60,821 nt of DNA from a virus. Taxonomy: Duplodnaviria > Caudoviricetes. The translations under genes and the position numbers were made by a program. Of this stretch, positions 1 to 60,821 are shown one piece after another (position 1 is the stretch's first letter; each line of letters opens with the position of its first letter). The notes below the pieces were generated by a model. The model was not told the origin of the DNA. It was given only the letters and a program-made list of their open reading frames with translations, and did not search any database. Location: IMG/VR virus record IMGVR_UViG_3300025030_000111, positions 1-60,821 of that record. One strand, 5' to 3'.

Positions 1-58
1 ACAAGTAAAACTGGACAGTTGGATTCCTATCAAGCAGTTTTGAAAGCGAGGTAATGAG

Positions 59-1171
59 ATGAAACTTTATGCGGTTCAGGGATTTGTCGTAGACGATCAG
101 ACTTTCAATCATGCGCCCTCCCTAAATCTTCCTAACCTGTCACTAGACACATTGGACGATTACCATCTTTCGGCAATCGTTGGTCTAGGGCCCTATCCTT
201 ATCTGGGAGCACCAATTCCTCAACATAGCAGAAAAACTCTACTGGTTCCTGCAAGGGTCCGACTTGACTATATGCAAGCAACGGGAGGAAGCCTATTTTT
301 AAAAGTCACTTGCGGGCAGCATGATGGAATTCTGACGGGGGCAGGATTTGAAATTTTTGAATTCCCGCCCCCGCATTTTCAAGGGTTAACTCATTGCCTG
401 CTTTTATTAGATTATTCCAACGGGGAACTACAAGATTCTTTGGATCACGGAAACCTCTGTATAAACCGCCAGAATTTAATATTATACTGCGCGCAATCAA
501 ATTCTGGTATTCTAAGCTTCTCTGCGAACATAGGCCAGACTCCTGCAACAGCGCCTAGTGGAATTAACAATATTACCCTACCTACCCCATCCCAGACGCC
601 AACTCCAGTTGCTGCTTGGACTGATACACTCGTCCTGTCCAGCGGAGTCAGAATCGAGCCTCAAAACAAAGATAAGTACAGCCCCGACCAAAAAGCAATT
701 GGAGTTCTCGACCCGACAATCTGGTACAAGATCCTTTCCCATGACGACAATCTGCTGGGCAGCTATGCTCTCAGCCTGGAGAAAAGAGAGATTGTCCTCT
801 TTACCTCAACTGTCCAGGAATACTCGCTGGTCCTATACTATCGTGAGCCAAACAGGGGAAATACAAAATTTTATCTGCGGCCAACGGATGTCGAAGGAGA
901 AGTCTGGGGAGAATTTTTAGAAGACTACGCGGCCTATAATCTAGATGACCCAGCCACATTAGAGTGCGTATGCCAGGCAGCAGAAGAGCTGATTCAATTC
1001 TTCACTGAAAGAAGGTATACGGAACAAGAAGCTGCGGAGGAGAATCCGGCGGCTCCCGGTAAGATCGATTGGTATGCCATAGCGGGGTTACCAATTTCCG
1101 GCAGTAACATCGTATACCCAATAATGGGGGGCGGAAGCGCCTCTACTAATGCCTCTACGGGGAGCCCATAA
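59..1171 (+). CDS. hypothetical protein (370 aa, two domains joined by a Pro/Thr linker)
   Basis: Long ORF with RBS GAGG; PTPSQTPTP linker; no family recognised. Confidence 0.7.
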   Translation: MKLYAVQGFVVDDQTFNHAPSLNLPNLSLDTLDDYHLSAIVGLGPYPYLGAPIPQHSRKTLLVPARVRLDYMQATGGSLFLKVTCGQHDGILTGAGFEIFEFPPPHFQGLTHCLLLLDYSNGELQDSLDHGNLCINRQNLILYCAQSNSGILSFSANIGQTPATAPSGINNITLPTPSQTPTPVAAWTDTLVLSSGVRIEPQNKDKYSPDQKAIGVLDPTIWYKILSHDDNLLGSYALSLEKREIVLFTSTVQEYSLVLYYREPNRGNTKFYLRPTDVEGEVWGEFLEDYAAYNLDDPATLECVCQAAEELIQFFTERRYTEQEAAEENPAAPGKIDWYAIAGLPISGSNIVYPIMGGGSASTNASTGSP

Positions 1172-1174
1172 TTT

Positions 1175-1453
1175 ATGCCAAGAGGAAAGACAAAGGAGAA
1201 CGCCGAAAGGCGATTCAGACGCTTTATCTATGAGATGCCGGAGATGGTCTATACGGGAAGCCCCTGTTGGGGCTGGTTCGGCGGCCATGATAAGGCTGGA
1301 TACCCCTGTTTCTGGTACCGGAGTCAGTCGATGCGGGCCTATCGGGCTGCTTGGTTAATCTTTAAAAAAGAGGAGCCGGTCGGGGAGATCGTGCGAAGCT
1401 GTATGAATAAATACTGTTGTAACCCGGAGCATCTAGAGGGAGAGATGAAATGA
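1175..1453 (+). CDS. short, degenerate HNH-endonuclease-like protein
   Basis: CWxWxG...GY...RAYRAAW...CxNxxCCNPEHL pattern of phage HNH proteins; the His normally found before CxN is absent (IVRSC). Confidence 0.6.
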   Translation: MPRGKTKENAERRFRRFIYEMPEMVYTGSPCWGWFGGHDKAGYPCFWYRSQSMRAYRAAWLIFKKEEPVGEIVRSCMNKYCCNPEHLEGEMK

Positions 1454-2733
1454 GCGTTCTTTTTGAAAAGTACAAGACAAAGAGTTCCAACGGTTTAACT
1501 CTCTATCAAATTCCGATGGGAGAAGCCATAGACACCTTTTTAGAACTAGAGGAGGCGTATAAGAACTTTTCTAAACTTCCTTATAGTTCTGGCTGGTCGG
1601 TAGCAAGACAACAAATAGTAGAGCGTAGAGCAGAAATAAGAAAACTACTAGACAAATTTATTATACACGCCAGCTCATCAGAGTGAGGCAGCAAAAAGGA
1701 GTATAAATATGTGGCCATTTTCAAAGACGGCGCGTTCCTCAATGTCAACTGTTGTTCGTGCTCCCTCAGAAAAAGATCTGGAGGAAAGCGGACCAAAAAA
1801 ATACGAGCTGATAATCTATGCAGAGGCCGCCTCTAAAAGTGCTCTCGCCGGATTAATCGGAGAGGCGGCGGGCTATTTACGATTTGGGTCTGGAAATGGC
1901 AGATACTCCGACTCCAGGGGCTTCATAGAGTACCAAGCTAAGCCTGTAAAAGGGGAAATACGAGACACTGACGGGCCTTATATGATTCCTTATATCAGAA
2001 CTGAGATGCAGGTGTGGGATGACGAGGAGAGGCAGAGGAAAGAAGAATCAGAGAGAGACAACAAAAAAGGAGTATAAAAGCCATGACGGAATTCGATAAA
2101 TTGGGGGATTTCCTACATAAATTTATACTTCTCGTCGCAGAGAAGGAACAGGAGGAAAACTTCCTACGCGGAGGCATGAGCTTAAAATACTTGGAACTTC
2201 AGGAGGAGCTGGAACAGATGCAGGATCAGCTCAACCAAGTCGAGATTCGGAGAAGCAAGCCATGATCTGGTTAATCGTCTTAAATCTCATTATCCTGACC
2301 TGGGCGTTGGCCCTCTGGGTGATGTGGCGCTCTCGGAGGGGATAAAATGAAGTTACTTTTTTGTTCCAAGGGCTGTTTTGATATCATACGACTATTCCAT
2401 GAGGAGAGAAGTTGTGTCTGTGGTAAGGTCAAGGGGAGATATTTGAAGGACGGCCATTATGCTGAGTATTCAGGAGAGGGGGCGGTGCCCCTGGGAATGG
2501 ACAATCACGAATTTACACAGACTTTGAAACAGTGGCCAAACTGGAAGCACAGCAGAGGCTTAAGATTCGACGCCTTTTTTATCGGAAAAAATTGTAAAAC
2601 CTTCGTCAATTTGGATGCCCCGGCGGGGCCTGTTCAGGTCGATCCGGAAATCAGACAAATCGCCGACAGGGAGAAGATTGTCCAAGAGGTCATTGCTGAG
2701 TTAATAAAAAATGGAGTACTGACAGACCCATGA
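1450..2733 (+). CDS. cluster of small hypothetical phage genes (1450-1686, 1709-2077, 2083-2265, 2347-2733)
   Basis: Consecutive ORFs with SD motifs; 2347-2733 has the Cys motif CSKGC...CVCG. Confidence 0.6.
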
Positions 2734-4044
2734 GCGTTAGGTGGGTGGGGAAGCGTCATCCTCATTCTTTCCAAAAGTCCCCTGATAATTTAAAACTTGT
2801 GGAATAATTATGCTATAATAAAAGTATGGAGATCAAACAGACGATTCAAATTCTGATCGAACCTGACGAAGACCTCAGAGAAACTCTGGAAGCTTTTCGT
2901 CAAGTAAAACAGAGCTTGTCTAACCCCTGTTTTAATGCTGGTGATCCTCTCAATCAAATTGAGTTGCATAGATCCTCCTACTCTTCTGTGGCAGGGAAGG
3001 TTAACTCCCAAATGACCTGCTCTGCGATCCGTCTTGTGGCTGCTTCCTATATTACAGCCAAGCGGAATGGGCATAAGATTGATAAATTCTTCAACTTTAA
3101 ACGGAGACACGCCCTCTTCTTGATTGGTAAGAAGGGGCGGGACGCAGACTTTCGTAAAGACGGTACGCTCTCCATTTGGACAGTATCGGGGCGAAAGCGT
3201 ATTAACTACACTGTTCCTGAATACTTTAAACCCTTTCTCAGAGAGGCGAAAGAGATCGATTCGATTAATGTCGTCGATCGTAAGGGACGGCTGATCGGCC
3301 TTGTTTGCCTCGCCCTGGAAGTTCCTGATCCTAAAGGGATTCACCCCGTCGGCGTCGATCTTAATGAGACAAACGTTCTTGTGGCTGTAGATGCTGATAA
3401 CCAAGAATTGTTTATCCCTGGGATTTCCCACAGCGTCGCCAATACCAAGACCAGGAAGACCAAAAAGAGACTCCAGAGAAAACTTTCGAGCCGCAAGGCA
3501 GAGAAGCGAGATACCAGATCGGTACGCCGTCTTCTCAAACGGCTTGCTCGTAAGCAATCTAACAGGACTAAAACCTTCTGTCAAACCGTTGCTAAGCAGT
3601 TTGTCAGTTGGTGTCCCGAAGATTCGGTTATTGTTTTGGAAGATTTGAAAATTCCAAAAGTATCCAAGAAGATGAAGGCCAAGAAGGGCGTTCAACGTAG
3701 ACTCTCTCAGTGGGCTAGAGGAACTCTGACAACCTGGATTAACTCCAATGCTGAAAAGCGTGGAATCCTGGTGGTCAAAGTCAACCCCGCTTACACATCG
3801 CAGGACTGCTCCCGGTGTGGTTTGAGAGGAATTCGTCACCGTCATAAGTTCCTCTGTCCTTCCTGTTCCTTCTCGGCTCACGCTGACTTAAATGCGGCGG
3901 TAAACATTAGAAACCGCTATACTGTGCTCCGGCACAGTGGGGCTCTGTCAATGGCCCCTGAAGCCCTGCCTACAAGTACCGTTCAGGTACACTCTGGCGA
4001 GGGCAAACTCACGCGATACCGCAAGGTTAGCGGGAGTAATTGAT
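2732..4044 (+). mobile_element. IS200/IS605-family non-autonomous element carrying tnpB only (IS1341-like)
   Basis: Left-end hairpin at about 2744-2768 following CCAT; tnpB; structured right end terminating in AATTGAT; no tnpA. Deleting 2732-4044 restores GACCCATGAGTGAC. Boundaries are ambiguous by a few bp because ATGAG occurs at both sides. Confidence 0.82.
2826..4043 (+). CDS. tnpB: RNA-guided endonuclease TnpB
   Basis: RuvC-I VGVDLN, RuvC-II IVLEDL, Zn ribbon CSRCG/CPSC, RuvC-III ADLNAAVNI, all intact; extended -10 TGCTATAAT upstream. Confidence 0.95.
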   Translation: MEIKQTIQILIEPDEDLRETLEAFRQVKQSLSNPCFNAGDPLNQIELHRSSYSSVAGKVNSQMTCSAIRLVAASYITAKRNGHKIDKFFNFKRRHALFLIGKKGRDADFRKDGTLSIWTVSGRKRINYTVPEYFKPFLREAKEIDSINVVDRKGRLIGLVCLALEVPDPKGIHPVGVDLNETNVLVAVDADNQELFIPGISHSVANTKTRKTKKRLQRKLSSRKAEKRDTRSVRRLLKRLARKQSNRTKTFCQTVAKQFVSWCPEDSVIVLEDLKIPKVSKKMKAKKGVQRRLSQWARGTLTTWINSNAEKRGILVVKVNPAYTSQDCSRCGLRGIRHRHKFLCPSCSFSAHADLNAAVNIRNRYTVLRHSGALSMAPEALPTSTVQVHSGEGKLTRYRKVSGSN

Positions 4045-4064
4045 GAGTGACATCCTATTCTCTT
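3890..4064 (+). ncRNA. TnpB omegaRNA (reRNA) scaffold overlapping the tnpB 3' end; guide about 4045-4064 (GAGTGACATCCTATTCTCTT)
   Basis: Stacked hairpins (ACTGTGC/GCACAGT, GGGGC/GCCCC, GCCCT..AGGGC, ACTC..GAGT); loop GTCAAT can pair with the terminal ATTGAT; matches the known TnpB arrangement; 5' end is approximate. Confidence 0.7.
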
Positions 4065-5914
4065 ATCCTGTCCCTGCCGGAACCTTGGTAACGGCAGAGT
4101 TAGTGGTGGAGCTGGCTTACCGGGCCGCCTCGGAAGGTAAGATCGGCCGAGAGACGGCTAACCACCTCAAATGGCAGCAACTTCAGGAAATCCCTGAAGA
4201 CTGGAACGAGGATGTACAGGATATTGTTGAATTTTTTAGAGAGGGGTCGTAATGTCCAGTTCGATATCTGAAGACGATTGGAATAGAATTTGCTGGTACC
4301 TAGAAAATCATTACGATATCTCTATCCCCAAAGACGAGTTTAGCCCGTCCTATCGAGTCTGCTTTGCCCCTGACGGCAGGCAATGTATGGAGCTAAAAGC
4401 AACCGATCTAAGAACGGGGCAAGAATATCTTTTAACCACGGGCTACGATTCGGCCCCAACTAGCAAAAATGCTGGCCTTAATTGGGCCTTCGACCAAGTA
4501 AAACTTATTGTGAATTTGTTCATGTCTATTCATACCCCGAGCTGGATTGAGGAGTTAAAACTGTGATGAGCTGTTTAACTTTCTGGTGGACCACTCTAAT
4601 TTCAATTTATCTTCCTGCGGTTGTGGCCGTATTACTCTGTTTTCTTTTACTTGCCCCGGTAATTCTACTCTGTATGTTCTCCTTTTATCTAGCCCAAGAA
4701 AAGTTTCGTATCCCCTGGCTAACCGTTCCCATATACCTTTTCCTCTGTACCAACTATTTTATCTTCTTAGTCGTTACAATTCATACCCTAGGTAATTGCT
4801 TAGGAGTGGTACAATGAAAGATTATAGTTTAGTAAGCGATTCAGAACTGGCACAAGATTTATTGGACACTATCCAAGAATGTAAAAGACTGAAACAGGAA
4901 CTTGGAACCAGAGGCTACAGAGTTAATTTTCTAGGTGCAGAAAATGAAATTCCCTCCGTGAACGAGATTTACAAAAATGTTCCTCTGCTAGGAAGAAATA
5001 GGGAGGTAATCTACTATGAGTAAAACTACCAAACCTGCGGCGACGCACAATGCTGAGGTCGCTACTGAATACCAGAACCAGGAAGCTCAATCTTCTATTC
5101 CCCATGCCAAAAGTTCTCAATATTTCCAGGGGGCGGCCAAACCGTATGACAAAGATGTAAGTTGCGCTTGTGGAGGCCCCCTCTTCAAGTCAGAGCTAGG
5201 AATTACCCAATTTGATAAACCTGAAAAAGTATTTGTATTCTGTGGGCGCTGTGCCCAGGTATCTATTGTGTTGGAGAGCCAATAATGACTAGAGAGAAAG
5301 AAAAAACACAAGAAGAGCTTTTCCAGCTTACCGCCAATCGCCAGCAGTTTGAGCTAATCAGCCGGGGCCTGGAACTTCTATCTAGAGTTCGCGCAGGACA
5401 GTTAACCTATCTGCGAGATGAACTAATCGGTGTCGAAGGTGTCACCGAAGATTACGAAGCCCTCCACACTGCCCTAGAAGCCCTCCATCACACTGTCTTT
5501 CCCCAGGATGCCTATAACGAGTCCAACCATAGCCGGAAGGACTGCTGGGAATGCTATGATATCCAACAAGTTATCCGAAATGGGTTAAGCTGGTCCAAAT
5601 ACCCGGAGGGAGATTGTACGAGAAGTTTTGACGAGCCCATGCTCTTCGGCCAGGAGCCTCACCCATACCTGATGCGCTGGAACGGGACTGAGGCTACAAG
5701 GATTAGAAATCAAATAAACAAAAAATACTTCCTCCGGGATGCGTTTTCCGATCTCATCAAAACTTCCGACCTACAAGACGGGATTGAGATTCTGAAAAAA
5801 TGGAAGGAAGCTTACGATATCCAGGAAGAGGCCATGGCAGAGGCCCGGAAATTCTTCGGAGAAAAATCTTATGATACAATTATGGACTCTTTCAAAACTC
5901 CCGGGGAGGTTTAA
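4043..5914 (+). CDS. cluster of hypothetical genes (4043-4252, 4252-4566, 4566-4817 two-TM membrane protein, 4814-5023, 5016-5285 Zn-ribbon, 5285-5914)
   Basis: Translationally coupled ORFs; hydrophobic stretches in 4566-4817; CxCG...CxxC in 5016-5285. Confidence 0.6.
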
Positions 5915-6078
5915 TGAAGGGAATACTGACTGGTACGGACGGCTCTCGTGTTCTTTTAAAGATCGGCGAAGAGCAGGCTGTTACCGTGTGGCTGGAACCA
6001 CAAGAGGCACGTTTTCTAGCGGCTCAGTTGAATTTACTGTCTGATCAGGCGGAGGAAAGGTCAACTACCTCCCCCTAA
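5914..6078 (+). CDS. small hypothetical protein (54 aa, MKGILTGTDG...EERSTTSP), not in the ORF track
   Basis: RBS GGAGG; TAATG overlap with the upstream gene; the last codons are supplied by the micro-element at 6060. Confidence 0.6.
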   Translation: MKGILTGTDGSRVLLKIGEEQAVTVWLEPQEARFLAAQLNLLSDQAEERSTTSP

Positions 6079-6093
6079 AGGAGTTGGTCCGCG
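6060..6093 (+). mobile_element. 34-bp IscB/IS200-type micro-element or collapsed remnant
   Basis: Begins GTCAACTAC, as the iscB element does at 35723; CTCC-CCCTAAA-GGAG hairpin; ends TCCGCG (iscB right end has TCCCGCG); followed by ATGA; deleting it restores GAA AGA TGA with overlapping ATG. Confidence 0.65.
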
Positions 6094-6522
6094 ATGAAGT
6101 TATTTGGGTTTATGTTAGAGGACGCTAAGGGAATCTGGAAGAAATTCCAGGAGTCAGAGCGAAAGTTAAGAAATTCCCAGGAGTTGATCTACGCCCTAAT
6201 TCAGATTATCTTAATGCTGCGGTACGAATTGAGGCAGAAAAAGGAATATGAGTTATCTGATAGGGTAAGGAATTATCTAGCTCTCAAAGGTATTCAGGCA
6301 AAAGATCCGGGTAAGGGGGGTCAAGAGGTTTTTAGGTACACAATTTCTTTGGATAAACCAAAAGAACTAACACTTCTGACCGATTTAGAATGGATGAACC
6401 GAATGGGTGCCCTTGACTCTCTCTGCTGCCGGGACCGGCATTACGATCCGGTTGTTTGGTTAAAGCCTAAACCCAATAAGGAATTTGAAGCCTACAAGAA
6501 AGGTCTACAAGGAAAGGAGTAA
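6094..6522 (+). CDS. hypothetical protein with a CysRS C-terminal (anticodon-binding)-like segment
   Basis: LRYELRQKKEYELSDRVRNYLALKGIQAKD resembles the R..AR..KDW..AD.IRD.L...GI.L.D motif of CysRS. Confidence 0.5.
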   Translation: MKLFGFMLEDAKGIWKKFQESERKLRNSQELIYALIQIILMLRYELRQKKEYELSDRVRNYLALKGIQAKDPGKGGQEVFRYTISLDKPKELTLLTDLEWMNRMGALDSLCCRDRHYDPVVWLKPKPNKEFEAYKKGLQGKE

Positions 6523-6526
6523 ATAA

Positions 6527-7168
6527 ATGGAAAAAAGATTTACGCTTGGTTTTGGGCGTACAAAAGGAACAGAGTACTCACTGATTTCATTGCGTCAGGG
6601 CAAGGGATTGGAGATCTTCGGCTGGTCTAAAAACGAAAAAAAGGACTGGGTAGAACTTAATTTCGACACTTTTGCCCAACTTCGGGACTTCATAGCAATT
6701 CTTCAGAGAGAGCTGGACAATTATCTGACTCGTGATCTGAACGCTGAGAAGGAAGAGATCGAAAGAGTAACCTATATTCAAAATAATGACTACTATAACG
6801 AGGAAGCACACTCCGCCTTGGAGTTATTAGGAGGGGTTACGATTACCGGACCAACAGATAATGGGTGGTGGACAGCTAAAGCGAATGGAAGTGTTGTGGG
6901 ACCGAAAAATTTATCGACCATTATCGCTTCCGGGAAATGTAAAAACGGTGCCGTCAATCTACTCTTTGCCAATATTACGGCTCAGGATACCGTTCTTCAA
7001 CTTCCTGGTAGGGAAGGGCTGTTGAGATGGTCTGGAACCTATTGGGAACCCTGCTCTCCCCCGCCGAGTAATCCCTTTTACCGGGAACAGAACTCCAGAC
7101 TCCTTTCTGTTTTTACGGAGGGCGTACAGCCGGTTGGAATTCTCGATCTTTCGCCCACGGACGAATAA
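6527..7168 (+). CDS. hypothetical protein
   Basis: 213-aa ORF with RBS AAGGAG. Confidence 0.65.
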   Translation: MEKRFTLGFGRTKGTEYSLISLRQGKGLEIFGWSKNEKKDWVELNFDTFAQLRDFIAILQRELDNYLTRDLNAEKEEIERVTYIQNNDYYNEEAHSALELLGGVTITGPTDNGWWTAKANGSVVGPKNLSTIIASGKCKNGAVNLLFANITAQDTVLQLPGREGLLRWSGTYWEPCSPPPSNPFYREQNSRLLSVFTEGVQPVGILDLSPTDE

Positions 7169-7258
7169 AGACCCTACAAGGATAATCAATTTTATACTAG
7201 AAATAGCACAATAGGTTTTTCCGTCAGTAGTAAAAATAGCGGGAGCGGGTACACCACT

Positions 7259-7378
7259 CCGCCCATTCGCTGATTTTTTGGCGCCCCCCGCCCATTTTTG
7301 GGCCCATTTTTCCGCCCATTTTATTGGTTACATGCAGGAAACCTAAACTCTATGGTTTAATGCAGGTTATCTAATCTC
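7259..7378. repeat. four GCCCATT(TT) repeats with phased T-tracts, followed by two imperfect 27-bp tandem repeats
   Basis: (CC/G)GCCCATT at 7259, 7288, 7301 and 7312; TTGGTTACATGCAGGAAACCTAAACTC (7324-7350) vs ATGGTTTAATGCAGGTTATCTAATCTC (7352-7378). Confidence 0.7.
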
Positions 7379-7408
7379 CAGTCACTAGGCCAATAAGTGC
7401 CGTGGGGA

Positions 7409-7437
7409 TTGACACCGTAACCCGGTCTTGGTACGAT
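7409..7437 (+). promoter_or_regulatory. strong sigma70-type (early) promoter
   Basis: TTGACA-17 bp-TACGAT with an extended TG. Confidence 0.8.
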
Positions 7438-7509
7438 GGGGGTATCGATCAGTGCCGACTGACCGAAGACACGGGGTAGCGCCCGCCATAGTCGGCTAAG
7501 AACTGTATC

Positions 7510-7546
7510 GCCGTAACCAGACGGCATGAACCTTGACAACTGAATA
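7510..7546 (+). promoter_or_regulatory. putative boxB-boxA antitermination site in the leader RNA
   Basis: Hairpin GCCGT-AACCAG-ACGGC followed by GAACCTTGACAACTGAATA, resembling rrn boxA; no -10 lies 17 bp downstream of this TTGACA. Confidence 0.5.
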
Positions 7547-7596
7547 AGGTAGGAAGCTCCGACAGGCGCTACAAGCGCCATAAAGGAGCATCAAAT

Positions 7597-8133
7597 ATGT
7601 CTAAAAAGTCCTTAGCGCCTGTACACGCTATCCCCTCACGGGCACTTGCAATAGAGTCGAACGCCGCGCCTGCTGCCACGCTCATCGTATCGTCTGAGGC
7701 GGCCACAAACCGCTTTGAGACGTTGATAGAGCCCAAACAGGTTGGGCAAGACGCAGACGGTAACCCCGTCTACGCCGATGGTATGGCAGTGGATGTATCC
7801 GGTTTGGCCGGTTACTTCGCCGCCCTTTCCATCGAAAGTCTGTTACGGATTGACCGTCTGAAGTTTGACGGGGCGTTCGATAGCACAGCTTGGTTAACAG
7901 TAAGCCAGTATTTTCTCGCTATCTCTCCTGAACGTTCTAGCGACGTTCAGACTGATTCTGAGAAGATGACCGGCTCTAAATCCGGTAGCAAGCCCGCCGA
8001 AAGGCAATACCGCAAGCTGGCCATGCCGGACTTGCGCCGGAAAGAAACGCCTCACCGTGCCGCCTGCTTGCTTAAGGCAAAAGAGGCGGCAAGCAATGCC
8101 CTTAATTCAAAGTTATTCCCCACAAAGGAGTAA
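7597..8133 (+). CDS. hypothetical protein, first gene after the early promoter
   Basis: RBS AAGGAG; 178 aa. Confidence 0.7.
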   Translation: MSKKSLAPVHAIPSRALAIESNAAPAATLIVSSEAATNRFETLIEPKQVGQDADGNPVYADGMAVDVSGLAGYFAALSIESLLRIDRLKFDGAFDSTAWLTVSQYFLAISPERSSDVQTDSEKMTGSKSGSKPAERQYRKLAMPDLRRKETPHRAACLLKAKEAASNALNSKLFPTKE

Positions 8134-8138
8134 CTGTT

Positions 8139-8420
8139 ATGGGTATGGTTTATGCCCCTGTACCCAAACGAGTACAGGGAACCATGGCGAAATGGTTAAT
8201 TTCTCTCTCTATTGGGGACTTCCAACGAGTTATCAGGGAACTACTAGGTTCCCCGACTAAACTAGGTTCCCAATTCATCTTTCCCTGTACTGGCTTTAAG
8301 CGCCTAGCCTGGGAAGACCAACAAGGTGTGATTGACGCGCTCCAACATCGGTTGAGAAGCAAGCTCAATCAAGCGCAGTCCCAATGGGTTAACCGATGGT
8401 TGAATGCCATCACCTATTAG
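8139..8420 (+). CDS. hypothetical protein
   Basis: RBS AAGGAG; 93 aa; contains ACTAGGTTCCC twice. Confidence 0.5.
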   Translation: MGMVYAPVPKRVQGTMAKWLISLSIGDFQRVIRELLGSPTKLGSQFIFPCTGFKRLAWEDQQGVIDALQHRLRSKLNQAQSQWVNRWLNAITY

Positions 8421-8449
8421 TAAAATGAGCTTTCTACCTTATTCTTTGT

Positions 8450-8800
8450 CACTAGGTTCTAATTGGTTCTACTCGAATAGAATCAATTAGAGTCTAGCAA
8501 ACTCTTCCTAAGGTCACTTGGGAACCACGGCGGAATTGACCGTCAAGCGAGGTCATCCCCTCACGCTGACCACGTGAGACATAGGCCGGAGGTATAGCCT
8601 GTCAGGGGCTAAAGTACCCTGGATAGACAGGCGAAGGGGATGTATGGCAATTTGCCATACATCCACAAACCCGCATGGGGATTCATTCCCTATGATCGGG
8701 GACTTTTCCATGTCTACTTTTTATTTTTCCAGCCTAGACAGGATAATCACGGAGAGGACTTCTCCTCTTTCTCATTTGGGAGAGGAGAGGAGTAATTGAC
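8450..8800 (+). ncRNA. putative highly structured non-coding RNA (possibly an orphan TnpB-type omegaRNA)
   Basis: About 350 nt with no credible ORF and at least 7 hairpins; ends in a hairpin plus GGAGTAATTGAC, compared with the tnpB right end GGAGTAATTGAT. Confidence 0.45.
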
Positions 8801-9100
8801 TTAGATTCTATGTCTCTTACCCTTGCGCAAAAGACCTAACTCCATGAGAAGTGACCCAGTTCCTAATGAGTTCTGAGGAAGACCCTCCCCCCTCAATTTC
8901 TGAAGATCGTCTATGAGTTCAGATTTTGAGAAGAGGAGTTCAGGAGTAATTAGATTTTCTATCCCCTCCAACTCTAAGATGAGATTTATAATAGTATTAG
9001 GGAGAAGATTATGGTCTTTGTGGGCCACGCCTATAATCCTAATCTTCTGCTTGCTCTGTTCAGTTAATTTCAATCCTTGAGTATCGTAAAATATGGTCAT
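8801..9100 (-). CDS. hypothetical protein
   Basis: RBS AGGAG on the minus strand; 99 aa; downstream of the RHH-like gene. Confidence 0.55.
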   Translation of the reverse strand: MTIFYDTQGLKLTEQSKQKIRIIGVAHKDHNLLPNTIINLILELEGIENLITPELLFSKSELIDDLQKLRGEGLPQNSLGTGSLLMELGLLRKGKRHRI

Positions 9101-9116
9101 AACTAGCTCCTAGCTC

Positions 9117-9137
9117 TGTGTTTCAAATTGAAACACA
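9117..9137. promoter_or_regulatory. palindromic operator-like site 1 (TGTGTTTCAA-A-TTGAAACACA)
   Basis: Perfect 10-bp arms; near-identical copy at 9379. Confidence 0.65.
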
Positions 9138-9141
9138 AGGT

Positions 9142-9345
9142 CTAATCCCAGAAAGGATCGTGTGTGTTATCGCTTTGATCCTGCGTCAATCTCGTTACCT
9201 GTTGTTCCACAACCTGGATATCATCAGATTCCAGAATGCGGTTAATGACGGCGTTAGACGAGGTTCCCCATCTTCCTGACAACCTCTCTAGCATATAGAG
9301 GGCCTTGTCAGAGAAGCGGACGCTCTTGATGTTTGGTCTTGTCAT
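9142..9345 (-). CDS. small ribbon-helix-helix (Arc/CopG-like) DNA-binding protein
   Basis: KSVRFS beta-strand, helix, then GTSSNAVINRIL; RBS AGGAGG; extended -10 TGCTATACT upstream. Confidence 0.65.
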   Translation of the reverse strand: MTRPNIKSVRFSDKALYMLERLSGRWGTSSNAVINRILESDDIQVVEQQVTRLTQDQSDNTHDPFWD

Positions 9346-9378
9346 GTCTTATACCTCCTAATAAGAGTATAGCATGGC

Positions 9379-9398
9379 TGTGTTTCAAGTTGAAACAC
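9379..9398. promoter_or_regulatory. palindromic operator-like site 2, overlapping the promoter of the RHH gene
   Basis: TGTGTTTCAA-G-TTGAAACAC, covering the -35/spacer region of the minus-strand TGCTATACT promoter. Confidence 0.65.
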
Positions 9399-9439
9399 GA
9401 AGCTAAAACATAGAGAGGACGCCGTTCTTTCTTTTTAGG

Positions 9440-9720
9440 AACTGATGTGAGTAAGTTAAAGCTCCTCGTAAGGAACCTTAGCTTGTCAAAATCCCAAGGA
9501 ATCTATATGATTCCGGCCCACTATGTCGGCTTGTAATTAGGGATAATTGGCATGATGGTTTTGAAGAGGAGAAACGGCGAAACACCTGTAGACTTGCGGG
9601 TCTACAGTATTTAGAAGATCAGAAATCTCTATTTGAGACGGCTTCGTGTTTCTAATTCTCAAGGCCAAACTTGAATGTGGTAAAGAATTGGATTGTCTGA
9701 AGGTGAGACAGGAAACTCAA
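9440..9720. ncRNA. second structured intergenic block (putative ncRNA or processing leader)
   Basis: Long-range stem GGTTTTGA..AGAAACGGCGAA / TTCGTGTTTCT..TCAAGGCC enclosing CTGTAGAC-TTGCGG-GTCTACAG; further hairpins near 9450-9515. Confidence 0.35.
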
Positions 9721-10156
9721 TAGAGACGCCAGATATTAGAAAGAAAAGGATAATCTATCTCTAGTAAGATATCCTGTGAACGAGCAGGAATAAGAATATC
9801 TTACAGGAACTAGGTTATCCTTATCTATCTCTAGAATAAGAGAGTATTCATGCGGGTTAGATATCTGTATGAATACTCTCTTTTCCTTTTCATTAGGTAT
9901 CTTATGGAAAGGAGTGAGGAACTTCCTAATTAGATCGTCTTTGTACTTTTTAATTAGGTTTGAGCATGACCAAATTAGCATAGACCGGATCATGCTGGAT
10001 CGGTTCATAGCCTCCATACAGTTTCCTAGTGGAGATTGTATAGAGGTTATAGCCTATGTGAATAGGTTTAACCTTGTAATAGAGGATAGAACTGTAGAAA
10101 ATCGGGAGTATGGGTTCTGCCCATTCTGTCGGATTAAGTAAAAGGAGGGTTAAATT

Positions 10157-13100
10157 TTGAGAATCGGCACCAGTCACTTTGTTTCGTTGGCAACAGCCGT
10201 GAACTACTACAGGGGGTACTACTGTGCGCGTAAGGATTTCATCCAGCTCCATGTGAGGCACAAAATTGAGCTGGGTGAAATCCATATTGGTCCTCCCCCT
10301 GTTAAAGAAGGAGAGACCCTCTCTGTGAATGAAGAGGGGAGATATGTACTTGAATATAAGGAGGTGAAATCATGAGTACCTATATCCTCTATACTATCGT
10401 TGCTGGGGAGATGACAGAGTTCTCTCCCCCGTTGCATTTTCATTCAATTGCCAAAGCAGAGTCTGCTCGACAACTGGAGGAACGCTTCCAGAGGACATAC
10501 CTCTGCTCCCAAGAAGATTGGGATAAACTGAAGAAGTATGAAGACGAAAGGAAGGCAAAGTATGGAAACTAACGAGTACAAACGGGCGGAATTTAACCTA
10601 ATAGGTTATAAATTTATTCCTTATTTGGAGGAGATGTACTCTAGAGAGTACAACTCTCAAAACCACGCTTGGGCCTTCCAAAAGGCTCTCTTAGAGGGGC
10701 GGATAAAAGACGCCGAGGCGATTGATAAGGAGGTTCGATATTATGTCTAACCGTTACTTCACCCGATACGATAACCTTGTAAAAGAGGAGGGGTTCTCCC
10801 AACAAGAGGCACTTGACGCTATCAACCGAAATATCTACCAAGATGGAGCCCATATCTGGAATGGAGCCTGTAACCCAGTGGCGGTTGCCAATTCCTTGGC
10901 TGAGGCCACTCACTTCATTTCCCATTATCTGGGAGGACACCCCGCCGTCAAGGAACACCCGGCCATCCGCCTCATGGTCTATCAGCTTTCCTTTGTTATC
11001 TTCGGAACGGAGTACCGGCAAGAGGATCTGGTCACTCAAGCCTCGGAACAGGTCGAAGAGTTCTTAAAAGAGAGGACGAAGGTATGAGTGAGATAGCCCA
11101 AGTTCAGGCTGAATGGATCGGTTGGGATACCTACGAGATTATCAAATCTCAAATTGAATTTCTCAAGGAGGAAGGAGATGAGGACTTCCTCGCTATGAGT
11201 GAGGCTGAACAATTTAACTATGTGGCAGGAGACCAAGACCTCTTTCAGTGGCAATGGGAAGATCTGCTGGGGGAGTTAGATGATTGGGTTGAAGAGCTGA
11301 ACCCCAATCATTGGTATACCGCCAAGGTCTTTGGTTTTGGTTGGCGGAAACTAGATGGAACGAAAGACTTCTATGCCAAAAATGCTAAGGAGTTCTTACG
11401 GGAAGTCCTGCCCGATTGTGAGTGTACCTTCAAGAGCTACCGGGAGCCTGGACTCTTGCGGATTCAGAATAGCCATCATGATGCCCCAGCCAGAGAAAGG
11501 TATGAAATCACTGCTCTTCAGGAGGAATACGATGAAACTGAAAATTGAAATCAAGCTAGATAACGCCGCTTTTGAGGACGACCCAAATGAGATTAGCAGA
11601 ATTTTACATGACATCGCAACACTGAAAAAACTGGCCTACGGTTACCCGCAACCCCGTGAACGCGAAAATGTTTACGATTTCAACGGGAACAACATAGGAT
11701 ACTGGGAGATTACAGATGAGGAGAGTTAACGTCAAAGACCTTCGGGTAGGGGACCATCTGATCAACAACGGGAAGATTACACACTTAGATATCTCCCCAA
11801 CTTACGTCCGCGTCTTTACGGCAGAGATGGGCGACCTAGCGTTTCAATTCTGGCCGCAAGAGTTTATCCAAATAGAGGAGGTAACATGACTGAATTATCA
11901 ACCAAGCGTATCAGAATCGCCTATGAGATTATTACCCCTGAATCGGCGGAACAAGGAGATGCGGAGGAACGGGGGTGGATAGATGAGGAGGGGATTGCTG
12001 TTAGCCCTGATGAGTGGGACGAAGAAATCACTGCCGCTGCCAAAACTGTCATGTTTTTGAAGAACGAGGGAGTATCAGAGCCTTCCTCCTCCGCCTTCCA
12101 TCCAGGGGTCTGGTATACCGCCTATGGGGAACAAAACTGGAGGGACGGGAGTTACAAAAATCAGAGCTATCATCTGGTTAGGTTTACTCCCGAAGAGGAA
12201 GAGGAAGTTTATAAGAGGATTACAGAAAAATGAACCAAGAAGACCTAAAAGAGGTCAGAACATACCTGACCGAAGATATCCAGCACGATCTAGCCGGTTA
12301 CTATGCTGATAAAGAAAAGGGGCCTCACCTCTATCACGCTGACCTCGTAGAAATCTTTGAGACTGTCTTGCAAGAACGAGATGAACTTCTGCCGGTGAAT
12401 TGCCGGTGGGAGTACAATATCTATGCGCGGGGGAAACAGAAGCTACTTTATGAGCTAGCTGGAAAGGAGTGTTGGGGATGAGTAGGCCAATTATCAAACA
12501 CAGTGAGGACTATCTAGGCTCTGGGAGTGTCCCCGGACGTAAAGAGAGTTGGCCTACATTGAAAAGACGAAACATCTATAAAGTTCTCTCGTTGGGGAAC
12601 GTGTTCCAAAGCCACTTCTTTGTCGATAATCTCCTTATAGAAATGGAGACGTACCGAGATGAAATACCTCCTGTGTTCAAACGAGACGGTTCTTACTACG
12701 ACCGCTACTCCGGTGTTGCTTGGTTGGAATGGCAAGGGAGAGCTTGGTTGGAGAAGAGAAAGGACGACTTCCTCTACTCCCTACAAATAGAGGATCACCG
12801 ACCCCTCATGCCTAGAGAGATTGAGGCGATTAAAACACTCCTTCGCACCAATAGATGCCCTAAAAATCTCCTCAAGTTGTACCAAACTGACTGTAGATGG
12901 AAGGAACTGAGAAACGTCAGAAGGAACACCAGATTGTTTATGATGAAGAATTTAAAGGAGTTAGGAACATGACCAAAATAGCAGAGCTGGATTTGACACG
13001 GGGCTTGATCTATGACGAGGAGGGAGGAGAACGATTAGCTAAGGCTTTCGCCTTCTCGATTGAGAAAGGAATCCTCCCCCAACTCTTACGTATTATCAAC

Positions 13101-16100
13101 CACTACAGTAAGGAGGAGGGGGATGGTTGCTACTTGAGGACGAGAATCCGCCCTTACGACCGCTCACCCTATGACATGGTGTTCTTCTATGAGCAACTCC
13201 GGTTCGATCAGGTTGAAAAAGGCTGGGTGGAGATCTTTAACGGGGGTTGGAATTTACATGGGATAGATGGGGATAACCCCCAATGGAGCAGTAACACATA
13301 AGGAAGGAGAGTTGAGTGACAGTCAAGAATAAAGGTGCCTTACTGGATTGGAAGAAGATCCGGGAACGGTTAGATTTTGAACCTGTCCAAGAAGATGAGT
13401 TCGGGAATAAGGTAAAGTGTTTATTCATCGGAACGGTGATGAACCTGACGCCCAGTGGGAAATACTACGCTCTCTTTACCTCCAATCAAACTGAGAAGGA
13501 TGTAAGGGAGGATCAGAAATGGTGGGAGAAACAAGAGAGGCAGGCTAGTCGGTACGGACTCTCAATTGATACCAATCCGGGATGTCCGACTGATGTTCTA
13601 GCGGTATTGCGTTTGAATGTAGAGGAGGAAGATGATGACTGATTGGTTTTTAATCATATCCATCGGAGAAGGAGGTAGTATCCGACACGTCGAACTTTTC
13701 GATTCTTTGAGCGAAGCCCAGACTGCCTCTAAGAAACACCACGCTCAAATATTTGGCTTCGATTACCGTGGGGTAGGAAAGCCGGTCAGATTGTCTCATC
13801 AGTTTCGAGAACCTTGCCCTGGTTGTGGGATTCCGGTAGAGCTGGAGGATTATAGCCCCGTTGCTGACTGTGACAAGTACGACGCTACGCTCTGCGACAC
13901 CTGCTACGATCGGAAGAGTCGAGGATTCAATTGGATGACCAAGGAGAAAGATGATGAGAAACCTACTGCCTGAGCTGTTTAGTTTCAATCTATATAAGTT
14001 CTCCGACGAGGTTCGTCTTTTAGATCAGTTAGGTTTAGAACAATTCAAAGTCAAAGACGACCCGTTCTTACACTCCGTTACCTACAGAATCCCGGAGACG
14101 GCCATGAAGAAATTGATGGTTCATTTGCGATCTTCCCGCCTCAAATGGAAACAGGAATTTCTTAGAGGTATTGAAGAAAGGCTTGGGGGAGAAGAAGAGG
14201 ATGAGTAAACACACTTCTGAATCTATCTCTTATCTCTATGGAGATGAGTTGGATGAGGCTGTTAAGGAACTGGCTCCGGCTGAGGGCTATACGATGAAAC
14301 CCAACCGATCCGACTGGGAGCTATTAGCTTACTGTGTCAACGAGGGAATAGATTCTCATTTGGAAGGCTTTACCAAAAGTAGCTTTGATAATCCTACTGG
14401 AGAAGTCCTGATTCACCCAGAAGAGTTACATATCTTAGTCAGGAGACTGAGTGAACTATCAGAAGGGGCTGGGAACTTTAAGGATTGTATCTTGGAGACA
14501 TTAGTTAAGGAGGAAGAATGAGCACAGAAATTCAAACAATCCCACAAAACCTATTAGACTTGGCTGACGCCCTGGAGATGAACTTACGAGGTAGTCACAA
14601 CCCCGGTAACTATGTCCTCTATGACAAAGAAGGGTTTAAGCTCTTTTTTACTACCAGTTATAACAAGAGAGAACACTGGCAAGTCTCAGTACTCTGGCAG
14701 GACGAAAATGGCGAATACATCTATCACAACTGCACAGGACTGGTAGCCGAGACCTACATCTTGAAAACTAAGGCGGCGGCACAGATGGCGAGCCAGATCA
14801 AGCGGACTCTCTTCCCTATGCGAACTTTCTTCTTGGAGCAGCTAGAATCCCATAGAAAAGAAAAGAAGAGAAAGGAGGGGGCACAACAGATCACGCAGAC
14901 CCTGGCACGTCTCTACGGGGGCTCTGTTTCCAAGTACGGGGAGGGAGATAAGTTTCACGGAATGGCAGGAGAAATCCGCTACGAGGTTCAGATATCGGGA
15001 GATGGGGCTTACAAAGTTGAGTTAAGATATCTCCCCATTCCTTTGTTACGGCAGGTTTTGGATCTTGTAAAGGAGGAAAGTCATGTCAAAATTTAATGAA
15101 TTTATTCAGGGTAAGGAGAAGGAGTACGGGGAAAGATTTGATCCCTCAGAGCTGGCTCCTCAGTTTATCCCTTTCTTTGATAGCGGAAAGAAGATCCGCG
15201 TCATGTTTAGGGGAGGGGAGGAGTTAACTGGCACGGTAGGCGTCTCTACCGGGTGGAGACCCGTCTTTCTTCTCATGCGGAGAACCAATAGTATCGGGTC
15301 TCTTCATGTCTTGAAGAGAGATACCATTATCACAGGGGTTTTGAGCGGCGGGAAAAACTACAGTGATTATTTAGGATTGAAAGGAGAGCTAGCGAGATGA
15401 AGATTATTTTTGTCAAGACGGGGGAACACCGGATTCCCAAGTGCGGGGAATGGATTTTCAATTCAGGAACAGCTAACCTTATTTGTAAAGACAACCAAAC
15501 TGATCGTCATCACGACATTGTTATGATCCTAAAAGTTGATGACGACTCCCCAATCTTGGCGGGGAGCCTGACTGAAATCCTGAGTAAAGATGCGGATCTT
15601 GTACAAAATCTGGAATATTCTCTCATTTTAAACTAAGAAAGGAGGATTAAAATGACACTTTGGAAAATAACCACACTTGAAGAAGGTGATTACGACGAGT
15701 ACGATTCCTTTGTCGTTCGGGCTCCCAATGAGACCGAAGCGCGAGAACTTGCGGCGGTCGTCGGCTCACAAAATTATGATAGGTGGAGAGATCCAACTAG
15801 GTCAAGCTGCGTCGAACTAGACCAAAATGGACGGGCTGAAGTAATTATCGGTAGCTTCAATGCAGGCTAAAGAGGCTAAATATGGAACATGACCTAATAA
15901 CCAAGGATACCCACGCGAAATATAACTTAAAGTTACTTGGGGAGGCGAACAGTCTATACTATGTTGGGGCTTGGTGGCGGGAGAAGGACACCAGAGGAAA
16001 TAAAGAGGAGAGCTTAAAATATTTGAAACTCTATTATCCTTACCAGACGGAGGAGGTCTTATTGAGGGCATTAGAAACCGTCATCGCTCATCCGCCTGAC

Positions 16101-16136
16101 TGGTTTCGTCAACCCAATACTAAAGAAAGGAAGTAA
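10157..16136 (+). CDS. array of about 20 small, translationally coupled early-type hypothetical genes (e.g. 10743-11087, 11084-11548, 11532-11729, 11886-12233, 12478-12972, 12969-13301, 13316-13642, 14518-15096, 15083-15400, 15652-15870)
   Basis: Mostly preceded by GGAGG/AAGGAG and overlapping a neighbour; acidic/aromatic 60-190 aa proteins typical of phage early regions. Confidence 0.7.
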
Positions 16137-16144
16137 AGATTAAA

Positions 16145-16798
16145 ATGTACTTTAAACTATTAGGCAGGGATGGAAAGTCCTGTAATGGAGGGAACTTTCA
16201 ATACGATCTTCCCAAACGGAGGAAGGACGGAACCTGGAAACCGGGGGAGTGGACGCCAAAAATAGAAGTGATAGAACCATGTAAATCTGGTTGGCATGGC
16301 TGTGAATTGAAAGACGCCCTGACATGGGCAAACCACTCCATGTATCTCTTGGAGTACAAAGGAGAACTTATAGATCACGGAGATAAGTTTGTCTTTCAGC
16401 AGATCCGCCTGATCCGCTCTGTAGAAGAATGGAACCCTAAGAACCTGAGACTCTTCGCCGCCGATTGCGCTGAACGGGTTATTGCGATCTATGAAAAAGA
16501 ATACCCTGAAGATCAACGGCCCCGCTTAGCGATTCAAGCAGCCCAGAAGTTCGCCCATGGTGAAATTACCCAAGAAGAATTGAACGCTGCTGGGGATGCT
16601 GCTTGGGATGCTGCTTGGGATGCTGCTAGGACTGCTGCTGGGGCTGCTGCTTGGGATGCTGCTGGGGCTGCTGCTAGGACTGCTGCTGGGGCTGCTGCTT
16701 GGGATGCTGCTTGGGATGCTGCTGGGGATGCTGCTGGGGCTGCTGAGCAAGAATGGCAAATCTCCCGCCTCAAGTTTTATTTAAAGTTGAAGGATTAG
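16145..16798 (+). CDS. phage protein with an Imm5-like helical domain and AAxx tetrapeptide repeats
   Basis: LRLFAADCAERV...D.RPRLAI.AA..FA.GEI followed by AAWD/AAGA/AART repeats; N-terminal C..GWH motif. Confidence 0.7.
   Translation: MYFKLLGRDGKSCNGGNFQYDLPKRRKDGTWKPGEWTPKIEVIEPCKSGWHGCELKDALTWANHSMYLLEYKGELIDHGDKFVFQQIRLIRSVEEWNPKNLRLFAADCAERVIAIYEKEYPEDQRPRLAIQAAQKFAHGEITQEELNAAGDAAWDAAWDAARTAAGAAAWDAAGAAARTAAGAAAWDAAWDAAGDAAGAAEQEWQISRLKFYLKLKD
16586..16741 (+). repeat. 13 x 12-bp coding tandem repeat (GCTGCTNGGNNT)
   Basis: Four unit variants: GCTGCTTGGGAT, GCTGCTGGGGCT, GCTGCTAGGACT, GCTGCTGGGGAT. Confidence 0.95.
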
Positions 16799-16801
16799 AG
16801 A

Positions 16802-17971
16802 ATGTCAAATTTAATTGCTATAGAGAAAGAGGACAACATGACGACAAGCAGCCCAGGAGAATTAGAGAAACTCCAACTATTGGCAGTAGAAACCCACCTC
16901 AACTCCCAAGTCGTGGAACGGGAAGAGGAGATCCGAGGGCTACTTCTTTCTTTACTCGCCAAGCAACATGTCCTTCTCCTTGGCCCGCCAGGTACGGGAA
17001 AGAGCCTGACCGCAAATTTATTAACCCAATCGGTTACAGATTCTAACCTGTTTGAAATCCTCATGACCCGCTTTACCAAGCCCGAAGAGGTCTTTGGACC
17101 TCCTTCCCTACCCGATCTCAAGGCCGGAAAGTACGCTTTTATCAAGGAGGGGACGATTCGCGAATCGCAAATCGCGTTCCTCGATGAGATCTTCAAGGCC
17201 AACTCGGCCATTCTAAACTCGCTCTTGAAGATCGTCAATGAAAGGGTCTTCCACAACGGGAGTTGCGGGGCGGAGAAGGTGCCTCTGATGTCCCTGATCG
17301 GAGCAAGCAACGAGCTACCACAGGGGGAGGATTTGTCGGCCCTCTTTGACCGTTTTATGTGTAAGTATCTGGTCAAGCCGGTACAAGATCAGAACAATAT
17401 CAGGAGAATGCTCCATTCCACTCCTCAGGTCGGTCCGACCATATACCTGTCTTCTTTGGAGACGCTACAAAAGCAGACCAATCAGGTCAAGACGGATACC
17501 TATCTGGATCAGCATCTTCATCTTCTCCTAAAACTACGGGGGGAGGGATTCAATATCTCTGACCGAAAGGCTAGGGAATCTCTTTCCCTTCTGAAAGCGT
17601 CGGCAGTCCTGGCGGGACGAAATCATGTCATCTTGGAAGATGCTCGAATTCTCGCCCACGTCTACTGGCAGGAACCTGACCAAGTTAAGAAATTGAAGTC
17701 CTTGATCTGGGAGTTTATCAATCCGCATGATAAATATGCTCTAGAGCAGTACGACGCCGCAACTGAAATCTTCCAGAGGGCTACCAATCCGACAGATGAC
17801 GGCAAGGTCTCGGTCGAAGAGTCTTTCAACTCGATTAGGACAATCCAGATCGAGCTGAAACAGAGAATCAGTAGTCTAACCCCGGAACAGAATCGAAAAC
17901 TTGTAGAGGTTTCTGACAAGATTCAACTCTACCGGGAGGAGTTAGTCCAGTTTATGCTGGGGAGAAAATAG
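16802..17971 (+). CDS. MoxR/RavA-family AAA+ ATPase
   Basis: Walker A GPPGTGKS; Walker B FLDEIFKANSAILNSLL; GASNELP; ALFDRF. Confidence 0.92.
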   Translation: MSNLIAIEKEDNMTTSSPGELEKLQLLAVETHLNSQVVEREEEIRGLLLSLLAKQHVLLLGPPGTGKSLTANLLTQSVTDSNLFEILMTRFTKPEEVFGPPSLPDLKAGKYAFIKEGTIRESQIAFLDEIFKANSAILNSLLKIVNERVFHNGSCGAEKVPLMSLIGASNELPQGEDLSALFDRFMCKYLVKPVQDQNNIRRMLHSTPQVGPTIYLSSLETLQKQTNQVKTDTYLDQHLHLLLKLRGEGFNISDRKARESLSLLKASAVLAGRNHVILEDARILAHVYWQEPDQVKKLKSLIWEFINPHDKYALEQYDAATEIFQRATNPTDDGKVSVEESFNSIRTIQIELKQRISSLTPEQNRKLVEVSDKIQLYREELVQFMLGRK

Positions 17972-18469
17972 ATGCGGGGCTACTGCGGAGTTGGGCTAGT
18001 CAATCCCAAACACGAGGTCAATGTCGGCCATGTTCTACGAGCAGCGGGATGCTTCCAAATCCAGTGGGTTGCTGCAACAGGAAAACGGTATAAGCGGTCA
18101 GCCACTGACACCATGTCCGCCTATCGGCACATCCCCCTGCTATCGGGAATAGATGATCTTAAAAAGATTATTCCCTTTGACTGCATACCAGTCGCAGTGG
18201 ACCTCGTAGAGGGAGCAAAAAGTGTACATAATTATGTGCATCCTGAACGCGCCTTTTATATCTTTGGACCGGAAGACGGGACACTCGGAAAGGAGGTACT
18301 GTCCTGGTGCCGGGATGTCATTTATATTCCAACGAGGGGCTGCCTTAATTTATCAGCGGCAGTCTCAATCATACTCTATGACCGGCAGCAAAAACAGGCG
18401 GGGGCCGAGTCCAGAGAAAAGTACTTCTTTAAGGAAGAAAAAATCACAAGAAGGGGAGGGTACAGGTGA
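17972..18469 (+). CDS. SpoU/TrmH-family (SPOUT) RNA methyltransferase
   Basis: NVGHVLRAAGCF, IFGPEDG and IYIP...CLNLSAAV motifs. Confidence 0.9.
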   Translation: MRGYCGVGLVNPKHEVNVGHVLRAAGCFQIQWVAATGKRYKRSATDTMSAYRHIPLLSGIDDLKKIIPFDCIPVAVDLVEGAKSVHNYVHPERAFYIFGPEDGTLGKEVLSWCRDVIYIPTRGCLNLSAAVSIILYDRQQKQAGAESREKYFFKEEKITRRGGYR

Positions 18470-18961
18470 GCAGCTATAATCTATTTTCTATCGGGGAAAT
18501 AATTGCCATTGTTCTCATTCTGGCCCTTGGCACAATCATAACACTCAGCTACGGCTGTAGTTGCAGGACTATCTATCAAGTGGATTATCAACTGTACGGA
18601 GATTTTCAGCCGGAGGAAGGATGGGTAGAATGTCGATAAAATTATTCAAAACGGTGGTGATGGTTCGGGTAGAACTAGAGCTATCTGGCCCCACCAAATA
18701 TGATGTCAACGAGTATGCCAAGAATCTCGTGCTAACCTCACTTCTCTATAAACTATCAGAGGCAAAGGCAGATATTTTAGCGGTATGTTCAGAGGAGATC
18801 AAATTAGAAGATGCGAAAGGAAGACTATCAAGCGGAGAGAAGTCTCATGTTGGAGAGGACAAAATTTAACCGGAGGCACGGCTATGTCAAAGCTCTTAGG
18901 TTTGTCCAACGAAGTCTGCTCCTGCTGAGATCCGACTATTACGGAAGGAGGGCGAGGCCCC

Positions 18962-19731
18962 ATGACAAACGAAGAATATAAAAAGTTACAGGAAGCGGGG
19001 AGAAAAGAGGTAGAGGACCGGGCTAGGGCCATAGGGGAATCCAGAGTCCTCCTTTTAAGAAGGCTGAAAGAGGCCCGGCTAGTTCTAAATACGCCGGGAA
19101 GAGAGGGATTCCAGAAACTAATATTCGATTTTGCAAATAAACGACTCATTTCGGACGATGGTACTCTAGCCTTACAGTGGCTGGTTAGACGCTTTCCAAA
19201 TGAGCCAGTAGGCTATGAAAACCAACAGACCAGCACTGGAGTGGTCATTCTAGCGGCAATCAAAGGGCCGTAGCAAAACGTCGGCATATATTTATAATTA
19301 CCGACGTTTTGCTACAAAGTACTAGAAAGGAAAGAGAAACAATGAGTAAAATAACCATTGAGAATGCAAGGATCAAATCTACAACACTAGGGGAAGCGGC
19401 AACTGACCGGGGCATGTTTAGCTACTGGCTCCATATCGAATGGGAGAGGAGCGGCTGTAGCTTTGGCGGTAAGGTACTGGACGAGAGACAATTCCCCGGA
19501 CAGGAGTGTAAAGACTACACCCGAATTGGTACAGCCTACGGGATGACCCACTTGATGAGGATTCTGGAAACGCTGGAAGTCCGGAAATGGGAGGATCTCC
19601 CCGGTACTTACCTACGCATCAAGTCGGAGGGACTGGGAGGAGGGATTACAGCTATTGGGCATATCATCAAAGATCAATGGTTTGATCCCAATGCTCTGAA
19701 ATTCTTGTTAAAGGAGAAGGGGGATGGATGA
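18962..19731 (+). CDS. two hypothetical genes (18962-19273, 19342-19731)
   Basis: ORFs with SD motifs. Confidence 0.6.
19270..19315. repeat. perfect 15-bp inverted repeat with an AT-rich 16-nt loop containing TATAAT
   Basis: GTAGCAAAACGTCGG-CATATATTTATAATTA-CCGACGTTTTGCTAC. Confidence 0.85.
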
Positions 19732-21178
19732 TTGTGCAATCAAGCAACTCCAGTTCGACCAGCTTCAATTCAAGGAGATGACCGAAAAATCCCCGGCTCT
19801 CCAACAGAAAATAGATGCCAGCGATTATTCAAAGGCGTCAGAACTCTGTCGAGACTTATTTGCATCAATGTTCAAGTATACGCCTGAGATTAACCCCGAT
19901 GTCGCTCCCGACTATCTGGCCAATCAGAAGGTAATGAGAGAGTTGATGAATCTTAGAGAGTACGAAAATCTGCATGAGCAGACGAAAGGACAAGCAATTC
20001 TTTCTGCCTCCGCCACCCGTAAGTTCTGGGGGGAGGTAGAAGGAAAGTTGCCGGAGAGTGTTAAGGAACACGCCAGAACCACCGAAGAGATTCAAAAACG
20101 AATAAAAAACCTCGTTGAGCGTCAGAAGGCGTATGAGGAGCTGGTCAAAGACTACCCTGAATTACAGGAGGAGTTAGACAGACAGAAGGAGGCTCAAATT
20201 GAAGAAGAGGCGGCCTTGGCAGGAATCCCTGCGCCCTGGACTGATCCGGACGTTACTGACGGACTTAGACAGGCCATCCGAGGAGCACTTGAGGCGGCGG
20301 CACAAGATTCTCAACAACTACAGGACGCTATGGATGTCTTTGGCTGGGGGGACGGCCCCGGAAATGGAGGTGTGGTTGCAGAACGAGAGATCCAATTACT
20401 AGCATCTTCCTTACAACAAAGTAAGGATCTGCAACGACTGGTCGAGTTGGCCGGGAAGTTTCGACGGATCGCCTTAGCTAAAAGGAAACAGAAACTTAGA
20501 CATGAGCCGGATGAGATCGCCGGGATCGAGTTCGGTCAAGACCTGACCCGGATGATTCCCGCCGAGGCTCTCTACCTGGTCGATCCGGAACTGGAGGATC
20601 TCTTCTATAAGAAGTATCTCTCTAGTGAGCTGATGCAGTTAGAATTGGTCAGTAAACCCCCGGAAGGGAAGGGGCCGATCATTGTCTTCAGTGATGTCTC
20701 GGGCTCGATGCAGGGGATTCCTGATATCTGGAGTAAAGCGATCGGCCTAGCCATGCTGACCATTGCTCATAGAGAGGGACGAGATCTCTTTGTCGGTACC
20801 TTCGATACGTCGGTGTACCAGAGTTGGGAGTTTAAAAAAGGGAAGTCCAGAATTACAGACTTATTGAATTACGCCAATAGCTTTAGCGGAGGGGGCACTG
20901 CCTTTGCTCCTCCCTTGAGTAAGGCTCTTGTACAGATTCAAATGTCAGCTTTCAAAGAGGCCGATCTGATCTTTATCACGGATGGGGTTGCCCCCCTGAC
21001 CGATGACTTCCTAAAGAATTTTAACGCAGTGAGAAAGGAGAAAGCTTTTAATGTAATAACAGTACTGATCGGAACAAGCAGTTACAGAGCAAAAGTAGAG
21101 GCATTTAGCGATGAGGTAATCAAAATACAGAACCTCCTGGACGATAAAGTTGTTGAGGAAATTCTAAAGTTACATTAA
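19724..21178 (+). CDS. vWA-domain protein (ViaA-like partner of the MoxR ATPase)
   Basis: MIDAS DVSGS, GGT, ITDG; N-terminal coiled coil. Confidence 0.9.
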   Translation: MDDCAIKQLQFDQLQFKEMTEKSPALQQKIDASDYSKASELCRDLFASMFKYTPEINPDVAPDYLANQKVMRELMNLREYENLHEQTKGQAILSASATRKFWGEVEGKLPESVKEHARTTEEIQKRIKNLVERQKAYEELVKDYPELQEELDRQKEAQIEEEAALAGIPAPWTDPDVTDGLRQAIRGALEAAAQDSQQLQDAMDVFGWGDGPGNGGVVAEREIQLLASSLQQSKDLQRLVELAGKFRRIALAKRKQKLRHEPDEIAGIEFGQDLTRMIPAEALYLVDPELEDLFYKKYLSSELMQLELVSKPPEGKGPIIVFSDVSGSMQGIPDIWSKAIGLAMLTIAHREGRDLFVGTFDTSVYQSWEFKKGKSRITDLLNYANSFSGGGTAFAPPLSKALVQIQMSAFKEADLIFITDGVAPLTDDFLKNFNAVRKEKAFNVITVLIGTSSYRAKVEAFSDEVIKIQNLLDDKVVEEILKLH

Positions 21179-21404
21179 GGAGGAAGAGATTGTATATAGA
21201 AAAAGAAGACTGGTTTAGAATCCAGGACTTTTTTAAGCAAAACTGGGTCACTGAAGATGCTTCGCCAGGAGGTTACTCCGAGTATTGCCGCTACTGCGAA
21301 TCTCCAGTCTGGCACCCGGAACATAAAGAAGGGAGGGCAGAGCATCTATCTAACTGTCTTTACGTATTAGTTATGAAGTATAACTAATAGGAGGAGATAT
21401 AATT

Positions 21405-21878
21405 GTGATCTCTAAAGGCCACATCAGAAGCTGTCGAGCTAAAACACGGCGCGGAACCGTCTATGAAACCTTAGAGGAGGCGCAACAGTCAGCTGCGGCG
21501 GCCAATGTTGCTGAAAAAAGAAAAAAACAGGATCTACTTTACGGGTATCCCTGTCTGCGGTGTGGAAAATTCCACAAGGGAAGTCACAGACGACTGGAAG
21601 GAGCGGAACATGACCAAATTATCAAAAGACTGGAGGGCGGGGAAGATTTACAAGATAGAAGAAGAATCAGCCTACTTCCTGCCGGAGCACGGAAATTGCG
21701 ACAAGAACTGTATCGTTGGCACCTACATCTCAGAGACTGGTGTCTTATTCGATTATCACGCGCTCTACGAAACCTTCTTAGAAATTACCCCGACGGAGCT
21801 AAAAGAGCTGGAAGTATTTCTGTACAGGGAGAAAAAAAGACTAGAAGGCCAACTTATGAGGTTAGAGGGCCTTGTTAA
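21405..21878 (+). CDS. Zn-finger-like protein (SCxxK...YPCxxCGKFH) whose tail overlaps the next gene
   Basis: RBS GGAGGAG with a GTG start; similar to 39621-39839. Confidence 0.5.
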   Translation: MISKGHIRSCRAKTRRGTVYETLEEAQQSAAAANVAEKRKKQDLLYGYPCLRCGKFHKGSHRRLEGAEHDQIIKRLEGGEDLQDRRRISLLPAGARKLRQELYRWHLHLRDWCLIRLSRALRNLLRNYPDGAKRAGSISVQGEKKTRRPTYEVRGPC

Positions 21879-21900
21879 AGCCCACAAACTGGAATATTGA
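21610..21900 (+). CDS. hypothetical protein
   Basis: SD-like AGGAG before ATG 21610; C-terminal coiled coil. Confidence 0.6.
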   Translation: MTKLSKDWRAGKIYKIEEESAYFLPEHGNCDKNCIVGTYISETGVLFDYHALYETFLEITPTELKELEVFLYREKKRLEGQLMRLEGLVKAHKLEY

Positions 21901-21920
21901 AGGGAAAGGAAACAAGAAAA

Positions 21921-22787
21921 ATGACGACAACTGAATTGGAAAAGATGATCGAGACCACCGCCGTAGATCAGAACGAGATCGGCACGAAAGAACTGGGACA
22001 TCTGATCAACATGAAAATTCAAGGAGAGATCCCCCGGATCGAACTGGAGGAGCGTCAAAAGGCCGCCGGGTTGGAGCCTCTGCCCCGGCGGAAACAGAAG
22101 AAGACTGCCCTCTATCAAGCTTTAAAAGAGCTGGCGGGTAAGAACACTTTGCTGGCCTATGTCGGAATGGACGGGGAGTGGGCTGTCTACCGGCTGGTTG
22201 ATCAGTTTATCGACAAGATCGCCAACGAGGTAGACTTCTCCAAGCGGAACCGTATTCGGTTTAATACCGTGACCGATACAATCATCTTTGAGCTACCGGA
22301 GAGTATCGAGCAGGAGGTAAAGAACCGGCTGGCCCATTACTTGGGAACTTATACCGCCGATGATATTTACGATGTCTCCCAGCGGTATATTGAGTCCAAG
22401 TTCGCCGGGATTCGGATCGGTCGAGGTCTCTTCTTCGTCCCGGAGTCCTTCTCCGCCCAGACTTTGGCCCTCAAGTCGTTCGTCGATGCCATCCCCAACA
22501 GCAAGCTGCTGAGGATTGCCGTGGTTAATGACCAGGAGAACCAGAAGTCGATGTACAATGCCTTTATCGAGCAGTTGACCGAGGAGTACGACACACTGAG
22601 AGAGAACATCAAAGAGTTGGCAACCCGAGACGGACACATCCGGGTCAAGAACTTCAATGATAACTTCCAATCCTTCCGGCAACGGGTCGATATCTACTCC
22701 ACAGCCATGAACCGGGACAGCCGGGTACTGGAACAGAAGATCAACCAACTGGAGGCCGAGTTCAAACAGGCGCTTGCAGGAAGGTAG
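21921..22787 (+). CDS. helical hypothetical protein (possibly DUF6744-like, AAA/vWA-associated)
   Basis: GLFFVP motif and C-terminal coiled coil; family name recalled, not searched. Confidence 0.55.
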   Translation: MTTTELEKMIETTAVDQNEIGTKELGHLINMKIQGEIPRIELEERQKAAGLEPLPRRKQKKTALYQALKELAGKNTLLAYVGMDGEWAVYRLVDQFIDKIANEVDFSKRNRIRFNTVTDTIIFELPESIEQEVKNRLAHYLGTYTADDIYDVSQRYIESKFAGIRIGRGLFFVPESFSAQTLALKSFVDAIPNSKLLRIAVVNDQENQKSMYNAFIEQLTEEYDTLRENIKELATRDGHIRVKNFNDNFQSFRQRVDIYSTAMNRDSRVLEQKINQLEAEFKQALAGR

Positions 22788-22806
22788 GTAAAACGAGTAA
22801 GATAAA

Positions 22807-22851
22807 AGGGGGCGGGAGCACCTGAAGACTGTTACCCCGCCCCCCTCTTTA
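22807..22851 (+). terminator. putative intrinsic terminator
   Basis: GGGGGCGGG...CCCGCCCCC stem followed by TCTTT. Confidence 0.55.
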
Positions 22852-22865
22852 ATTCAGTAAGGTGT

Positions 22866-24404
22866 TTGGGAGAAGGTATTGTGCTTGTAGAAACCAAACT
22901 TAATTCTGCTGAACAGCTAGCAAGACTCTACCCAGGGGCGGAACAGGAATACAACAACTTTATCGCCTACATCTATAAAAATCATCGTCAATCCCTCCGG
23001 TTCAACCAGGAGATTATTGACCAGTTATTAATCGATAGCTTCTCCAAAAAACAAACACTAAAGAAAGTCTTAAATCTCGGAGACAATCTAAGGCGAGACA
23101 TTCCCTTCTCTGTAGAAACAGGGGGGAAGCCCTTCTTTCTCTGGATACGAAAAGCGATCTCCCACCTTATTTACGAAGGATTTATGTCGGTCGAAGATAA
23201 CCTCCCATTTTATAAACTCGTCTCCAAAATCAACTTCCCGATTAAGGGCGGGAAAGGCGCAAAAAGATTTCTAGGGGACTGCATAGAAAACAAACTATTT
23301 CCTATTAAAAATTCTAAAAACTCTTTAAAAATAACCAAATTCTTCAGCCTAGTCAAACAAATAGCGCCCAAAGAATACACCCTCGTAAAAGAAAAACTAT
23401 GTTGCGGAGACGACCCGCTGGATCTTCTAGCTCTGTTTTACGCCCTACCAAATATCGGAACCTTCACTCTGACAGCAAATCCCTTTGATTTGCTTCTTCT
23501 GTCGGAGAACGCGCTCTATAAAGTCTGCACCTGCCTGAACCCGCGTTCCAAGGCCAACAATATTGATGCTGATTACAGTAACGGGCTGATTAGCTATTGC
23601 CGAGACAAGTTCACACTAGCGGCCCTTGTTCTAGGCGAGAAGGATCAATATCCAAAGAAAAGAAGGGGGAGGCTTCTCCTGCATGTCATGCCGGAGAAGA
23701 ATAGCCTGATTCTAGGCCGTCGCTACGGAGAGGTCAGTCATAAAATGCTGCTCCTGCTGCAAAAAGAGCTGGTCGTGACCTTAAACAAAACAATGCGGAC
23801 AGAGACAACCTGGTACAGCAAAAACTACCAACACCCCTATACCAAGATCAAAAAAGCAAAGTCCCGCAACCTGACCAAAGTAGAGGGAGCTGTCTATTTC
23901 GACAAACTGGACACTCGCATTGTCATCAACAGAAAAGAGTTGAAACAAAGAATCACCAATTCCGATATACCCACGATCCAATTTGAACCCGCGCTCTGCT
24001 TTCGCTGTGGGAAGAACACCTACCATACCTCCTATTGGCAATGTAAAAAGTGCGCCCCCTACCCTTATAAGTGTCGAGAATGTAGGTGCAGGCTCTCCCA
24101 GGAAACCGACTTTGCCGACGATAGCCGAGAGATCAGAAATCATTTCTGTGAACGTTGCTATGGAAAGACAGTCAAAAAGTGCGGCTGCTGTAACAAGGAG
24201 TACTACCAATCTCTATTAGCCACCTATCAAAAAGAGGAGGAAGGAGTAAAAATAAATCTTTGCTTAAAGTGTCTAAAAAACTATACAATTTCGTGCTCTA
24301 GATGCACAGAGGTGATTTATATTAATCTCCAAGGAAAGCTTCCAGACGAATACATCTGTAATGAATGTGTAGAAACGACAGTAGCTGATGCGCCCAATCA
24401 TTGA
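22866..24404 (+). CDS. hypothetical protein with multiple C-terminal CxxC zinc fingers
   Basis: 512 aa; eight CxxC pairs in the last ~140 aa; ANPFDLLLLS...CTCL motif; start codon uncertain. Confidence 0.7.
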   Translation: MGEGIVLVETKLNSAEQLARLYPGAEQEYNNFIAYIYKNHRQSLRFNQEIIDQLLIDSFSKKQTLKKVLNLGDNLRRDIPFSVETGGKPFFLWIRKAISHLIYEGFMSVEDNLPFYKLVSKINFPIKGGKGAKRFLGDCIENKLFPIKNSKNSLKITKFFSLVKQIAPKEYTLVKEKLCCGDDPLDLLALFYALPNIGTFTLTANPFDLLLLSENALYKVCTCLNPRSKANNIDADYSNGLISYCRDKFTLAALVLGEKDQYPKKRRGRLLLHVMPEKNSLILGRRYGEVSHKMLLLLQKELVVTLNKTMRTETTWYSKNYQHPYTKIKKAKSRNLTKVEGAVYFDKLDTRIVINRKELKQRITNSDIPTIQFEPALCFRCGKNTYHTSYWQCKKCAPYPYKCRECRCRLSQETDFADDSREIRNHFCERCYGKTVKKCGCCNKEYYQSLLATYQKEEEGVKINLCLKCLKNYTISCSRCTEVIYINLQGKLPDEYICNECVETTVADAPNH

Positions 24405-25482
24405 CGTTGGGAGATCCTACTATCTTGTTGGAGGCGAAATAATCAAAATTGTGAAATTCGACGAGCGCCGAGGATTCATAGACAACCGGGGTAACGCCCA
24501 TAATGGGTACGGGGGTCAAGATATTGTACGGGAGTTGACCCCCGACGAGTACACAATCAGACGATTAGAAGATGATTGGGAGGCCGCTAATTGAAATCAC
24601 CAACCTATATTCACAACTGCCCAAGTTGCTACTTCTTAGGACAATTCAAACAGGCGGACCTTTACGCCTGTCTCAAAAACGGAAAACCGCATTCCTTTGT
24701 GGCAAGAACTGGGAATCGCCCGGATACCTACATTTCGGGCGGTAGTGTCAGAGATATAAGATTGAGGAGGGCAAAAGAGCTGTGGGAAACCCAAATGTTG
24801 AAAGTATCCACAACCGTCCAGACCTGATCGAGAAACGTCTCAGATACGCCCGCCATCATATTCCAGAACTAGAATACCGGCGGGCCTTCAAACAATGTAA
24901 ATTTTACCCAGATAAAGATATTCTTGTCTCATTAAACGGCAAGTTTGCCCTGTCATGGAGAGAGAAGCCGGAGGTGATTGTAGGAAAGCAGAATATCGGG
25001 TCAGTTCAATTCTTAATGTTAGACGAAGTGAAGGAGGCGCTCAGTGAGTCCATACGCAATTGAAAAAAGAGGCGGAGAATTTCTGATCACAACTCCCAAT
25101 GGAGGATGGGAAACCAGGAACCTCTATACAGGGAAACTAACTGATTTTTCGATAGACCCGGAACTCGACTATGTTGATTTTCGAGAGATGGAACAAGAAC
25201 TTCAAAAACTTGTACAAGAGGAAAGAAATCAGCCTCAAAAACCGTAAAAGAAAGGAAAGGAACATGGGTAAACTATTTATGCGGCTGGGAGGCTGGACTC
25301 TCAAACAGATCTGGGACAAGTACAAGGGGCCAGGGCAAAATGTAGAAAATGTCATGGCCGTTGTCAAAGAACACGCAATTTACCGAGAGGGCGAGAAAGA
25401 AAATACCCGTTATCTCTTTTGTGACGGGGTAGCCAAGATCCAACCAAGCGGGCAAACTTCCATCTCTCTCAACGATGAGTAG
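24388..25482 (+). CDS. cluster of small hypothetical genes (24388-24594, 24591-24827, 24782-25063, 25044-25247, 25264-25482)
   Basis: Overlapping coupled ORFs. Confidence 0.55.
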
Positions 25483-25488
25483 AAAAAT

Positions 25489-25532
25489 TTGAAACTGTAC
25501 AAGCCCTCCGTCTATAATAAAGAAGGAGGGCT
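25489..25532 (+). promoter_or_regulatory. promoter TTGAAA-18-TATAAT with the -10 enclosed by an inverted repeat
   Basis: AGCCCTCC (25502-25509) / GGAGGGCT (25525-25532); the right arm contains the RBS. Confidence 0.6.
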
Positions 25533-25538
25533 AAAGAT

Positions 25539-26293
25539 GTGGATAAATTATTATGGAAGAAATTAACCAAAGCCCTGCATGAGCAGTCTATTGCCAGAGT
25601 AGAGCTGGAAGACGGAGAGTGTCTGATCGGTTTTATCCGAGAGATCGGAGAGGAATATTTTGAGATCCGTTGCCGATCCTACATCGCCAACAACCTCCAC
25701 ATGATGGACGACAACGAACCGGCTGATCTAAAATATTCTGATCGAGCCGTCTCTTTAGGAAGCATCTATCAGTTTGAGGGCGACAGCTCGCACTCTCTCC
25801 TACCGGATCAACTCAACGGCCTTCTTTTCCACAAGCAGGCAATCTCAAAAGAGGATTGGCGAGGAAAAGAGCTAAAAGGAAAACTTCCCAAGAAAGAGGA
25901 GGAACCGTGCGAGAACACAACTCAGAAGACATCTTAAGGGCGATGGGGTTAACCCCGGAAATCCTCAAACAAATGGGTATGACGGCTCACGTGGTCTTTG
26001 GAAATCAACAGCTCCAAAACGAACCTGTTGTTGTCGGAGAAATGGAGGATAGCGAGATCTTCACCCAAAAAGCTCTCATTGTCCGAAGCAAGGAGATCAA
26101 TCGAGAACTAGACGAACTTCGACTGAAAAAAGACCAGATCGCTCACGACCTGGAACAACTCAACCTCTCTATTGTAAAGCGGCTGGGGCTTGTCCGGGAG
26201 GATCTGATCTCAACCACCCTCGATAATAAGATTGTTGTTTACAAATCAGCAGCAATCAGAGAGGGCCTACCCTACAGTAAACATTCCTCCTAA
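25539..26293 (+). CDS. two hypothetical genes (25539-25937; about 25907-26293 coiled coil)
   Basis: ORFs with SD motifs, lying between a promoter and a terminator. Confidence 0.6.
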
Positions 26294-26313
26294 CGCTATC
26301 CCACCTGCCCACA

Positions 26314-26350
26314 GGAAGACCCCCCGGATTACAGTCTGGGGGGTCTTTCC
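26314..26350. terminator. terminator hairpin between convergent genes
   Basis: GGAAGACCCCCC...GGGGGGTCTTTCC. Confidence 0.7.
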
Positions 26351-26360
26351 TACAACCTAA

Positions 26361-26741
26361 TCAGCGGACGGAGGTAACGAGTTCAGATGCCTTGATCCGG
26401 CTAGGGCCGAGCTTTCCTGTGTCCCGGAGCAGCTTGTAGTAGTGGGGGTTCAGACTTCCCTGGTAGCCAGAGGCGATCATCTGCCGCTTCCAGTTCTGAA
26501 ACTCCTCCTTCTTGACTCCCTCCGGCCAACCGATCTTATTTTTCACAGTTGCTTTAACCAGGTTGGGGGAGGGTCTAAAGGTGACTTCATTGATCATCGG
26601 CGCAGCCTCCTGGACAGGCTCCTGGGGGGCCTGATTGGCAACAGAGAGCATATCCACAATCAATGCCGGAATCTCATGTGGATTAACGTCTGAACGCCTA
26701 ATCAGAAGCTCCATTAACTCGTAAATCTTATCCTTGGCCAT
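26361..26741 (-). CDS. stand-alone minus-strand hypothetical protein, possible regulator
   Basis: RBS GAGG; own promoter TTGACG-18-TATAAC at about 26809-26780; own terminator. Confidence 0.7.
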   Translation of the reverse strand: MAKDKIYELMELLIRRSDVNPHEIPALIVDMLSVANQAPQEPVQEAAPMINEVTFRPSPNLVKATVKNKIGWPEGVKKEEFQNWKRQMIASGYQGSLNPHYYKLLRDTGKLGPSRIKASELVTSVR

Positions 26742-26863
26742 GTGACAAACCTCTTTCTTACTTCGATATTCCAACTGTGTTATAGCTATATTATAGGGGA
26801 TACGTCAAGTGGTCTTGCGTATCAGATTGAAAATTTAACCTTAGTTAGAAAGGAGAAATAAAA

Positions 26864-27397
26864 TTGAAAGTGATTACATTGCGCCCTCTCAGACTGGCAG
26901 ATTGGGGAGGCAGACCTACTCTGACCAGATTTGGTGTGGATCAAAAAACTGACTGCCCTAAAGGCGCAACCTTTCCGGTCATTGGAGAATTGAAATACAA
27001 CTACATCATTGACTTGGGAGAGGGATACTCAGCCAAAGTCTCCAAACACGACGTCCTTATTTTACAAGGAGGAAGAGAGATGCATAGCAAAATTAATGGC
27101 CTCAGCTTCAGGACCAACATTCCCTGGGACCAAATCAAAGTTGGGGATAGCCTGATGCTGGTCCACGACCCCTGCGGTAAGACTTCCCAGATGGAACACA
27201 CGGACCCTTTTGCTCTCATGATTGTCCATGAAAAAACGAATTTCCACCTGGGATTTGTCCCAAAGGAGACCGCTAAACTTCTTTTGGATAATATCAAGGC
27301 TACCCTCTTCCAATGTCAGATCACAGAGATTACAGGAGGTTACGGAGAGAAGACAAATAAGGGCGTAAATATCAAGATCTGTTACGAATTAGAATAA
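26864..27397 (+). CDS. HIRAN-domain protein
   Basis: C-terminal GLSFR...L..DP...DPFAL...HLGFVPKE HIRAN pattern. Confidence 0.75.
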   Translation: MKVITLRPLRLADWGGRPTLTRFGVDQKTDCPKGATFPVIGELKYNYIIDLGEGYSAKVSKHDVLILQGGREMHSKINGLSFRTNIPWDQIKVGDSLMLVHDPCGKTSQMEHTDPFALMIVHEKTNFHLGFVPKETAKLLLDNIKATLFQCQITEITGGYGEKTNKGVNIKICYELE

Positions 27398-27401
27398 ATG
27401 A

Positions 27402-27492
27402 TTGACAGAAAATAGGAGACAAACTACTATAAAATTAGGCTCAAACAGGAGCAAAATAAGAGCGAAAAACAGGAGCATTTTAGGAGCATTTT
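27402..27492 (+). promoter_or_regulatory. sigma70 promoter (TTGACA-17-TACTAT) followed by four GAGC-core direct repeats
   Basis: GAGC cores at 27449, 27460, 27473 and 27484; AGGAGCATTTT occurs twice. Confidence 0.7.
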
Positions 27493-27522
27493 ATGGACTT
27501 GATTTTGAAAGGAGTCGAATAG

Positions 27523-28251
27523 ATGCCCAAACCACCAACAGTTAAGGTTGTATTAAGTGTACCTACCGTTCACGCTGAATGTGTCAGACGTGTAGCGGCA
27601 GAGGTTGGTCTCACCATGTCAGCTCTGTATCGGGTTATTCTCAAGGAGTATTTACAAAAGTACATACAGAACGGGAAAAATCTTAATTTAAATTTCAGTA
27701 AAGAAACCTTGACAGAACTGGAAAATCCCGCTACCCTTAATTTTTTTAATAAAAGAGAAAGAAGAAAAATTATAAATCGTCCTTCTATCGTCCCTCCTGT
27801 ATCTATCTATCCGACAGACAGAATCCCGAAAGACGAAGGAATGACGACCTCTCACTTTTCTCTCCCCCCGGGAGGAGAAGAGGCCACACTAAACGCTTTA
27901 ATATTTCAAAATTTAAAAACCTTTAAACTTATCCAAAAAAATAATACTCATCAATACCTTGCTAAACTCCTTGGAGATACTTTTGGAAAGATAAAAATAA
28001 TTCAAATATTGATTGATAAAGATTGGAATAGCCTGAATCAAATTATCTATAAAATAAATTCAAAAAAAGAAAAGAATCAGTTAATAGATAATGAGATTAG
28101 TTATTTCCTTAAGTCCATAGAATCAAGTAAAGTGGATAGAATTCCCTTTGATAACTTCAAACCGTTTTTAAAAAATTTCCTAAAAAATAAAAAATCAGAG
28201 GATTATTGGACAATTACCAATGGTTTTCCAACAGAGGCTGAACATGATTGA
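27523..28251 (+). CDS. putative DNA-binding / replication-initiation protein with an N-terminal RHH-like domain
   Basis: VKVVLSVP...AAEVGLTMSALYRVIL RHH-like pattern; very AT-rich 3' half; first gene of the replication block. Confidence 0.5.
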   Translation: MPKPPTVKVVLSVPTVHAECVRRVAAEVGLTMSALYRVILKEYLQKYIQNGKNLNLNFSKETLTELENPATLNFFNKRERRKIINRPSIVPPVSIYPTDRIPKDEGMTTSHFSLPPGGEEATLNALIFQNLKTFKLIQKNNTHQYLAKLLGDTFGKIKIIQILIDKDWNSLNQIIYKINSKKEKNQLIDNEISYFLKSIESSKVDRIPFDNFKPFLKNFLKNKKSEDYWTITNGFPTEAEHD

Positions 28252-29989
28252 AATAAGTAAGCAGAGTAATCAAATAGGTCTTTCCATTAAGACCCAGGAA
28301 GATCGTATTTTTCAGAAAGCCATTCAGATCTGTAAAGAGATGAAGGGACGGTATGAACCAGAGAATCGTCAGTGGCTTTTCCCAACGTATCGTCTCCTGG
28401 AAATATTGGAGAAGCTAAGTCTGGTTGATCATCTGGAGTTGGACTATCCCCTAAGAAAAGAGATGGAAAGACAAATTTCCGGTCTTTCCCCTGAAGCAGA
28501 AGCTATTCTTCATGAGCTTTCCCCCGTATTGATGAAACATCAAATCTCAGGAGCTAAATTCCTTCTGCAAGGACACTCTCTCTTGTTGGATTCCCTGGGG
28601 GTCGGGAAAACCCGTGCCACCTTAGCTTCTCTGCTGGTTCGGCTGAAAACCCAACAAATATCCCGCTTTCTTATCCTCTGTCCCGCCTCAGTTATTTCCT
28701 CTTGGCAGAGTGAATACGAGATCTGCTCCCAACAAATTGGTCTGAAGGTGCCGCTAATTTTCATTGCTTCATCAAGTAAGATGACCTCGTACAAGGCCAA
28801 ATTAGAGGAGGAAAAGTCTTTTGGGTGCATTATGACCTCCGACCTATTTAAGAGGGCTCCTGAGAAGTGTCAGGCACTTCTCAACGAGTTTAAGCAGGTC
28901 AACGGAAACATCCATATTCTTGATTGGGTAATTATATTCGACGAAATTCACGCCCTGGCAAATCCAGCAAGTAATATTTCAAAGGCGATCCGACTTGTAA
29001 GTCCTACTTACAAGATCGGTCTAACGGCGACCCTCTTGCCTAAGAATGTCGAGAACGTTTGGAGTCCAGTTGATTGGGTCAGGCCGGATTATCTAGGCAA
29101 TTACTGGGCCTTCTACAGCCGTCATGTCGTCACCCAGGATCGGAAAATTAGAACACCGCAAGGCCCGAGAACAATCAAAGAGAAGATCGGCTATAAGAAC
29201 CTTGATCATCTCCGGAAGCAGATCCAGGAGATCTCTTTAAGAAGGGAAAGGCATGAGGTTCTAGATCTGCCGCCTCAGATTTTTATTACCCGGTACGTGA
29301 GCATGACCAAAGAACAGCAGAAGATCTATGAGGCAGTGAAACAACAGCTTTATGATGAGTTGAAAGGAATGAACGCGGATGAGATTTACAAAGCCATTGT
29401 TCTCTTTCCGATGGTTAAAGCGATACGGCTTCTGCAAGCGGCCAACGATCCCTCTCTGTTCGGAGAGGCAGGTTCATCTATCAAGCTGGAAGAGATGGAG
29501 AGGGTTCTCGAAGAATCTGAAGAACCAGCGATTATCTGGACAAATTGGCAAGGGCAGATGGATCGTCTTAAGGAGCATTTCCGAGATGCCGCTGTCTACA
29601 TAGATGGCCGTACCCCTCAGAATCAGAGAGCCTCGGCAGTGGCCAGGTTCCAAGCTGGTGAAGTAGACATCTTCTGCGGAAATCCCGCAGCAGCAGGTGA
29701 AGGGATCAATCTTCAACGCGCTACCTTAGCGATCTATCTGGACCGTTCTTATTCAGCCGTAGATCGGATTCAAAGCCTCGCCAGAAATTATCGTTATGGG
29801 AGTGTTAATAGAGTTACTGTGGTTGATTTGATAACTCGCGGCACCATTGATGAAATACCACTTCGCGTTATTAGTCAGAATTTTGAGACGATGGAAAAGG
29901 TAATAAGAGGAGGAGACATAGATAAGAAAAAACTTTACGAAGAGTTGATTCAGGCGGGAGTAGTTGAACTCCCCAAAGGAAAAGTGTAA
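28244..29989 (+). CDS. SNF2-family DEAD/DEAH-like helicase
   Basis: DSLGVGKT, FDEIH, LTAT, AAGEGINLQ, QSLARNYRYG. Confidence 0.92.
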   Translation: MIEISKQSNQIGLSIKTQEDRIFQKAIQICKEMKGRYEPENRQWLFPTYRLLEILEKLSLVDHLELDYPLRKEMERQISGLSPEAEAILHELSPVLMKHQISGAKFLLQGHSLLLDSLGVGKTRATLASLLVRLKTQQISRFLILCPASVISSWQSEYEICSQQIGLKVPLIFIASSSKMTSYKAKLEEEKSFGCIMTSDLFKRAPEKCQALLNEFKQVNGNIHILDWVIIFDEIHALANPASNISKAIRLVSPTYKIGLTATLLPKNVENVWSPVDWVRPDYLGNYWAFYSRHVVTQDRKIRTPQGPRTIKEKIGYKNLDHLRKQIQEISLRRERHEVLDLPPQIFITRYVSMTKEQQKIYEAVKQQLYDELKGMNADEIYKAIVLFPMVKAIRLLQAANDPSLFGEAGSSIKLEEMERVLEESEEPAIIWTNWQGQMDRLKEHFRDAAVYIDGRTPQNQRASAVARFQAGEVDIFCGNPAAAGEGINLQRATLAIYLDRSYSAVDRIQSLARNYRYGSVNRVTVVDLITRGTIDEIPLRVISQNFETMEKVIRGGDIDKKKLYEELIQAGVVELPKGKV

Positions 29990-30013
29990 GCTGAAGAGGC
30001 AAGGAGAAAAAAG

Positions 30014-30640
30014 GTGAAAAAAACTATTACCAGAACTGATCAGCCGGTTATTTCGGTTTTGATGCGGCAGACAGCAATGGGTCGGGTCATCAATGGTGTT
30101 GAGGTATCGGTTTATTCCGGCCCTTCCGGAGAGTATTTTCTTAGGGGTACAGAAATTGTAAGGGCGCTGGGGCATAGTCCTTGTTGGATCTCTAATAAAG
30201 TAGCCGAAAATAAAGATAAGTTGCAGGGAGGATATATTTATGTTAACAACCTACAAAAGCCTCACTTGCCCTATGCCCTGTATATAAAAATAGGCAGCGC
30301 CCAAACACTTTTGGAGACCAGCAAAAGGAGCCCTTTTAGGGATGAGTTGGAAAATTTTGTCAGGTCTGTGTTGAATTACAATAAATTGACAACTGCTAAA
30401 GAACGATTCAAAAGGTTTCCAGAGATTACTAACGGTGATAGCTCCGTTCCCGAACAGGAAGAGCTAGTCCCTAGTCCTTTGCGGCAAGATATTGAGAATG
30501 TGCCGAATCCTAGAGGAATAGTGGAGCTGGAAGATATTCCAGAGTTTCGGGTAGCGCCATCGAATTTTCCTTGGGGAGTTTCGATTATTTCGTTTGTGCT
30601 AGGAATCGTGCTTGGGCTAGTTTTCCGAAAAGGAGTTTAA
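30014..30640 (+). CDS. hypothetical protein with a Bro-N-like N-terminus and a C-terminal TM helix
   Basis: GEYFLRGTEIVRALG; hydrophobic tail WGVSIISFVLGIVLGLVF. Confidence 0.45.
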   Translation: MKKTITRTDQPVISVLMRQTAMGRVINGVEVSVYSGPSGEYFLRGTEIVRALGHSPCWISNKVAENKDKLQGGYIYVNNLQKPHLPYALYIKIGSAQTLLETSKRSPFRDELENFVRSVLNYNKLTTAKERFKRFPEITNGDSSVPEQEELVPSPLRQDIENVPNPRGIVELEDIPEFRVAPSNFPWGVSIISFVLGIVLGLVFRKGV

Positions 30641-30843
30641 AATGTTAAATCTGATTGAGGGAAAGAAGGTAGTTATCTGGACTGGAGACGGGCCTTTAAA
30701 TACCTCAGAGACTTCTGGGCACCTGATGGGAGTTACAGATCGGTTCTTTCTGGTCGATGACGGGGTTGATCTGCATCTTGTGAATATTGATAAAGTTCGA
30801 GTGTTGAAGGTTTTAGGCGGCAGTGGTTCATTAGGAGACCCTT

Positions 30844-31212
30844 ATGACATTGATGGTGGCAGAACAGGCCAAACGATTAGCATCGCTGGCTAGGGACTAT
30901 GTTCATTTACAGGTCTATGAGATTAATCCTCCTGGCTGTGAGGAAAAGCCTTATCCTCTCTACTGGGTAGTAAATAAGAAGAACGGTAAAGGCTATGAGG
31001 TAGATCTTGAAAATGTTAGGTGCTCGTGCTACGATTACAGGTTACTACACCGCATGGCCATGGACAATATGTATCGGAAAGGAAAGGAGAGGAACTGGGC
31101 GGTCTGTAAACATATTTTGAAACTCGGTTTGACAATCAAACAATTAGAGAAAGGAGAGGCAAAGATAAAATATATACAAAATTTACCAGAGGTTTGCTGG
31201 TGCTCAGATTAG
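30844..31212 (+). CDS. SWIM zinc-finger protein
   Basis: YEVDL...CSCxD...CKHI. Confidence 0.75.
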   Translation: MTLMVAEQAKRLASLARDYVHLQVYEINPPGCEEKPYPLYWVVNKKNGKGYEVDLENVRCSCYDYRLLHRMAMDNMYRKGKERNWAVCKHILKLGLTIKQLEKGEAKIKYIQNLPEVCWCSD

Positions 31213-31463
31213 GGCAATTTTGGAATTTTTTGAAGAAGTTTAGTCCCTGGTGTAGAAAGGTTAAAAAGTGAAGAGTGTAGTGTTGTTTAAGTTAGTCGTA
31301 GAGACTGAGATTGAGTTTGATCCAGATATTTATGAGGGGGAAAATTTGAGTTTTGAGGAGCTTGTAAAGATGGAGCATCAGGCTTATGAGAGTGTGCCGG
31401 AGATGTTGATTAGACCAGATTCTAAGGTTACAATTATGAGTGAAGTAAAGGAGGGCTAAGAAG

Positions 31464-31679
31464 ATGTGGTTGAGGTTGACGTTACTTAATGAGTCTGTTG
31501 GTGTTTTTTATTTTGGCTCTGGGGGCGTTGTTCATTTTTATGAGGAGGTGGACGAAGTAGATGGTGAAATAGAATCTTATACAGTTTTGGAATTTCCAAC
31601 GGGCGGAAAAGATTATGTTAAAGAATCAGTTGAGCAAATTTTAGATATGTTACGGACCAGCGAGATTGTTAAGGGATAA
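31464..31679 (+). CDS. small FlbD-like phage protein
   Basis: TVLEF...YVKESVEQI tail, similar to 43133-43342. Confidence 0.4.
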   Translation: MWLRLTLLNESVGVFYFGSGGVVHFYEEVDEVDGEIESYTVLEFPTGGKDYVKESVEQILDMLRTSEIVKG

Positions 31680-31690
31680 GGAGAACTGAG

Positions 31691-32548
31691 ATGAATGAAG
31701 CTGTACAGAATTATCGAGACAATTTAAGAAAGCAGGCAGAGGAGGCGGCGGCGAGGAAAGAGGCGGCTAAGCAGTTTAAAGAGCAGCAACAAAACCGGAA
31801 GATGATCGAGCGGCTGGCTATTGAGAAGGGCGGTTCGGTTCTTTTCCATCCGTTCAATGATTTCTATACGATTCCCCGGCTGACCGGACACAATGTGGTC
31901 AGGACTTCTAAAAAGGGGAATAGGCTCTTCCGCAAGGTCTTCTGTCCCGAGCAGTTTGGGCTGGCCTGTGGCCTCTGCGAGAAGAGGTTGGATTGGTCGA
32001 ACCTCAGCCCGTCGGAGCAGGCCGAGGCCAGGATCTCTAAAGTGATGGTCATCTTTGGACTGGATCAGGAGGCGATTGGAAAGACAACGACCTACACTAA
32101 TCTCAAAGGAGAGGAGGTTACGGTACCGGTCAGTCCGATCAAATATTTTCACCGGACCTCCGGAAAGGCAGACGCTAATTTCTTTGAGCTTGAGAATTTT
32201 GAAATTGATACAGAGGTTCCGCTCAGTAAGATGGAGCTAAAGATCTCCCGCCACGAGGGAGAGGATATCACAGAGTACACAGTTAGCTATCTACACAAGT
32301 CGGTGGGTAAAGAGCTGAAGATGCCGAAGGGTCTTTCTCCTGAGCAGGAGAAGCTGTTTAAAGAGATGACGACAGCGCAGAAGAAGGGCGATATGCTCTT
32401 CTTATTCATGAAGGCACTCCAGACCTTTGATCTGCCGGAGGAGTGCAGCGAGTATCCGGATGTGGCCAATCATGAGTTACTGGTAGGAATGTATGAGTCC
32501 TCAACCTCACAAGCGGAGGAAGTAGAGCCAGAAGAAGTGCCCTACTAA
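31691..32548 (+). CDS. putative single-stranded DNA-binding protein (gp32-like)
   Basis: H...CP....CGLC Zn site; acidic C-terminal tail EEVEPEEVPY; located upstream of the polymerase. Confidence 0.6.
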   Translation: MNEAVQNYRDNLRKQAEEAAARKEAAKQFKEQQQNRKMIERLAIEKGGSVLFHPFNDFYTIPRLTGHNVVRTSKKGNRLFRKVFCPEQFGLACGLCEKRLDWSNLSPSEQAEARISKVMVIFGLDQEAIGKTTTYTNLKGEEVTVPVSPIKYFHRTSGKADANFFELENFEIDTEVPLSKMELKISRHEGEDITEYTVSYLHKSVGKELKMPKGLSPEQEKLFKEMTTAQKKGDMLFLFMKALQTFDLPEECSEYPDVANHELLVGMYESSTSQAEEVEPEEVPY

Positions 32549-32566
32549 TCATCTAACTGCCAATCC

Positions 32567-32612
32567 GGGGAAGAGAATAGCCAATCCTCTGTTCTCTTCC
32601 CCCTTCAATTTT
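32567..32612 (+). terminator. putative intrinsic terminator
   Basis: GGGGAAGAGAA...TTCTCTTCCCC stem followed by a T-rich tail. Confidence 0.55.
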
Positions 32613-33191
32613 ATAAAAAGGGGGAGTAGAGCATGATTGTCCGACCTAAGGCACGTCAACTCAAGCACGTCCCGGAGCTGGAGATGCTACGGGCGATCCG
32701 GGCGTTTCGGGAGGATCTGGAAGGCGGTAATCTTCGTGCCCCTTTTCCATACGAGCGCCTTGGAGACCGTTTTCCTTGGAAGGTTTTGTATCGGAAGATG
32801 GAGCAAATGGATGAAAAAGGGTATTTGGAGTACGGGGTTAGTCTGAGTACAGGCTGGTTAACGGATAAAGGTAAAGCGAGACTGCGAGAATTAGAGGATG
32901 GGGCGAAACATGAAATCAAAATTGAAGAACAAGGAACTTGAGTTTTTTAAAGAGTTTCATGAGCTGCTGCGGAAATATAGAGCTTCTATCGTCGTAGCGT
33001 TAGATGACAGTGCTACAGTTCTTATAGCGGGTAGAAAATTAAAGAATTTAGAGGCCACGCCTTACGGGGTGACTGTGCAGGGAATCGGTGAATATTCCTG
33101 GGAAGACGTTCTGGTGGCCGGGAGGAGGTGCCCGGAGGTTCAGAGAAGGAAAATCTATGACTTAGCTTACGGGTAAGGAGAAATCAAAAAG

Positions 33192-35126
33192 ATGACAACT
33201 GTTTTAGATAAAAAGTATAGGCTCATAGAAGACACAGAAGAGGCGATGAGGATTCTTTCTGATCTTGCTCGGTTTCCTACAGTCGGACTCGACTTTGAGA
33301 CTGCTTTGAGGCCAGGATATTTGAAAGTATTTAAATATAATTGGGAGTGGGAGGGCACTGGCAAGAATCGACACGAGGAGAACTGGGCGACTGATATCAG
33401 AACAGCAGACATCCGACTAATGCAAATTGCCACTCCGGACGGCAGACAGTATGTCTTTGACATCTTTAAAATTCCCATTGGTAACTTTAAAGATTACTTA
33501 GAGTCTGGGGTGCAATTAATTGCCCACAATGCCAAGTTTGAAGCCTCATTTCTTCTAAAGTACGGAATCTCTCCGATAAATTGGGGAGATACGATGATTG
33601 CCCACCAGCTTATTACAGCGGGGCTCCCAGCCAAGCATGGCCTGGAGGAGGTTGTTTGGGAGGTTTTTCAAGTTAAATTAGACAAGACTGAGCAACGTTC
33701 AGATTGGTCTGGGGAGCTGAGAGAGTCCCAATATGATTATGCTGCTCAGGACACAACTTATCTTCTTCCTCTTTGGGATCTTTTTTATGGAGTCTGTCAA
33801 GCTGACGGATTGTTGGATGTTCTGGCCCTGGAGATGCGGACTCTTCCAGCAACAACGGCAATGGAGGCTAATGGGGTCTACGTCAATCTTCAGAGGACTG
33901 AGCTTCTTCGTCAAGCTTACGCGGAGGAGATGGCGAGCTATGCTGGTAAGGTTATGGAGATTGTTCGAGCGGCAAATCTTACGGTCAAAAATGAAAAGTT
34001 CCTAAACTCCTCTCAACAATTGATTCAAGCTTACACTGAATTAGGGCTGGATCTGGTTAAGTTGGAAAAGGGAGAATTTGATGAGGGTGGCAAGCCAAAG
34101 TATTCAACAGATGCCAAGTATCTTTCAACGATCAACCATCCCTTTACCAACAACCTGCTCAAGTATCGGGAGTTTAAGAAGTTGATCTCAACCTATCTGG
34201 ATAACTTTCCTCTGATGCGGCACCCTCTGACTGGGCGAATGCACTGTAATTGGATGCAGGCATTTACTGATACCGGACGTTTTTCATGCAGTGCCTTAAA
34301 TTTAATGAACATTCCCAAAGAGGGGGCAATGAGGGAACTTTTTGAGGCCCCGCCTGGATACCTACTTTGTCTTGCAGATTTTGAGCAAATAGAGGTTAAG
34401 CTCGCTGCGATCCTTAGTTGTGATCCAGTTATGTCAGAAGTATTGAAACAGCCTGGAGCTGATCTTCATGCTGAGACGGCGATGAAACTGTTGGGGGCAC
34501 ATCCGGATGATCCTGACTGGAAAGAGAGCCGGGCCATTGGGAAGAACAGCGTATTCTCGGGGATGTACGGAAGTGGGGCCGAGGCACTGGCTGAAAAATC
34601 CAAGGGGAGGTTTACCTTGGCCCAGGCCCAGGAATTTCTCACAACTTTCTTCAATCACTATAAAGGATTCTCTCAGTATCTGAGCAGTGTTCGACACGGC
34701 GCTGTTTTTGGTAAGAAAGAGAGCCGGTCGATCTTGGGTAGGAGGCGCAGTTACCTACCCAAGGAGTGGGAAATTGACTATATCACGAGCCGTAATAAGG
34801 GGAAAGTCAAGAAGATATTTTTAACAGCAACGGAACGAGAGGCCGGTAATCATCCCTTTCAAAGTAGCGCCGCCGATTTTGTCAAATCTGCCATGTGCGA
34901 AGCCTATTATGTTCACAACTTAGAGGTTGTTATAAACTGTCATGATGAACTTCTCTGCTACACCAGGGCGGAAAACTCAGAGGAGGATAGAGCAAAGTTG
35001 GAGATGGCCATGGTTGAGGGAGCTAATAAAGTAATTTCCAAGGCCGTTAAACGAGGTTACAAGATAGACTCCTCTGTTCCTATTATGGCCGAGGCTAAAG
35101 TTGTTCAGTCTTGGCGGGATAAATAG
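33192..35126 (+). CDS. polA: family A DNA polymerase with 3'-5' exonuclease
   Basis: Exonuclease DFET, HNAKFE, YAAQD; TGRFS; motif A ADFEQIE; motif B RAIGKNSVFSGMYG; motif C HDEL. Confidence 0.95.
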   Translation: MTTVLDKKYRLIEDTEEAMRILSDLARFPTVGLDFETALRPGYLKVFKYNWEWEGTGKNRHEENWATDIRTADIRLMQIATPDGRQYVFDIFKIPIGNFKDYLESGVQLIAHNAKFEASFLLKYGISPINWGDTMIAHQLITAGLPAKHGLEEVVWEVFQVKLDKTEQRSDWSGELRESQYDYAAQDTTYLLPLWDLFYGVCQADGLLDVLALEMRTLPATTAMEANGVYVNLQRTELLRQAYAEEMASYAGKVMEIVRAANLTVKNEKFLNSSQQLIQAYTELGLDLVKLEKGEFDEGGKPKYSTDAKYLSTINHPFTNNLLKYREFKKLISTYLDNFPLMRHPLTGRMHCNWMQAFTDTGRFSCSALNLMNIPKEGAMRELFEAPPGYLLCLADFEQIEVKLAAILSCDPVMSEVLKQPGADLHAETAMKLLGAHPDDPDWKESRAIGKNSVFSGMYGSGAEALAEKSKGRFTLAQAQEFLTTFFNHYKGFSQYLSSVRHGAVFGKKESRSILGRRRSYLPKEWEIDYITSRNKGKVKKIFLTATEREAGNHPFQSSAADFVKSAMCEAYYVHNLEVVINCHDELLCYTRAENSEEDRAKLEMAMVEGANKVISKAVKRGYKIDSSVPIMAEAKVVQSWRDK

Positions 35127-35426
35127 ACGTGCTTACTTCTACAGAGTACTCAATCTTAGCGTCGTTTGCAGAGGCCGCCATTGTTGATCCCTCTCATATT
35201 GATTTGCTATCCATGATAGCACTAGATATTGGGCCGAGCGATGACTTGAAACGATGTATTGGCTTAGTAAAATCAGTAATTTGTGGGGTGCGGACAGAGG
35301 ATCAGATTCTAAAAGAGGCCGAAAAATTTATAAAATCAAGGGATGAGGCTGAGCGTCTTGTCGGGATAGTCTTGAAATCGGACATACATTGCCTGAGAAG
35401 TGTGCGAAAGCAGAGAGGGGCGTAAC

Positions 35427-35455
35427 TTGATTACTGAGGGTATTTGAGGTATACT
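35427..35455 (+). promoter_or_regulatory. sigma70-type promoter that could transcribe the IscB guide and omegaRNA
   Basis: TTGATT-17-TATACT. Confidence 0.55.
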
Positions 35456-35471
35456 TGTAGTTTAGAAGAAA

Positions 35472-35741
35472 TTGTTGGAGTTACGAGAAAGAAGGAGTTC
35501 TTGCGTGATTGACGATCCGAGTTTTCGTCTTCCGGTCTTTTACCCTATTGAAAATAAGATATTTCAATATCAGAAAGTTCTGGATGGTTGGGCGTTCTCC
35601 AGCCAGAGAAAGGTGGCGGAAGAGCTGGTCAAAGCTCTGGAGGTGGCGCTGTACTGGAAAAGGCGGTTTGAACAAGCGGAGGAGTTGTATGGAGGGTTAA
35701 AGCTTAAGGAGTTAGAAAAAGTGTCAACTACTCCGCCTTGA
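35472..35741 (+). CDS. hypothetical protein whose C-terminus (STTPP) is supplied by the IscB element
   Basis: ORF runs into GTCAACTAC; the empty allele would end EKV-stop. Confidence 0.5.
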   Translation: MLELRERRSSCVIDDPSFRLPVFYPIENKIFQYQKVLDGWAFSSQRKVAEELVKALEVALYWKRRFEQAEELYGGLKLKELEKVSTTPP

Positions 35742-35985
35742 AAGGCGGAGCTTGAGGAAAACTTCAGGCTCGGGTTGACCAGGAAAAGCGGTACCCAATC
35801 CGCTACGTTGTAGATAGGTTAAAGACCGACGTTGGGATGCTTCCTCAGTTCCAACCTCTCGAAGCTCCGGTTGCAGACACGCAACAGGGTAAGCACGAAA
35901 CGGATCGGAGCCTAATGCCGGTCTACAACATTTCCGAGGGGAGAGGTTCGTAAGAACCCGTTACAAGGCCCGTAAGGGCAATTAA
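35703..35985 (+). ncRNA. IscB omegaRNA (HEARO-like): guide about 35703-35722, scaffold from 35723
   Basis: GTCAAC...GTTGACCAG, CTACGTT, GATGCTTCCTCAGT, ACATTTCCGAGGG and terminal CCCGTAAGGG hallmarks directly upstream of iscB. Confidence 0.85.
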
Positions 35986-37384
35986 AAGGAGGATGGCCCA
36001 TGGCCGTCTGTGTTTTGGATCGTCACAGCAAGGCTTTGATGCCCTGCAGCGAAAAACGAGCCCGATTGCTGCTGGAACGGGGTCGGGCAAGGGTGCATCG
36101 GCTGATGCCGTTTGTGATTCGGCTGATAGACCGTGAAGTAGAGGAATGCGAATTTCAACCGCTGCGCCTGAAGTGTGATCCTGGCAGCCGAACCACGGGT
36201 ATGGCGCTGGTGCGTATTCAGGAGGATGGAGGAACAGTCGTACTTCACTTGTTCGAGCTCAAGCATCGGGGCCGCGCTATCTCAGAAGCCCTGACAGGCC
36301 GACGGGCCAAGCGTCGGCGTCGGCGCAATGCCAATCTGCGTTACCGGGCTCCCCGTTTCTTGAATCGCCGCAGACCGCCTGGTTGGCTGGCACCCAGCCT
36401 GCAACACCGGGTGGACACGACGATGGTCTGGGTTCATCGGCTGCAACAGTGGGTACTCCTCACGGGAATCAGTATAGAGCTGGTGCGTTTCGATACCCAG
36501 GCCCTGGATAACCCGGCTATCGAAGGAGCGGAGTATCAGCAAGGGACGCTGCAAGGTTACGAAGTGCGGGAATACCTCTTGGAGAAATGGGGCCGGAAGT
36601 GCGCTTACTGTGATGGGGCAGGGATGCCGCTGCAAATTGAGCATATCCATCCCAAGAGCCAAGGGGGGTCCCACCGCATCAGCAATCTCACTCTGGCTTG
36701 TGCTGGCTGTAACCTCAACAAAGGCCCTCAGGATATCCGTTTGTTTCTGGCTCCCCATCCCCAGCGATTGGCCCGTATCCTGGCCCAGGCCAAAGCCCCC
36801 TTGCAGGATGCCGCAGCGGTCAACAGTACCCGCTGGGCTCTGTTCAAGGCACTCAAGGGCACGGGCCTGCCAGTGGAAACCGCCTCCGGGGGACGAACCA
36901 AGTGGAACCGCTCCCGCTTCGGGATTCCCAAGACCCATGCCCTGGATGCGGTGTGTGTCGGCTCCGTAGCCAAGGTGAGCCTCTGGCAGCGCCCCACCTT
37001 GGCTATCAAAGCCACAGGCCGGGGAGCCTATCAGCGGACCCGCCTGAGCGGCCATGGATTTCCCCGTGGCTATCTGATGGGTCAGAAACAAGTGCAGGGG
37101 TTCCAGACCGGGGATCGCGTCAGAGCCATTGTCCTTAAAGGCCAAAGGGCCGGAACTTACCTCGGTCGCGTTGCTGTTCGCCGTAGCGGCAGTTTCAACA
37201 TCCAGACTGATAGCGGGGTGGTGCAGGGAATCAGTTACAAATACTGTCAATTGCTCCAGCGCAACGATGGCTATGGGTATGGGCAACACCACGATTTCAA
37301 GAAAGGAGAAGCGGGAAGAGGGCAGGCTGCGCCCGATGCGCTATCCCTCCCCGGCATGAATGCCGAGGTTTCCCGCGCAATCTG
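35723..37384 (+). mobile_element. IS200/IS605-family IscB (OMEGA) element without TnpA
   Basis: End hairpins CTCCGCCT-TGAA-AGGCGGAG and CGGCA-TGAA-TGCCG; more GC-rich than the flanks; followed by ATGA; deleting it restores GAA AAA GTA TGA with overlapping ATG. Confidence 0.9.
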
Positions 37385-37385
37385 A
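36000..37385 (+). CDS. iscB: RNA-guided endonuclease IscB (RRXRR + HNH)
   Basis: ALMP (PLMP domain); RuvC-I CDPGS; Arg-rich bridge helix; RuvC-II ELVRFD; HNH CAYC..IEHIHP..NLTLAC..CN; RuvC-III THALDA. Confidence 0.96.
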   Translation: MAVCVLDRHSKALMPCSEKRARLLLERGRARVHRLMPFVIRLIDREVEECEFQPLRLKCDPGSRTTGMALVRIQEDGGTVVLHLFELKHRGRAISEALTGRRAKRRRRRNANLRYRAPRFLNRRRPPGWLAPSLQHRVDTTMVWVHRLQQWVLLTGISIELVRFDTQALDNPAIEGAEYQQGTLQGYEVREYLLEKWGRKCAYCDGAGMPLQIEHIHPKSQGGSHRISNLTLACAGCNLNKGPQDIRLFLAPHPQRLARILAQAKAPLQDAAAVNSTRWALFKALKGTGLPVETASGGRTKWNRSRFGIPKTHALDAVCVGSVAKVSLWQRPTLAIKATGRGAYQRTRLSGHGFPRGYLMGQKQVQGFQTGDRVRAIVLKGQRAGTYLGRVAVRRSGSFNIQTDSGVVQGISYKYCQLLQRNDGYGYGQHHDFKKGEAGRGQAAPDALSLPGMNAEVSRAI

Positions 37386-37936
37386 TGAGGGAGATTCAAC
37401 TGGTTGGTAGAAAATACCAATATTTTTCTGTCGGAGGTAAACAGAAAAAGAAATTAGTGGGTCAGGAAACTGCGGTTGTCAAAGTAGACGATGAGGATGT
37501 CGCTGGGCTGAAGATGTGGGAGTGGAAATTCGCCCCCAGAAAGAGTGGCGGAGGCTATGCTTATCGAGATGTCTATGACGCATCAGGTAGGCGGATTCGC
37601 AAGTTGATGCACCGGGAGATTATGAAGGCCCCTCCGCACCTTTTGGTTGATCACATTGATGGAGATGGGCTGAACAATCAAAAGTCTAATCTCCGCCTGG
37701 TTACTCCTACGCAGAATCAACAAAATCAGACAACGGCGAGAAGAGACAACAAGTCCGGTGTTAAAGGAGTGAGCTGGGACAAGTTTAGAAACCGTTGGCG
37801 GGTTTCGATTACAGTAAACGGAATGAATAAAACTCTCCTCTATACTGAAGATCTTGAGCTGGCCAAAGAAAAATATGACGCGGCGGCGAAGTTGTATTTT
37901 GGGGAGTACGCCAGAACGAACGAGGAGGCGAACTGA
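37385..37936 (+). CDS. HNH endonuclease with AP2 domain
   Basis: MHREIM...VDHIDGDGLNNQKSNLR; SGVKGVSW AP2 domain. Confidence 0.9.
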   Translation: MREIQLVGRKYQYFSVGGKQKKKLVGQETAVVKVDDEDVAGLKMWEWKFAPRKSGGGYAYRDVYDASGRRIRKLMHREIMKAPPHLLVDHIDGDGLNNQKSNLRLVTPTQNQQNQTTARRDNKSGVKGVSWDKFRNRWRVSITVNGMNKTLLYTEDLELAKEKYDAAAKLYFGEYARTNEEAN

Positions 37937-38121
37937 TGAGTGCTTGGATTTTGTTACTTTGTAATATGGTTATGGCGGTTAGTATGTTTTCTCACATGAT
38001 TGATTCAGTTCAAAATAACAAGCCGTCTGGACAGGGGGCGGGAGGGGCATTATTTTTCGTTTTGGGTGCTGCTAATTCAGTTTATATTGCGGGGACATTG
38101 TTTCAATAGAGGAGAAAGTAC

Positions 38122-39129
38122 ATGGCTAACAATTGTGCAACTATTCAGAGAGTGGATGCTGTAAATCCCATTCCTGGAGCGGATCGAATTGAGGTTCTTT
38201 CGGTAATGGGGTGGAGTACGGTATCTGGTAAGGGACAGTATAAAGTAGGAGATTTAGTAGTTTTTGTTCAGCCGGATTCCGTGCTCCCTGAGACGCCAGA
38301 ATTTGAGGAGTACAGGCGTTTCGCGCCAAAACGCGTGAGAATCTGTCAATTTCGTGGTCAGATTAGTCAGGGGTTGGTTCTCCCGTTTTCAATATTGGGG
38401 CCTTTGGGAACTGAAGAGTGCCTTATTGGAGATGATGTCTCGGAGTATTTAGGAATTACTCACTATGAGAAGCAAATCCCAACTGAGCTGGCCGGAGTAG
38501 TTAAGGGAGGTCTGCCCAAGGGCGTTCATAAAACAGATGAGGAGAGCGCCCAGAATGTTCCTGGCTTTTTTGAGCGGCATAAGGGAAAGAATATCTATAT
38601 CGCGGAAAAAGCGGACGGGTCGTCCGCGACTTTTTATTATATTCATGAAGAATTTGGCTGCTGTGGGCGCAATTGGGAGTACGAGGAATCCGAGACCAAT
38701 GCCTATTGGAGAGTCGCCAGGGCGCTAGATCTAGAGACCAAGTTAATTGAGCTGGGAAAAGATATAATCCTCCAAGGTGAGTTGATTGGGCCAGGGATTC
38801 AAGGCAATAAGTACGGGCTGAAAGAGCTTAAGTTCTTATTGTTCAATGTCTGCGATCCTCAGACAGACCTAAATTACGATCTCCCGAATATGTTGAGCAC
38901 CGCCCTTCTGTTGGGTATTGAAACAGTTCCGGTTCTGGAGATTAGTACTTTTGATTATTCTCTTCAGGAGCTGGAGGAGATGTCCAATCGGAAATCTTTC
39001 CTCAATCCCAGTGTGCTGGCTGAAGGGATCGTTTTACGGACGTTGGATGATGAACGAGATCCAGAGACTGGGAAAGCCTCAATCAAGATCGTAAGCTCCA
39101 AGTATTTGCTGGCTAATGAGGACGCTTGA
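38122..39129 (+). CDS. ATP-dependent RNA ligase (DRB0094/Rnl2-like) with an N-terminal OB/tRNA-binding-like domain
   Basis: PIPGADRIE; motif I EKADGSS; QGELIGPGIQGN; EGIVLR. Confidence 0.9.
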   Translation: MANNCATIQRVDAVNPIPGADRIEVLSVMGWSTVSGKGQYKVGDLVVFVQPDSVLPETPEFEEYRRFAPKRVRICQFRGQISQGLVLPFSILGPLGTEECLIGDDVSEYLGITHYEKQIPTELAGVVKGGLPKGVHKTDEESAQNVPGFFERHKGKNIYIAEKADGSSATFYYIHEEFGCCGRNWEYEESETNAYWRVARALDLETKLIELGKDIILQGELIGPGIQGNKYGLKELKFLLFNVCDPQTDLNYDLPNMLSTALLLGIETVPVLEISTFDYSLQELEEMSNRKSFLNPSVLAEGIVLRTLDDERDPETGKASIKIVSSKYLLANEDA

Positions 39130-39253
39130 GATGTATAGGTGGTATACAAACCCAACCGTTTGGTTAGTAATTTCAGCCATTTGTTTTGGTACAGCTTATC
39201 TGCTTCAAGGGATAAGGTGGTTGCTTGGGCATAGTTTGGGAGTTCAATGAGAA

Positions 39254-39628
39254 ATGAGAATTGCTGTTGTAGGCTCAAGGCCAAAGTCTTTCAAGGATCT
39301 TTCGGAAGTTGAAAGGTCGGTGGCAGATTTCATGGCTAATATTTATGATGCAGAAGTAGTTTCAGGGGGAGCCTCCGGTGTTGATAGTTTAGCGGTAAGG
39401 GCGGCAGAGGCTAAAGGATTGAAGACAAAGGTATTCTTACCTGATTGGGACAGGCATGGTAGGTCGGCGGGGCCTATCCGCAATAAGTCCATCGTGGATT
39501 ATTGTGATAGGTTGGTAGCTTTTTGGGATGGAAAATCTAAGGGGACTGAACACTCAATTAGCCTAGCCAAGAAAGCGGGTAAGCAGGTAGATATCTTTAT
39601 GTTTGAAAGTAACCAATCTGATGGCTAG
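39254..39628 (+). CDS. SLOG-superfamily (DUF2493/YspA-like) protein
   Basis: IAVVGSR, VVSGGASGVD, AGPIRN, AFWDGKSKGT. Confidence 0.85.
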   Translation: MRIAVVGSRPKSFKDLSEVERSVADFMANIYDAEVVSGGASGVDSLAVRAAEAKGLKTKVFLPDWDRHGRSAGPIRNKSIVDYCDRLVAFWDGKSKGTEHSISLAKKAGKQVDIFMFESNQSDG

Positions 39629-39839
39629 TAAGAGAAGGATTCGTCGTAAATCTTGTGAGGGTAAGGCTCGACACTCTACATGGAGAGGAGCGGAGATCGC
39701 GGCGGATATTCACTATCAGAGATACAGAAGTGTCGTATTCCCCTATCTGTGTCAATTCTGTCGGCATCCCACTTATCATATTGGCCATAATCCCCAGATG
39801 GAGAGAAGGTCTAATATTCAGAAAAGGAGATTTGGGTGA
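39621..39839 (+). CDS. small Zn-finger-like phage protein
   Basis: SCEGK...PYLCQFC...YHIGH. Confidence 0.6.
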   Translation: MASKRRIRRKSCEGKARHSTWRGAEIAADIHYQRYRSVVFPYLCQFCRHPTYHIGHNPQMERRSNIQKRRFG

Positions 39840-40148
39840 GCCTCGTTGAAATTTTAAAAAATTGGTGGGTTACGCCCTCTAGGCCCCAATCTCCCAAGCC
39901 GCTGCCGGGACCAGCTTTCCTGATGGAGGTGACTCTCGTGACGGGCGAGAGGCGGACTTTTCGGTTTGAAGACCATATCTCTTCTGAGAAGTTGTTTAGT
40001 GACTGTAAGTGGCGGGTTGTGCCCGCCGTGGTCAGGGCTTTCAATGTTATGGAAGGAAAGAATCACTTAAAGTGGGATGAGGTTGGATCGATTAGGATTC
40101 CTAGACATCAGATTGTTTCGTATCGAATTTATCAAGAAGGGAAATCGC

Positions 40149-41234
40149 ATGAATGATTATCAACCAGAGAATCGTCCCAAACCTTCGACCGATACTCAGG
40201 CGCTGTTGGCTGAGTTGCGAAAGCAGCATAAAAGTTTGAGTATTTTGACGACTGCGGGACAGTTAGACCTTTCCCTGGAACCGTATAGTTCGGGTATTCT
40301 GTCTGTTGATTGTGTTCTGGGAGGAGGAATCTATCCACGTAAAATCTATGAGTTCTACGGTCCGGAAGCAAGCGGTAAGAGTCTGATATTATATAACATA
40401 TTATCTTCTGTGCAAAAAAGAGCAAACGGAAATTTGGTGGCTATTTACGATTCGGAGCGGTCTTCCGATGCCAAGGAATGGCTAGAGTTTAATGGGGTGG
40501 ATATTGATAATCTAATCTACATTGTCGGAACGGCAGAGACCTCTTTGGATGCTCTTTTGACCTGTACTAAAGACCCAAGATGCGGAATTATCGCGATTGA
40601 CTCGATTGCTAGCATGGCTACAGCCCAAGAGATGGAGCATGAAATGGCTACCCGAGAGGTGGCGACAATTGCGGGCCTCCTTCCTAAGTTTTTCAAGAAG
40701 TTTGGTAATTATACGACCAATACTTCCATGATCTTGATCAATCAAGTCAGAGAGGCGATCGGAACCTACACGGCCTATGGAGAGGCATTGCGGACTCCCG
40801 GCGGCAGGTCGGTTCGGCACTGGGCCTCCTCTCTTTTGGAGGTGAGGGGGGTGAGGAAAGAGCTGACTGAGGGGAAGGGGATTGAACAGACAATCAAGGG
40901 GGTGGATGTCTATGTCAAAGCTGTCAAGAATCGACTGGGCGTGGAGGGCAGTCGCAGTTATTTCCGTTTTATTTTTGATCAGGGTATTGATGAGCCCGAG
41001 ATGGTCCTCCGGTTGGCAAAGGTATCGGGGCTATTGAGACAGGGAGGAGCCTGGGTCAAGGGGACGATTATGGGAGAGGACGTGACGTTCCAAGGATTGG
41101 AAGGATTCAGAACTCTCTTAAAGAGCAGACCGGAGTTTGATCCCTGGTTGCGGAGCCGGATCTTGGAGAGTTATAAGAAGCATACATTTGTTACGAAAGA
41201 GGAGGGGGAGCTACCAGATGTTGTTGAAAAGTAG
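40149..41234 (+). CDS. recA: RecA/UvsX-like recombinase
   Basis: GPEASGKS, IAIDSIA, INQVRE, TPGGRS, VKNR. Confidence 0.93.
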   Translation: MNDYQPENRPKPSTDTQALLAELRKQHKSLSILTTAGQLDLSLEPYSSGILSVDCVLGGGIYPRKIYEFYGPEASGKSLILYNILSSVQKRANGNLVAIYDSERSSDAKEWLEFNGVDIDNLIYIVGTAETSLDALLTCTKDPRCGIIAIDSIASMATAQEMEHEMATREVATIAGLLPKFFKKFGNYTTNTSMILINQVREAIGTYTAYGEALRTPGGRSVRHWASSLLEVRGVRKELTEGKGIEQTIKGVDVYVKAVKNRLGVEGSRSYFRFIFDQGIDEPEMVLRLAKVSGLLRQGGAWVKGTIMGEDVTFQGLEGFRTLLKSRPEFDPWLRSRILESYKKHTFVTKEEGELPDVVEK

Positions 41235-41243
41235 GGGGGGGGA

Positions 41244-42387
41244 ATGGAAAACCCAACTAGAGTAACTTATGAGATCTGGAAAATATATGATGATGGTACC
41301 GTGGAACGCTGGAACCAGTTTCCAACATTGGAGAGGGCAAAAGAAGTCAAGGAATTATTCAGCGAGGACCATATGTGCCGGGAGCGAGGATATACCGTTC
41401 GTGCCAAGACCGGATTAGGAATCAACAAATCGTATGAAATATACCGGGTTGAAAGAACCCACGTCAGAGATTAGAGGTGGAGACATTGTTGAGTAGTCAT
41501 ATTATTTTACCAACTGATTGGGAAACGTTTTGGCCGCAGATGAAAATGAATCTGGAGGCGCAAAGAGAGAAGGAACTGAGCTGCTCCTCTCATGATTTTG
41601 TCTCTGACTATGTTGAGGTGACAGACAACACCGGCATGAGCCTTGCTTTGAGGGAGGATGAGCTAGGTACGTGGTTTGAGGGACGAAGATCGATCGGAAA
41701 ATACTGTGTTCACTGCGGAAGGTACAAAGAGGCATGAGTAAGTGGAGGTTTGGAGATTCGCCATCCGGATGGGGGCGGATGTTAGAGCAATACAAGAGGA
41801 AAGAGTTAGAGGACTTGAGTAAGAGTATTGAGCTGTTTAAGAAGTTTCTCGGTGATGGGTCGGGTGTGGTGATTACGAGGATCAACGAGGAAGATAGAAA
41901 AAAATGAATAAGAAGGAGCGCGATAAACTTTGGGCGGGAGATAGAGCTAAAATAAAGAAAACTGGAGAGTCTGCTGTGATTAGATATTTTTCCGATGAGT
42001 CGGCTGTGGGAGTTAGTCCAGACAGCGACCCAGGAGAAATACTTGTATTCCACTATCGAGAGTTGGAGGTTTACGATGGCTAAGAAAGAAGGGAAAAAGC
42101 CTACACTGAAGGAGCGGGAACTTGTGTTAAAAGAGCAGGAATTGGTTTTGAATGTGAAGAAGCAGCAGTTTGAGGAGCAAAAGTTCCAGTTACAAAATAC
42201 GACGGAGCGGCAATACCAGCAGTATCGAGCGGCGGAGGCAGCGTTTGCCTGGACCGTCATTGGGACGATGGGTGGGAGTGGGCAAGTCAAAGATTGGGAC
42301 TCTTTATTGAAGGACACTCGCAGTGCCTGGGAGTTTATAGCCAGCCGCAGCGGTAGCCTCCCGGTTATGTCGGATTCAATAGAATGA
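41244..42387 (+). CDS. small hypothetical genes (41244-41474, 41477-41737, 41734-41907, 41904-42083, about 42076-42387)
   Basis: Coupled ORFs, two of them below the track cut-off. Confidence 0.5.
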
Positions 42388-42695
42388 AGCCGGGAATTAA
42401 AGCTGAGAAGAAGATTCTCTCTAAGCTAGAAATTTCTAGAATTCCTTTCTCCGGCTCTAACTGGTGGCTGAAATCTGATGGGACTAATAAACATTTTAGG
42501 GTAGAAGTAAAGAGCACCGAGAAAAAAAGTTACTCCCTTAAGAAAGAGATATGGAAGAAGATCGAACGGGAGTCGCTAGAGACTGGAAAGATTCCCTTAA
42601 TGGTTCTGGATATCTCCGGGCTGGAATTGGTTATTATGGACATTGAAACCTTTAAAGATATAAGCTTCGTCTATCTAAACCAGACGAGAGCATAA
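42384..42695 (+). CDS. PD-(D/E)XK nuclease, Holliday-junction-resolvase-like
   Basis: SGS...KSDG...VEVKST. Confidence 0.75.
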   Translation: MKPGIKAEKKILSKLEISRIPFSGSNWWLKSDGTNKHFRVEVKSTEKKSYSLKKEIWKKIERESLETGKIPLMVLDISGLELVIMDIETFKDISFVYLNQTRA

Positions 42696-43338
42696 GAAAA
42701 GGGAGGTCATAGTGGGCGGAATTTTAGGGCCTTGTCAGACAGAGAAGGACATGACCTACTTACAAAATCTGGCTAGGAAGCTTTACGAAGGATCTGAAAG
42801 ACTTTCTCCAAAGCAGATCGGGCCGAGAATCGGGCGCAACGCTTCTGAGATACGCGGCTGGGTCAAGCGATTTGGGTGGACCAGAACGCCCATGCAAAAA
42901 TCCTCTGAGCTGCGTCCCCCGCCTGAAGATGACGAGGCTCCCTTTATCTGCGAAAGCTGCCGCATCAATTCTACTTGGAATAGATTATGTAGCCCCTGCT
43001 GTATCCTAGAGATACGCAGAGATCTGGGCATAGAAAAAAAGAAGTTGAAGGACGGGATACGGGATTCAACTGCTGTTAGGCTAGCTGGTAGTCGTTTGAA
43101 TCGGGGATCGGTAATCTGTTAGGAGGATTTTAGTGGGCGCCAGGTTTATTCAAACAAAAACTGTATCGATGTGGGGTTCAGAGTTTCCTGATAAATTAGC
43201 ACAGATTAATGTCGATCACATTTCTTTTATCAACGAGCAACCAAACGGATTGGTCTTTGTTGGCCTGAACGGCCCCACGGGGGTTTATGTCAGAGAGACG
43301 TTAAATTCTATTATGGATAAGATTAACGGGGTGAGGGC

Positions 43339-44055
43339 GTGAAAAAGAATAATCGAATCGACGCAGAAAGCCTCTTCCTCTCTGAGTTTGCAGAGCCGGA
43401 GGAGAGGACCGAAGTAGAATTGGAACCGGCTCCTAAGATGCGGCTAGAAGCCCCCTCCGATAAGCTCAGTCCGATGGAGTGGACGATGAAATACTGTCAA
43501 AACGACCAACAGGCGGACTGGCTTAGGCGGAAGTATACAACTGACTTGCTTCGTAACTTCGTTTCCGCTTCTAATATTTCACCCATGACTGGAAAAGGCT
43601 TCGTCGGATTTCTCAAGACTTATAAACCTAAAGAGGTAATTAATTGGGTCGTCACCGTCAACCAGGAATTTTTTCAAGGAAGAGCTTTACAATTTATTGC
43701 TAACCTGGGGGAAAAATTAACTCCCTTTCCTTTATTAGAATTGACTCAGGCGGTGGAATGGCTGAAAGAAAATGAGGCCGCTACTTACGAGGAGTGGAGA
43801 AGGGCTGGTATGTTTAGCCCGGCGCATGTCCTCGATACCAAAATTGGAGAGGAGCCGTTTACTTTAATCGCTTCTGGTGATATCGTAAGTATACTGGAGG
43901 CATCCAATTTGAGGGCCGCTCGCTCGGTTCTTGGCAGGTTGACGGCTACAGGATGCAGTGTTTTGATTTTATACTCAGATGAAAAAAGTATTGCGGAATT
44001 AGAGCAAAGGCAGCTCTTTTTTGGTCTGAAGAAATTCTGGTTGGGGGAGTTCTAA
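43339..44055 (+). CDS. hypothetical protein, possibly a degenerate helicase loader
   Basis: Immediately upstream of DnaB; no intact Walker A seen. Confidence 0.35.
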   Translation: MKKNNRIDAESLFLSEFAEPEERTEVELEPAPKMRLEAPSDKLSPMEWTMKYCQNDQQADWLRRKYTTDLLRNFVSASNISPMTGKGFVGFLKTYKPKEVINWVVTVNQEFFQGRALQFIANLGEKLTPFPLLELTQAVEWLKENEAATYEEWRRAGMFSPAHVLDTKIGEEPFTLIASGDIVSILEASNLRAARSVLGRLTATGCSVLILYSDEKSIAELEQRQLFFGLKKFWLGEF

Positions 44056-44112
44056 CTAAAACTTGATTACAAATCTAGTGGTTTTTCTGACATTTATTTG
44101 AGTTAATAGGGG

Positions 44113-45333
44113 TTGTCTATGTTGTATGCGGAGAGTCAAATCCTCTTATCTCATCTGATAAAAGATGTAGAGGTTCCTGACCATCTCCTGTCAGAAGAGG
44201 CTATGACCGCCCGCAAGTGGATACTCTCTTATAAAAATCAATATGGAAAGAAGCCCTCTCCTGAAAGTTTCTCTGAAAAGTTTAATGTCCCTTTGCGGGA
44301 TCTTGACCCTTATGATGAAATCTTAGAAACCTTGGTAGATTTCAAGGCGGCGGCGGCGATTGAAGATATTGAGGGAATTCTAGGGGATACACGAAATCCT
44401 CGCAAAGTCATGGAAGCACTCCTGGAGAAGGCCAGGGAGTTTATGGATCAGGTGGGGGCTTCCCAAGATAAGGTATCTGCTGTCCGGGACGGGATGGATG
44501 AATTTTTTAATGATTACCGGCATCAACGTGCTCAGGGGATCGTTCCGCACGTAGCTCGCTTTGGGTTCCCTACTCTGGATGATGAGACAAATGGTTTTGA
44601 ACGGGGGGATGTGATTGTTCTCTGCGCAAGGCTCAAGGCAGGGAAGAGCACCTGGGCTAGGCATGTGGCGATCAACAACCTCAAAGATAACAAGAGAACT
44701 GTTTATTTCGCTCTGGAAGAGAATGTAGAGATGACATTAAAACTTTTCTATTCTTACTTCGCTCAGATGCCCTCTCGTGGGTTTCTCCGTAACAATAACT
44801 CGCAGCAGGAACTCTCTGATTTGATTCAGAAGACTCAAGCTATTAAAGGGCTAACAGGAGACATCCTCGTCCCTCACGTCAATGTCTCCTCGACGTTGGA
44901 TATTCTTCGTTACCTGGATCAGCACAATCCGGATCTCTTTATTCTAGATCAGCTTTCGATTTTTGCGGGCGATTTGGATTGGAAGGTTGTAACGAAGCAA
45001 ATTTATAAGTTGAAGAATGATGTCTGTATGAAGACGGGGATTCCCGCCTTGGTCTTGACTCAAGATAACCGGAAGGGAATTACGGCTTATGCTGATGGAA
45101 TTGAGGCGGCGGCGGACAAAGTGTTGAGGCTTTCTAAAGATCCAGAATCCCCAACTGAATTGAAGACAATTACGGTTGAACGGAATCGACGCGGAGCTTT
45201 TGGAGGGGTTATCCCCTTAAGATGGGAGCCTCAGAATAGTATCTGTGAAGAACTTGGTACGGCCCCCGTGAATGTGTGGAAACCAAATACATCTGGGGGA
45301 ACCTCAGTGAAACCGTTAAATTGGGAGGAGTAA
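44113..45333 (+). CDS. dnaB: DnaB-like replicative helicase
   Basis: GFPTLDDETNGF, ARLKAGKS, FALEE, ILDQL, IEAAADKV, RNRRG. Confidence 0.9.
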   Translation: MSMLYAESQILLSHLIKDVEVPDHLLSEEAMTARKWILSYKNQYGKKPSPESFSEKFNVPLRDLDPYDEILETLVDFKAAAAIEDIEGILGDTRNPRKVMEALLEKAREFMDQVGASQDKVSAVRDGMDEFFNDYRHQRAQGIVPHVARFGFPTLDDETNGFERGDVIVLCARLKAGKSTWARHVAINNLKDNKRTVYFALEENVEMTLKLFYSYFAQMPSRGFLRNNNSQQELSDLIQKTQAIKGLTGDILVPHVNVSSTLDILRYLDQHNPDLFILDQLSIFAGDLDWKVVTKQIYKLKNDVCMKTGIPALVLTQDNRKGITAYADGIEAAADKVLRLSKDPESPTELKTITVERNRRGAFGGVIPLRWEPQNSICEELGTAPVNVWKPNTSGGTSVKPLNWEE

Positions 45334-46221
45334 AGAATGTCGAAAGATGTGACTCAAGATATTTTGATTCAAGCTCTAGAACGAGAGCGGGACGAACTGA
45401 GATTGGTGCTTGATAGTGCCCGCGCGCTCCAGGAGGAGACGAGTGCGGCACTAAAGCGGTCAAGGCTGGAGGTCGAAAGGCTGACGGAGGAGCGAGATCG
45501 CCTTTTGGTGATTGAGAAAGCCTCTAGGGATTTTATCCTCAGCAACGCACATGAGCCGGGATGTTATGACGACAATCCTTGCACCCTGTGTGAGACTCGG
45601 GAGTTTCGTCTGGTAAAGGCTTTGGGTTTGATTGATGCAGCATCTTCCCAGTGAGTGAGTGAGATAGAAGGAGGAACGGTGGACGAGGAAATTACGCGGA
45701 AGTTGCTAGGGGATGAGGGTTTCGCCATGTATCGCCAGATGGTTGACACACCCAGATTGGTTGATCCCTCTCCATTGCAGGCCCGCATCAAAGAGTTGGA
45801 GGCGGCGTTGAAGGCTGTCGAGTGGGCCGTGAGGGCCAACATGACGGATGAGGAAATCTATCTTTGCCCGTGTTGCTATTTCGAGGAGGCTAAAGGCCAT
45901 TCGTCGTTCTGTGCGGTTGGTAGAGCCCTGGGAGGTGCAGCGGAGCGGTCCAGGAAGAAAAGGCGTGAGGAGGGCTAGGATGTGCAGATGCGGCATGAAC
46001 CGGCGGAGGTGTTACATATCCCGGCGCGAGCCTCTACGACCGCTCGTGCGGCAACTGTGGGAGCAGGGTATCTCCTTGGCTGATATTCACGACGTCACCG
46101 GCGTCTCAGAGGACGAACAGAGGCGGTGGGCTGCGGAGGAGGGATGGGGACAGCAGGAATCGGACGAAGAGGGGCGGAAAACAAAAATGTAGGGAATAAG
46201 AGTTAAGATGGAGGTAGAGAC

Positions 46222-46734
46222 TTGAATAATTGGACACGACTTTTTGTGTTGATAAGTGTTCTGCTTGTTATTTTGTTTGGGATTCGTCCGTCCTATCCAG
46301 TTTCAACAAATTTTCAAGTTTCAGCAACGGTTGAAACTGTCCTGGGAGTGAAACCGTTGGTTCGGCAACCTATGGGGCTGCTGGTTGCCAGTTCCGAAAA
46401 TGAGCATTACGATCTGCTTCTCGCTATGGGGCCGATTGAACGGAAGTTTTCTAACGCAGTCGATGAGAGGACGATTAACGGTAAGCGATTCTGGGTTGCT
46501 CACGACAGGGGCGGTTCCTTGCAGATCCTTACCTTTATCAGCGGCGGAGGAGAAGCGACTGTTCAGGTTGAGAGCGAGCTGGAACTACTGCCGGTGATAG
46601 AAAAGGAACTGATTTATAATGTTGAAGCCCGACCGGGCGAAATCTTTATTACCGTCACCCCAGAAAGAAACAGAGGAGAAGAAACGTTGGAGGGTGGCGA
46701 CCTCCGGGAATACCAAACCGCAGATCTTCTCTGA
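46222..46734 (+). CDS. putative exported protein
   Basis: Hydrophobic N-terminal signal/TM segment followed by a beta-rich domain. Confidence 0.55.
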   Translation: MNNWTRLFVLISVLLVILFGIRPSYPVSTNFQVSATVETVLGVKPLVRQPMGLLVASSENEHYDLLLAMGPIERKFSNAVDERTINGKRFWVAHDRGGSLQILTFISGGGEATVQVESELELLPVIEKELIYNVEARPGEIFITVTPERNRGEETLEGGDLREYQTADLL

Positions 46735-46803
46735 TCTCGCGGCAGCATTGAGAAGGGCATCTGATTTGTGTAAAACTACACACGTAATTGTCGAGGCTCT
46801 TCC

Positions 46804-47280
46804 ATGCGGCTCTCCTCTAAATACCTCTTGAGTCTGCTTCTAATTCTGTCCTCCTGTGGAATGCCAGGACAATCTAATCCTCCCAGACCGTCCCCCACTC
46901 CTATTCCTTCTCCGGCTCCTCCTCCCGTTCAATGGGTCACTCCTGAAATTGTCGATAAACTCCTTGCTCTGCCCGAGATTAATTTCGCCAGAGTACAGAG
47001 CAAGCAGGAAATCAAAGATGCCAGTGCTGCCGTCTTCAATGTTTATTATGAAGAGAACTTGGTTCGGTTTGGTAAGATCGATCTCCAAGTATTGATACTT
47101 ATATATCAGAACCAGCTAGAGCATGTCGTGGTTGAATTTAACGATCCGATCGTCTATGATAAAGTCTACCAGGGGTTGCTGGTCTATTATACATTTACGG
47201 GACGGGTTATAATCTTACCTTATGACAAGGGAGTTTTGTACTTAAGGGAGATGAGGGTGGCGTTACCTTCAGATGTCTAG
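46804..47280 (+). CDS. putative lipoprotein
   Basis: Basic N-terminus, hydrophobic core, lipobox LSSC, Pro-rich linker. Confidence 0.7.
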   Translation: MRLSSKYLLSLLLILSSCGMPGQSNPPRPSPTPIPSPAPPPVQWVTPEIVDKLLALPEINFARVQSKQEIKDASAAVFNVYYEENLVRFGKIDLQVLILIYQNQLEHVVVEFNDPIVYDKVYQGLLVYYTFTGRVIILPYDKGVLYLREMRVALPSDV

Positions 47281-47331
47281 AGCCATTATGGTAACTGCTA
47301 ATGGGCGTTATAGAGGTTACGGTATATTATT

Positions 47332-48228
47332 ATGGACGTTAGAGGGTGGGTTTTAGAAAATTTAAGCAAACCTAGATCGTTTAAAAAGTATGTCTCTGCC
47401 TGTTGCCCGTACCATAATGACTCTCGGCCCTCATGGCTCTTTTTCCTGGATTCAAATTCTGGTTATTGCAAATCTTGCGGCCATCGTTCTACCTTACCAG
47501 AGTTAATTAGTCGGATAACAGGAAAATCTTTAGCAGAGTCTCGAAAGGAGGCCCGTCAACTTGTCAGAGGAAGAGATAGTCGCCCTGTTCATAGGTCTGA
47601 TTCTCATAACGCTCGGCCTTGGGACGTTACTCTGGGGCATTATTCTGTTGATCAAGGCGTAGAATATTGGGAGTCTAGATATGTTTCGGAGATTTCTCGA
47701 CTTCGTTATCGCCTGGGCTATGACGAGACCAAAGGTGCAGTTGTCATTCCAGTTCACGACCCAAAAGGAAGACCCGTCGGATTGATCTATCGGTACACCG
47801 ACCCTAATAGTTTTAAGCGATATGAAAATACCCCCGGCTTGGAGCCCAGCAAACTCCTCTGGGGGTATCATTATTTAAAAGCGCCTAAGAGAGTCTATGT
47901 TACTGAGGGGCCGATTGATTGTATACTATTAAACCAATGTGGATATCCGGCGGTAGCTAGTTTTACCTCTAGTATTTCTAAGCCCCAGATTAGATTATTG
48001 AATAAGCTTGGGTCGGAAATCTATGTAGTTCTTGATTCAGACCGTTCAGGGCTTGAATTAGGTGACAAAATTTCAAAGATGGGGTATAATATTTGTTGTA
48101 TAGCAAAGGAAGGGGTAAAAGACGCAGCAGAAATGGTAGATAAGTTAGGGAAGATTGAACTCGAACACATCCCCGCCCACTGCTGGAGATCCTGGATCAG
48201 GCAGTCAAAAAACAAGGGTAGAAATTGA
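47332..48228 (+). CDS. DNA primase (Zn finger + TOPRIM)
   Basis: CPYHND...CKSCG; TEGPID; DSDRSG. Confidence 0.92.
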   Translation: MDVRGWVLENLSKPRSFKKYVSACCPYHNDSRPSWLFFLDSNSGYCKSCGHRSTLPELISRITGKSLAESRKEARQLVRGRDSRPVHRSDSHNARPWDVTLGHYSVDQGVEYWESRYVSEISRLRYRLGYDETKGAVVIPVHDPKGRPVGLIYRYTDPNSFKRYENTPGLEPSKLLWGYHYLKAPKRVYVTEGPIDCILLNQCGYPAVASFTSSISKPQIRLLNKLGSEIYVVLDSDRSGLELGDKISKMGYNICCIAKEGVKDAAEMVDKLGKIELEHIPAHCWRSWIRQSKNKGRN

Positions 48229-48675
48229 CGATGAGTTAGTTGACTTGTTTGGTATCTACTTGTCAGAGCTGAGAGCTTTTGCCAGGAAGTTTAAGAATTT
48301 TGCCTTGAGCAATATCAAGATTGAGTTTGCCATGGAGGCGGTTGAGGGGAAGAAGCTCCTCAAGTATATGGTCGCCAATGGCCTCGCCACCTCCTACTTC
48401 CGAGATCCCCAAACGAGATACCGTCCCACGGAATTCCTACTTTCACGCGGCGGCTATGGAATCAAATCTAAGTGGTGCGACGTACCTGGATGCGGAAGAG
48501 TTTATGACAGTCCAACATTTGAGCAGAAGATTTGTGCTTGTGGTAATTCAAACCTCCGGCTTGGTCATCCTTTTAGGGCAGAAGAACCTAGTAAAGACGT
48601 TGGGTGTAGTCCTACAGTGACTGTTAGATTACACGGACAGCAGAGAGCACCGCTTAAGATTAGGGGGCAAGAGTA

Positions 48676-48885
48676 ATGTCAAATAGACAAGGTGAGATTT
48701 TATTTCTTACTAGGAGGGTGAAAGATTTGAGACTATGGCTCGAAGAGGCTGAGGATAGGTTGAGTTATTTGATTAAAGCCGATTTAGAAGAAGTAGCGGC
48801 AAGAAAGAACACTGAGAATTACATATGGAACACAGGCGGTATTGTGACACGGATGATACTTCTATTCAGAGGTTATAGGCCATGA
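48676..48885 (+). CDS. small hypothetical protein, paralog of 49428-49613
   Basis: Shared AD.EEV.ARKN.EN..WNTGGI..R...RGYRP. Confidence 0.7.
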   Translation: MSNRQGEILFLTRRVKDLRLWLEEAEDRLSYLIKADLEEVAARKNTENYIWNTGGIVTRMILLFRGYRP

Positions 48886-49427
48886 GCATTAAATTTGAAG
48901 ATGTTGGTATTGCGAACATCAAAAGTAATGACCGAGAACTGATCGAAATCTATACGTCAGAGGGAACGATTATTCTAACTCAGTTTCAGGCATTGTTACT
49001 GGCCGATAGATTAGAGTATCTAGTTCGAGGCCATGCTACTTTTTCTGGCGGAGAGAGAGTAATCGATCAAGGAGGAACTAAGTGTCACTGTGGGGCGGGG
49101 GAATTACAAACTTTTTACAAATACGACAAGCTCCATTATGAAAATTATTACCAAAAGAGCGGCAATGAGGGCGTTTTCTGTTCTTCGTGTAGTTCTTATT
49201 TCCCCAGGTATGTTGTAGAGGATGTCAAGGATGACGTGTAATCATAACTGGGTATACTCCTCTCGTATTTTGACCTCTTCTCCGGCACAGCAAGACCGAA
49301 TCTGTAGATATTGCGGGCTGAGGGATCGGGTTCGGCAAGGAGAGATTTGGCCCAACGAGTACGACCATCTTCTGAAAAAATTTCACCCTCCTATTGACAG
49401 TTCTATAGACAATTCTACACAAACTTC

Positions 49428-49613
49428 ATGACAACGGTTGATAGGATTTTAGAGGCTGCACGAAGAATGTTGGAGGCCGAGAAGGAATTAACTGATTTAG
49501 TTAGGGCTGATGTAGAAGAAGTCGTGGCTAGGAAAAACGCTGAAAATCGTAAGTGGAACACGGGCGGAATTTTAGCTAGGTTGGGTCTTATTCTGAGGGG
49601 CTATCGACCGTGA
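49428..49613 (+). CDS. small hypothetical protein, paralog of 48676-48885
   Basis: Same C-terminal motif. Confidence 0.7.
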   Translation: MTTVDRILEAARRMLEAEKELTDLVRADVEEVVARKNAENRKWNTGGILARLGLILRGYRP

Positions 49614-49937
49614 CGGTAGATTTCCTTCCCTACCTTAAGAGAAAGCTGATTCGGGAGTTGATAACAATTTGCTCAGAAGTGATGACTGAGTGGATAGCAG
49701 AGGACGATCAACCCAGACAGTTAAAAAATCTTAATAATCATTTTGAGCAGCTAGATCTGCGGGCGATTAAGAATTTGATCTCAGATGCAGAAGGGTTGAA
49801 AAATTTTATTAATATACAATTTACCAACGGCAGAGTATGCTTAGGATGTAGAAACTTAACAAGTAGGGGCCTGTGCAAAGTCTGGGATGAAAGCCGAAGT
49901 TGTTGGTCGTCATGTTCTAAGTTTGAGAGCAGGGAAG

Positions 49938-50531
49938 ATGGTCCAGAAGGCCCGGATTCAAACCGCTACGCCTAAGAGCCGAGAAGAGATTGAAGCCCTG
50001 ATTCCGTTGCTTCCAAAGGACTTTGGGATTGTCTCGATAGATCAATCGTACAGTTGTACGGGCCTTTGTTTCGTAGACAGGCTTGGAATGGTCTATGACA
50101 CAATCATTCCGCGTAAGACTTTGGGCGTAGGAAGGCTATTAGAAATTGAATCTCGTCTGGTGGGATTTTTGAAACTGCACAGAGCCTCGGTGGTGGTCAT
50201 GGAGGGGTACTCAAGAAATTCTCAACATAGGAGAGAGGAGGCGGGCGAATGTTCGGGAGTTGTTAAATTATTGTTGTACCGTATGCAGATACCCACCTAT
50301 GTAATTTCCCCGCTTTCCGCCAAGTTGTTTATGACGGGGAAAGGAAACGCTAAGAAGGAAGAGATGGTTGCTGCTTGTTCGCTCACTCCCCGGCTTATTA
50401 AAGAGGGTAGGAGTAGGCAGGTTCAGGAGGCGATAGCGGACAGTTATGCCCTGGCTCTTTCGTGTTTATCAATTTTGACTGATCCGGAATCCGCCGTTAA
50501 GTTTACGAAAGTGGTAACAAGTGAGCGTTAA
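49938..50531 (+). CDS. RuvC-like Holliday junction resolvase
   Basis: SIDQSYSCTG, VVMEGY, GKGNAKKEEM, ADSYALA. Confidence 0.85.
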   Translation: MVQKARIQTATPKSREEIEALIPLLPKDFGIVSIDQSYSCTGLCFVDRLGMVYDTIIPRKTLGVGRLLEIESRLVGFLKLHRASVVVMEGYSRNSQHRREEAGECSGVVKLLLYRMQIPTYVISPLSAKLFMTGKGNAKKEEMVAACSLTPRLIKEGRSRQVQEAIADSYALALSCLSILTDPESAVKFTKVVTSER

Positions 50532-50787
50532 TTTTAATTACTATCCTCAAGAGCCAAAGGATTTCAAGACCGGAAGGTGTGTCCTCCCCTGTCTTGACTG
50601 TCGGGAGCTGGAACTGGAAATTTTAAGACTCAAATTGGAGTTAGCGGAACAAAAAATTGCTTTGAAGTCGCTTCAAAAAAGTGCTAGGATAGAGGAACAA
50701 GAAAATAAACAGTAGGAGACTGAGCTATATGGATTTAAAGGGTCGGAACATCCTTACTATATTCTTATAGCCTGTCTGCCGGGTCAA

Positions 50788-50823
50788 TCGGCCATCCCTT
50801 ACCAGGGTGGCCGGTTTTGTTTT
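50788..50823 (+). terminator. terminator-like hairpin just upstream of the RNR gene
   Basis: TCGGCCATCCCT-TACC-AGGGTGGCCGG followed by TTTTGTTTT. Confidence 0.55.
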
Positions 50824-50867
50824 CTGAGGTATTTTACAAGCATTTTTTCAACTTCGGAGGCTATCTT

Positions 50868-52520
50868 ATGGTACAGGCTCTTTCATCCTTTCATACTAAG
50901 TTTGCAGAGAATATTTTTTATACTAAGTACGCACATGGACCAAGAGACACCTGGGAGGCTTTGGCAGATAGGTTAGTAGACGACGTTTGTGGAACGAACG
51001 GTCGGGACTTTACGACTCCTCTTCTCTCGCAAGAAGAAATCAAGGAGTTGAAGCGCCTTATTCGAGAGAAGAAGTTTGTCCCTGGGGGGCGCTACCTATA
51101 CTATGCCGGAAGGGCTTCCCACGCCTTCAATAACTGTCTGTTGCTTAAAGCGGAGGAGGACACAAGAGAAGAATGGGGGGCGCTAATTCATCGAGCTTCT
51201 GATTGTTTGATGGCGGGGGCGGGAATAGGAGTCAATTATTCTATTCTTCGTCCTAGAGGAACGCCCTTAATTCGTACGGGGGGAGCCGCGTCTGGGCCTG
51301 TTCCTTTAATGTGCTCAGTTAATGAGGTAGGGCGAAATGTAAAACAGGGGGGCGGAAGAAGATCTGCCATTTGGGCCGGGTTGAACTGGCAACACGGAGA
51401 TATTTTTGAGTTCACCTATGCCAAGAATTGGTCAGAGGCCGTGAGACGCCTAAAAGAGGAAGATTTTAACTTTCCGGCTCAACTCGACATGACAAACATT
51501 AGTGTTTGCTGGGATACCGCCTTCATTGAAGGCTATAAGAAGACGGGAAAGCTTCCAAAAATTTGGTACGACAGTGTGAAACAAATGCTGAAAACGGCAG
51601 AGCCCGGCCACTCTTATGATTTCTACAAGAACGAAATCTATAACTGTCGAAATGCCTGTGCAGAGGTGGTCTCAGCAGATGACAGCGATATTTGTAATTT
51701 AGGTAGTGTTAACATCGGGGCAATCGATTCTTTAGGGGAGCTTGTCTATGTTGTTGAGCTAGCGGCGAAATTTTTGGTTTGCGGGACGGTTCGAGCCGAT
51801 TTGCCGTATCAGAAGGTTTATAAAGTTAGGGAGAAGAATAGGAGAATCGGGCTAGGGCTGATGGGGATACATGCCTGGTTAATCAAGCGGGGGTATAAAT
51901 ACGAGGTAGTGCCAGAGCTGCATGATTGGTTATTGGAATATAGGTATCATTCGGAGTACGGGGCTAAAGAGCTTTGCGATGATCTGGGCATCTCTAGACC
52001 AATTGCTTATCGGTCTATCGCACCGACCGGCACAATTTCTATTTTGGCCTCTACTACCACGGGGATTGAACCTCTCTTTGCCACGGCCTACAAACGGCGC
52101 TATATTGTAGAAGGAAACACTTGGAAGTATGAATATGTCATTGATGCTACCGCTCAACAGCTCATTAATGAAACTGGGGCAGACCCAGACAAGATTGAGA
52201 CAGCTTACTCTTTGGCAGGAGATCCGGAGCGGCGAATTAGATTTCAAGCAGATGTTCAGGACTACGTGGACATGGCAATTTCAAGCACAATTAATTTACC
52301 TGCCTGGGGAACTCCCATGAATAATGATGACACGGCAAAAGATTTTGCTGAGCTGTTAGCTAAGTATGCTCATCGTTTGCGTGGGTTTACTGCCTATCCG
52401 GATGGGGCTAGAGGGGGCCAGCCAATTACTGAGGTTTCGTATTCTTATGCTAGGGGTAAAGAAGGAGTAGTCTACGAGGAAAACGAGGAGGCGTGTAAGT
52501 CGGGGGTGTGCGGCGTCTAG
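50868..52520 (+). CDS. nrdJ: class II (adenosylcobalamin-dependent) ribonucleotide reductase
   Basis: PGGR, FNNC, NACAE, CNLGS, RRIGLG, IAPTGTIS, AISSTINLP, C-terminal CKSGVC; no beta-subunit gene nearby. Confidence 0.88.
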   Translation: MVQALSSFHTKFAENIFYTKYAHGPRDTWEALADRLVDDVCGTNGRDFTTPLLSQEEIKELKRLIREKKFVPGGRYLYYAGRASHAFNNCLLLKAEEDTREEWGALIHRASDCLMAGAGIGVNYSILRPRGTPLIRTGGAASGPVPLMCSVNEVGRNVKQGGGRRSAIWAGLNWQHGDIFEFTYAKNWSEAVRRLKEEDFNFPAQLDMTNISVCWDTAFIEGYKKTGKLPKIWYDSVKQMLKTAEPGHSYDFYKNEIYNCRNACAEVVSADDSDICNLGSVNIGAIDSLGELVYVVELAAKFLVCGTVRADLPYQKVYKVREKNRRIGLGLMGIHAWLIKRGYKYEVVPELHDWLLEYRYHSEYGAKELCDDLGISRPIAYRSIAPTGTISILASTTTGIEPLFATAYKRRYIVEGNTWKYEYVIDATAQQLINETGADPDKIETAYSLAGDPERRIRFQADVQDYVDMAISSTINLPAWGTPMNNDDTAKDFAELLAKYAHRLRGFTAYPDGARGGQPITEVSYSYARGKEGVVYEENEEACKSGVCGV

Positions 52521-52945
52521 ACAGAAAATGTAATATACGTTATTCTAGAGAGGGAGGGTTTTAGGCGTGAGGCTGTATAAAATCGAGGGGGGAAAGTATA
52601 ACCTAGAACTGGGCTCCTCCACAGACATGCGAGATTTTTACCCAACTCCATACGGAACGATATTTTCAGAAAAGTTACTGGATAGTATCGTTGAGCAATA
52701 CAGTGAGCTTAAAAAGGGAGGCCCTAAGTTTCCCGCCGCGTGGCATATCGAGGGCAAGCTGATTGTTGATACCGAAACGGGGGCGGCGGTCTGGGGCGAT
52801 GATTGGGAGCTGTCATCGTTAGATTGTTTATGTACGATTATGAATTTAGTATATGCTAAAATCAAAAGTGAGCAGTCTGATAAGGTGGATCAGAGGAAAG
52901 CTTGTGCCCGCTCGGGCGCGAGTGGATTGGGGAGTGTTCGATAAA

Positions 52946-53377
52946 ATGCAAGAAATTCCAGTTGGGTTTAAGAAGCTTGTTCCAGAGGCCAAGTTACCGA
53001 CGATTGCCCATCCTGGAGATGCCGGGATGGATCTCTACTGTGTCGGCCCCACCTTTGTCCCTGTAGGCGGAGCCCCAACGCTTATCTCGACAGGTATTGC
53101 TGTGGATCTTCATCCCATGTACTGGGGTCTGATCAAGAGTAAGTCGGGATTGGCTGCGAAAGGGTTGGATGTCGGAGCAGGCGTGGTTGATGTAGGCTAC
53201 TCCGGAGAAATTAAGGTCGTGATGTTTAATCATTCTGGTTCTGGGTATCAGTTTAAAGCAGGGGATAAGATTGCACAGTTAATTCTGATTCCCTATGTTC
53301 CGACACGGATCTATGAGGTCGAGCATCTGAAGAAGTCTCAACGCGGGGCTTCTGGTTTTGGGAGTTCGGGCCGGTGA
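52946..53377 (+). CDS. dut: dUTPase (trimeric)
   Basis: DAGMDL, KSKSGLA, GVVDVGYSGE, IAQLI, RGASGFGSSG. Confidence 0.95.
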   Translation: MQEIPVGFKKLVPEAKLPTIAHPGDAGMDLYCVGPTFVPVGGAPTLISTGIAVDLHPMYWGLIKSKSGLAAKGLDVGAGVVDVGYSGEIKVVMFNHSGSGYQFKAGDKIAQLILIPYVPTRIYEVEHLKKSQRGASGFGSSGR

Positions 53378-53640
53378 GTATGACAAAGCTCGAATTGTAC
53401 GACGTGGTTTTCAAGCCCAATGAGAGATCATTTTTTGGCCGAGAGGTTCTATCAATTCGTGTAACTGTGCCCCATTATTCAGATATATCGGATACAGTAA
53501 GAAGGGCTTATTTGGCGGCAGAGTTGGAGGTCATCGATTCGCCAGTCACCTATATGGAAAATAAAATAGAGGACGTGAGGAAGTACGTCCTGGAGTCTTT
53601 GACTCGTTCTGGTCATGTTTATATTTAAAGGAGAAAAATT

Positions 53641-53775
53641 ATGCTAGGCTTTGATTTAGACCCGGCGACGTTAGACACGCTATGGAAGGCGGCGGTCTCA
53701 ATTCTGTCTGGGGTTGGTGTGCTCTGGTCGTTCTTCCAGCATAAAACCTTGAAGACCAAGGTGGACAAAGAGTAG
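53641..53775 (+). CDS. 44-aa single-TM membrane protein (holin-like?), not in the ORF track
   Basis: RBS AAGGAG; MLGFDLDPATLDTLWKAAVSILSGVGVLWSFFQHKTLKTKVDKE. Confidence 0.5.
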   Translation: MLGFDLDPATLDTLWKAAVSILSGVGVLWSFFQHKTLKTKVDKE

Positions 53776-54144
53776 GTTAAGAACGTAGCTCTAACGCTAC
53801 CGAATTAGGGGTGATTGATGCGCCAGATTCAACCGGATCACGTCCTTCAATTTGACGTAGAGGTGATCCAGACAGCGACTCCTGAAGATTTTCTCAAAGA
53901 GGAGTTAGATTTCGGAGGTACGTTTGATGATGTTGAAGAGTGGCGTGCTTACAGTCTGGCGATGGCCAAAGCCTATCCAGAAGGGATCACCGCCGCCTAC
54001 TTTAATCAATCTCTGGAGCAATACCACTTCAACAAATCAATTGCTAATTTGGAGAAGTATGGGTTGATCCGGATTTCGGAGGATGAAGAGGGCCGGGACA
54101 CTTATCAAATTGATCCAAATGTGAAAATTATAGGAGATTAAATC

Positions 54145-54576
54145 TTGGCAAATGGTGATATTTCTTGTGCATTGACAATATCAGGGACTACAAGTAACGG
54201 CGAAACGATTAAAGGACTGACCAACACGAAGACTTACTCTAGTATCGCGGGGGTGTATGAGAGGACTCTCTCAGTTGATACCACGGCCAGAACTGTTATT
54301 GTCATTGATGCTACTAATGTGGACGGGGACGCTCTCGCCGCATTGAACTTCTTCGCCGTGAAAAATACCCACGCTTCCGTGGCCATAAGGGTAGGCTTAG
54401 TATCGGCAACGGACACTGTTTTCATTCAGGTAGACGCAGGAGAGTCTTTTATCTTAGGTTCGGATCAGATTGATGCCAATGTTACAGGAGCCGCCTACAG
54501 TGCAATGGTTGCCATTACCTCAATCACACTTACTGCGGCCAGCGGGTCTGTTGTGGCGGGAGTTATTGCATTTTGA
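54145..54576 (+). CDS. beta-rich Ala/Thr/Val protein, virion-decoration-like
   Basis: RBS AGGAG with a TTG start; composition typical of structural proteins. Confidence 0.45.
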   Translation: MANGDISCALTISGTTSNGETIKGLTNTKTYSSIAGVYERTLSVDTTARTVIVIDATNVDGDALAALNFFAVKNTHASVAIRVGLVSATDTVFIQVDAGESFILGSDQIDANVTGAAYSAMVAITSITLTAASGSVVAGVIAF

Positions 54577-54832
54577 TCTCTGAATTAGAATTACTTCGGC
54601 GGCCCCTGTTGAAACCTTATTTTTATTTTCAGGGTCGAGATGATAATGATAAGTGGTTTCCTCCGGATTATTTAGAAGCTGAAGATTGGGAGGGGGCGCT
54701 AAAGATAATGCAACACTTGTCTAAACAGTTTCAGGCCCCTCTTATTGAGAATGAGAAAGAGTGGGTACTTGAACAGTCTTTTGACGATTGTGGGGGCGGC
54801 ACAAGATATGTACTGAAGAAAACGGATCAATA

Positions 54833-55936
54833 ATGTTAAAGTTTGACCTAGAAGAGCTAGAGAAGTATGTCTCCGAAGGATTGCTACGCCGTCAGAGACA
54901 CTCAACTCTACCATTGACCATCTGGAAATATTCAGAGAAGTGTCAGTACGAGAAAGCTTGGAATCCGACCCTTCGGCAGATGCGCGGGGTTGTTTTAGAT
55001 GATGAGGGAAATCGAGTCACCCGACCGTTTGACAAGTTCTTCAACTTTACCAGGTTGGAAAACGGGAAACTCTATGATGAGTTGGATCAATCGGTAAATT
55101 TAAATGATTATCATTATATTTTTGTTAAATACGACGGTTCCTTAATTACAGTCACCGAAAATGATAAGTATGGCTTGATTATTACTTCATCTGGCTCTTT
55201 TACCTCGGCCCATGTTGGTTGGGCCGAGGAAATTATTCGAGAGAAGTATCCCCGTCGGAATTTTCAACCGGGGTTTACTTATTGTTTTGAGTTGATTCAT
55301 CCGGATAATAGGATTGTAGTCAATTATCAAGAGATGAGAGATCTGATTCTTCTTGCCCAGATTAATATAAAGAGTGGATGGGAGGTGGGCCCGGCTGATC
55401 GAATATTCGCAGGATTTCCGGTAGCCGAGACATTAAACTCCCCACTTTCTGTGGTAATAGATAAGTTAGGAGAAGCGTTCGCTAATCAGGAAGGGGTTGT
55501 CATGTTCTTTCTGGGACAACCTAATCGGCGTCCCTTCAGGATCAAAGCAAAATTTTTCGAGTACGTCCGGCTACACAAAAAAATGGATATTTCAAACAGA
55601 GACCTCTGGGAGGCCCTTAGAGGTGGCAGACCCATAGGGGAGACCTTAGATGCCGTTCCAGATGAATTGATGGCCTCAGTGAGGATTGTGGAGGGCCAGT
55701 TAAAACATGAGTTTGATAAAATCATGTGGAAAGTCTATTCTGCCTTTACACAGACTCAAGTAGAAGGGCTAGAGGACAGAAAAGAGTTTGCTCTTTATGT
55801 GATGAAAAATTATAAGGAGATTTCAACTGTCCTCTTCTGCTTAAAAGATGGGCAGGACATGAGAGCCAGAGATTTTGTCTGGAAGATGATCAAACCTGAG
55901 CGGGCCCAGAAACTGTGGGGAGTTCAAGGTGAGTAG
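54833..55936 (+). CDS. T4 Rnl1-like RNA ligase
   Basis: RGVVLD...RPFDKFFN, KYDGSL, FELIHP.NRIVV.Y, EGVV, IKAKFFEY. Confidence 0.9.
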   Translation: MLKFDLEELEKYVSEGLLRRQRHSTLPLTIWKYSEKCQYEKAWNPTLRQMRGVVLDDEGNRVTRPFDKFFNFTRLENGKLYDELDQSVNLNDYHYIFVKYDGSLITVTENDKYGLIITSSGSFTSAHVGWAEEIIREKYPRRNFQPGFTYCFELIHPDNRIVVNYQEMRDLILLAQINIKSGWEVGPADRIFAGFPVAETLNSPLSVVIDKLGEAFANQEGVVMFFLGQPNRRPFRIKAKFFEYVRLHKKMDISNRDLWEALRGGRPIGETLDAVPDELMASVRIVEGQLKHEFDKIMWKVYSAFTQTQVEGLEDRKEFALYVMKNYKEISTVLFCLKDGQDMRARDFVWKMIKPERAQKLWGVQGE

Positions 55937-57301
55937 AGATCAACTAGTTGACTACTTTTCTCGTGAGTTTGAGAAGAAGATGACCCCTTATTTTATTGCT
56001 CTTTACAAAGGAGATTATCAGGAAATGATTCGTCTTCACACTCAAAGCTACGAGAAGAGAAGACAGAGTGTTCTGGAATCTATTCAACATGCAAAAGATC
56101 ATTACGTACCTAAATACGGACGAAGTGGTCCCCATATTGGATTAAAGGGGTTGGCCGATTTTGAGAGGGATCTTGTGGTGCTCGAAGAAGAGCACGCCGA
56201 GACGATTGCCAATCTGAAGGAGAAAGGGAATGTCTAAGTTTGGACAGGCTCCGACGTTCCCTATTCAAGTTCATCTCCGCTATGCTGAGCGAGATTATAT
56301 TTTTTCGGAGACGGGCTACTACGACATGGATCATGTCCGATATATGTACAAAGAGGGAAACTTCTCCTGTGACTGCAACAAAAGCTTATTTATCCAGCAG
56401 TTATGTGATGAGGAGTTTCCTGAGTTTGAGTGTGGTAATCTGATCGAGTTAGTTTCAGTTGAGGAGAAAAAAGATGCCAGTATTTGAAATTTTTGGGTCT
56501 TATTCCGGTTCGTTTCCTCTTGGAGAGATCGAAGCGGAGAATGAGGATGCGGCCTATGATAAGGCCGAAGAACTGTTTGGGAGTAAGACAATACAAGTGT
56601 CGTTAACTGATATGGATTTAGATGAAGAGATCTATTTTGATGATATTGAGGTTTCGGAAGCATGATCAGGCGGTTTGTCGAACGGTTTGAGGCGGGGAAA
56701 GACACCTTACGGGAGAGTCTGTCGAAGGAACATCCCTCCGATTATGAAGCCTTAGTCAAACTACTGGTCGAGACGATCACTTCTGACGATTATGACGATA
56801 TCGACCCTGAACGAATTCGTGAGATTAATGATGGCGACTACCAGGGAACTCTAGTTTATGTTATCGGGGCAAAGGGCTATCAACCCTCAACTTATTATTA
56901 CACGAGGGTCAATTATGGTTCTTGCTCCGGCTGCGACACGCTCCAGGCGATTCGGGATTACGATTCCGATGAGTTTCCTAACGAACAGCAGATTGAGGAG
57001 TACCTAACTCTTGTTCTCCACTTGCTTCAAAATTTGAAGCAGATGTACGACACCTAGACGGAGTATGGAATACGATATATACTTGACCTCTGATGTGTTA
57101 GATCGGGCAGTCCGACATGCAATTTGTCGATCCTACGGGGCAGTCAATGCGTGGATTAAGGACGAAAAATCAAACGAGCCGCTGGTTATTAGATACACAT
57201 ACAGGCAACCGGCTGGTCCCATGGGTAGCGAGCAAGAAGAGGCGTGGGTGTCTAATTGTATATCTATAACTAAGGCTGATTTTCTTAAGGATCAATTTTA
57301 A
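55929..57301 (+). CDS. small hypothetical genes (55929-56237, 56230-56487, about 56474-56665, 56662-57057, 57065-57301)
   Basis: Coupled ORFs; Cys motifs GNFSCDCN and YGSCSGCD. Confidence 0.6.
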
Positions 57302-58050
57302 AGTGCTTGCTCATCTCCGAGATTAAACTCTTTTTTTAGATCATATCTACGTCCATGAACAGTTCCTACGCCGCGAGAAATGCACATTTTTCGACTTAGT
57401 ACATCTGCTTGCCATCTTGGGTTGGCCTGTTTAGAAACGGCTTCCGCCAGCTTTATCAATCTGGTCTGTTCCGTAATTACACGACCTGCCGTTGCTGCAA
57501 AGTAGCGGGCGCGTGTGCCTGCTGAGAGAGAGCCCATTTGAACGCAGATATCCAGCATTAACGCCACCGCCCGTTCCGTGACAAATTTGTACTTTTTACA
57601 GTAGTCAATCGCTCTGTCCATATAGGGCTTGGCGAACTCTCGTTGCACCGCTTGAAATTCTGGTTCCTTACCTAGATTAGTGAACAGCTCTTCCCAGTGG
57701 GGGGCCAATCGAAAGGTCTTGGGGTTCTGGCGGGAGGGGTCTGTAAAGTAAGCTCTGAATCCAGAAATGGGGGCGTCACAAGCGATTAGCAGAGGTTTGG
57801 AGAGGTCAACCTTCTTTTTGTAGAAGTTTACATAGACAGTACAACACTTAGAGAAGAGTTCTGGGTTTCGCTTGTTCATCGCCTTGATGACAGGTTGTAA
57901 CTTCCCTTGCCCGGCAGCAAATTGGATAAACCCAAAAGATATAATCTGACCGTCTCGATTACCTGCTAAAGTACAGTAACCTTTCCCCCCCTCAAAATTT
58001 TTTGTAATTTCAAAGGCTTGTAGTTTTGCTTCTTCTAATGTCTTAGCCAC
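57298..58050 (-). CDS. putative lysozyme-like peptidoglycan hydrolase (endolysin candidate)
   Basis: ITKNFEGG...LAGNRDGQIISFGFIQF lysozyme-fold pattern; RBS GGAGG with a GTG start. Confidence 0.6.
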   Translation of the reverse strand: MAKTLEEAKLQAFEITKNFEGGKGYCTLAGNRDGQIISFGFIQFAAGQGKLQPVIKAMNKRNPELFSKCCTVYVNFYKKKVDLSKPLLIACDAPISGFRAYFTDPSRQNPKTFRLAPHWEELFTNLGKEPEFQAVQREFAKPYMDRAIDYCKKYKFVTERAVALMLDICVQMGSLSAGTRARYFAATAGRVITEQTRLIKLAEAVSKQANPRWQADVLSRKMCISRGVGTVHGRRYDLKKEFNLGDEQAL

Positions 58051-58317
58051 GGATTGAACCTCCTCTCCAGTTATCCTATACTATTATTATGAGCTTAATT
58101 GAGTGCAAGAGAGAAAGAGGAGAACTATTGTGCGTTCAGAACTACTTTGTCCTAATAACGGAAAGATGTTTCCACAAGGAGGAGGAGATAGATTAGGAGG
58201 ATGTCCTTACTGTAACTGGTGGAGAATAGGATTAGAGTTTAGAAGTATAAAACACCCAGATGGGAGAATGATGGAGACTGTTCCTGGGTACAGTGTAAGG
58301 GTTGATAAGAAGAAGGG

Positions 58318-58347
58318 TTGACTTGGGCATGTTCACTGTGCTATAGT
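58318..58347 (+). promoter_or_regulatory. promoter for the HNH-AP2 gene
   Basis: TTGACT-18-TATAGT with an extended TG. Confidence 0.5.
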
Positions 58348-58380
58348 TTACTTGTAATATAGCACAGTGGAGGTTATAAA

Positions 58381-59334
58381 TTGAGCAAGTACCCAAGAGA
58401 GTTACGAGCGGCGGTGTGCGAATCTTATTTACAAGATTTGGATTACCAAAGAGTGTTCTTAGAGTATGGAGTGTCAAAAAATACAATAAGTAATTGGTTG
58501 AGGGAAATGGGAATATCCACTACCTTAGCCGCAGAGAGAAGATGGGCTAAAGGAAAACAGGAAGCTATTGAATTGATAAGTTCCCTTAAGCTGCCTGATG
58601 AAACTCAGGCTATTCCGCTGACTCAGGGGAAGTATACCTTGGTAGATGGGGATGAGTATGACTGGTTGATGCTTCGACCTTGGCATTACAGTCATGGCTA
58701 TGCTAAATGCCCTTCTGGAGGCGGAAGAGGGGTATCCAGACCTATCCCTATGCACTTGATGCTACTGGAACATTGGTACGGCCCTTCTAATCTTGTGGGG
58801 GACCATAAGAATGGTGATACTTTGGACAATAGGCGGGATAATCTTCGTTGGGCAACTCAGCAACAAAACGCTCAAAATGCTAGAAGAGGAAAAGACAAAG
58901 AATACACGTCCAAATACAAAGGAGTTTATTGGAAGAGAAGAGAGAATGCTTGGGCTGCTGCGATTACAGTGGGTGGGGAAAGCCAAGCGTTGGGGCTTTA
59001 CCATAAGGAAGAGGACGCTGCTTTTATTTACAATCAAGCTGCTATGAAACATCAGGGGGATTTTGCCGCTTTAAATGAGCTTCCCGATTGGGCTGACGGA
59101 AGTTCTAGAGTCAAGAGGAAGAATAAGAGCGGAACTACTGGGGTTTGCTATGACAAGAATAGAGATTGTTGGAGAGCGTTTATAAATGTAGATAAGAAGT
59201 GGATAGGTCTTGGGAGACATAAAACATTTGAGGAGGCGCTAAAAATTAGGAAACAGGCAGAGGAACTGTATGGAGTTAGTGGGAATCTAGCCTGTGATAG
59301 AATCGACCAGCGATTGCAGCAAAGTCTCCCGTAA
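58381..59334 (+). CDS. HTH-HNH-AP2-AP2 homing-endonuclease-like protein
   Basis: N-terminal HTH YGVSKNTISNW; DHKNGDTLDNRRDNLR; SKYKGVYW and SGTTGVCY AP2 repeats. Confidence 0.88.
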   Translation: MSKYPRELRAAVCESYLQDLDYQRVFLEYGVSKNTISNWLREMGISTTLAAERRWAKGKQEAIELISSLKLPDETQAIPLTQGKYTLVDGDEYDWLMLRPWHYSHGYAKCPSGGGRGVSRPIPMHLMLLEHWYGPSNLVGDHKNGDTLDNRRDNLRWATQQQNAQNARRGKDKEYTSKYKGVYWKRRENAWAAAITVGGESQALGLYHKEEDAAFIYNQAAMKHQGDFAALNELPDWADGSSRVKRKNKSGTTGVCYDKNRDCWRAFINVDKKWIGLGRHKTFEEALKIRKQAEELYGVSGNLACDRIDQRLQQSLP

Positions 59335-60370
59335 TAATGTAGTTCTCAGGGAAGACGGTCTTGTTAGTAGTGTCGATATGGAACAAAGCAAAGCCCATGA
59401 TGGCCTTGCTCAGATTTTCAACATAGTGGGCATCAGGACGCGCTATACTACCTGTGACAGTCCAAGTGACCTTACCAAGAGCTAGATTACGATTGGAGAC
59501 TGTCCCAGGTCTGTGTGTGTGTCCTGATGTTCCTGACATACCAAATCCGAAGTCCTGGAAGTGAGAGGCGACAAAACAATCATAATAGATCACATAATTC
59601 TGACGAAGTTGTTCTTTGATGTCATTCTTGTTCCAAGCTGCTAAATCGACCTTCGAGTACAGATTAATCTCAAACGGCCTAACGCCAAAAATATCAGCAA
59701 TAGAAAGCCCCATAACGTCCGAAAGAAGTGTGCGCGTGTTGGGCGATTTATCAGCTAGGTGCTTGATGAGACGGAATGAATGGTTTCCCATTACATAATC
59801 AATCTGAGCATCAGGGCAGACTTCCCTTAGAGCGGAGAATATATTGATGTGGACGAAACCAAATCTCTCTTTTATTTTTATCTCTCTTGGGTCTTTGTCG
59901 AATCTCGAAAACTCATAATTATCAAATACGTCTCCGTTCAACAGAATGATATCCGGCTGGATTTGTTTAGCGACATCAATGAAGACTGACAAGACAAAAG
60001 GGTCGGATTCCAGATCGTGGAAGTCCGACCCGCAGAGGATGGTTTTGATCTTCTTGGATTTACCTACCCTCGGATACTTCTCCGTCCAGGGCATGACCTC
60101 ATCCCTGAAAAAATCCCGGTAGACATCGACGCTGGAGTGTCTGGCAATCTGGAGGAAGTGATTGTGCTGAGGCCGGGTATTTTCCAACCCGGCCCGCTTT
60201 CTAAACTCACTGAAAGTTCCAAAATACGCTTCCCAAGTTCTATCTGAGTAACTTCCTTTAGTTCGATAGTAGTTGCGTGAGATAAAGGTGTTGGGATAAT
60301 CTTCTTGGAGTTGTGCTAAGTCTCGGATACAATCATCGATTGTAATATGAGATTGAGCGGCCTCGGTCAT
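59276..60370 (-). CDS. calcineurin-like metallophosphoesterase with an N-terminal homing-endonuclease-associated-repeat-like domain
   Basis: SDFH, NGDVFD, GNH, GHTHR; N-terminal Y..KGSYS....YFGTF..F...AGL. Confidence 0.85.
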   Translation of the reverse strand: MTEAAQSHITIDDCIRDLAQLQEDYPNTFISRNYYRTKGSYSDRTWEAYFGTFSEFRKRAGLENTRPQHNHFLQIARHSSVDVYRDFFRDEVMPWTEKYPRVGKSKKIKTILCGSDFHDLESDPFVLSVFIDVAKQIQPDIILLNGDVFDNYEFSRFDKDPREIKIKERFGFVHINIFSALREVCPDAQIDYVMGNHSFRLIKHLADKSPNTRTLLSDVMGLSIADIFGVRPFEINLYSKVDLAAWNKNDIKEQLRQNYVIYYDCFVASHFQDFGFGMSGTSGHTHRPGTVSNRNLALGKVTWTVTGSIARPDAHYVENLSKAIMGFALFHIDTTNKTVFPENYIITGDFAAIAGRFYHRLDSH

Positions 60371-60455
60371 GCTCCATCCTCTCTGTTCCGATTCACCACT
60401 ATTACTTTAACAGAATATAAGGAAAAGAGCAAGTAGTCATCCTATTGAGTAGAGT

Positions 60456-60698
60456 TTAACTACCCAAAGAGACTGTAAAGACGCCAGTTTGTAGATCAAA
60501 CTCGAAAGGGGTTCCCTCGGTAATCCCGGCCAATTCCGCCGCTTGGTTCATCGCCTGAACATATCTATCAGCCACCCCCTGTGCCACAGCGTAAGTAGAA
60601 GTAGAGATTTCATTAGCGGCCATTGCAGCGGCGTATAGTTCCCGCAGCTTAGGGAGTTTGTTTTCTGGGGCGGTGTAAGTAACGGTAATTCCTGCCAT
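60456..60698 (-). CDS. hypothetical protein (MAGITVTY...)
   Basis: Minus-strand ORF; start uncertain. Confidence 0.45.
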   Translation of the reverse strand: MAGITVTYTAPENKLPKLRELYAAAMAANEISTSTYAVAQGVADRYVQAMNQAAELAGITEGTPFEFDLQTGVFTVSLGS

Positions 60699-60821
60699 AT
60701 TATTTTCTTCATCCGCTCCATTCTGGGACGGACCTGCTTCCAGCAGTTCTGCAAAGGGTTTGTTTCTAGACATCTGAGCTAAAGTCTCCAATAATAATAG
60801 AAGCCGAGAGGTTTTGGTTCT

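What the first reader, a model, noticed from the sequence alone, without database searches (positions are those of the whole stretch)
2728..37389. Three IS200/IS605-type units all occupy ATGA stop/start overlaps without destroying a phage gene
Seen in sequence: removing tnpB 2732-4044 gives GAC CCA TGA with overlapping ATG AGT; removing 6060-6093 gives GAA AGA TGA with ATG AAG; removing iscB 35723-37384 gives AAA GTA TGA with ATG AGG. Each reconstructed empty site is a translational-coupling junction. In the filled state the upstream ORF still ends within a few codons (TGA kept, STTSP-stop, STTPP-stop), and the downstream ATG survives, overlapped by the tnpB or iscB stop codon in the two full elements. 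Established: ATGA-type TAMs are known for some IscBs, and IS200/IS605 elements insert next to their TAM. Inference: in a genome with almost no intergenic space, these junctions act as safe harbours, and the two intact RNA-guided nucleases could home into co-infecting relatives that carry the empty allele.
Basis: partly seen in the sequence, partly recalled or inferred. Interest (0 to 1): 0.72.

Follow-up and report, generated by a model that had tools for sequence, protein, structure and literature searches.

The report
Guide-RNA nuclease transposons at phage gene junctions
A soil and groundwater phage carries a TnpB element, an IscB element and a probable 34-base remnant from one transposon clade, each sitting where one gene stops and the next starts, probably because the clade's target motif looks like a start codon; the elements themselves are ordinary.

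Summary
The sequence facts hold. A TnpB element lies at 2732-4044 and an IscB element with its HEARO guide RNA at 35723-37384. Both nucleases keep their catalytic motifs.

- **TnpB right end:** a covariance model built from 38 relatives' right ends places it at 4044.
- **Shared ends:** the same model also hits the reverse complement of the HEARO start, so both elements use one IS200/IS605 end type.
- **Target motif:** in relatives the flank next to the left end is YCAY. That reads CCAT/CCAC beside TnpB elements and RTGR in iscB orientation. All three window sites fit.
- **IscB empty allele:** it exists in public data.
- **TnpB site:** no empty allele was found. The one relative strain lacks a 2.3-kb block there, and the element's left-end hairpin is missing.
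- **34-nt unit (6060-6093):** it is only probably a relic. It shares a 9-mer, reading frame and geometry with the IscB end, but an independent model missed it and no empty form is on record.
- **"Safe harbour":** this is plausible as target motif plus selection. The genome is about 10% non-coding, not devoid of spacers.
- **Homing:** untested.

The parts
2347..2733 (+). Phage ORF upstream of the TnpB element (128 aa); its stop TGA at 2731-2733 is kept
   Evidence: On 29 contigs in the protein collection. Relatives with another C-terminus (..MRAGVIHD) are on 39 contigs.
2728..2731 (+). CCAT, the inferred TAM on the 5' side of the TnpB element's left end
   Evidence: CCAT in 12 and CCAC in 7 of 25 relatives at the aligned place, about 9-11 nt before the left-end hairpin (read by eye).
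2732..2825 (+). Left end of the TnpB element: atypical, without the two-tier hairpin; promoter-like TTAAAA..TATAAT just before tnpB
   Evidence: DNA fold -3.6 kcal/mol, against -10 to -18 for most of the 18 relatives folded and -15.3 for the IscB element's left end. The 3' part aligns with relatives (GGGGAAGCGYC..CTTTC).
2826..4043 (+). tnpB (405 aa), apparently intact
   Evidence: Pfam OrfB_IS605 and Cas12f1-like_TNB. D178, E272, D354 and the four zinc-finger cysteines are invariant columns in 32 homologues. PDB relatives are TnpB/Cas12f.
3908..4044 (+). TnpB omega-RNA scaffold and transposon right end, lying entirely inside the 3' end of tnpB; ends TTGAT
   Evidence: Model R1, built from 38 relatives' right ends, matches at 78.2 bits, E 2.6e-26, full length, with the last model base at 4044.
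4045..4060 (+). Flank that the TnpB omega-RNA guide would copy (inferred; the guide length is assumed)
   Evidence: Position directly 3' of the right end. Rule from Karvelis 2021 and Meers 2023 (abstracts and passages). Not tested here.
4043..4252 (+). Phage ORF downstream of tnpB (69 aa); its ATG is completed by the last two bases of the element
   Evidence: On 33 contigs, none longer than the window.
5914..6078 (+). Phage ORF (54 aa) that ends with STTSP inside the 34-nt unit
   Evidence: On 43 contigs. The 49-aa form without the tail is not in the collection.
6060..6093 (-). 34-nt unit: probably a relic of the right-end hairpin of an IscB-type element plus 6 nt; it also carries an AAGGAG ribosome-binding site for the next gene
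   Evidence: Exact 9-mer shared with 35723-35731. R1 hit 6168-6060 on the minus strand at 9.3 bits, E 0.19. Hairpin -8.8 kcal/mol, z -2.15. Against: no hit with R2 or Rfam.
6094..6522 (+). Phage ORF (142 aa) starting ATGAAG; the reverse complement, CTTCAT, fits the TAM
   Evidence: TTCAT is the published TAM of GstIscB.
35505..35741 (+). Phage ORF upstream of the IscB element (78 aa from the GTG at 35505); its last five residues STTPP and its stop lie in the element
   Evidence: The 78-aa forms are on 29+12 contigs and the 73-aa forms ending ..ELEKV on 6+1 contigs.
35707..35722 (+). Flank that the IscB omega-RNA guide would copy (inferred; the guide length is assumed)
   Evidence: Lies directly 5' of HEARO model position 1. 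Not tested.
35723..35949 (+). HEARO / IscB omega-RNA scaffold; its first ~33 nt are the transposon right end read backwards (..GTAGTTGAC on the minus strand)
   Evidence: RF02033 at 116 bits. R1 hit 35797-35723 on the minus strand at 26.9 bits, E 8e-8. R2 at 31.5 bits.
36000..37385 (+). iscB (461 aa), apparently intact; the ORF runs through the left end and its stop is TG of the element plus A of the flank
   Evidence: Pfam RRXRR 218 bits and HNH. PDB IscB matches in which the CDPG, IELVRFD, EHIHP..N and THALDA motifs can be read. The closest relative, L004, has the same arrangement.
37319..37384 (-). Left end of the IscB element (read on the minus strand), with the two-tier hairpin (inner stem about 37349-37368)
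   Evidence: DNA fold -15.3 kcal/mol with the same architecture as the TnpB relatives' left ends. R2 partial hit 37349-37368.
37385..37936 (+). Downstream ORF (183 aa), HNH_3 + AP2, like a free-standing homing endonuclease; it starts ATGAGG, whose reverse complement is CCTCAT
   Evidence: Pfam. PHROG 99 HNH endonuclease, E 1e-40.

Best explanation
The window is a fragment of a phage from groundwater and soil metagenomes. It has been colonised by non-autonomous elements (no tnpA) of a single IS200/IS605 clade.

Shown:
- One element carries tnpB, with its guide-RNA scaffold buried in the 3' end of the gene.
- One carries iscB with a HEARO RNA, and is read on the opposite transposon strand.
- Both share the same right-end hairpin, which ends TTGAC or TTGAT.
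- In relatives, both element types lie beside a YCAY motif at the left end.

Inferred:
- The clade's transposase inserts 3' of YCAY. Read on the other strand this is RTGR, that is, a start codon plus a purine.
- An IscB element co-oriented with the genes therefore lands directly in front of an ATG(A).
- A TnpB element lands inside CC-AT|GA.
- At an ATGA stop/start overlap both neighbours survive. The upstream ORF finds a stop at once (GA of the TnpB left end) or after five codons in the right-end hairpin.
- The downstream ATG is kept in the IscB case or rebuilt by the AT that ends the TnpB element.
- The nuclease ORF ends on a TGA that overlaps that ATG, so translation can stay coupled and phage transcripts supply the guide RNA.
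- Insertions elsewhere in coding sequence are lost by selection.

The individual sites:
- The IscB insertion is recent or reversible, because alleles with and without it coexist.
- The TnpB element has lost its left-end hairpin. It can probably no longer be moved by a transposase, though nuclease and guide look intact.
- The 34-nt unit is most likely what is left of a second IscB-type element.
For: Identity of the elements:
- Pfam, Rfam HEARO at 116 bits, catalytic columns.

Borders:
- R1 ends at 4044.
- HEARO model position 1 falls at 35723.
- The 73-aa allele ends exactly where removal of 35723-37384 predicts.

One clade:
- R1, a TnpB right-end model, hits the reverse complement of the HEARO start at E 8e-8.
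- The IscB left end folds like the TnpB relatives' left ends.

Target motif:
- 20 of 25 TnpB relatives have YCAY at the aligned place: 12 CCAT, 7 CCAC, 1 TCAT (by eye).
- Near-identical Ktedonobacter IscB copies stop being identical after GTGAT (L092/L093/L097), GTGA (L100/L105) and GTGG (L095/L098). Single copies show ATGAA, ATGAT, ATGGT and GTGAT.
- Viral relatives show ATGGCG (L004) and ATGAGG (L005).
- The published GstIscB TAM is TTCAT.

Other points:
- A stop codon inside the right-end motif is a family trait. It is seen in L016, L023, L028, L033, L036, L040, L041, L077 and L078.
- The filled junctions are real. Contigs from four other studies bridge 2732, 4044 and 6060-6093 without differences.
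- No Y1 transposase was found among the 112 ORFs scanned.
- Rough enrichment. There are 8 present plus 3 reconstructed ATGA overlaps, against 82 intergenic and 31 gene-edge YCAT sites. Three of three at overlaps has a chance of about 1e-3 if all non-disruptive sites were equal.
Against: - No DNA of an empty allele could be read. Two exact-pattern scans found nothing and near records are withheld.
- Site 1 has no empty allele. The relative L009 lacks 2706-5015 (TnpB plus four small genes) and ends its ORF with TAA and no overlap. The element may therefore have arrived inside a recombined block.
- The TnpB left end starts GAG, unlike any relative. ATGAG is repeated at both borders, which would also fit a microhomology join.
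- The last base of the right end is T, where the relatives have C.
- The right-end regex forced YTGAC, so that invariance is partly by construction. Independent support comes only from the copy comparisons.
- Unit 2 failed the R2 and Rfam tests. As it stands it is also an ordinary TAA-AGGAG-spacer-ATG junction.
- The enrichment rests on three sites chosen after the fact, on crude ORF calls, and on the assumption that intergenic insertions are neutral.
- Among the viral IscB relatives only L004 abuts a gene start. L005 and L006/L008 sit at the 3' end or stop codon of the upstream ORF, and L007 is unclear.
Confidence: 0.7

Rival explanations
1. RNA-guided homing, not transposase, places and keeps the elements. 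In a mixed infection the IscB (or TnpB) complex cuts the empty allele, and repair copies the element and its flanks from the carrier genome.
For: - Filled and empty IscB alleles with otherwise identical flanking protein coexist.
- Both nucleases and guide scaffolds look intact, while no tnpA is in the window.
- The TnpB element has no left-end hairpin yet is kept.
- The flank 26 nt upstream of the TnpB element switches haplotype, and mosaic forms P0131/P0135 exist, as co-conversion would give.
- The phage has its own RecA/UvsX-like recombinase.
- The concept is in print.
Against: - Nothing here shows cleavage or biased inheritance.
- The polymorphism is equally explained by precise TnpA insertion or excision in the host.
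- The contig is only 58% complete, so tnpA could lie elsewhere or in the host.
- L009's junction does not match the TnpB guide-equivalent flank.
Confidence: 0.35
2. Site 2 is not an insertion. 6060-6093 is the native end of ORF 5914-6078 plus an ordinary spacer with a ribosome-binding site, and the shared 9-mer is chance.
For: - R2 lists 13 hits at E<=10 and none is at 6060.
- Rfam at E<=10 finds no HEARO there.
- The R1 hit has E 0.19.
- An equal local score (14) occurs inside the helicase gene.
- The 54-aa form is on 43 contigs and the 49-aa form is absent.
- About 0.46 exact 9-mer matches are expected by chance in the window (my arithmetic).
Against: - The 9-mer stands in the same reading frame and at the same distance from an ORF end as at the IscB element.
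- A hairpin with the loop TAAA follows it, as in HEARO starts of relatives.
- Removal gives an ATGA overlap preceded by GGAGG.
- The flank reads TTCAT on the other strand.
- My rough joint chance is about 1e-3.
Confidence: 0.3
3. The TnpB element did not insert at this junction in this phage. It came in with a 2.3-kb block (2706-5015) by recombination with another phage, or was joined at the ATGAG microhomology.
For: - L009 lacks the whole block and has about 630 nt of other genes further on.
- TnpB and the four small genes share the same contig distribution, with longest contig 60821.
- There is a 5-nt repeat at both borders.
- The left end is truncated.
Against: - CCAT stands exactly at the left border, as in relatives.
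- The right end is complete to its last base.
- A block transfer does not exclude an earlier TAM-directed insertion in the donor phage.
Confidence: 0.4
4. Domestication: the phage uses the nucleases for its own ends (cutting competitors or host DNA), and the position merely secures expression.
For: - Both genes are co-oriented with the phage genes and overlap the next start codon.
- The TnpB element is immobile-looking but intact.
Against: - The guide-equivalent flanks are the phage's own junctions.
- IscB is dispensable, since an empty allele exists.
- No sign of a retargeted guide.
Confidence: 0.1

Closest known systems
IS200/IS605-family elements with IscB and TnpB in Geobacillus stearothermophilus (ISGst2, ISGst5; Meers et al., preprint 10.1101/2023.03.14.532601, abstract and passages read)
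   Same: - Non-autonomous elements with related ends.
- One TAM is read both by the transposase and by the nuclease.
- The guide copies the flank at the right end.
- The IscB TAM TTCAT is the reverse complement of the ATGAA-type flank seen here.
   Different: - The TAM here is YCAY (CCAT/TCAT) rather than TTTAT/TTCAT.
- The host genome is a phage.
- Activity was not tested here.
- The TnpB element lacks a left-end hairpin.
Ktedonobacteria / Chloroflexota TnpB and IscB elements
   Same: - TnpB is 54-61% identical and IscB 50-58%.
- Same right-end hairpin ending TTGAC.
- Same two-tier left-end hairpin.
- Same YCAY flank.
- The tnpB stop lies inside the right-end motif.
   Different: - Those are multi-copy chromosomal elements (51-52 IscB matches per genome in two of the genomes).
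- The window's TnpB right end finishes with T instead of C, which rebuilds an ATG.
Free-standing homing endonuclease genes of T4-like phages (Seg, Mob), as summarised in review PMC13565253 (passages read)
   Same: - A selfish nuclease gene wedged between conserved phage genes.
- Presence/absence polymorphism.
- Possible co-conversion of flanks.
- One such HNH-AP2 gene lies directly after iscB.
   Different: - Target recognition here would be by RNA guide plus TAM.
- The elements also have transposon ends.
tnpB in cyanophage A-1(L) (preprint 10.64898/2026.02.14.705889, abstract and passages read)
   Same: A phage-borne tnpB that is absent from close relatives; a long ORF on the reverse strand of tnpB (here 2808-3881, 357 aa).
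   Different: That copy is identical to host copies and lies beside an invertible segment. No junction logic or IscB is described in the passages I read.

Membership tests
IS200/IS605 TnpB (OMEGA) element | TnpB protein with RuvC D-E-D triad and zinc finger | tested here: met
   Pfam PF01385 and PF07282 above cut-off. D178, E272, D354, C328, C331, C344 and C347 are invariant in 32 homologues.
IS200/IS605 TnpB (OMEGA) element | Structured right end / omega-RNA scaffold at the 3' end of tnpB, ending at the element border | tested here: met
   R1 at 78.2 bits, full length, 3908-4044. The alignment A2 shows compensatory hairpins.
IS200/IS605 TnpB (OMEGA) element | Subterminal hairpin in the left end | tested here: not met
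   Fold -3.6 kcal/mol with no two-tier hairpin; most of the 18 relatives folded reach -10 to -18. About 25 nt are missing relative to L022.
IS200/IS605 TnpB (OMEGA) element | Conserved TAM directly 5' of the left end | tested here: met
   CCAT at 2728-2731. CCAT in 12 and CCAC in 7 of 25 relatives (by eye). Function as a TAM was not tested.
IS200/IS605 TnpB (OMEGA) element | No target-site duplication | tested here: inconclusive
   ATGAG stands at both borders. This may be the AT of TAM and right end plus a chance GAG, or a microhomology join.
IS200/IS605 autonomous element | Y1 transposase TnpA | tested here: not met
   No Y1_Tnp match among 112 ORFs at E<=1e-4 to 0.01. The contig is 58% complete.
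IscB (OMEGA) element | IscB protein: RRXRR/PLMP N-terminus, split RuvC, HNH | tested here: met
   PF14239 at 218 bits and PF01844. Matches solved IscBs (best E 1.8e-42), with RuvC and HNH motifs visible in the alignment.
IscB (OMEGA) element | HEARO omega-RNA directly upstream of iscB | tested here: met
   RF02033 at 116 bits against a gathering score of 83, model 1-211.
IscB (OMEGA) element | Transposon ends on both sides and a TAM beyond the left end | tested here: met
   Right end: R1 hit on the minus strand, E 8e-8. Left-end hairpin -15.3 kcal/mol. The flank ATGAGG is the reverse complement of CCTCAT; relatives show RTGR.
IscB (OMEGA) element | Precise presence/absence at one site | tested here: met
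   Protein forms ..EKVSTTPP (41 contig observations) and ..EKV (7). DNA not seen.
IscB / TnpB nuclease activity | RNA-guided cleavage of TAM-flanked target | not testable with these tools
IS200/IS605-derived relic or PATE (unit 2) | Recognisable transposon end(s) | tested here: inconclusive
   Exact 9-mer and R1 E 0.19 in favour. R2 and Rfam misses and an equal chance score elsewhere against.

The most novel reading that the evidence does not exclude
This IS200/IS605 clade may be built for gene junctions.
- Its target motif YCAY is a start codon (RTG) plus purine on the other strand.
- Its right-end hairpin carries stop codons for the gene it interrupts.
- Its nuclease ORFs run to the very end of the element and borrow their stop from the right-end motif or the TAM (TG|A, TGAT|G).

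An insertion at a stop/start overlap would then be silent for both neighbours and expressed by read-through and translational coupling. In phages such elements would spread as RNA-guided homing elements between co-infecting genomes. The 34-nt relic at 6060 would be a scar allele that separates target from TAM and so resists re-invasion.
Probability: 0.2. Interest if true: 0.7.

Novelty: new member of a known kind. Interest (0 to 1): 0.5.

Why it matters
- It gives a natural, polymorphic test case for whether OMEGA nucleases act as homing endonucleases between phages. The review I read treats this only as a theoretical possibility.
- The system offers an intact IscB element, its exact empty allele in the same habitats, and a predicted guide and TAM.
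- It also shows why a start-codon-like TAM lets a transposon live in a densely coding genome without breaking genes. That bears on how phages acquire and keep RNA-guided nucleases.

Tried and rejected
Searches for phage relatives:
- The annotated phage collection gave no match with the first 20 kb.
- IMG/VR scans with three phage proteins found no relative.
- Exact 32-nt left-flank pattern scans of viral and metagenome contigs gave 0 hits. Not even the window's own record appeared, so near records are withheld.

Reads:
- I laid the four partial holders X17-X20 on 1500-7500.
- They hold only short identical contigs plus one 90-95% variant at 2103-2586.
- No joint skips 2732-4044 or 6060-6093. 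This is not evidence of absence.

TnpB relatives:
- The single-protein scans of viral and genome contigs found none. The alignment-based scan worked.

Alternative border considered:
- A right border of the TnpB element at 4052 (GAGTGAC) was rejected.
- R1 ends at 4044, and the spacing from hairpin to TGAY fits only 4044.
- A border at 4052 would remove the downstream start codon and shift the frame.

Other:
- The downstream gene of L004 is unrelated to the window's HNH gene. IscB and that gene therefore do not travel together.
- The earlier-findings look-up returned nothing.
- The HEARO description is not in the main text of Weinberg 2010 (PMC2864571). I did not read its supplements.
- On prior print: searches found no paper describing OMEGA elements at stop/start overlaps in phages. 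The library is partial.

Full report
**What the window is**

The window is a whole IMG/VR virus record of 60,821 bases. It is linear and CheckV rates it 58% complete. PHROGs and Pfam show a phage replication and nucleotide-metabolism module. It includes DNA polymerase (33192-35126), an SNF2 helicase, a DnaB-like helicase, a primase, a RecA/UvsX-like recombinase, a RuvC-like resolvase, ribonucleotide reductase, dUTPase and two RNA ligases. Nearly all genes are on the + strand.

Seventeen of 20 listed public runs, from groundwater and soil metagenomes, hold more than half of the sampled words of 1500-7500. No annotated phage is similar at the DNA level.

**The observation**

- The ORF 2347-2733 ends with TGA at 2731-2733.
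- tnpB (2826-4043) ends with a TGA that overlaps the ATG at 4043.
- ORF 5914-6078 ends ..RSTTSP-stop inside the 34 nt at 6060-6093, and the next gene starts at 6094.
- The ORF ending at 35741 reads ..VSTTPP-stop into the element that begins at 35723.
- iscB (36000-37385) ends with a TGA that overlaps the ATG at 37385.

**Identity of the two large units**
- The 405-aa protein matches OrfB_IS605 and the Cas12f1-like TNB domain.
- In an alignment of 32 homologues (55-86% identical) the RuvC residues D178, E272 and D354 and the four zinc-finger cysteines are invariant and present in the window.
- The 461-aa protein matches RRXRR (218 bits) and HNH.
- It also matches solved IscB structures, and the RuvC and HNH motifs can be read in that alignment.
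- Rfam's HEARO model matches 35723-35949 at 116 bits, above the gathering score of 83, from model position 1.
- No Y1 transposase was found among the 112 ORFs scanned. Both elements are therefore non-autonomous as far as this fragment shows.

**Borders, and the finding that both elements belong to one clade**

An alignment-based scan of species genomes returned 80 loci with TnpB relatives. They come mostly from Ktedonobacteria and other Chloroflexota, with some cyanobacteria and methanogens.
- In multi-copy genomes the copies stop being alike directly after ..TTGAC.
- Fifty loci carry GGGCAAGC, a hairpin, then GTnnYTGAC. The regex itself required YTGAC.
- A covariance model of the last 110 nt of 38 such right ends (R1) matches the window at 3908-4044 (78.2 bits, E 2.6e-26). 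It is full length and its last position falls at 4044.
- The last base is T where the relatives have C.
- The same model also matches the reverse complement of the HEARO start (35797-35723, 26.9 bits, E 8e-8). It matches the reverse complement of the 34-nt unit only weakly (9.3 bits, E 0.19).

So the 'left' end of the IscB element, as the window is written, is an IS200/IS605 right end read backwards. This is what an IscB guide RNA that starts in the flank requires. The far end of the IscB element, read on the minus strand, folds into the same two-tier hairpin as the left ends of the TnpB relatives (-15.3 kcal/mol). The TnpB element's own left end does not (-3.6 kcal/mol). It is about 25 nt shorter than in L022 and keeps only the 3' half of the motif.

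**The target motif**

TnpB relatives:
- The left-end hairpin is preceded, 9-11 nt upstream, by CCAT in 12 and CCAC in 7 of 25 loci.
- The rest show TCAT once, CTAC twice, and CCGC, ACAT and unclear once each.
- Nothing further upstream is conserved. I read this by eye from the alignment.
- The window has CCAT at 2728-2731.

IscB elements:
- Three sets of near-identical Ktedonobacter copies lose identity after GTGAT, GTGA and GTGG. Single copies show ATGAA, ATGAT, ATGGT and GTGAT at the homologous distance from the hairpin.
- Viral relatives show ATGGCG (L004) and ATGAGG (L005), and by spacing GTGATC (L006/L008).

Read on the transposon strand these are all YCAY. The published TAM of GstIscB, TTCAT 'oriented 5' of the left end' (passages of preprint 10.1101/2023.03.14.532601), is the same kind of motif.

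The three window sites read CCCAT on the + strand, and CTTCAT and CCTCAT on the - strand.

**Empty alleles**

Site 3 (IscB):
- The 90%-identity cluster of the ORF upstream of the IscB element has four members.
- Two are 78-aa forms ending ..ELEKVSTTPP, on 29 and 12 contigs.
- Two are 73-aa forms ending ..ELEKV, on 6 ENA contigs and one 59,827-bp JGI contig.
- The short forms are exactly what removal of 35723-37384 predicts, and no other border gives that product.
- I could not read the DNA. Exact-pattern scans returned nothing, not even the window itself.

Site 2:
- The 54-aa form is on 43 contigs, including a 107.5-kb one.
- The 49-aa form is not in the collection.

Site 1:
- The flanking proteins cannot tell the alleles apart.
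- The one relative I could fetch (L009, 78-95% identical in the shared stretches) lacks window 2706-5015.
- That stretch comprises the last nine codons of the upstream ORF, the TnpB element and four small genes.
- L009's upstream ORF ends on TAA without an overlap.
- Mosaic forms of the upstream protein exist (P0131, P0135).
- Contigs from four other studies bridge both TnpB junctions and the 34-nt unit unchanged. None skips them.

**Why gene junctions**

With a YCAY target, a co-oriented IscB element lands directly in front of RTGR. That sequence is often a start codon: 44 of 95 + strand ORF starts in my crude calls are ATGR, and 33 of them ATGA. A TnpB element lands after CCAT.

What happens at an ATGA overlap:
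- IscB case: the upstream ORF runs into the right-end hairpin and stops after five codons. The ATG is untouched. The iscB ORF, which runs through the whole left end, stops on TG plus the A of that ATG.
- The closest relative, L004 (63% identical), has the same TGATG next to an unrelated 184-aa ORF. L105 and L109 also end on the TGA of the flank.
- TnpB case: the stop of tnpB lies in the right-end motif, as in nine relatives. The terminal AT rebuilds the ATG, and the first GA of the element rebuilds the TGA.
- The T for C at 4044 and the unusual GAG start of the left end are what make this work. They may be later changes, or signs of a microhomology join (ATGAG stands at both borders).

How much more than chance:
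- My greedy ORF calls give 8 ATGA and 4 GTGA four-base overlaps among 94 consecutive + strand gene pairs. They leave 10.4% of the window non-coding.
- There are 894 YCAT sites outside the elements. For 82 of them the insertion point is intergenic, and for 31 it lies at a gene edge.
- If all non-disruptive sites were equally good, three of three at the 11 overlaps (8 present plus 3 reconstructed) would have a chance near 1e-3.
- This is post hoc, rests on three events, and ignores regulatory sequence in spacers. I take it as a hint that expression by read-through and coupling matters, not as proof.
- In the other viral contigs the IscB elements sit at the 3' end (L005) or in the stop codon (L006/L008) of the upstream ORF, not at overlaps.

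**The 34-nt unit**

For a relic:
- The exact 9-mer, with only two exact copies in the window.
- The same frame and tail.
- A hairpin with a TAAA loop like HEARO starts of relatives.
- The TTCAT flank.
- The GGAGG-ATGA junction that removal gives.

Against:
- An independent model of 14 relatives' HEARO starts finds the IscB element (31.5 bits) but not this unit among 13 hits at E<=10.
- Rfam misses it.
- An equal local alignment score occurs inside the helicase gene.
- No empty form is on record.
- As it stands the sequence is a normal stop, Shine-Dalgarno, start junction.

I put the relic reading at about 0.7.

**Comparison with what is known**

These are ordinary members of the IS200/IS605 OMEGA families. 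Already in print:
- TAM sharing between transposase and nuclease, and restorative homing.
- Homing into co-infecting phages as a theoretical case.
- tnpB in a cyanophage.

My four literature searches found nothing on two points:
- a start-codon-like TAM placing such elements at stop/start overlaps in a phage;
- a natural filled/empty IscB polymorphism in a phage population.

The library is partial, and I read passages, not whole papers.

**Verdict**

The kind is known. The interest is moderate, mainly as a ready-made test system for RNA-guided homing in phages.

Noticed in passing
window 2808-3881 (-) and 36282-37292 (-): Long open frames on the reverse strand of tnpB (357 aa) and of iscB (336 aa). 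A 2026 preprint reports a translated reverse-strand ORF in a cyanobacterial and cyanophage tnpB.
   Followed up: no
window 2706-5015 versus L009 10471-10614: Haplotype switch. The relative strain lacks the TnpB element and four small genes, and has about 630 nt of other small genes between the homologues of 5016-5285 and 5285-5914. Mosaic forms of the upstream protein exist.
   Followed up: partly
window 37385-37936: An HNH_3 + AP2 protein, like a free-standing phage homing endonuclease, lies directly after iscB. Two selfish nuclease genes are stacked behind the DNA polymerase region.
   Followed up: partly
window 3908-4044 and 35723-35797: The terminal hairpin of the TnpB guide-RNA scaffold and the first hairpin of HEARO are the same transposon right end on opposite strands (R1 hits both).
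   Followed up: yes
L105, L109 (Ktedonobacter), L004, window 37383-37385: In several IscB elements of this clade the ORF runs through the left end and takes its stop codon wholly or partly from the TAM (RTGA).
   Followed up: partly
L096 3010-3100 (-), L112 902-1018 (+): Group II intron domain matches (RF00029) next to IscB copies in Ktedonobacter genomes.
   Followed up: no
window 16145-21178: Imm5-like protein, MoxR-type AAA ATPase, SpoU-family methylase and a VWA-domain protein in a row: an unusual accessory block for a phage.
   Followed up: no
window 50817-52520: The ribonucleotide reductase large subunit matches its Pfam barrel domain in three separate stretches. This may mean an insertion or a divergent form.
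   Followed up: no
window 29949-29968 (-): TTCAACTACTCCCGCCTGAA on the minus strand inside the helicase gene resembles the IscB element's first 20 nt but lacks the second hairpin arm. I take it as chance.
   Followed up: partly
window 7168-11084: Stretch with small ORFs on the minus strand and the largest gaps between called genes. The coding density is lower here than elsewhere.
   Followed up: no
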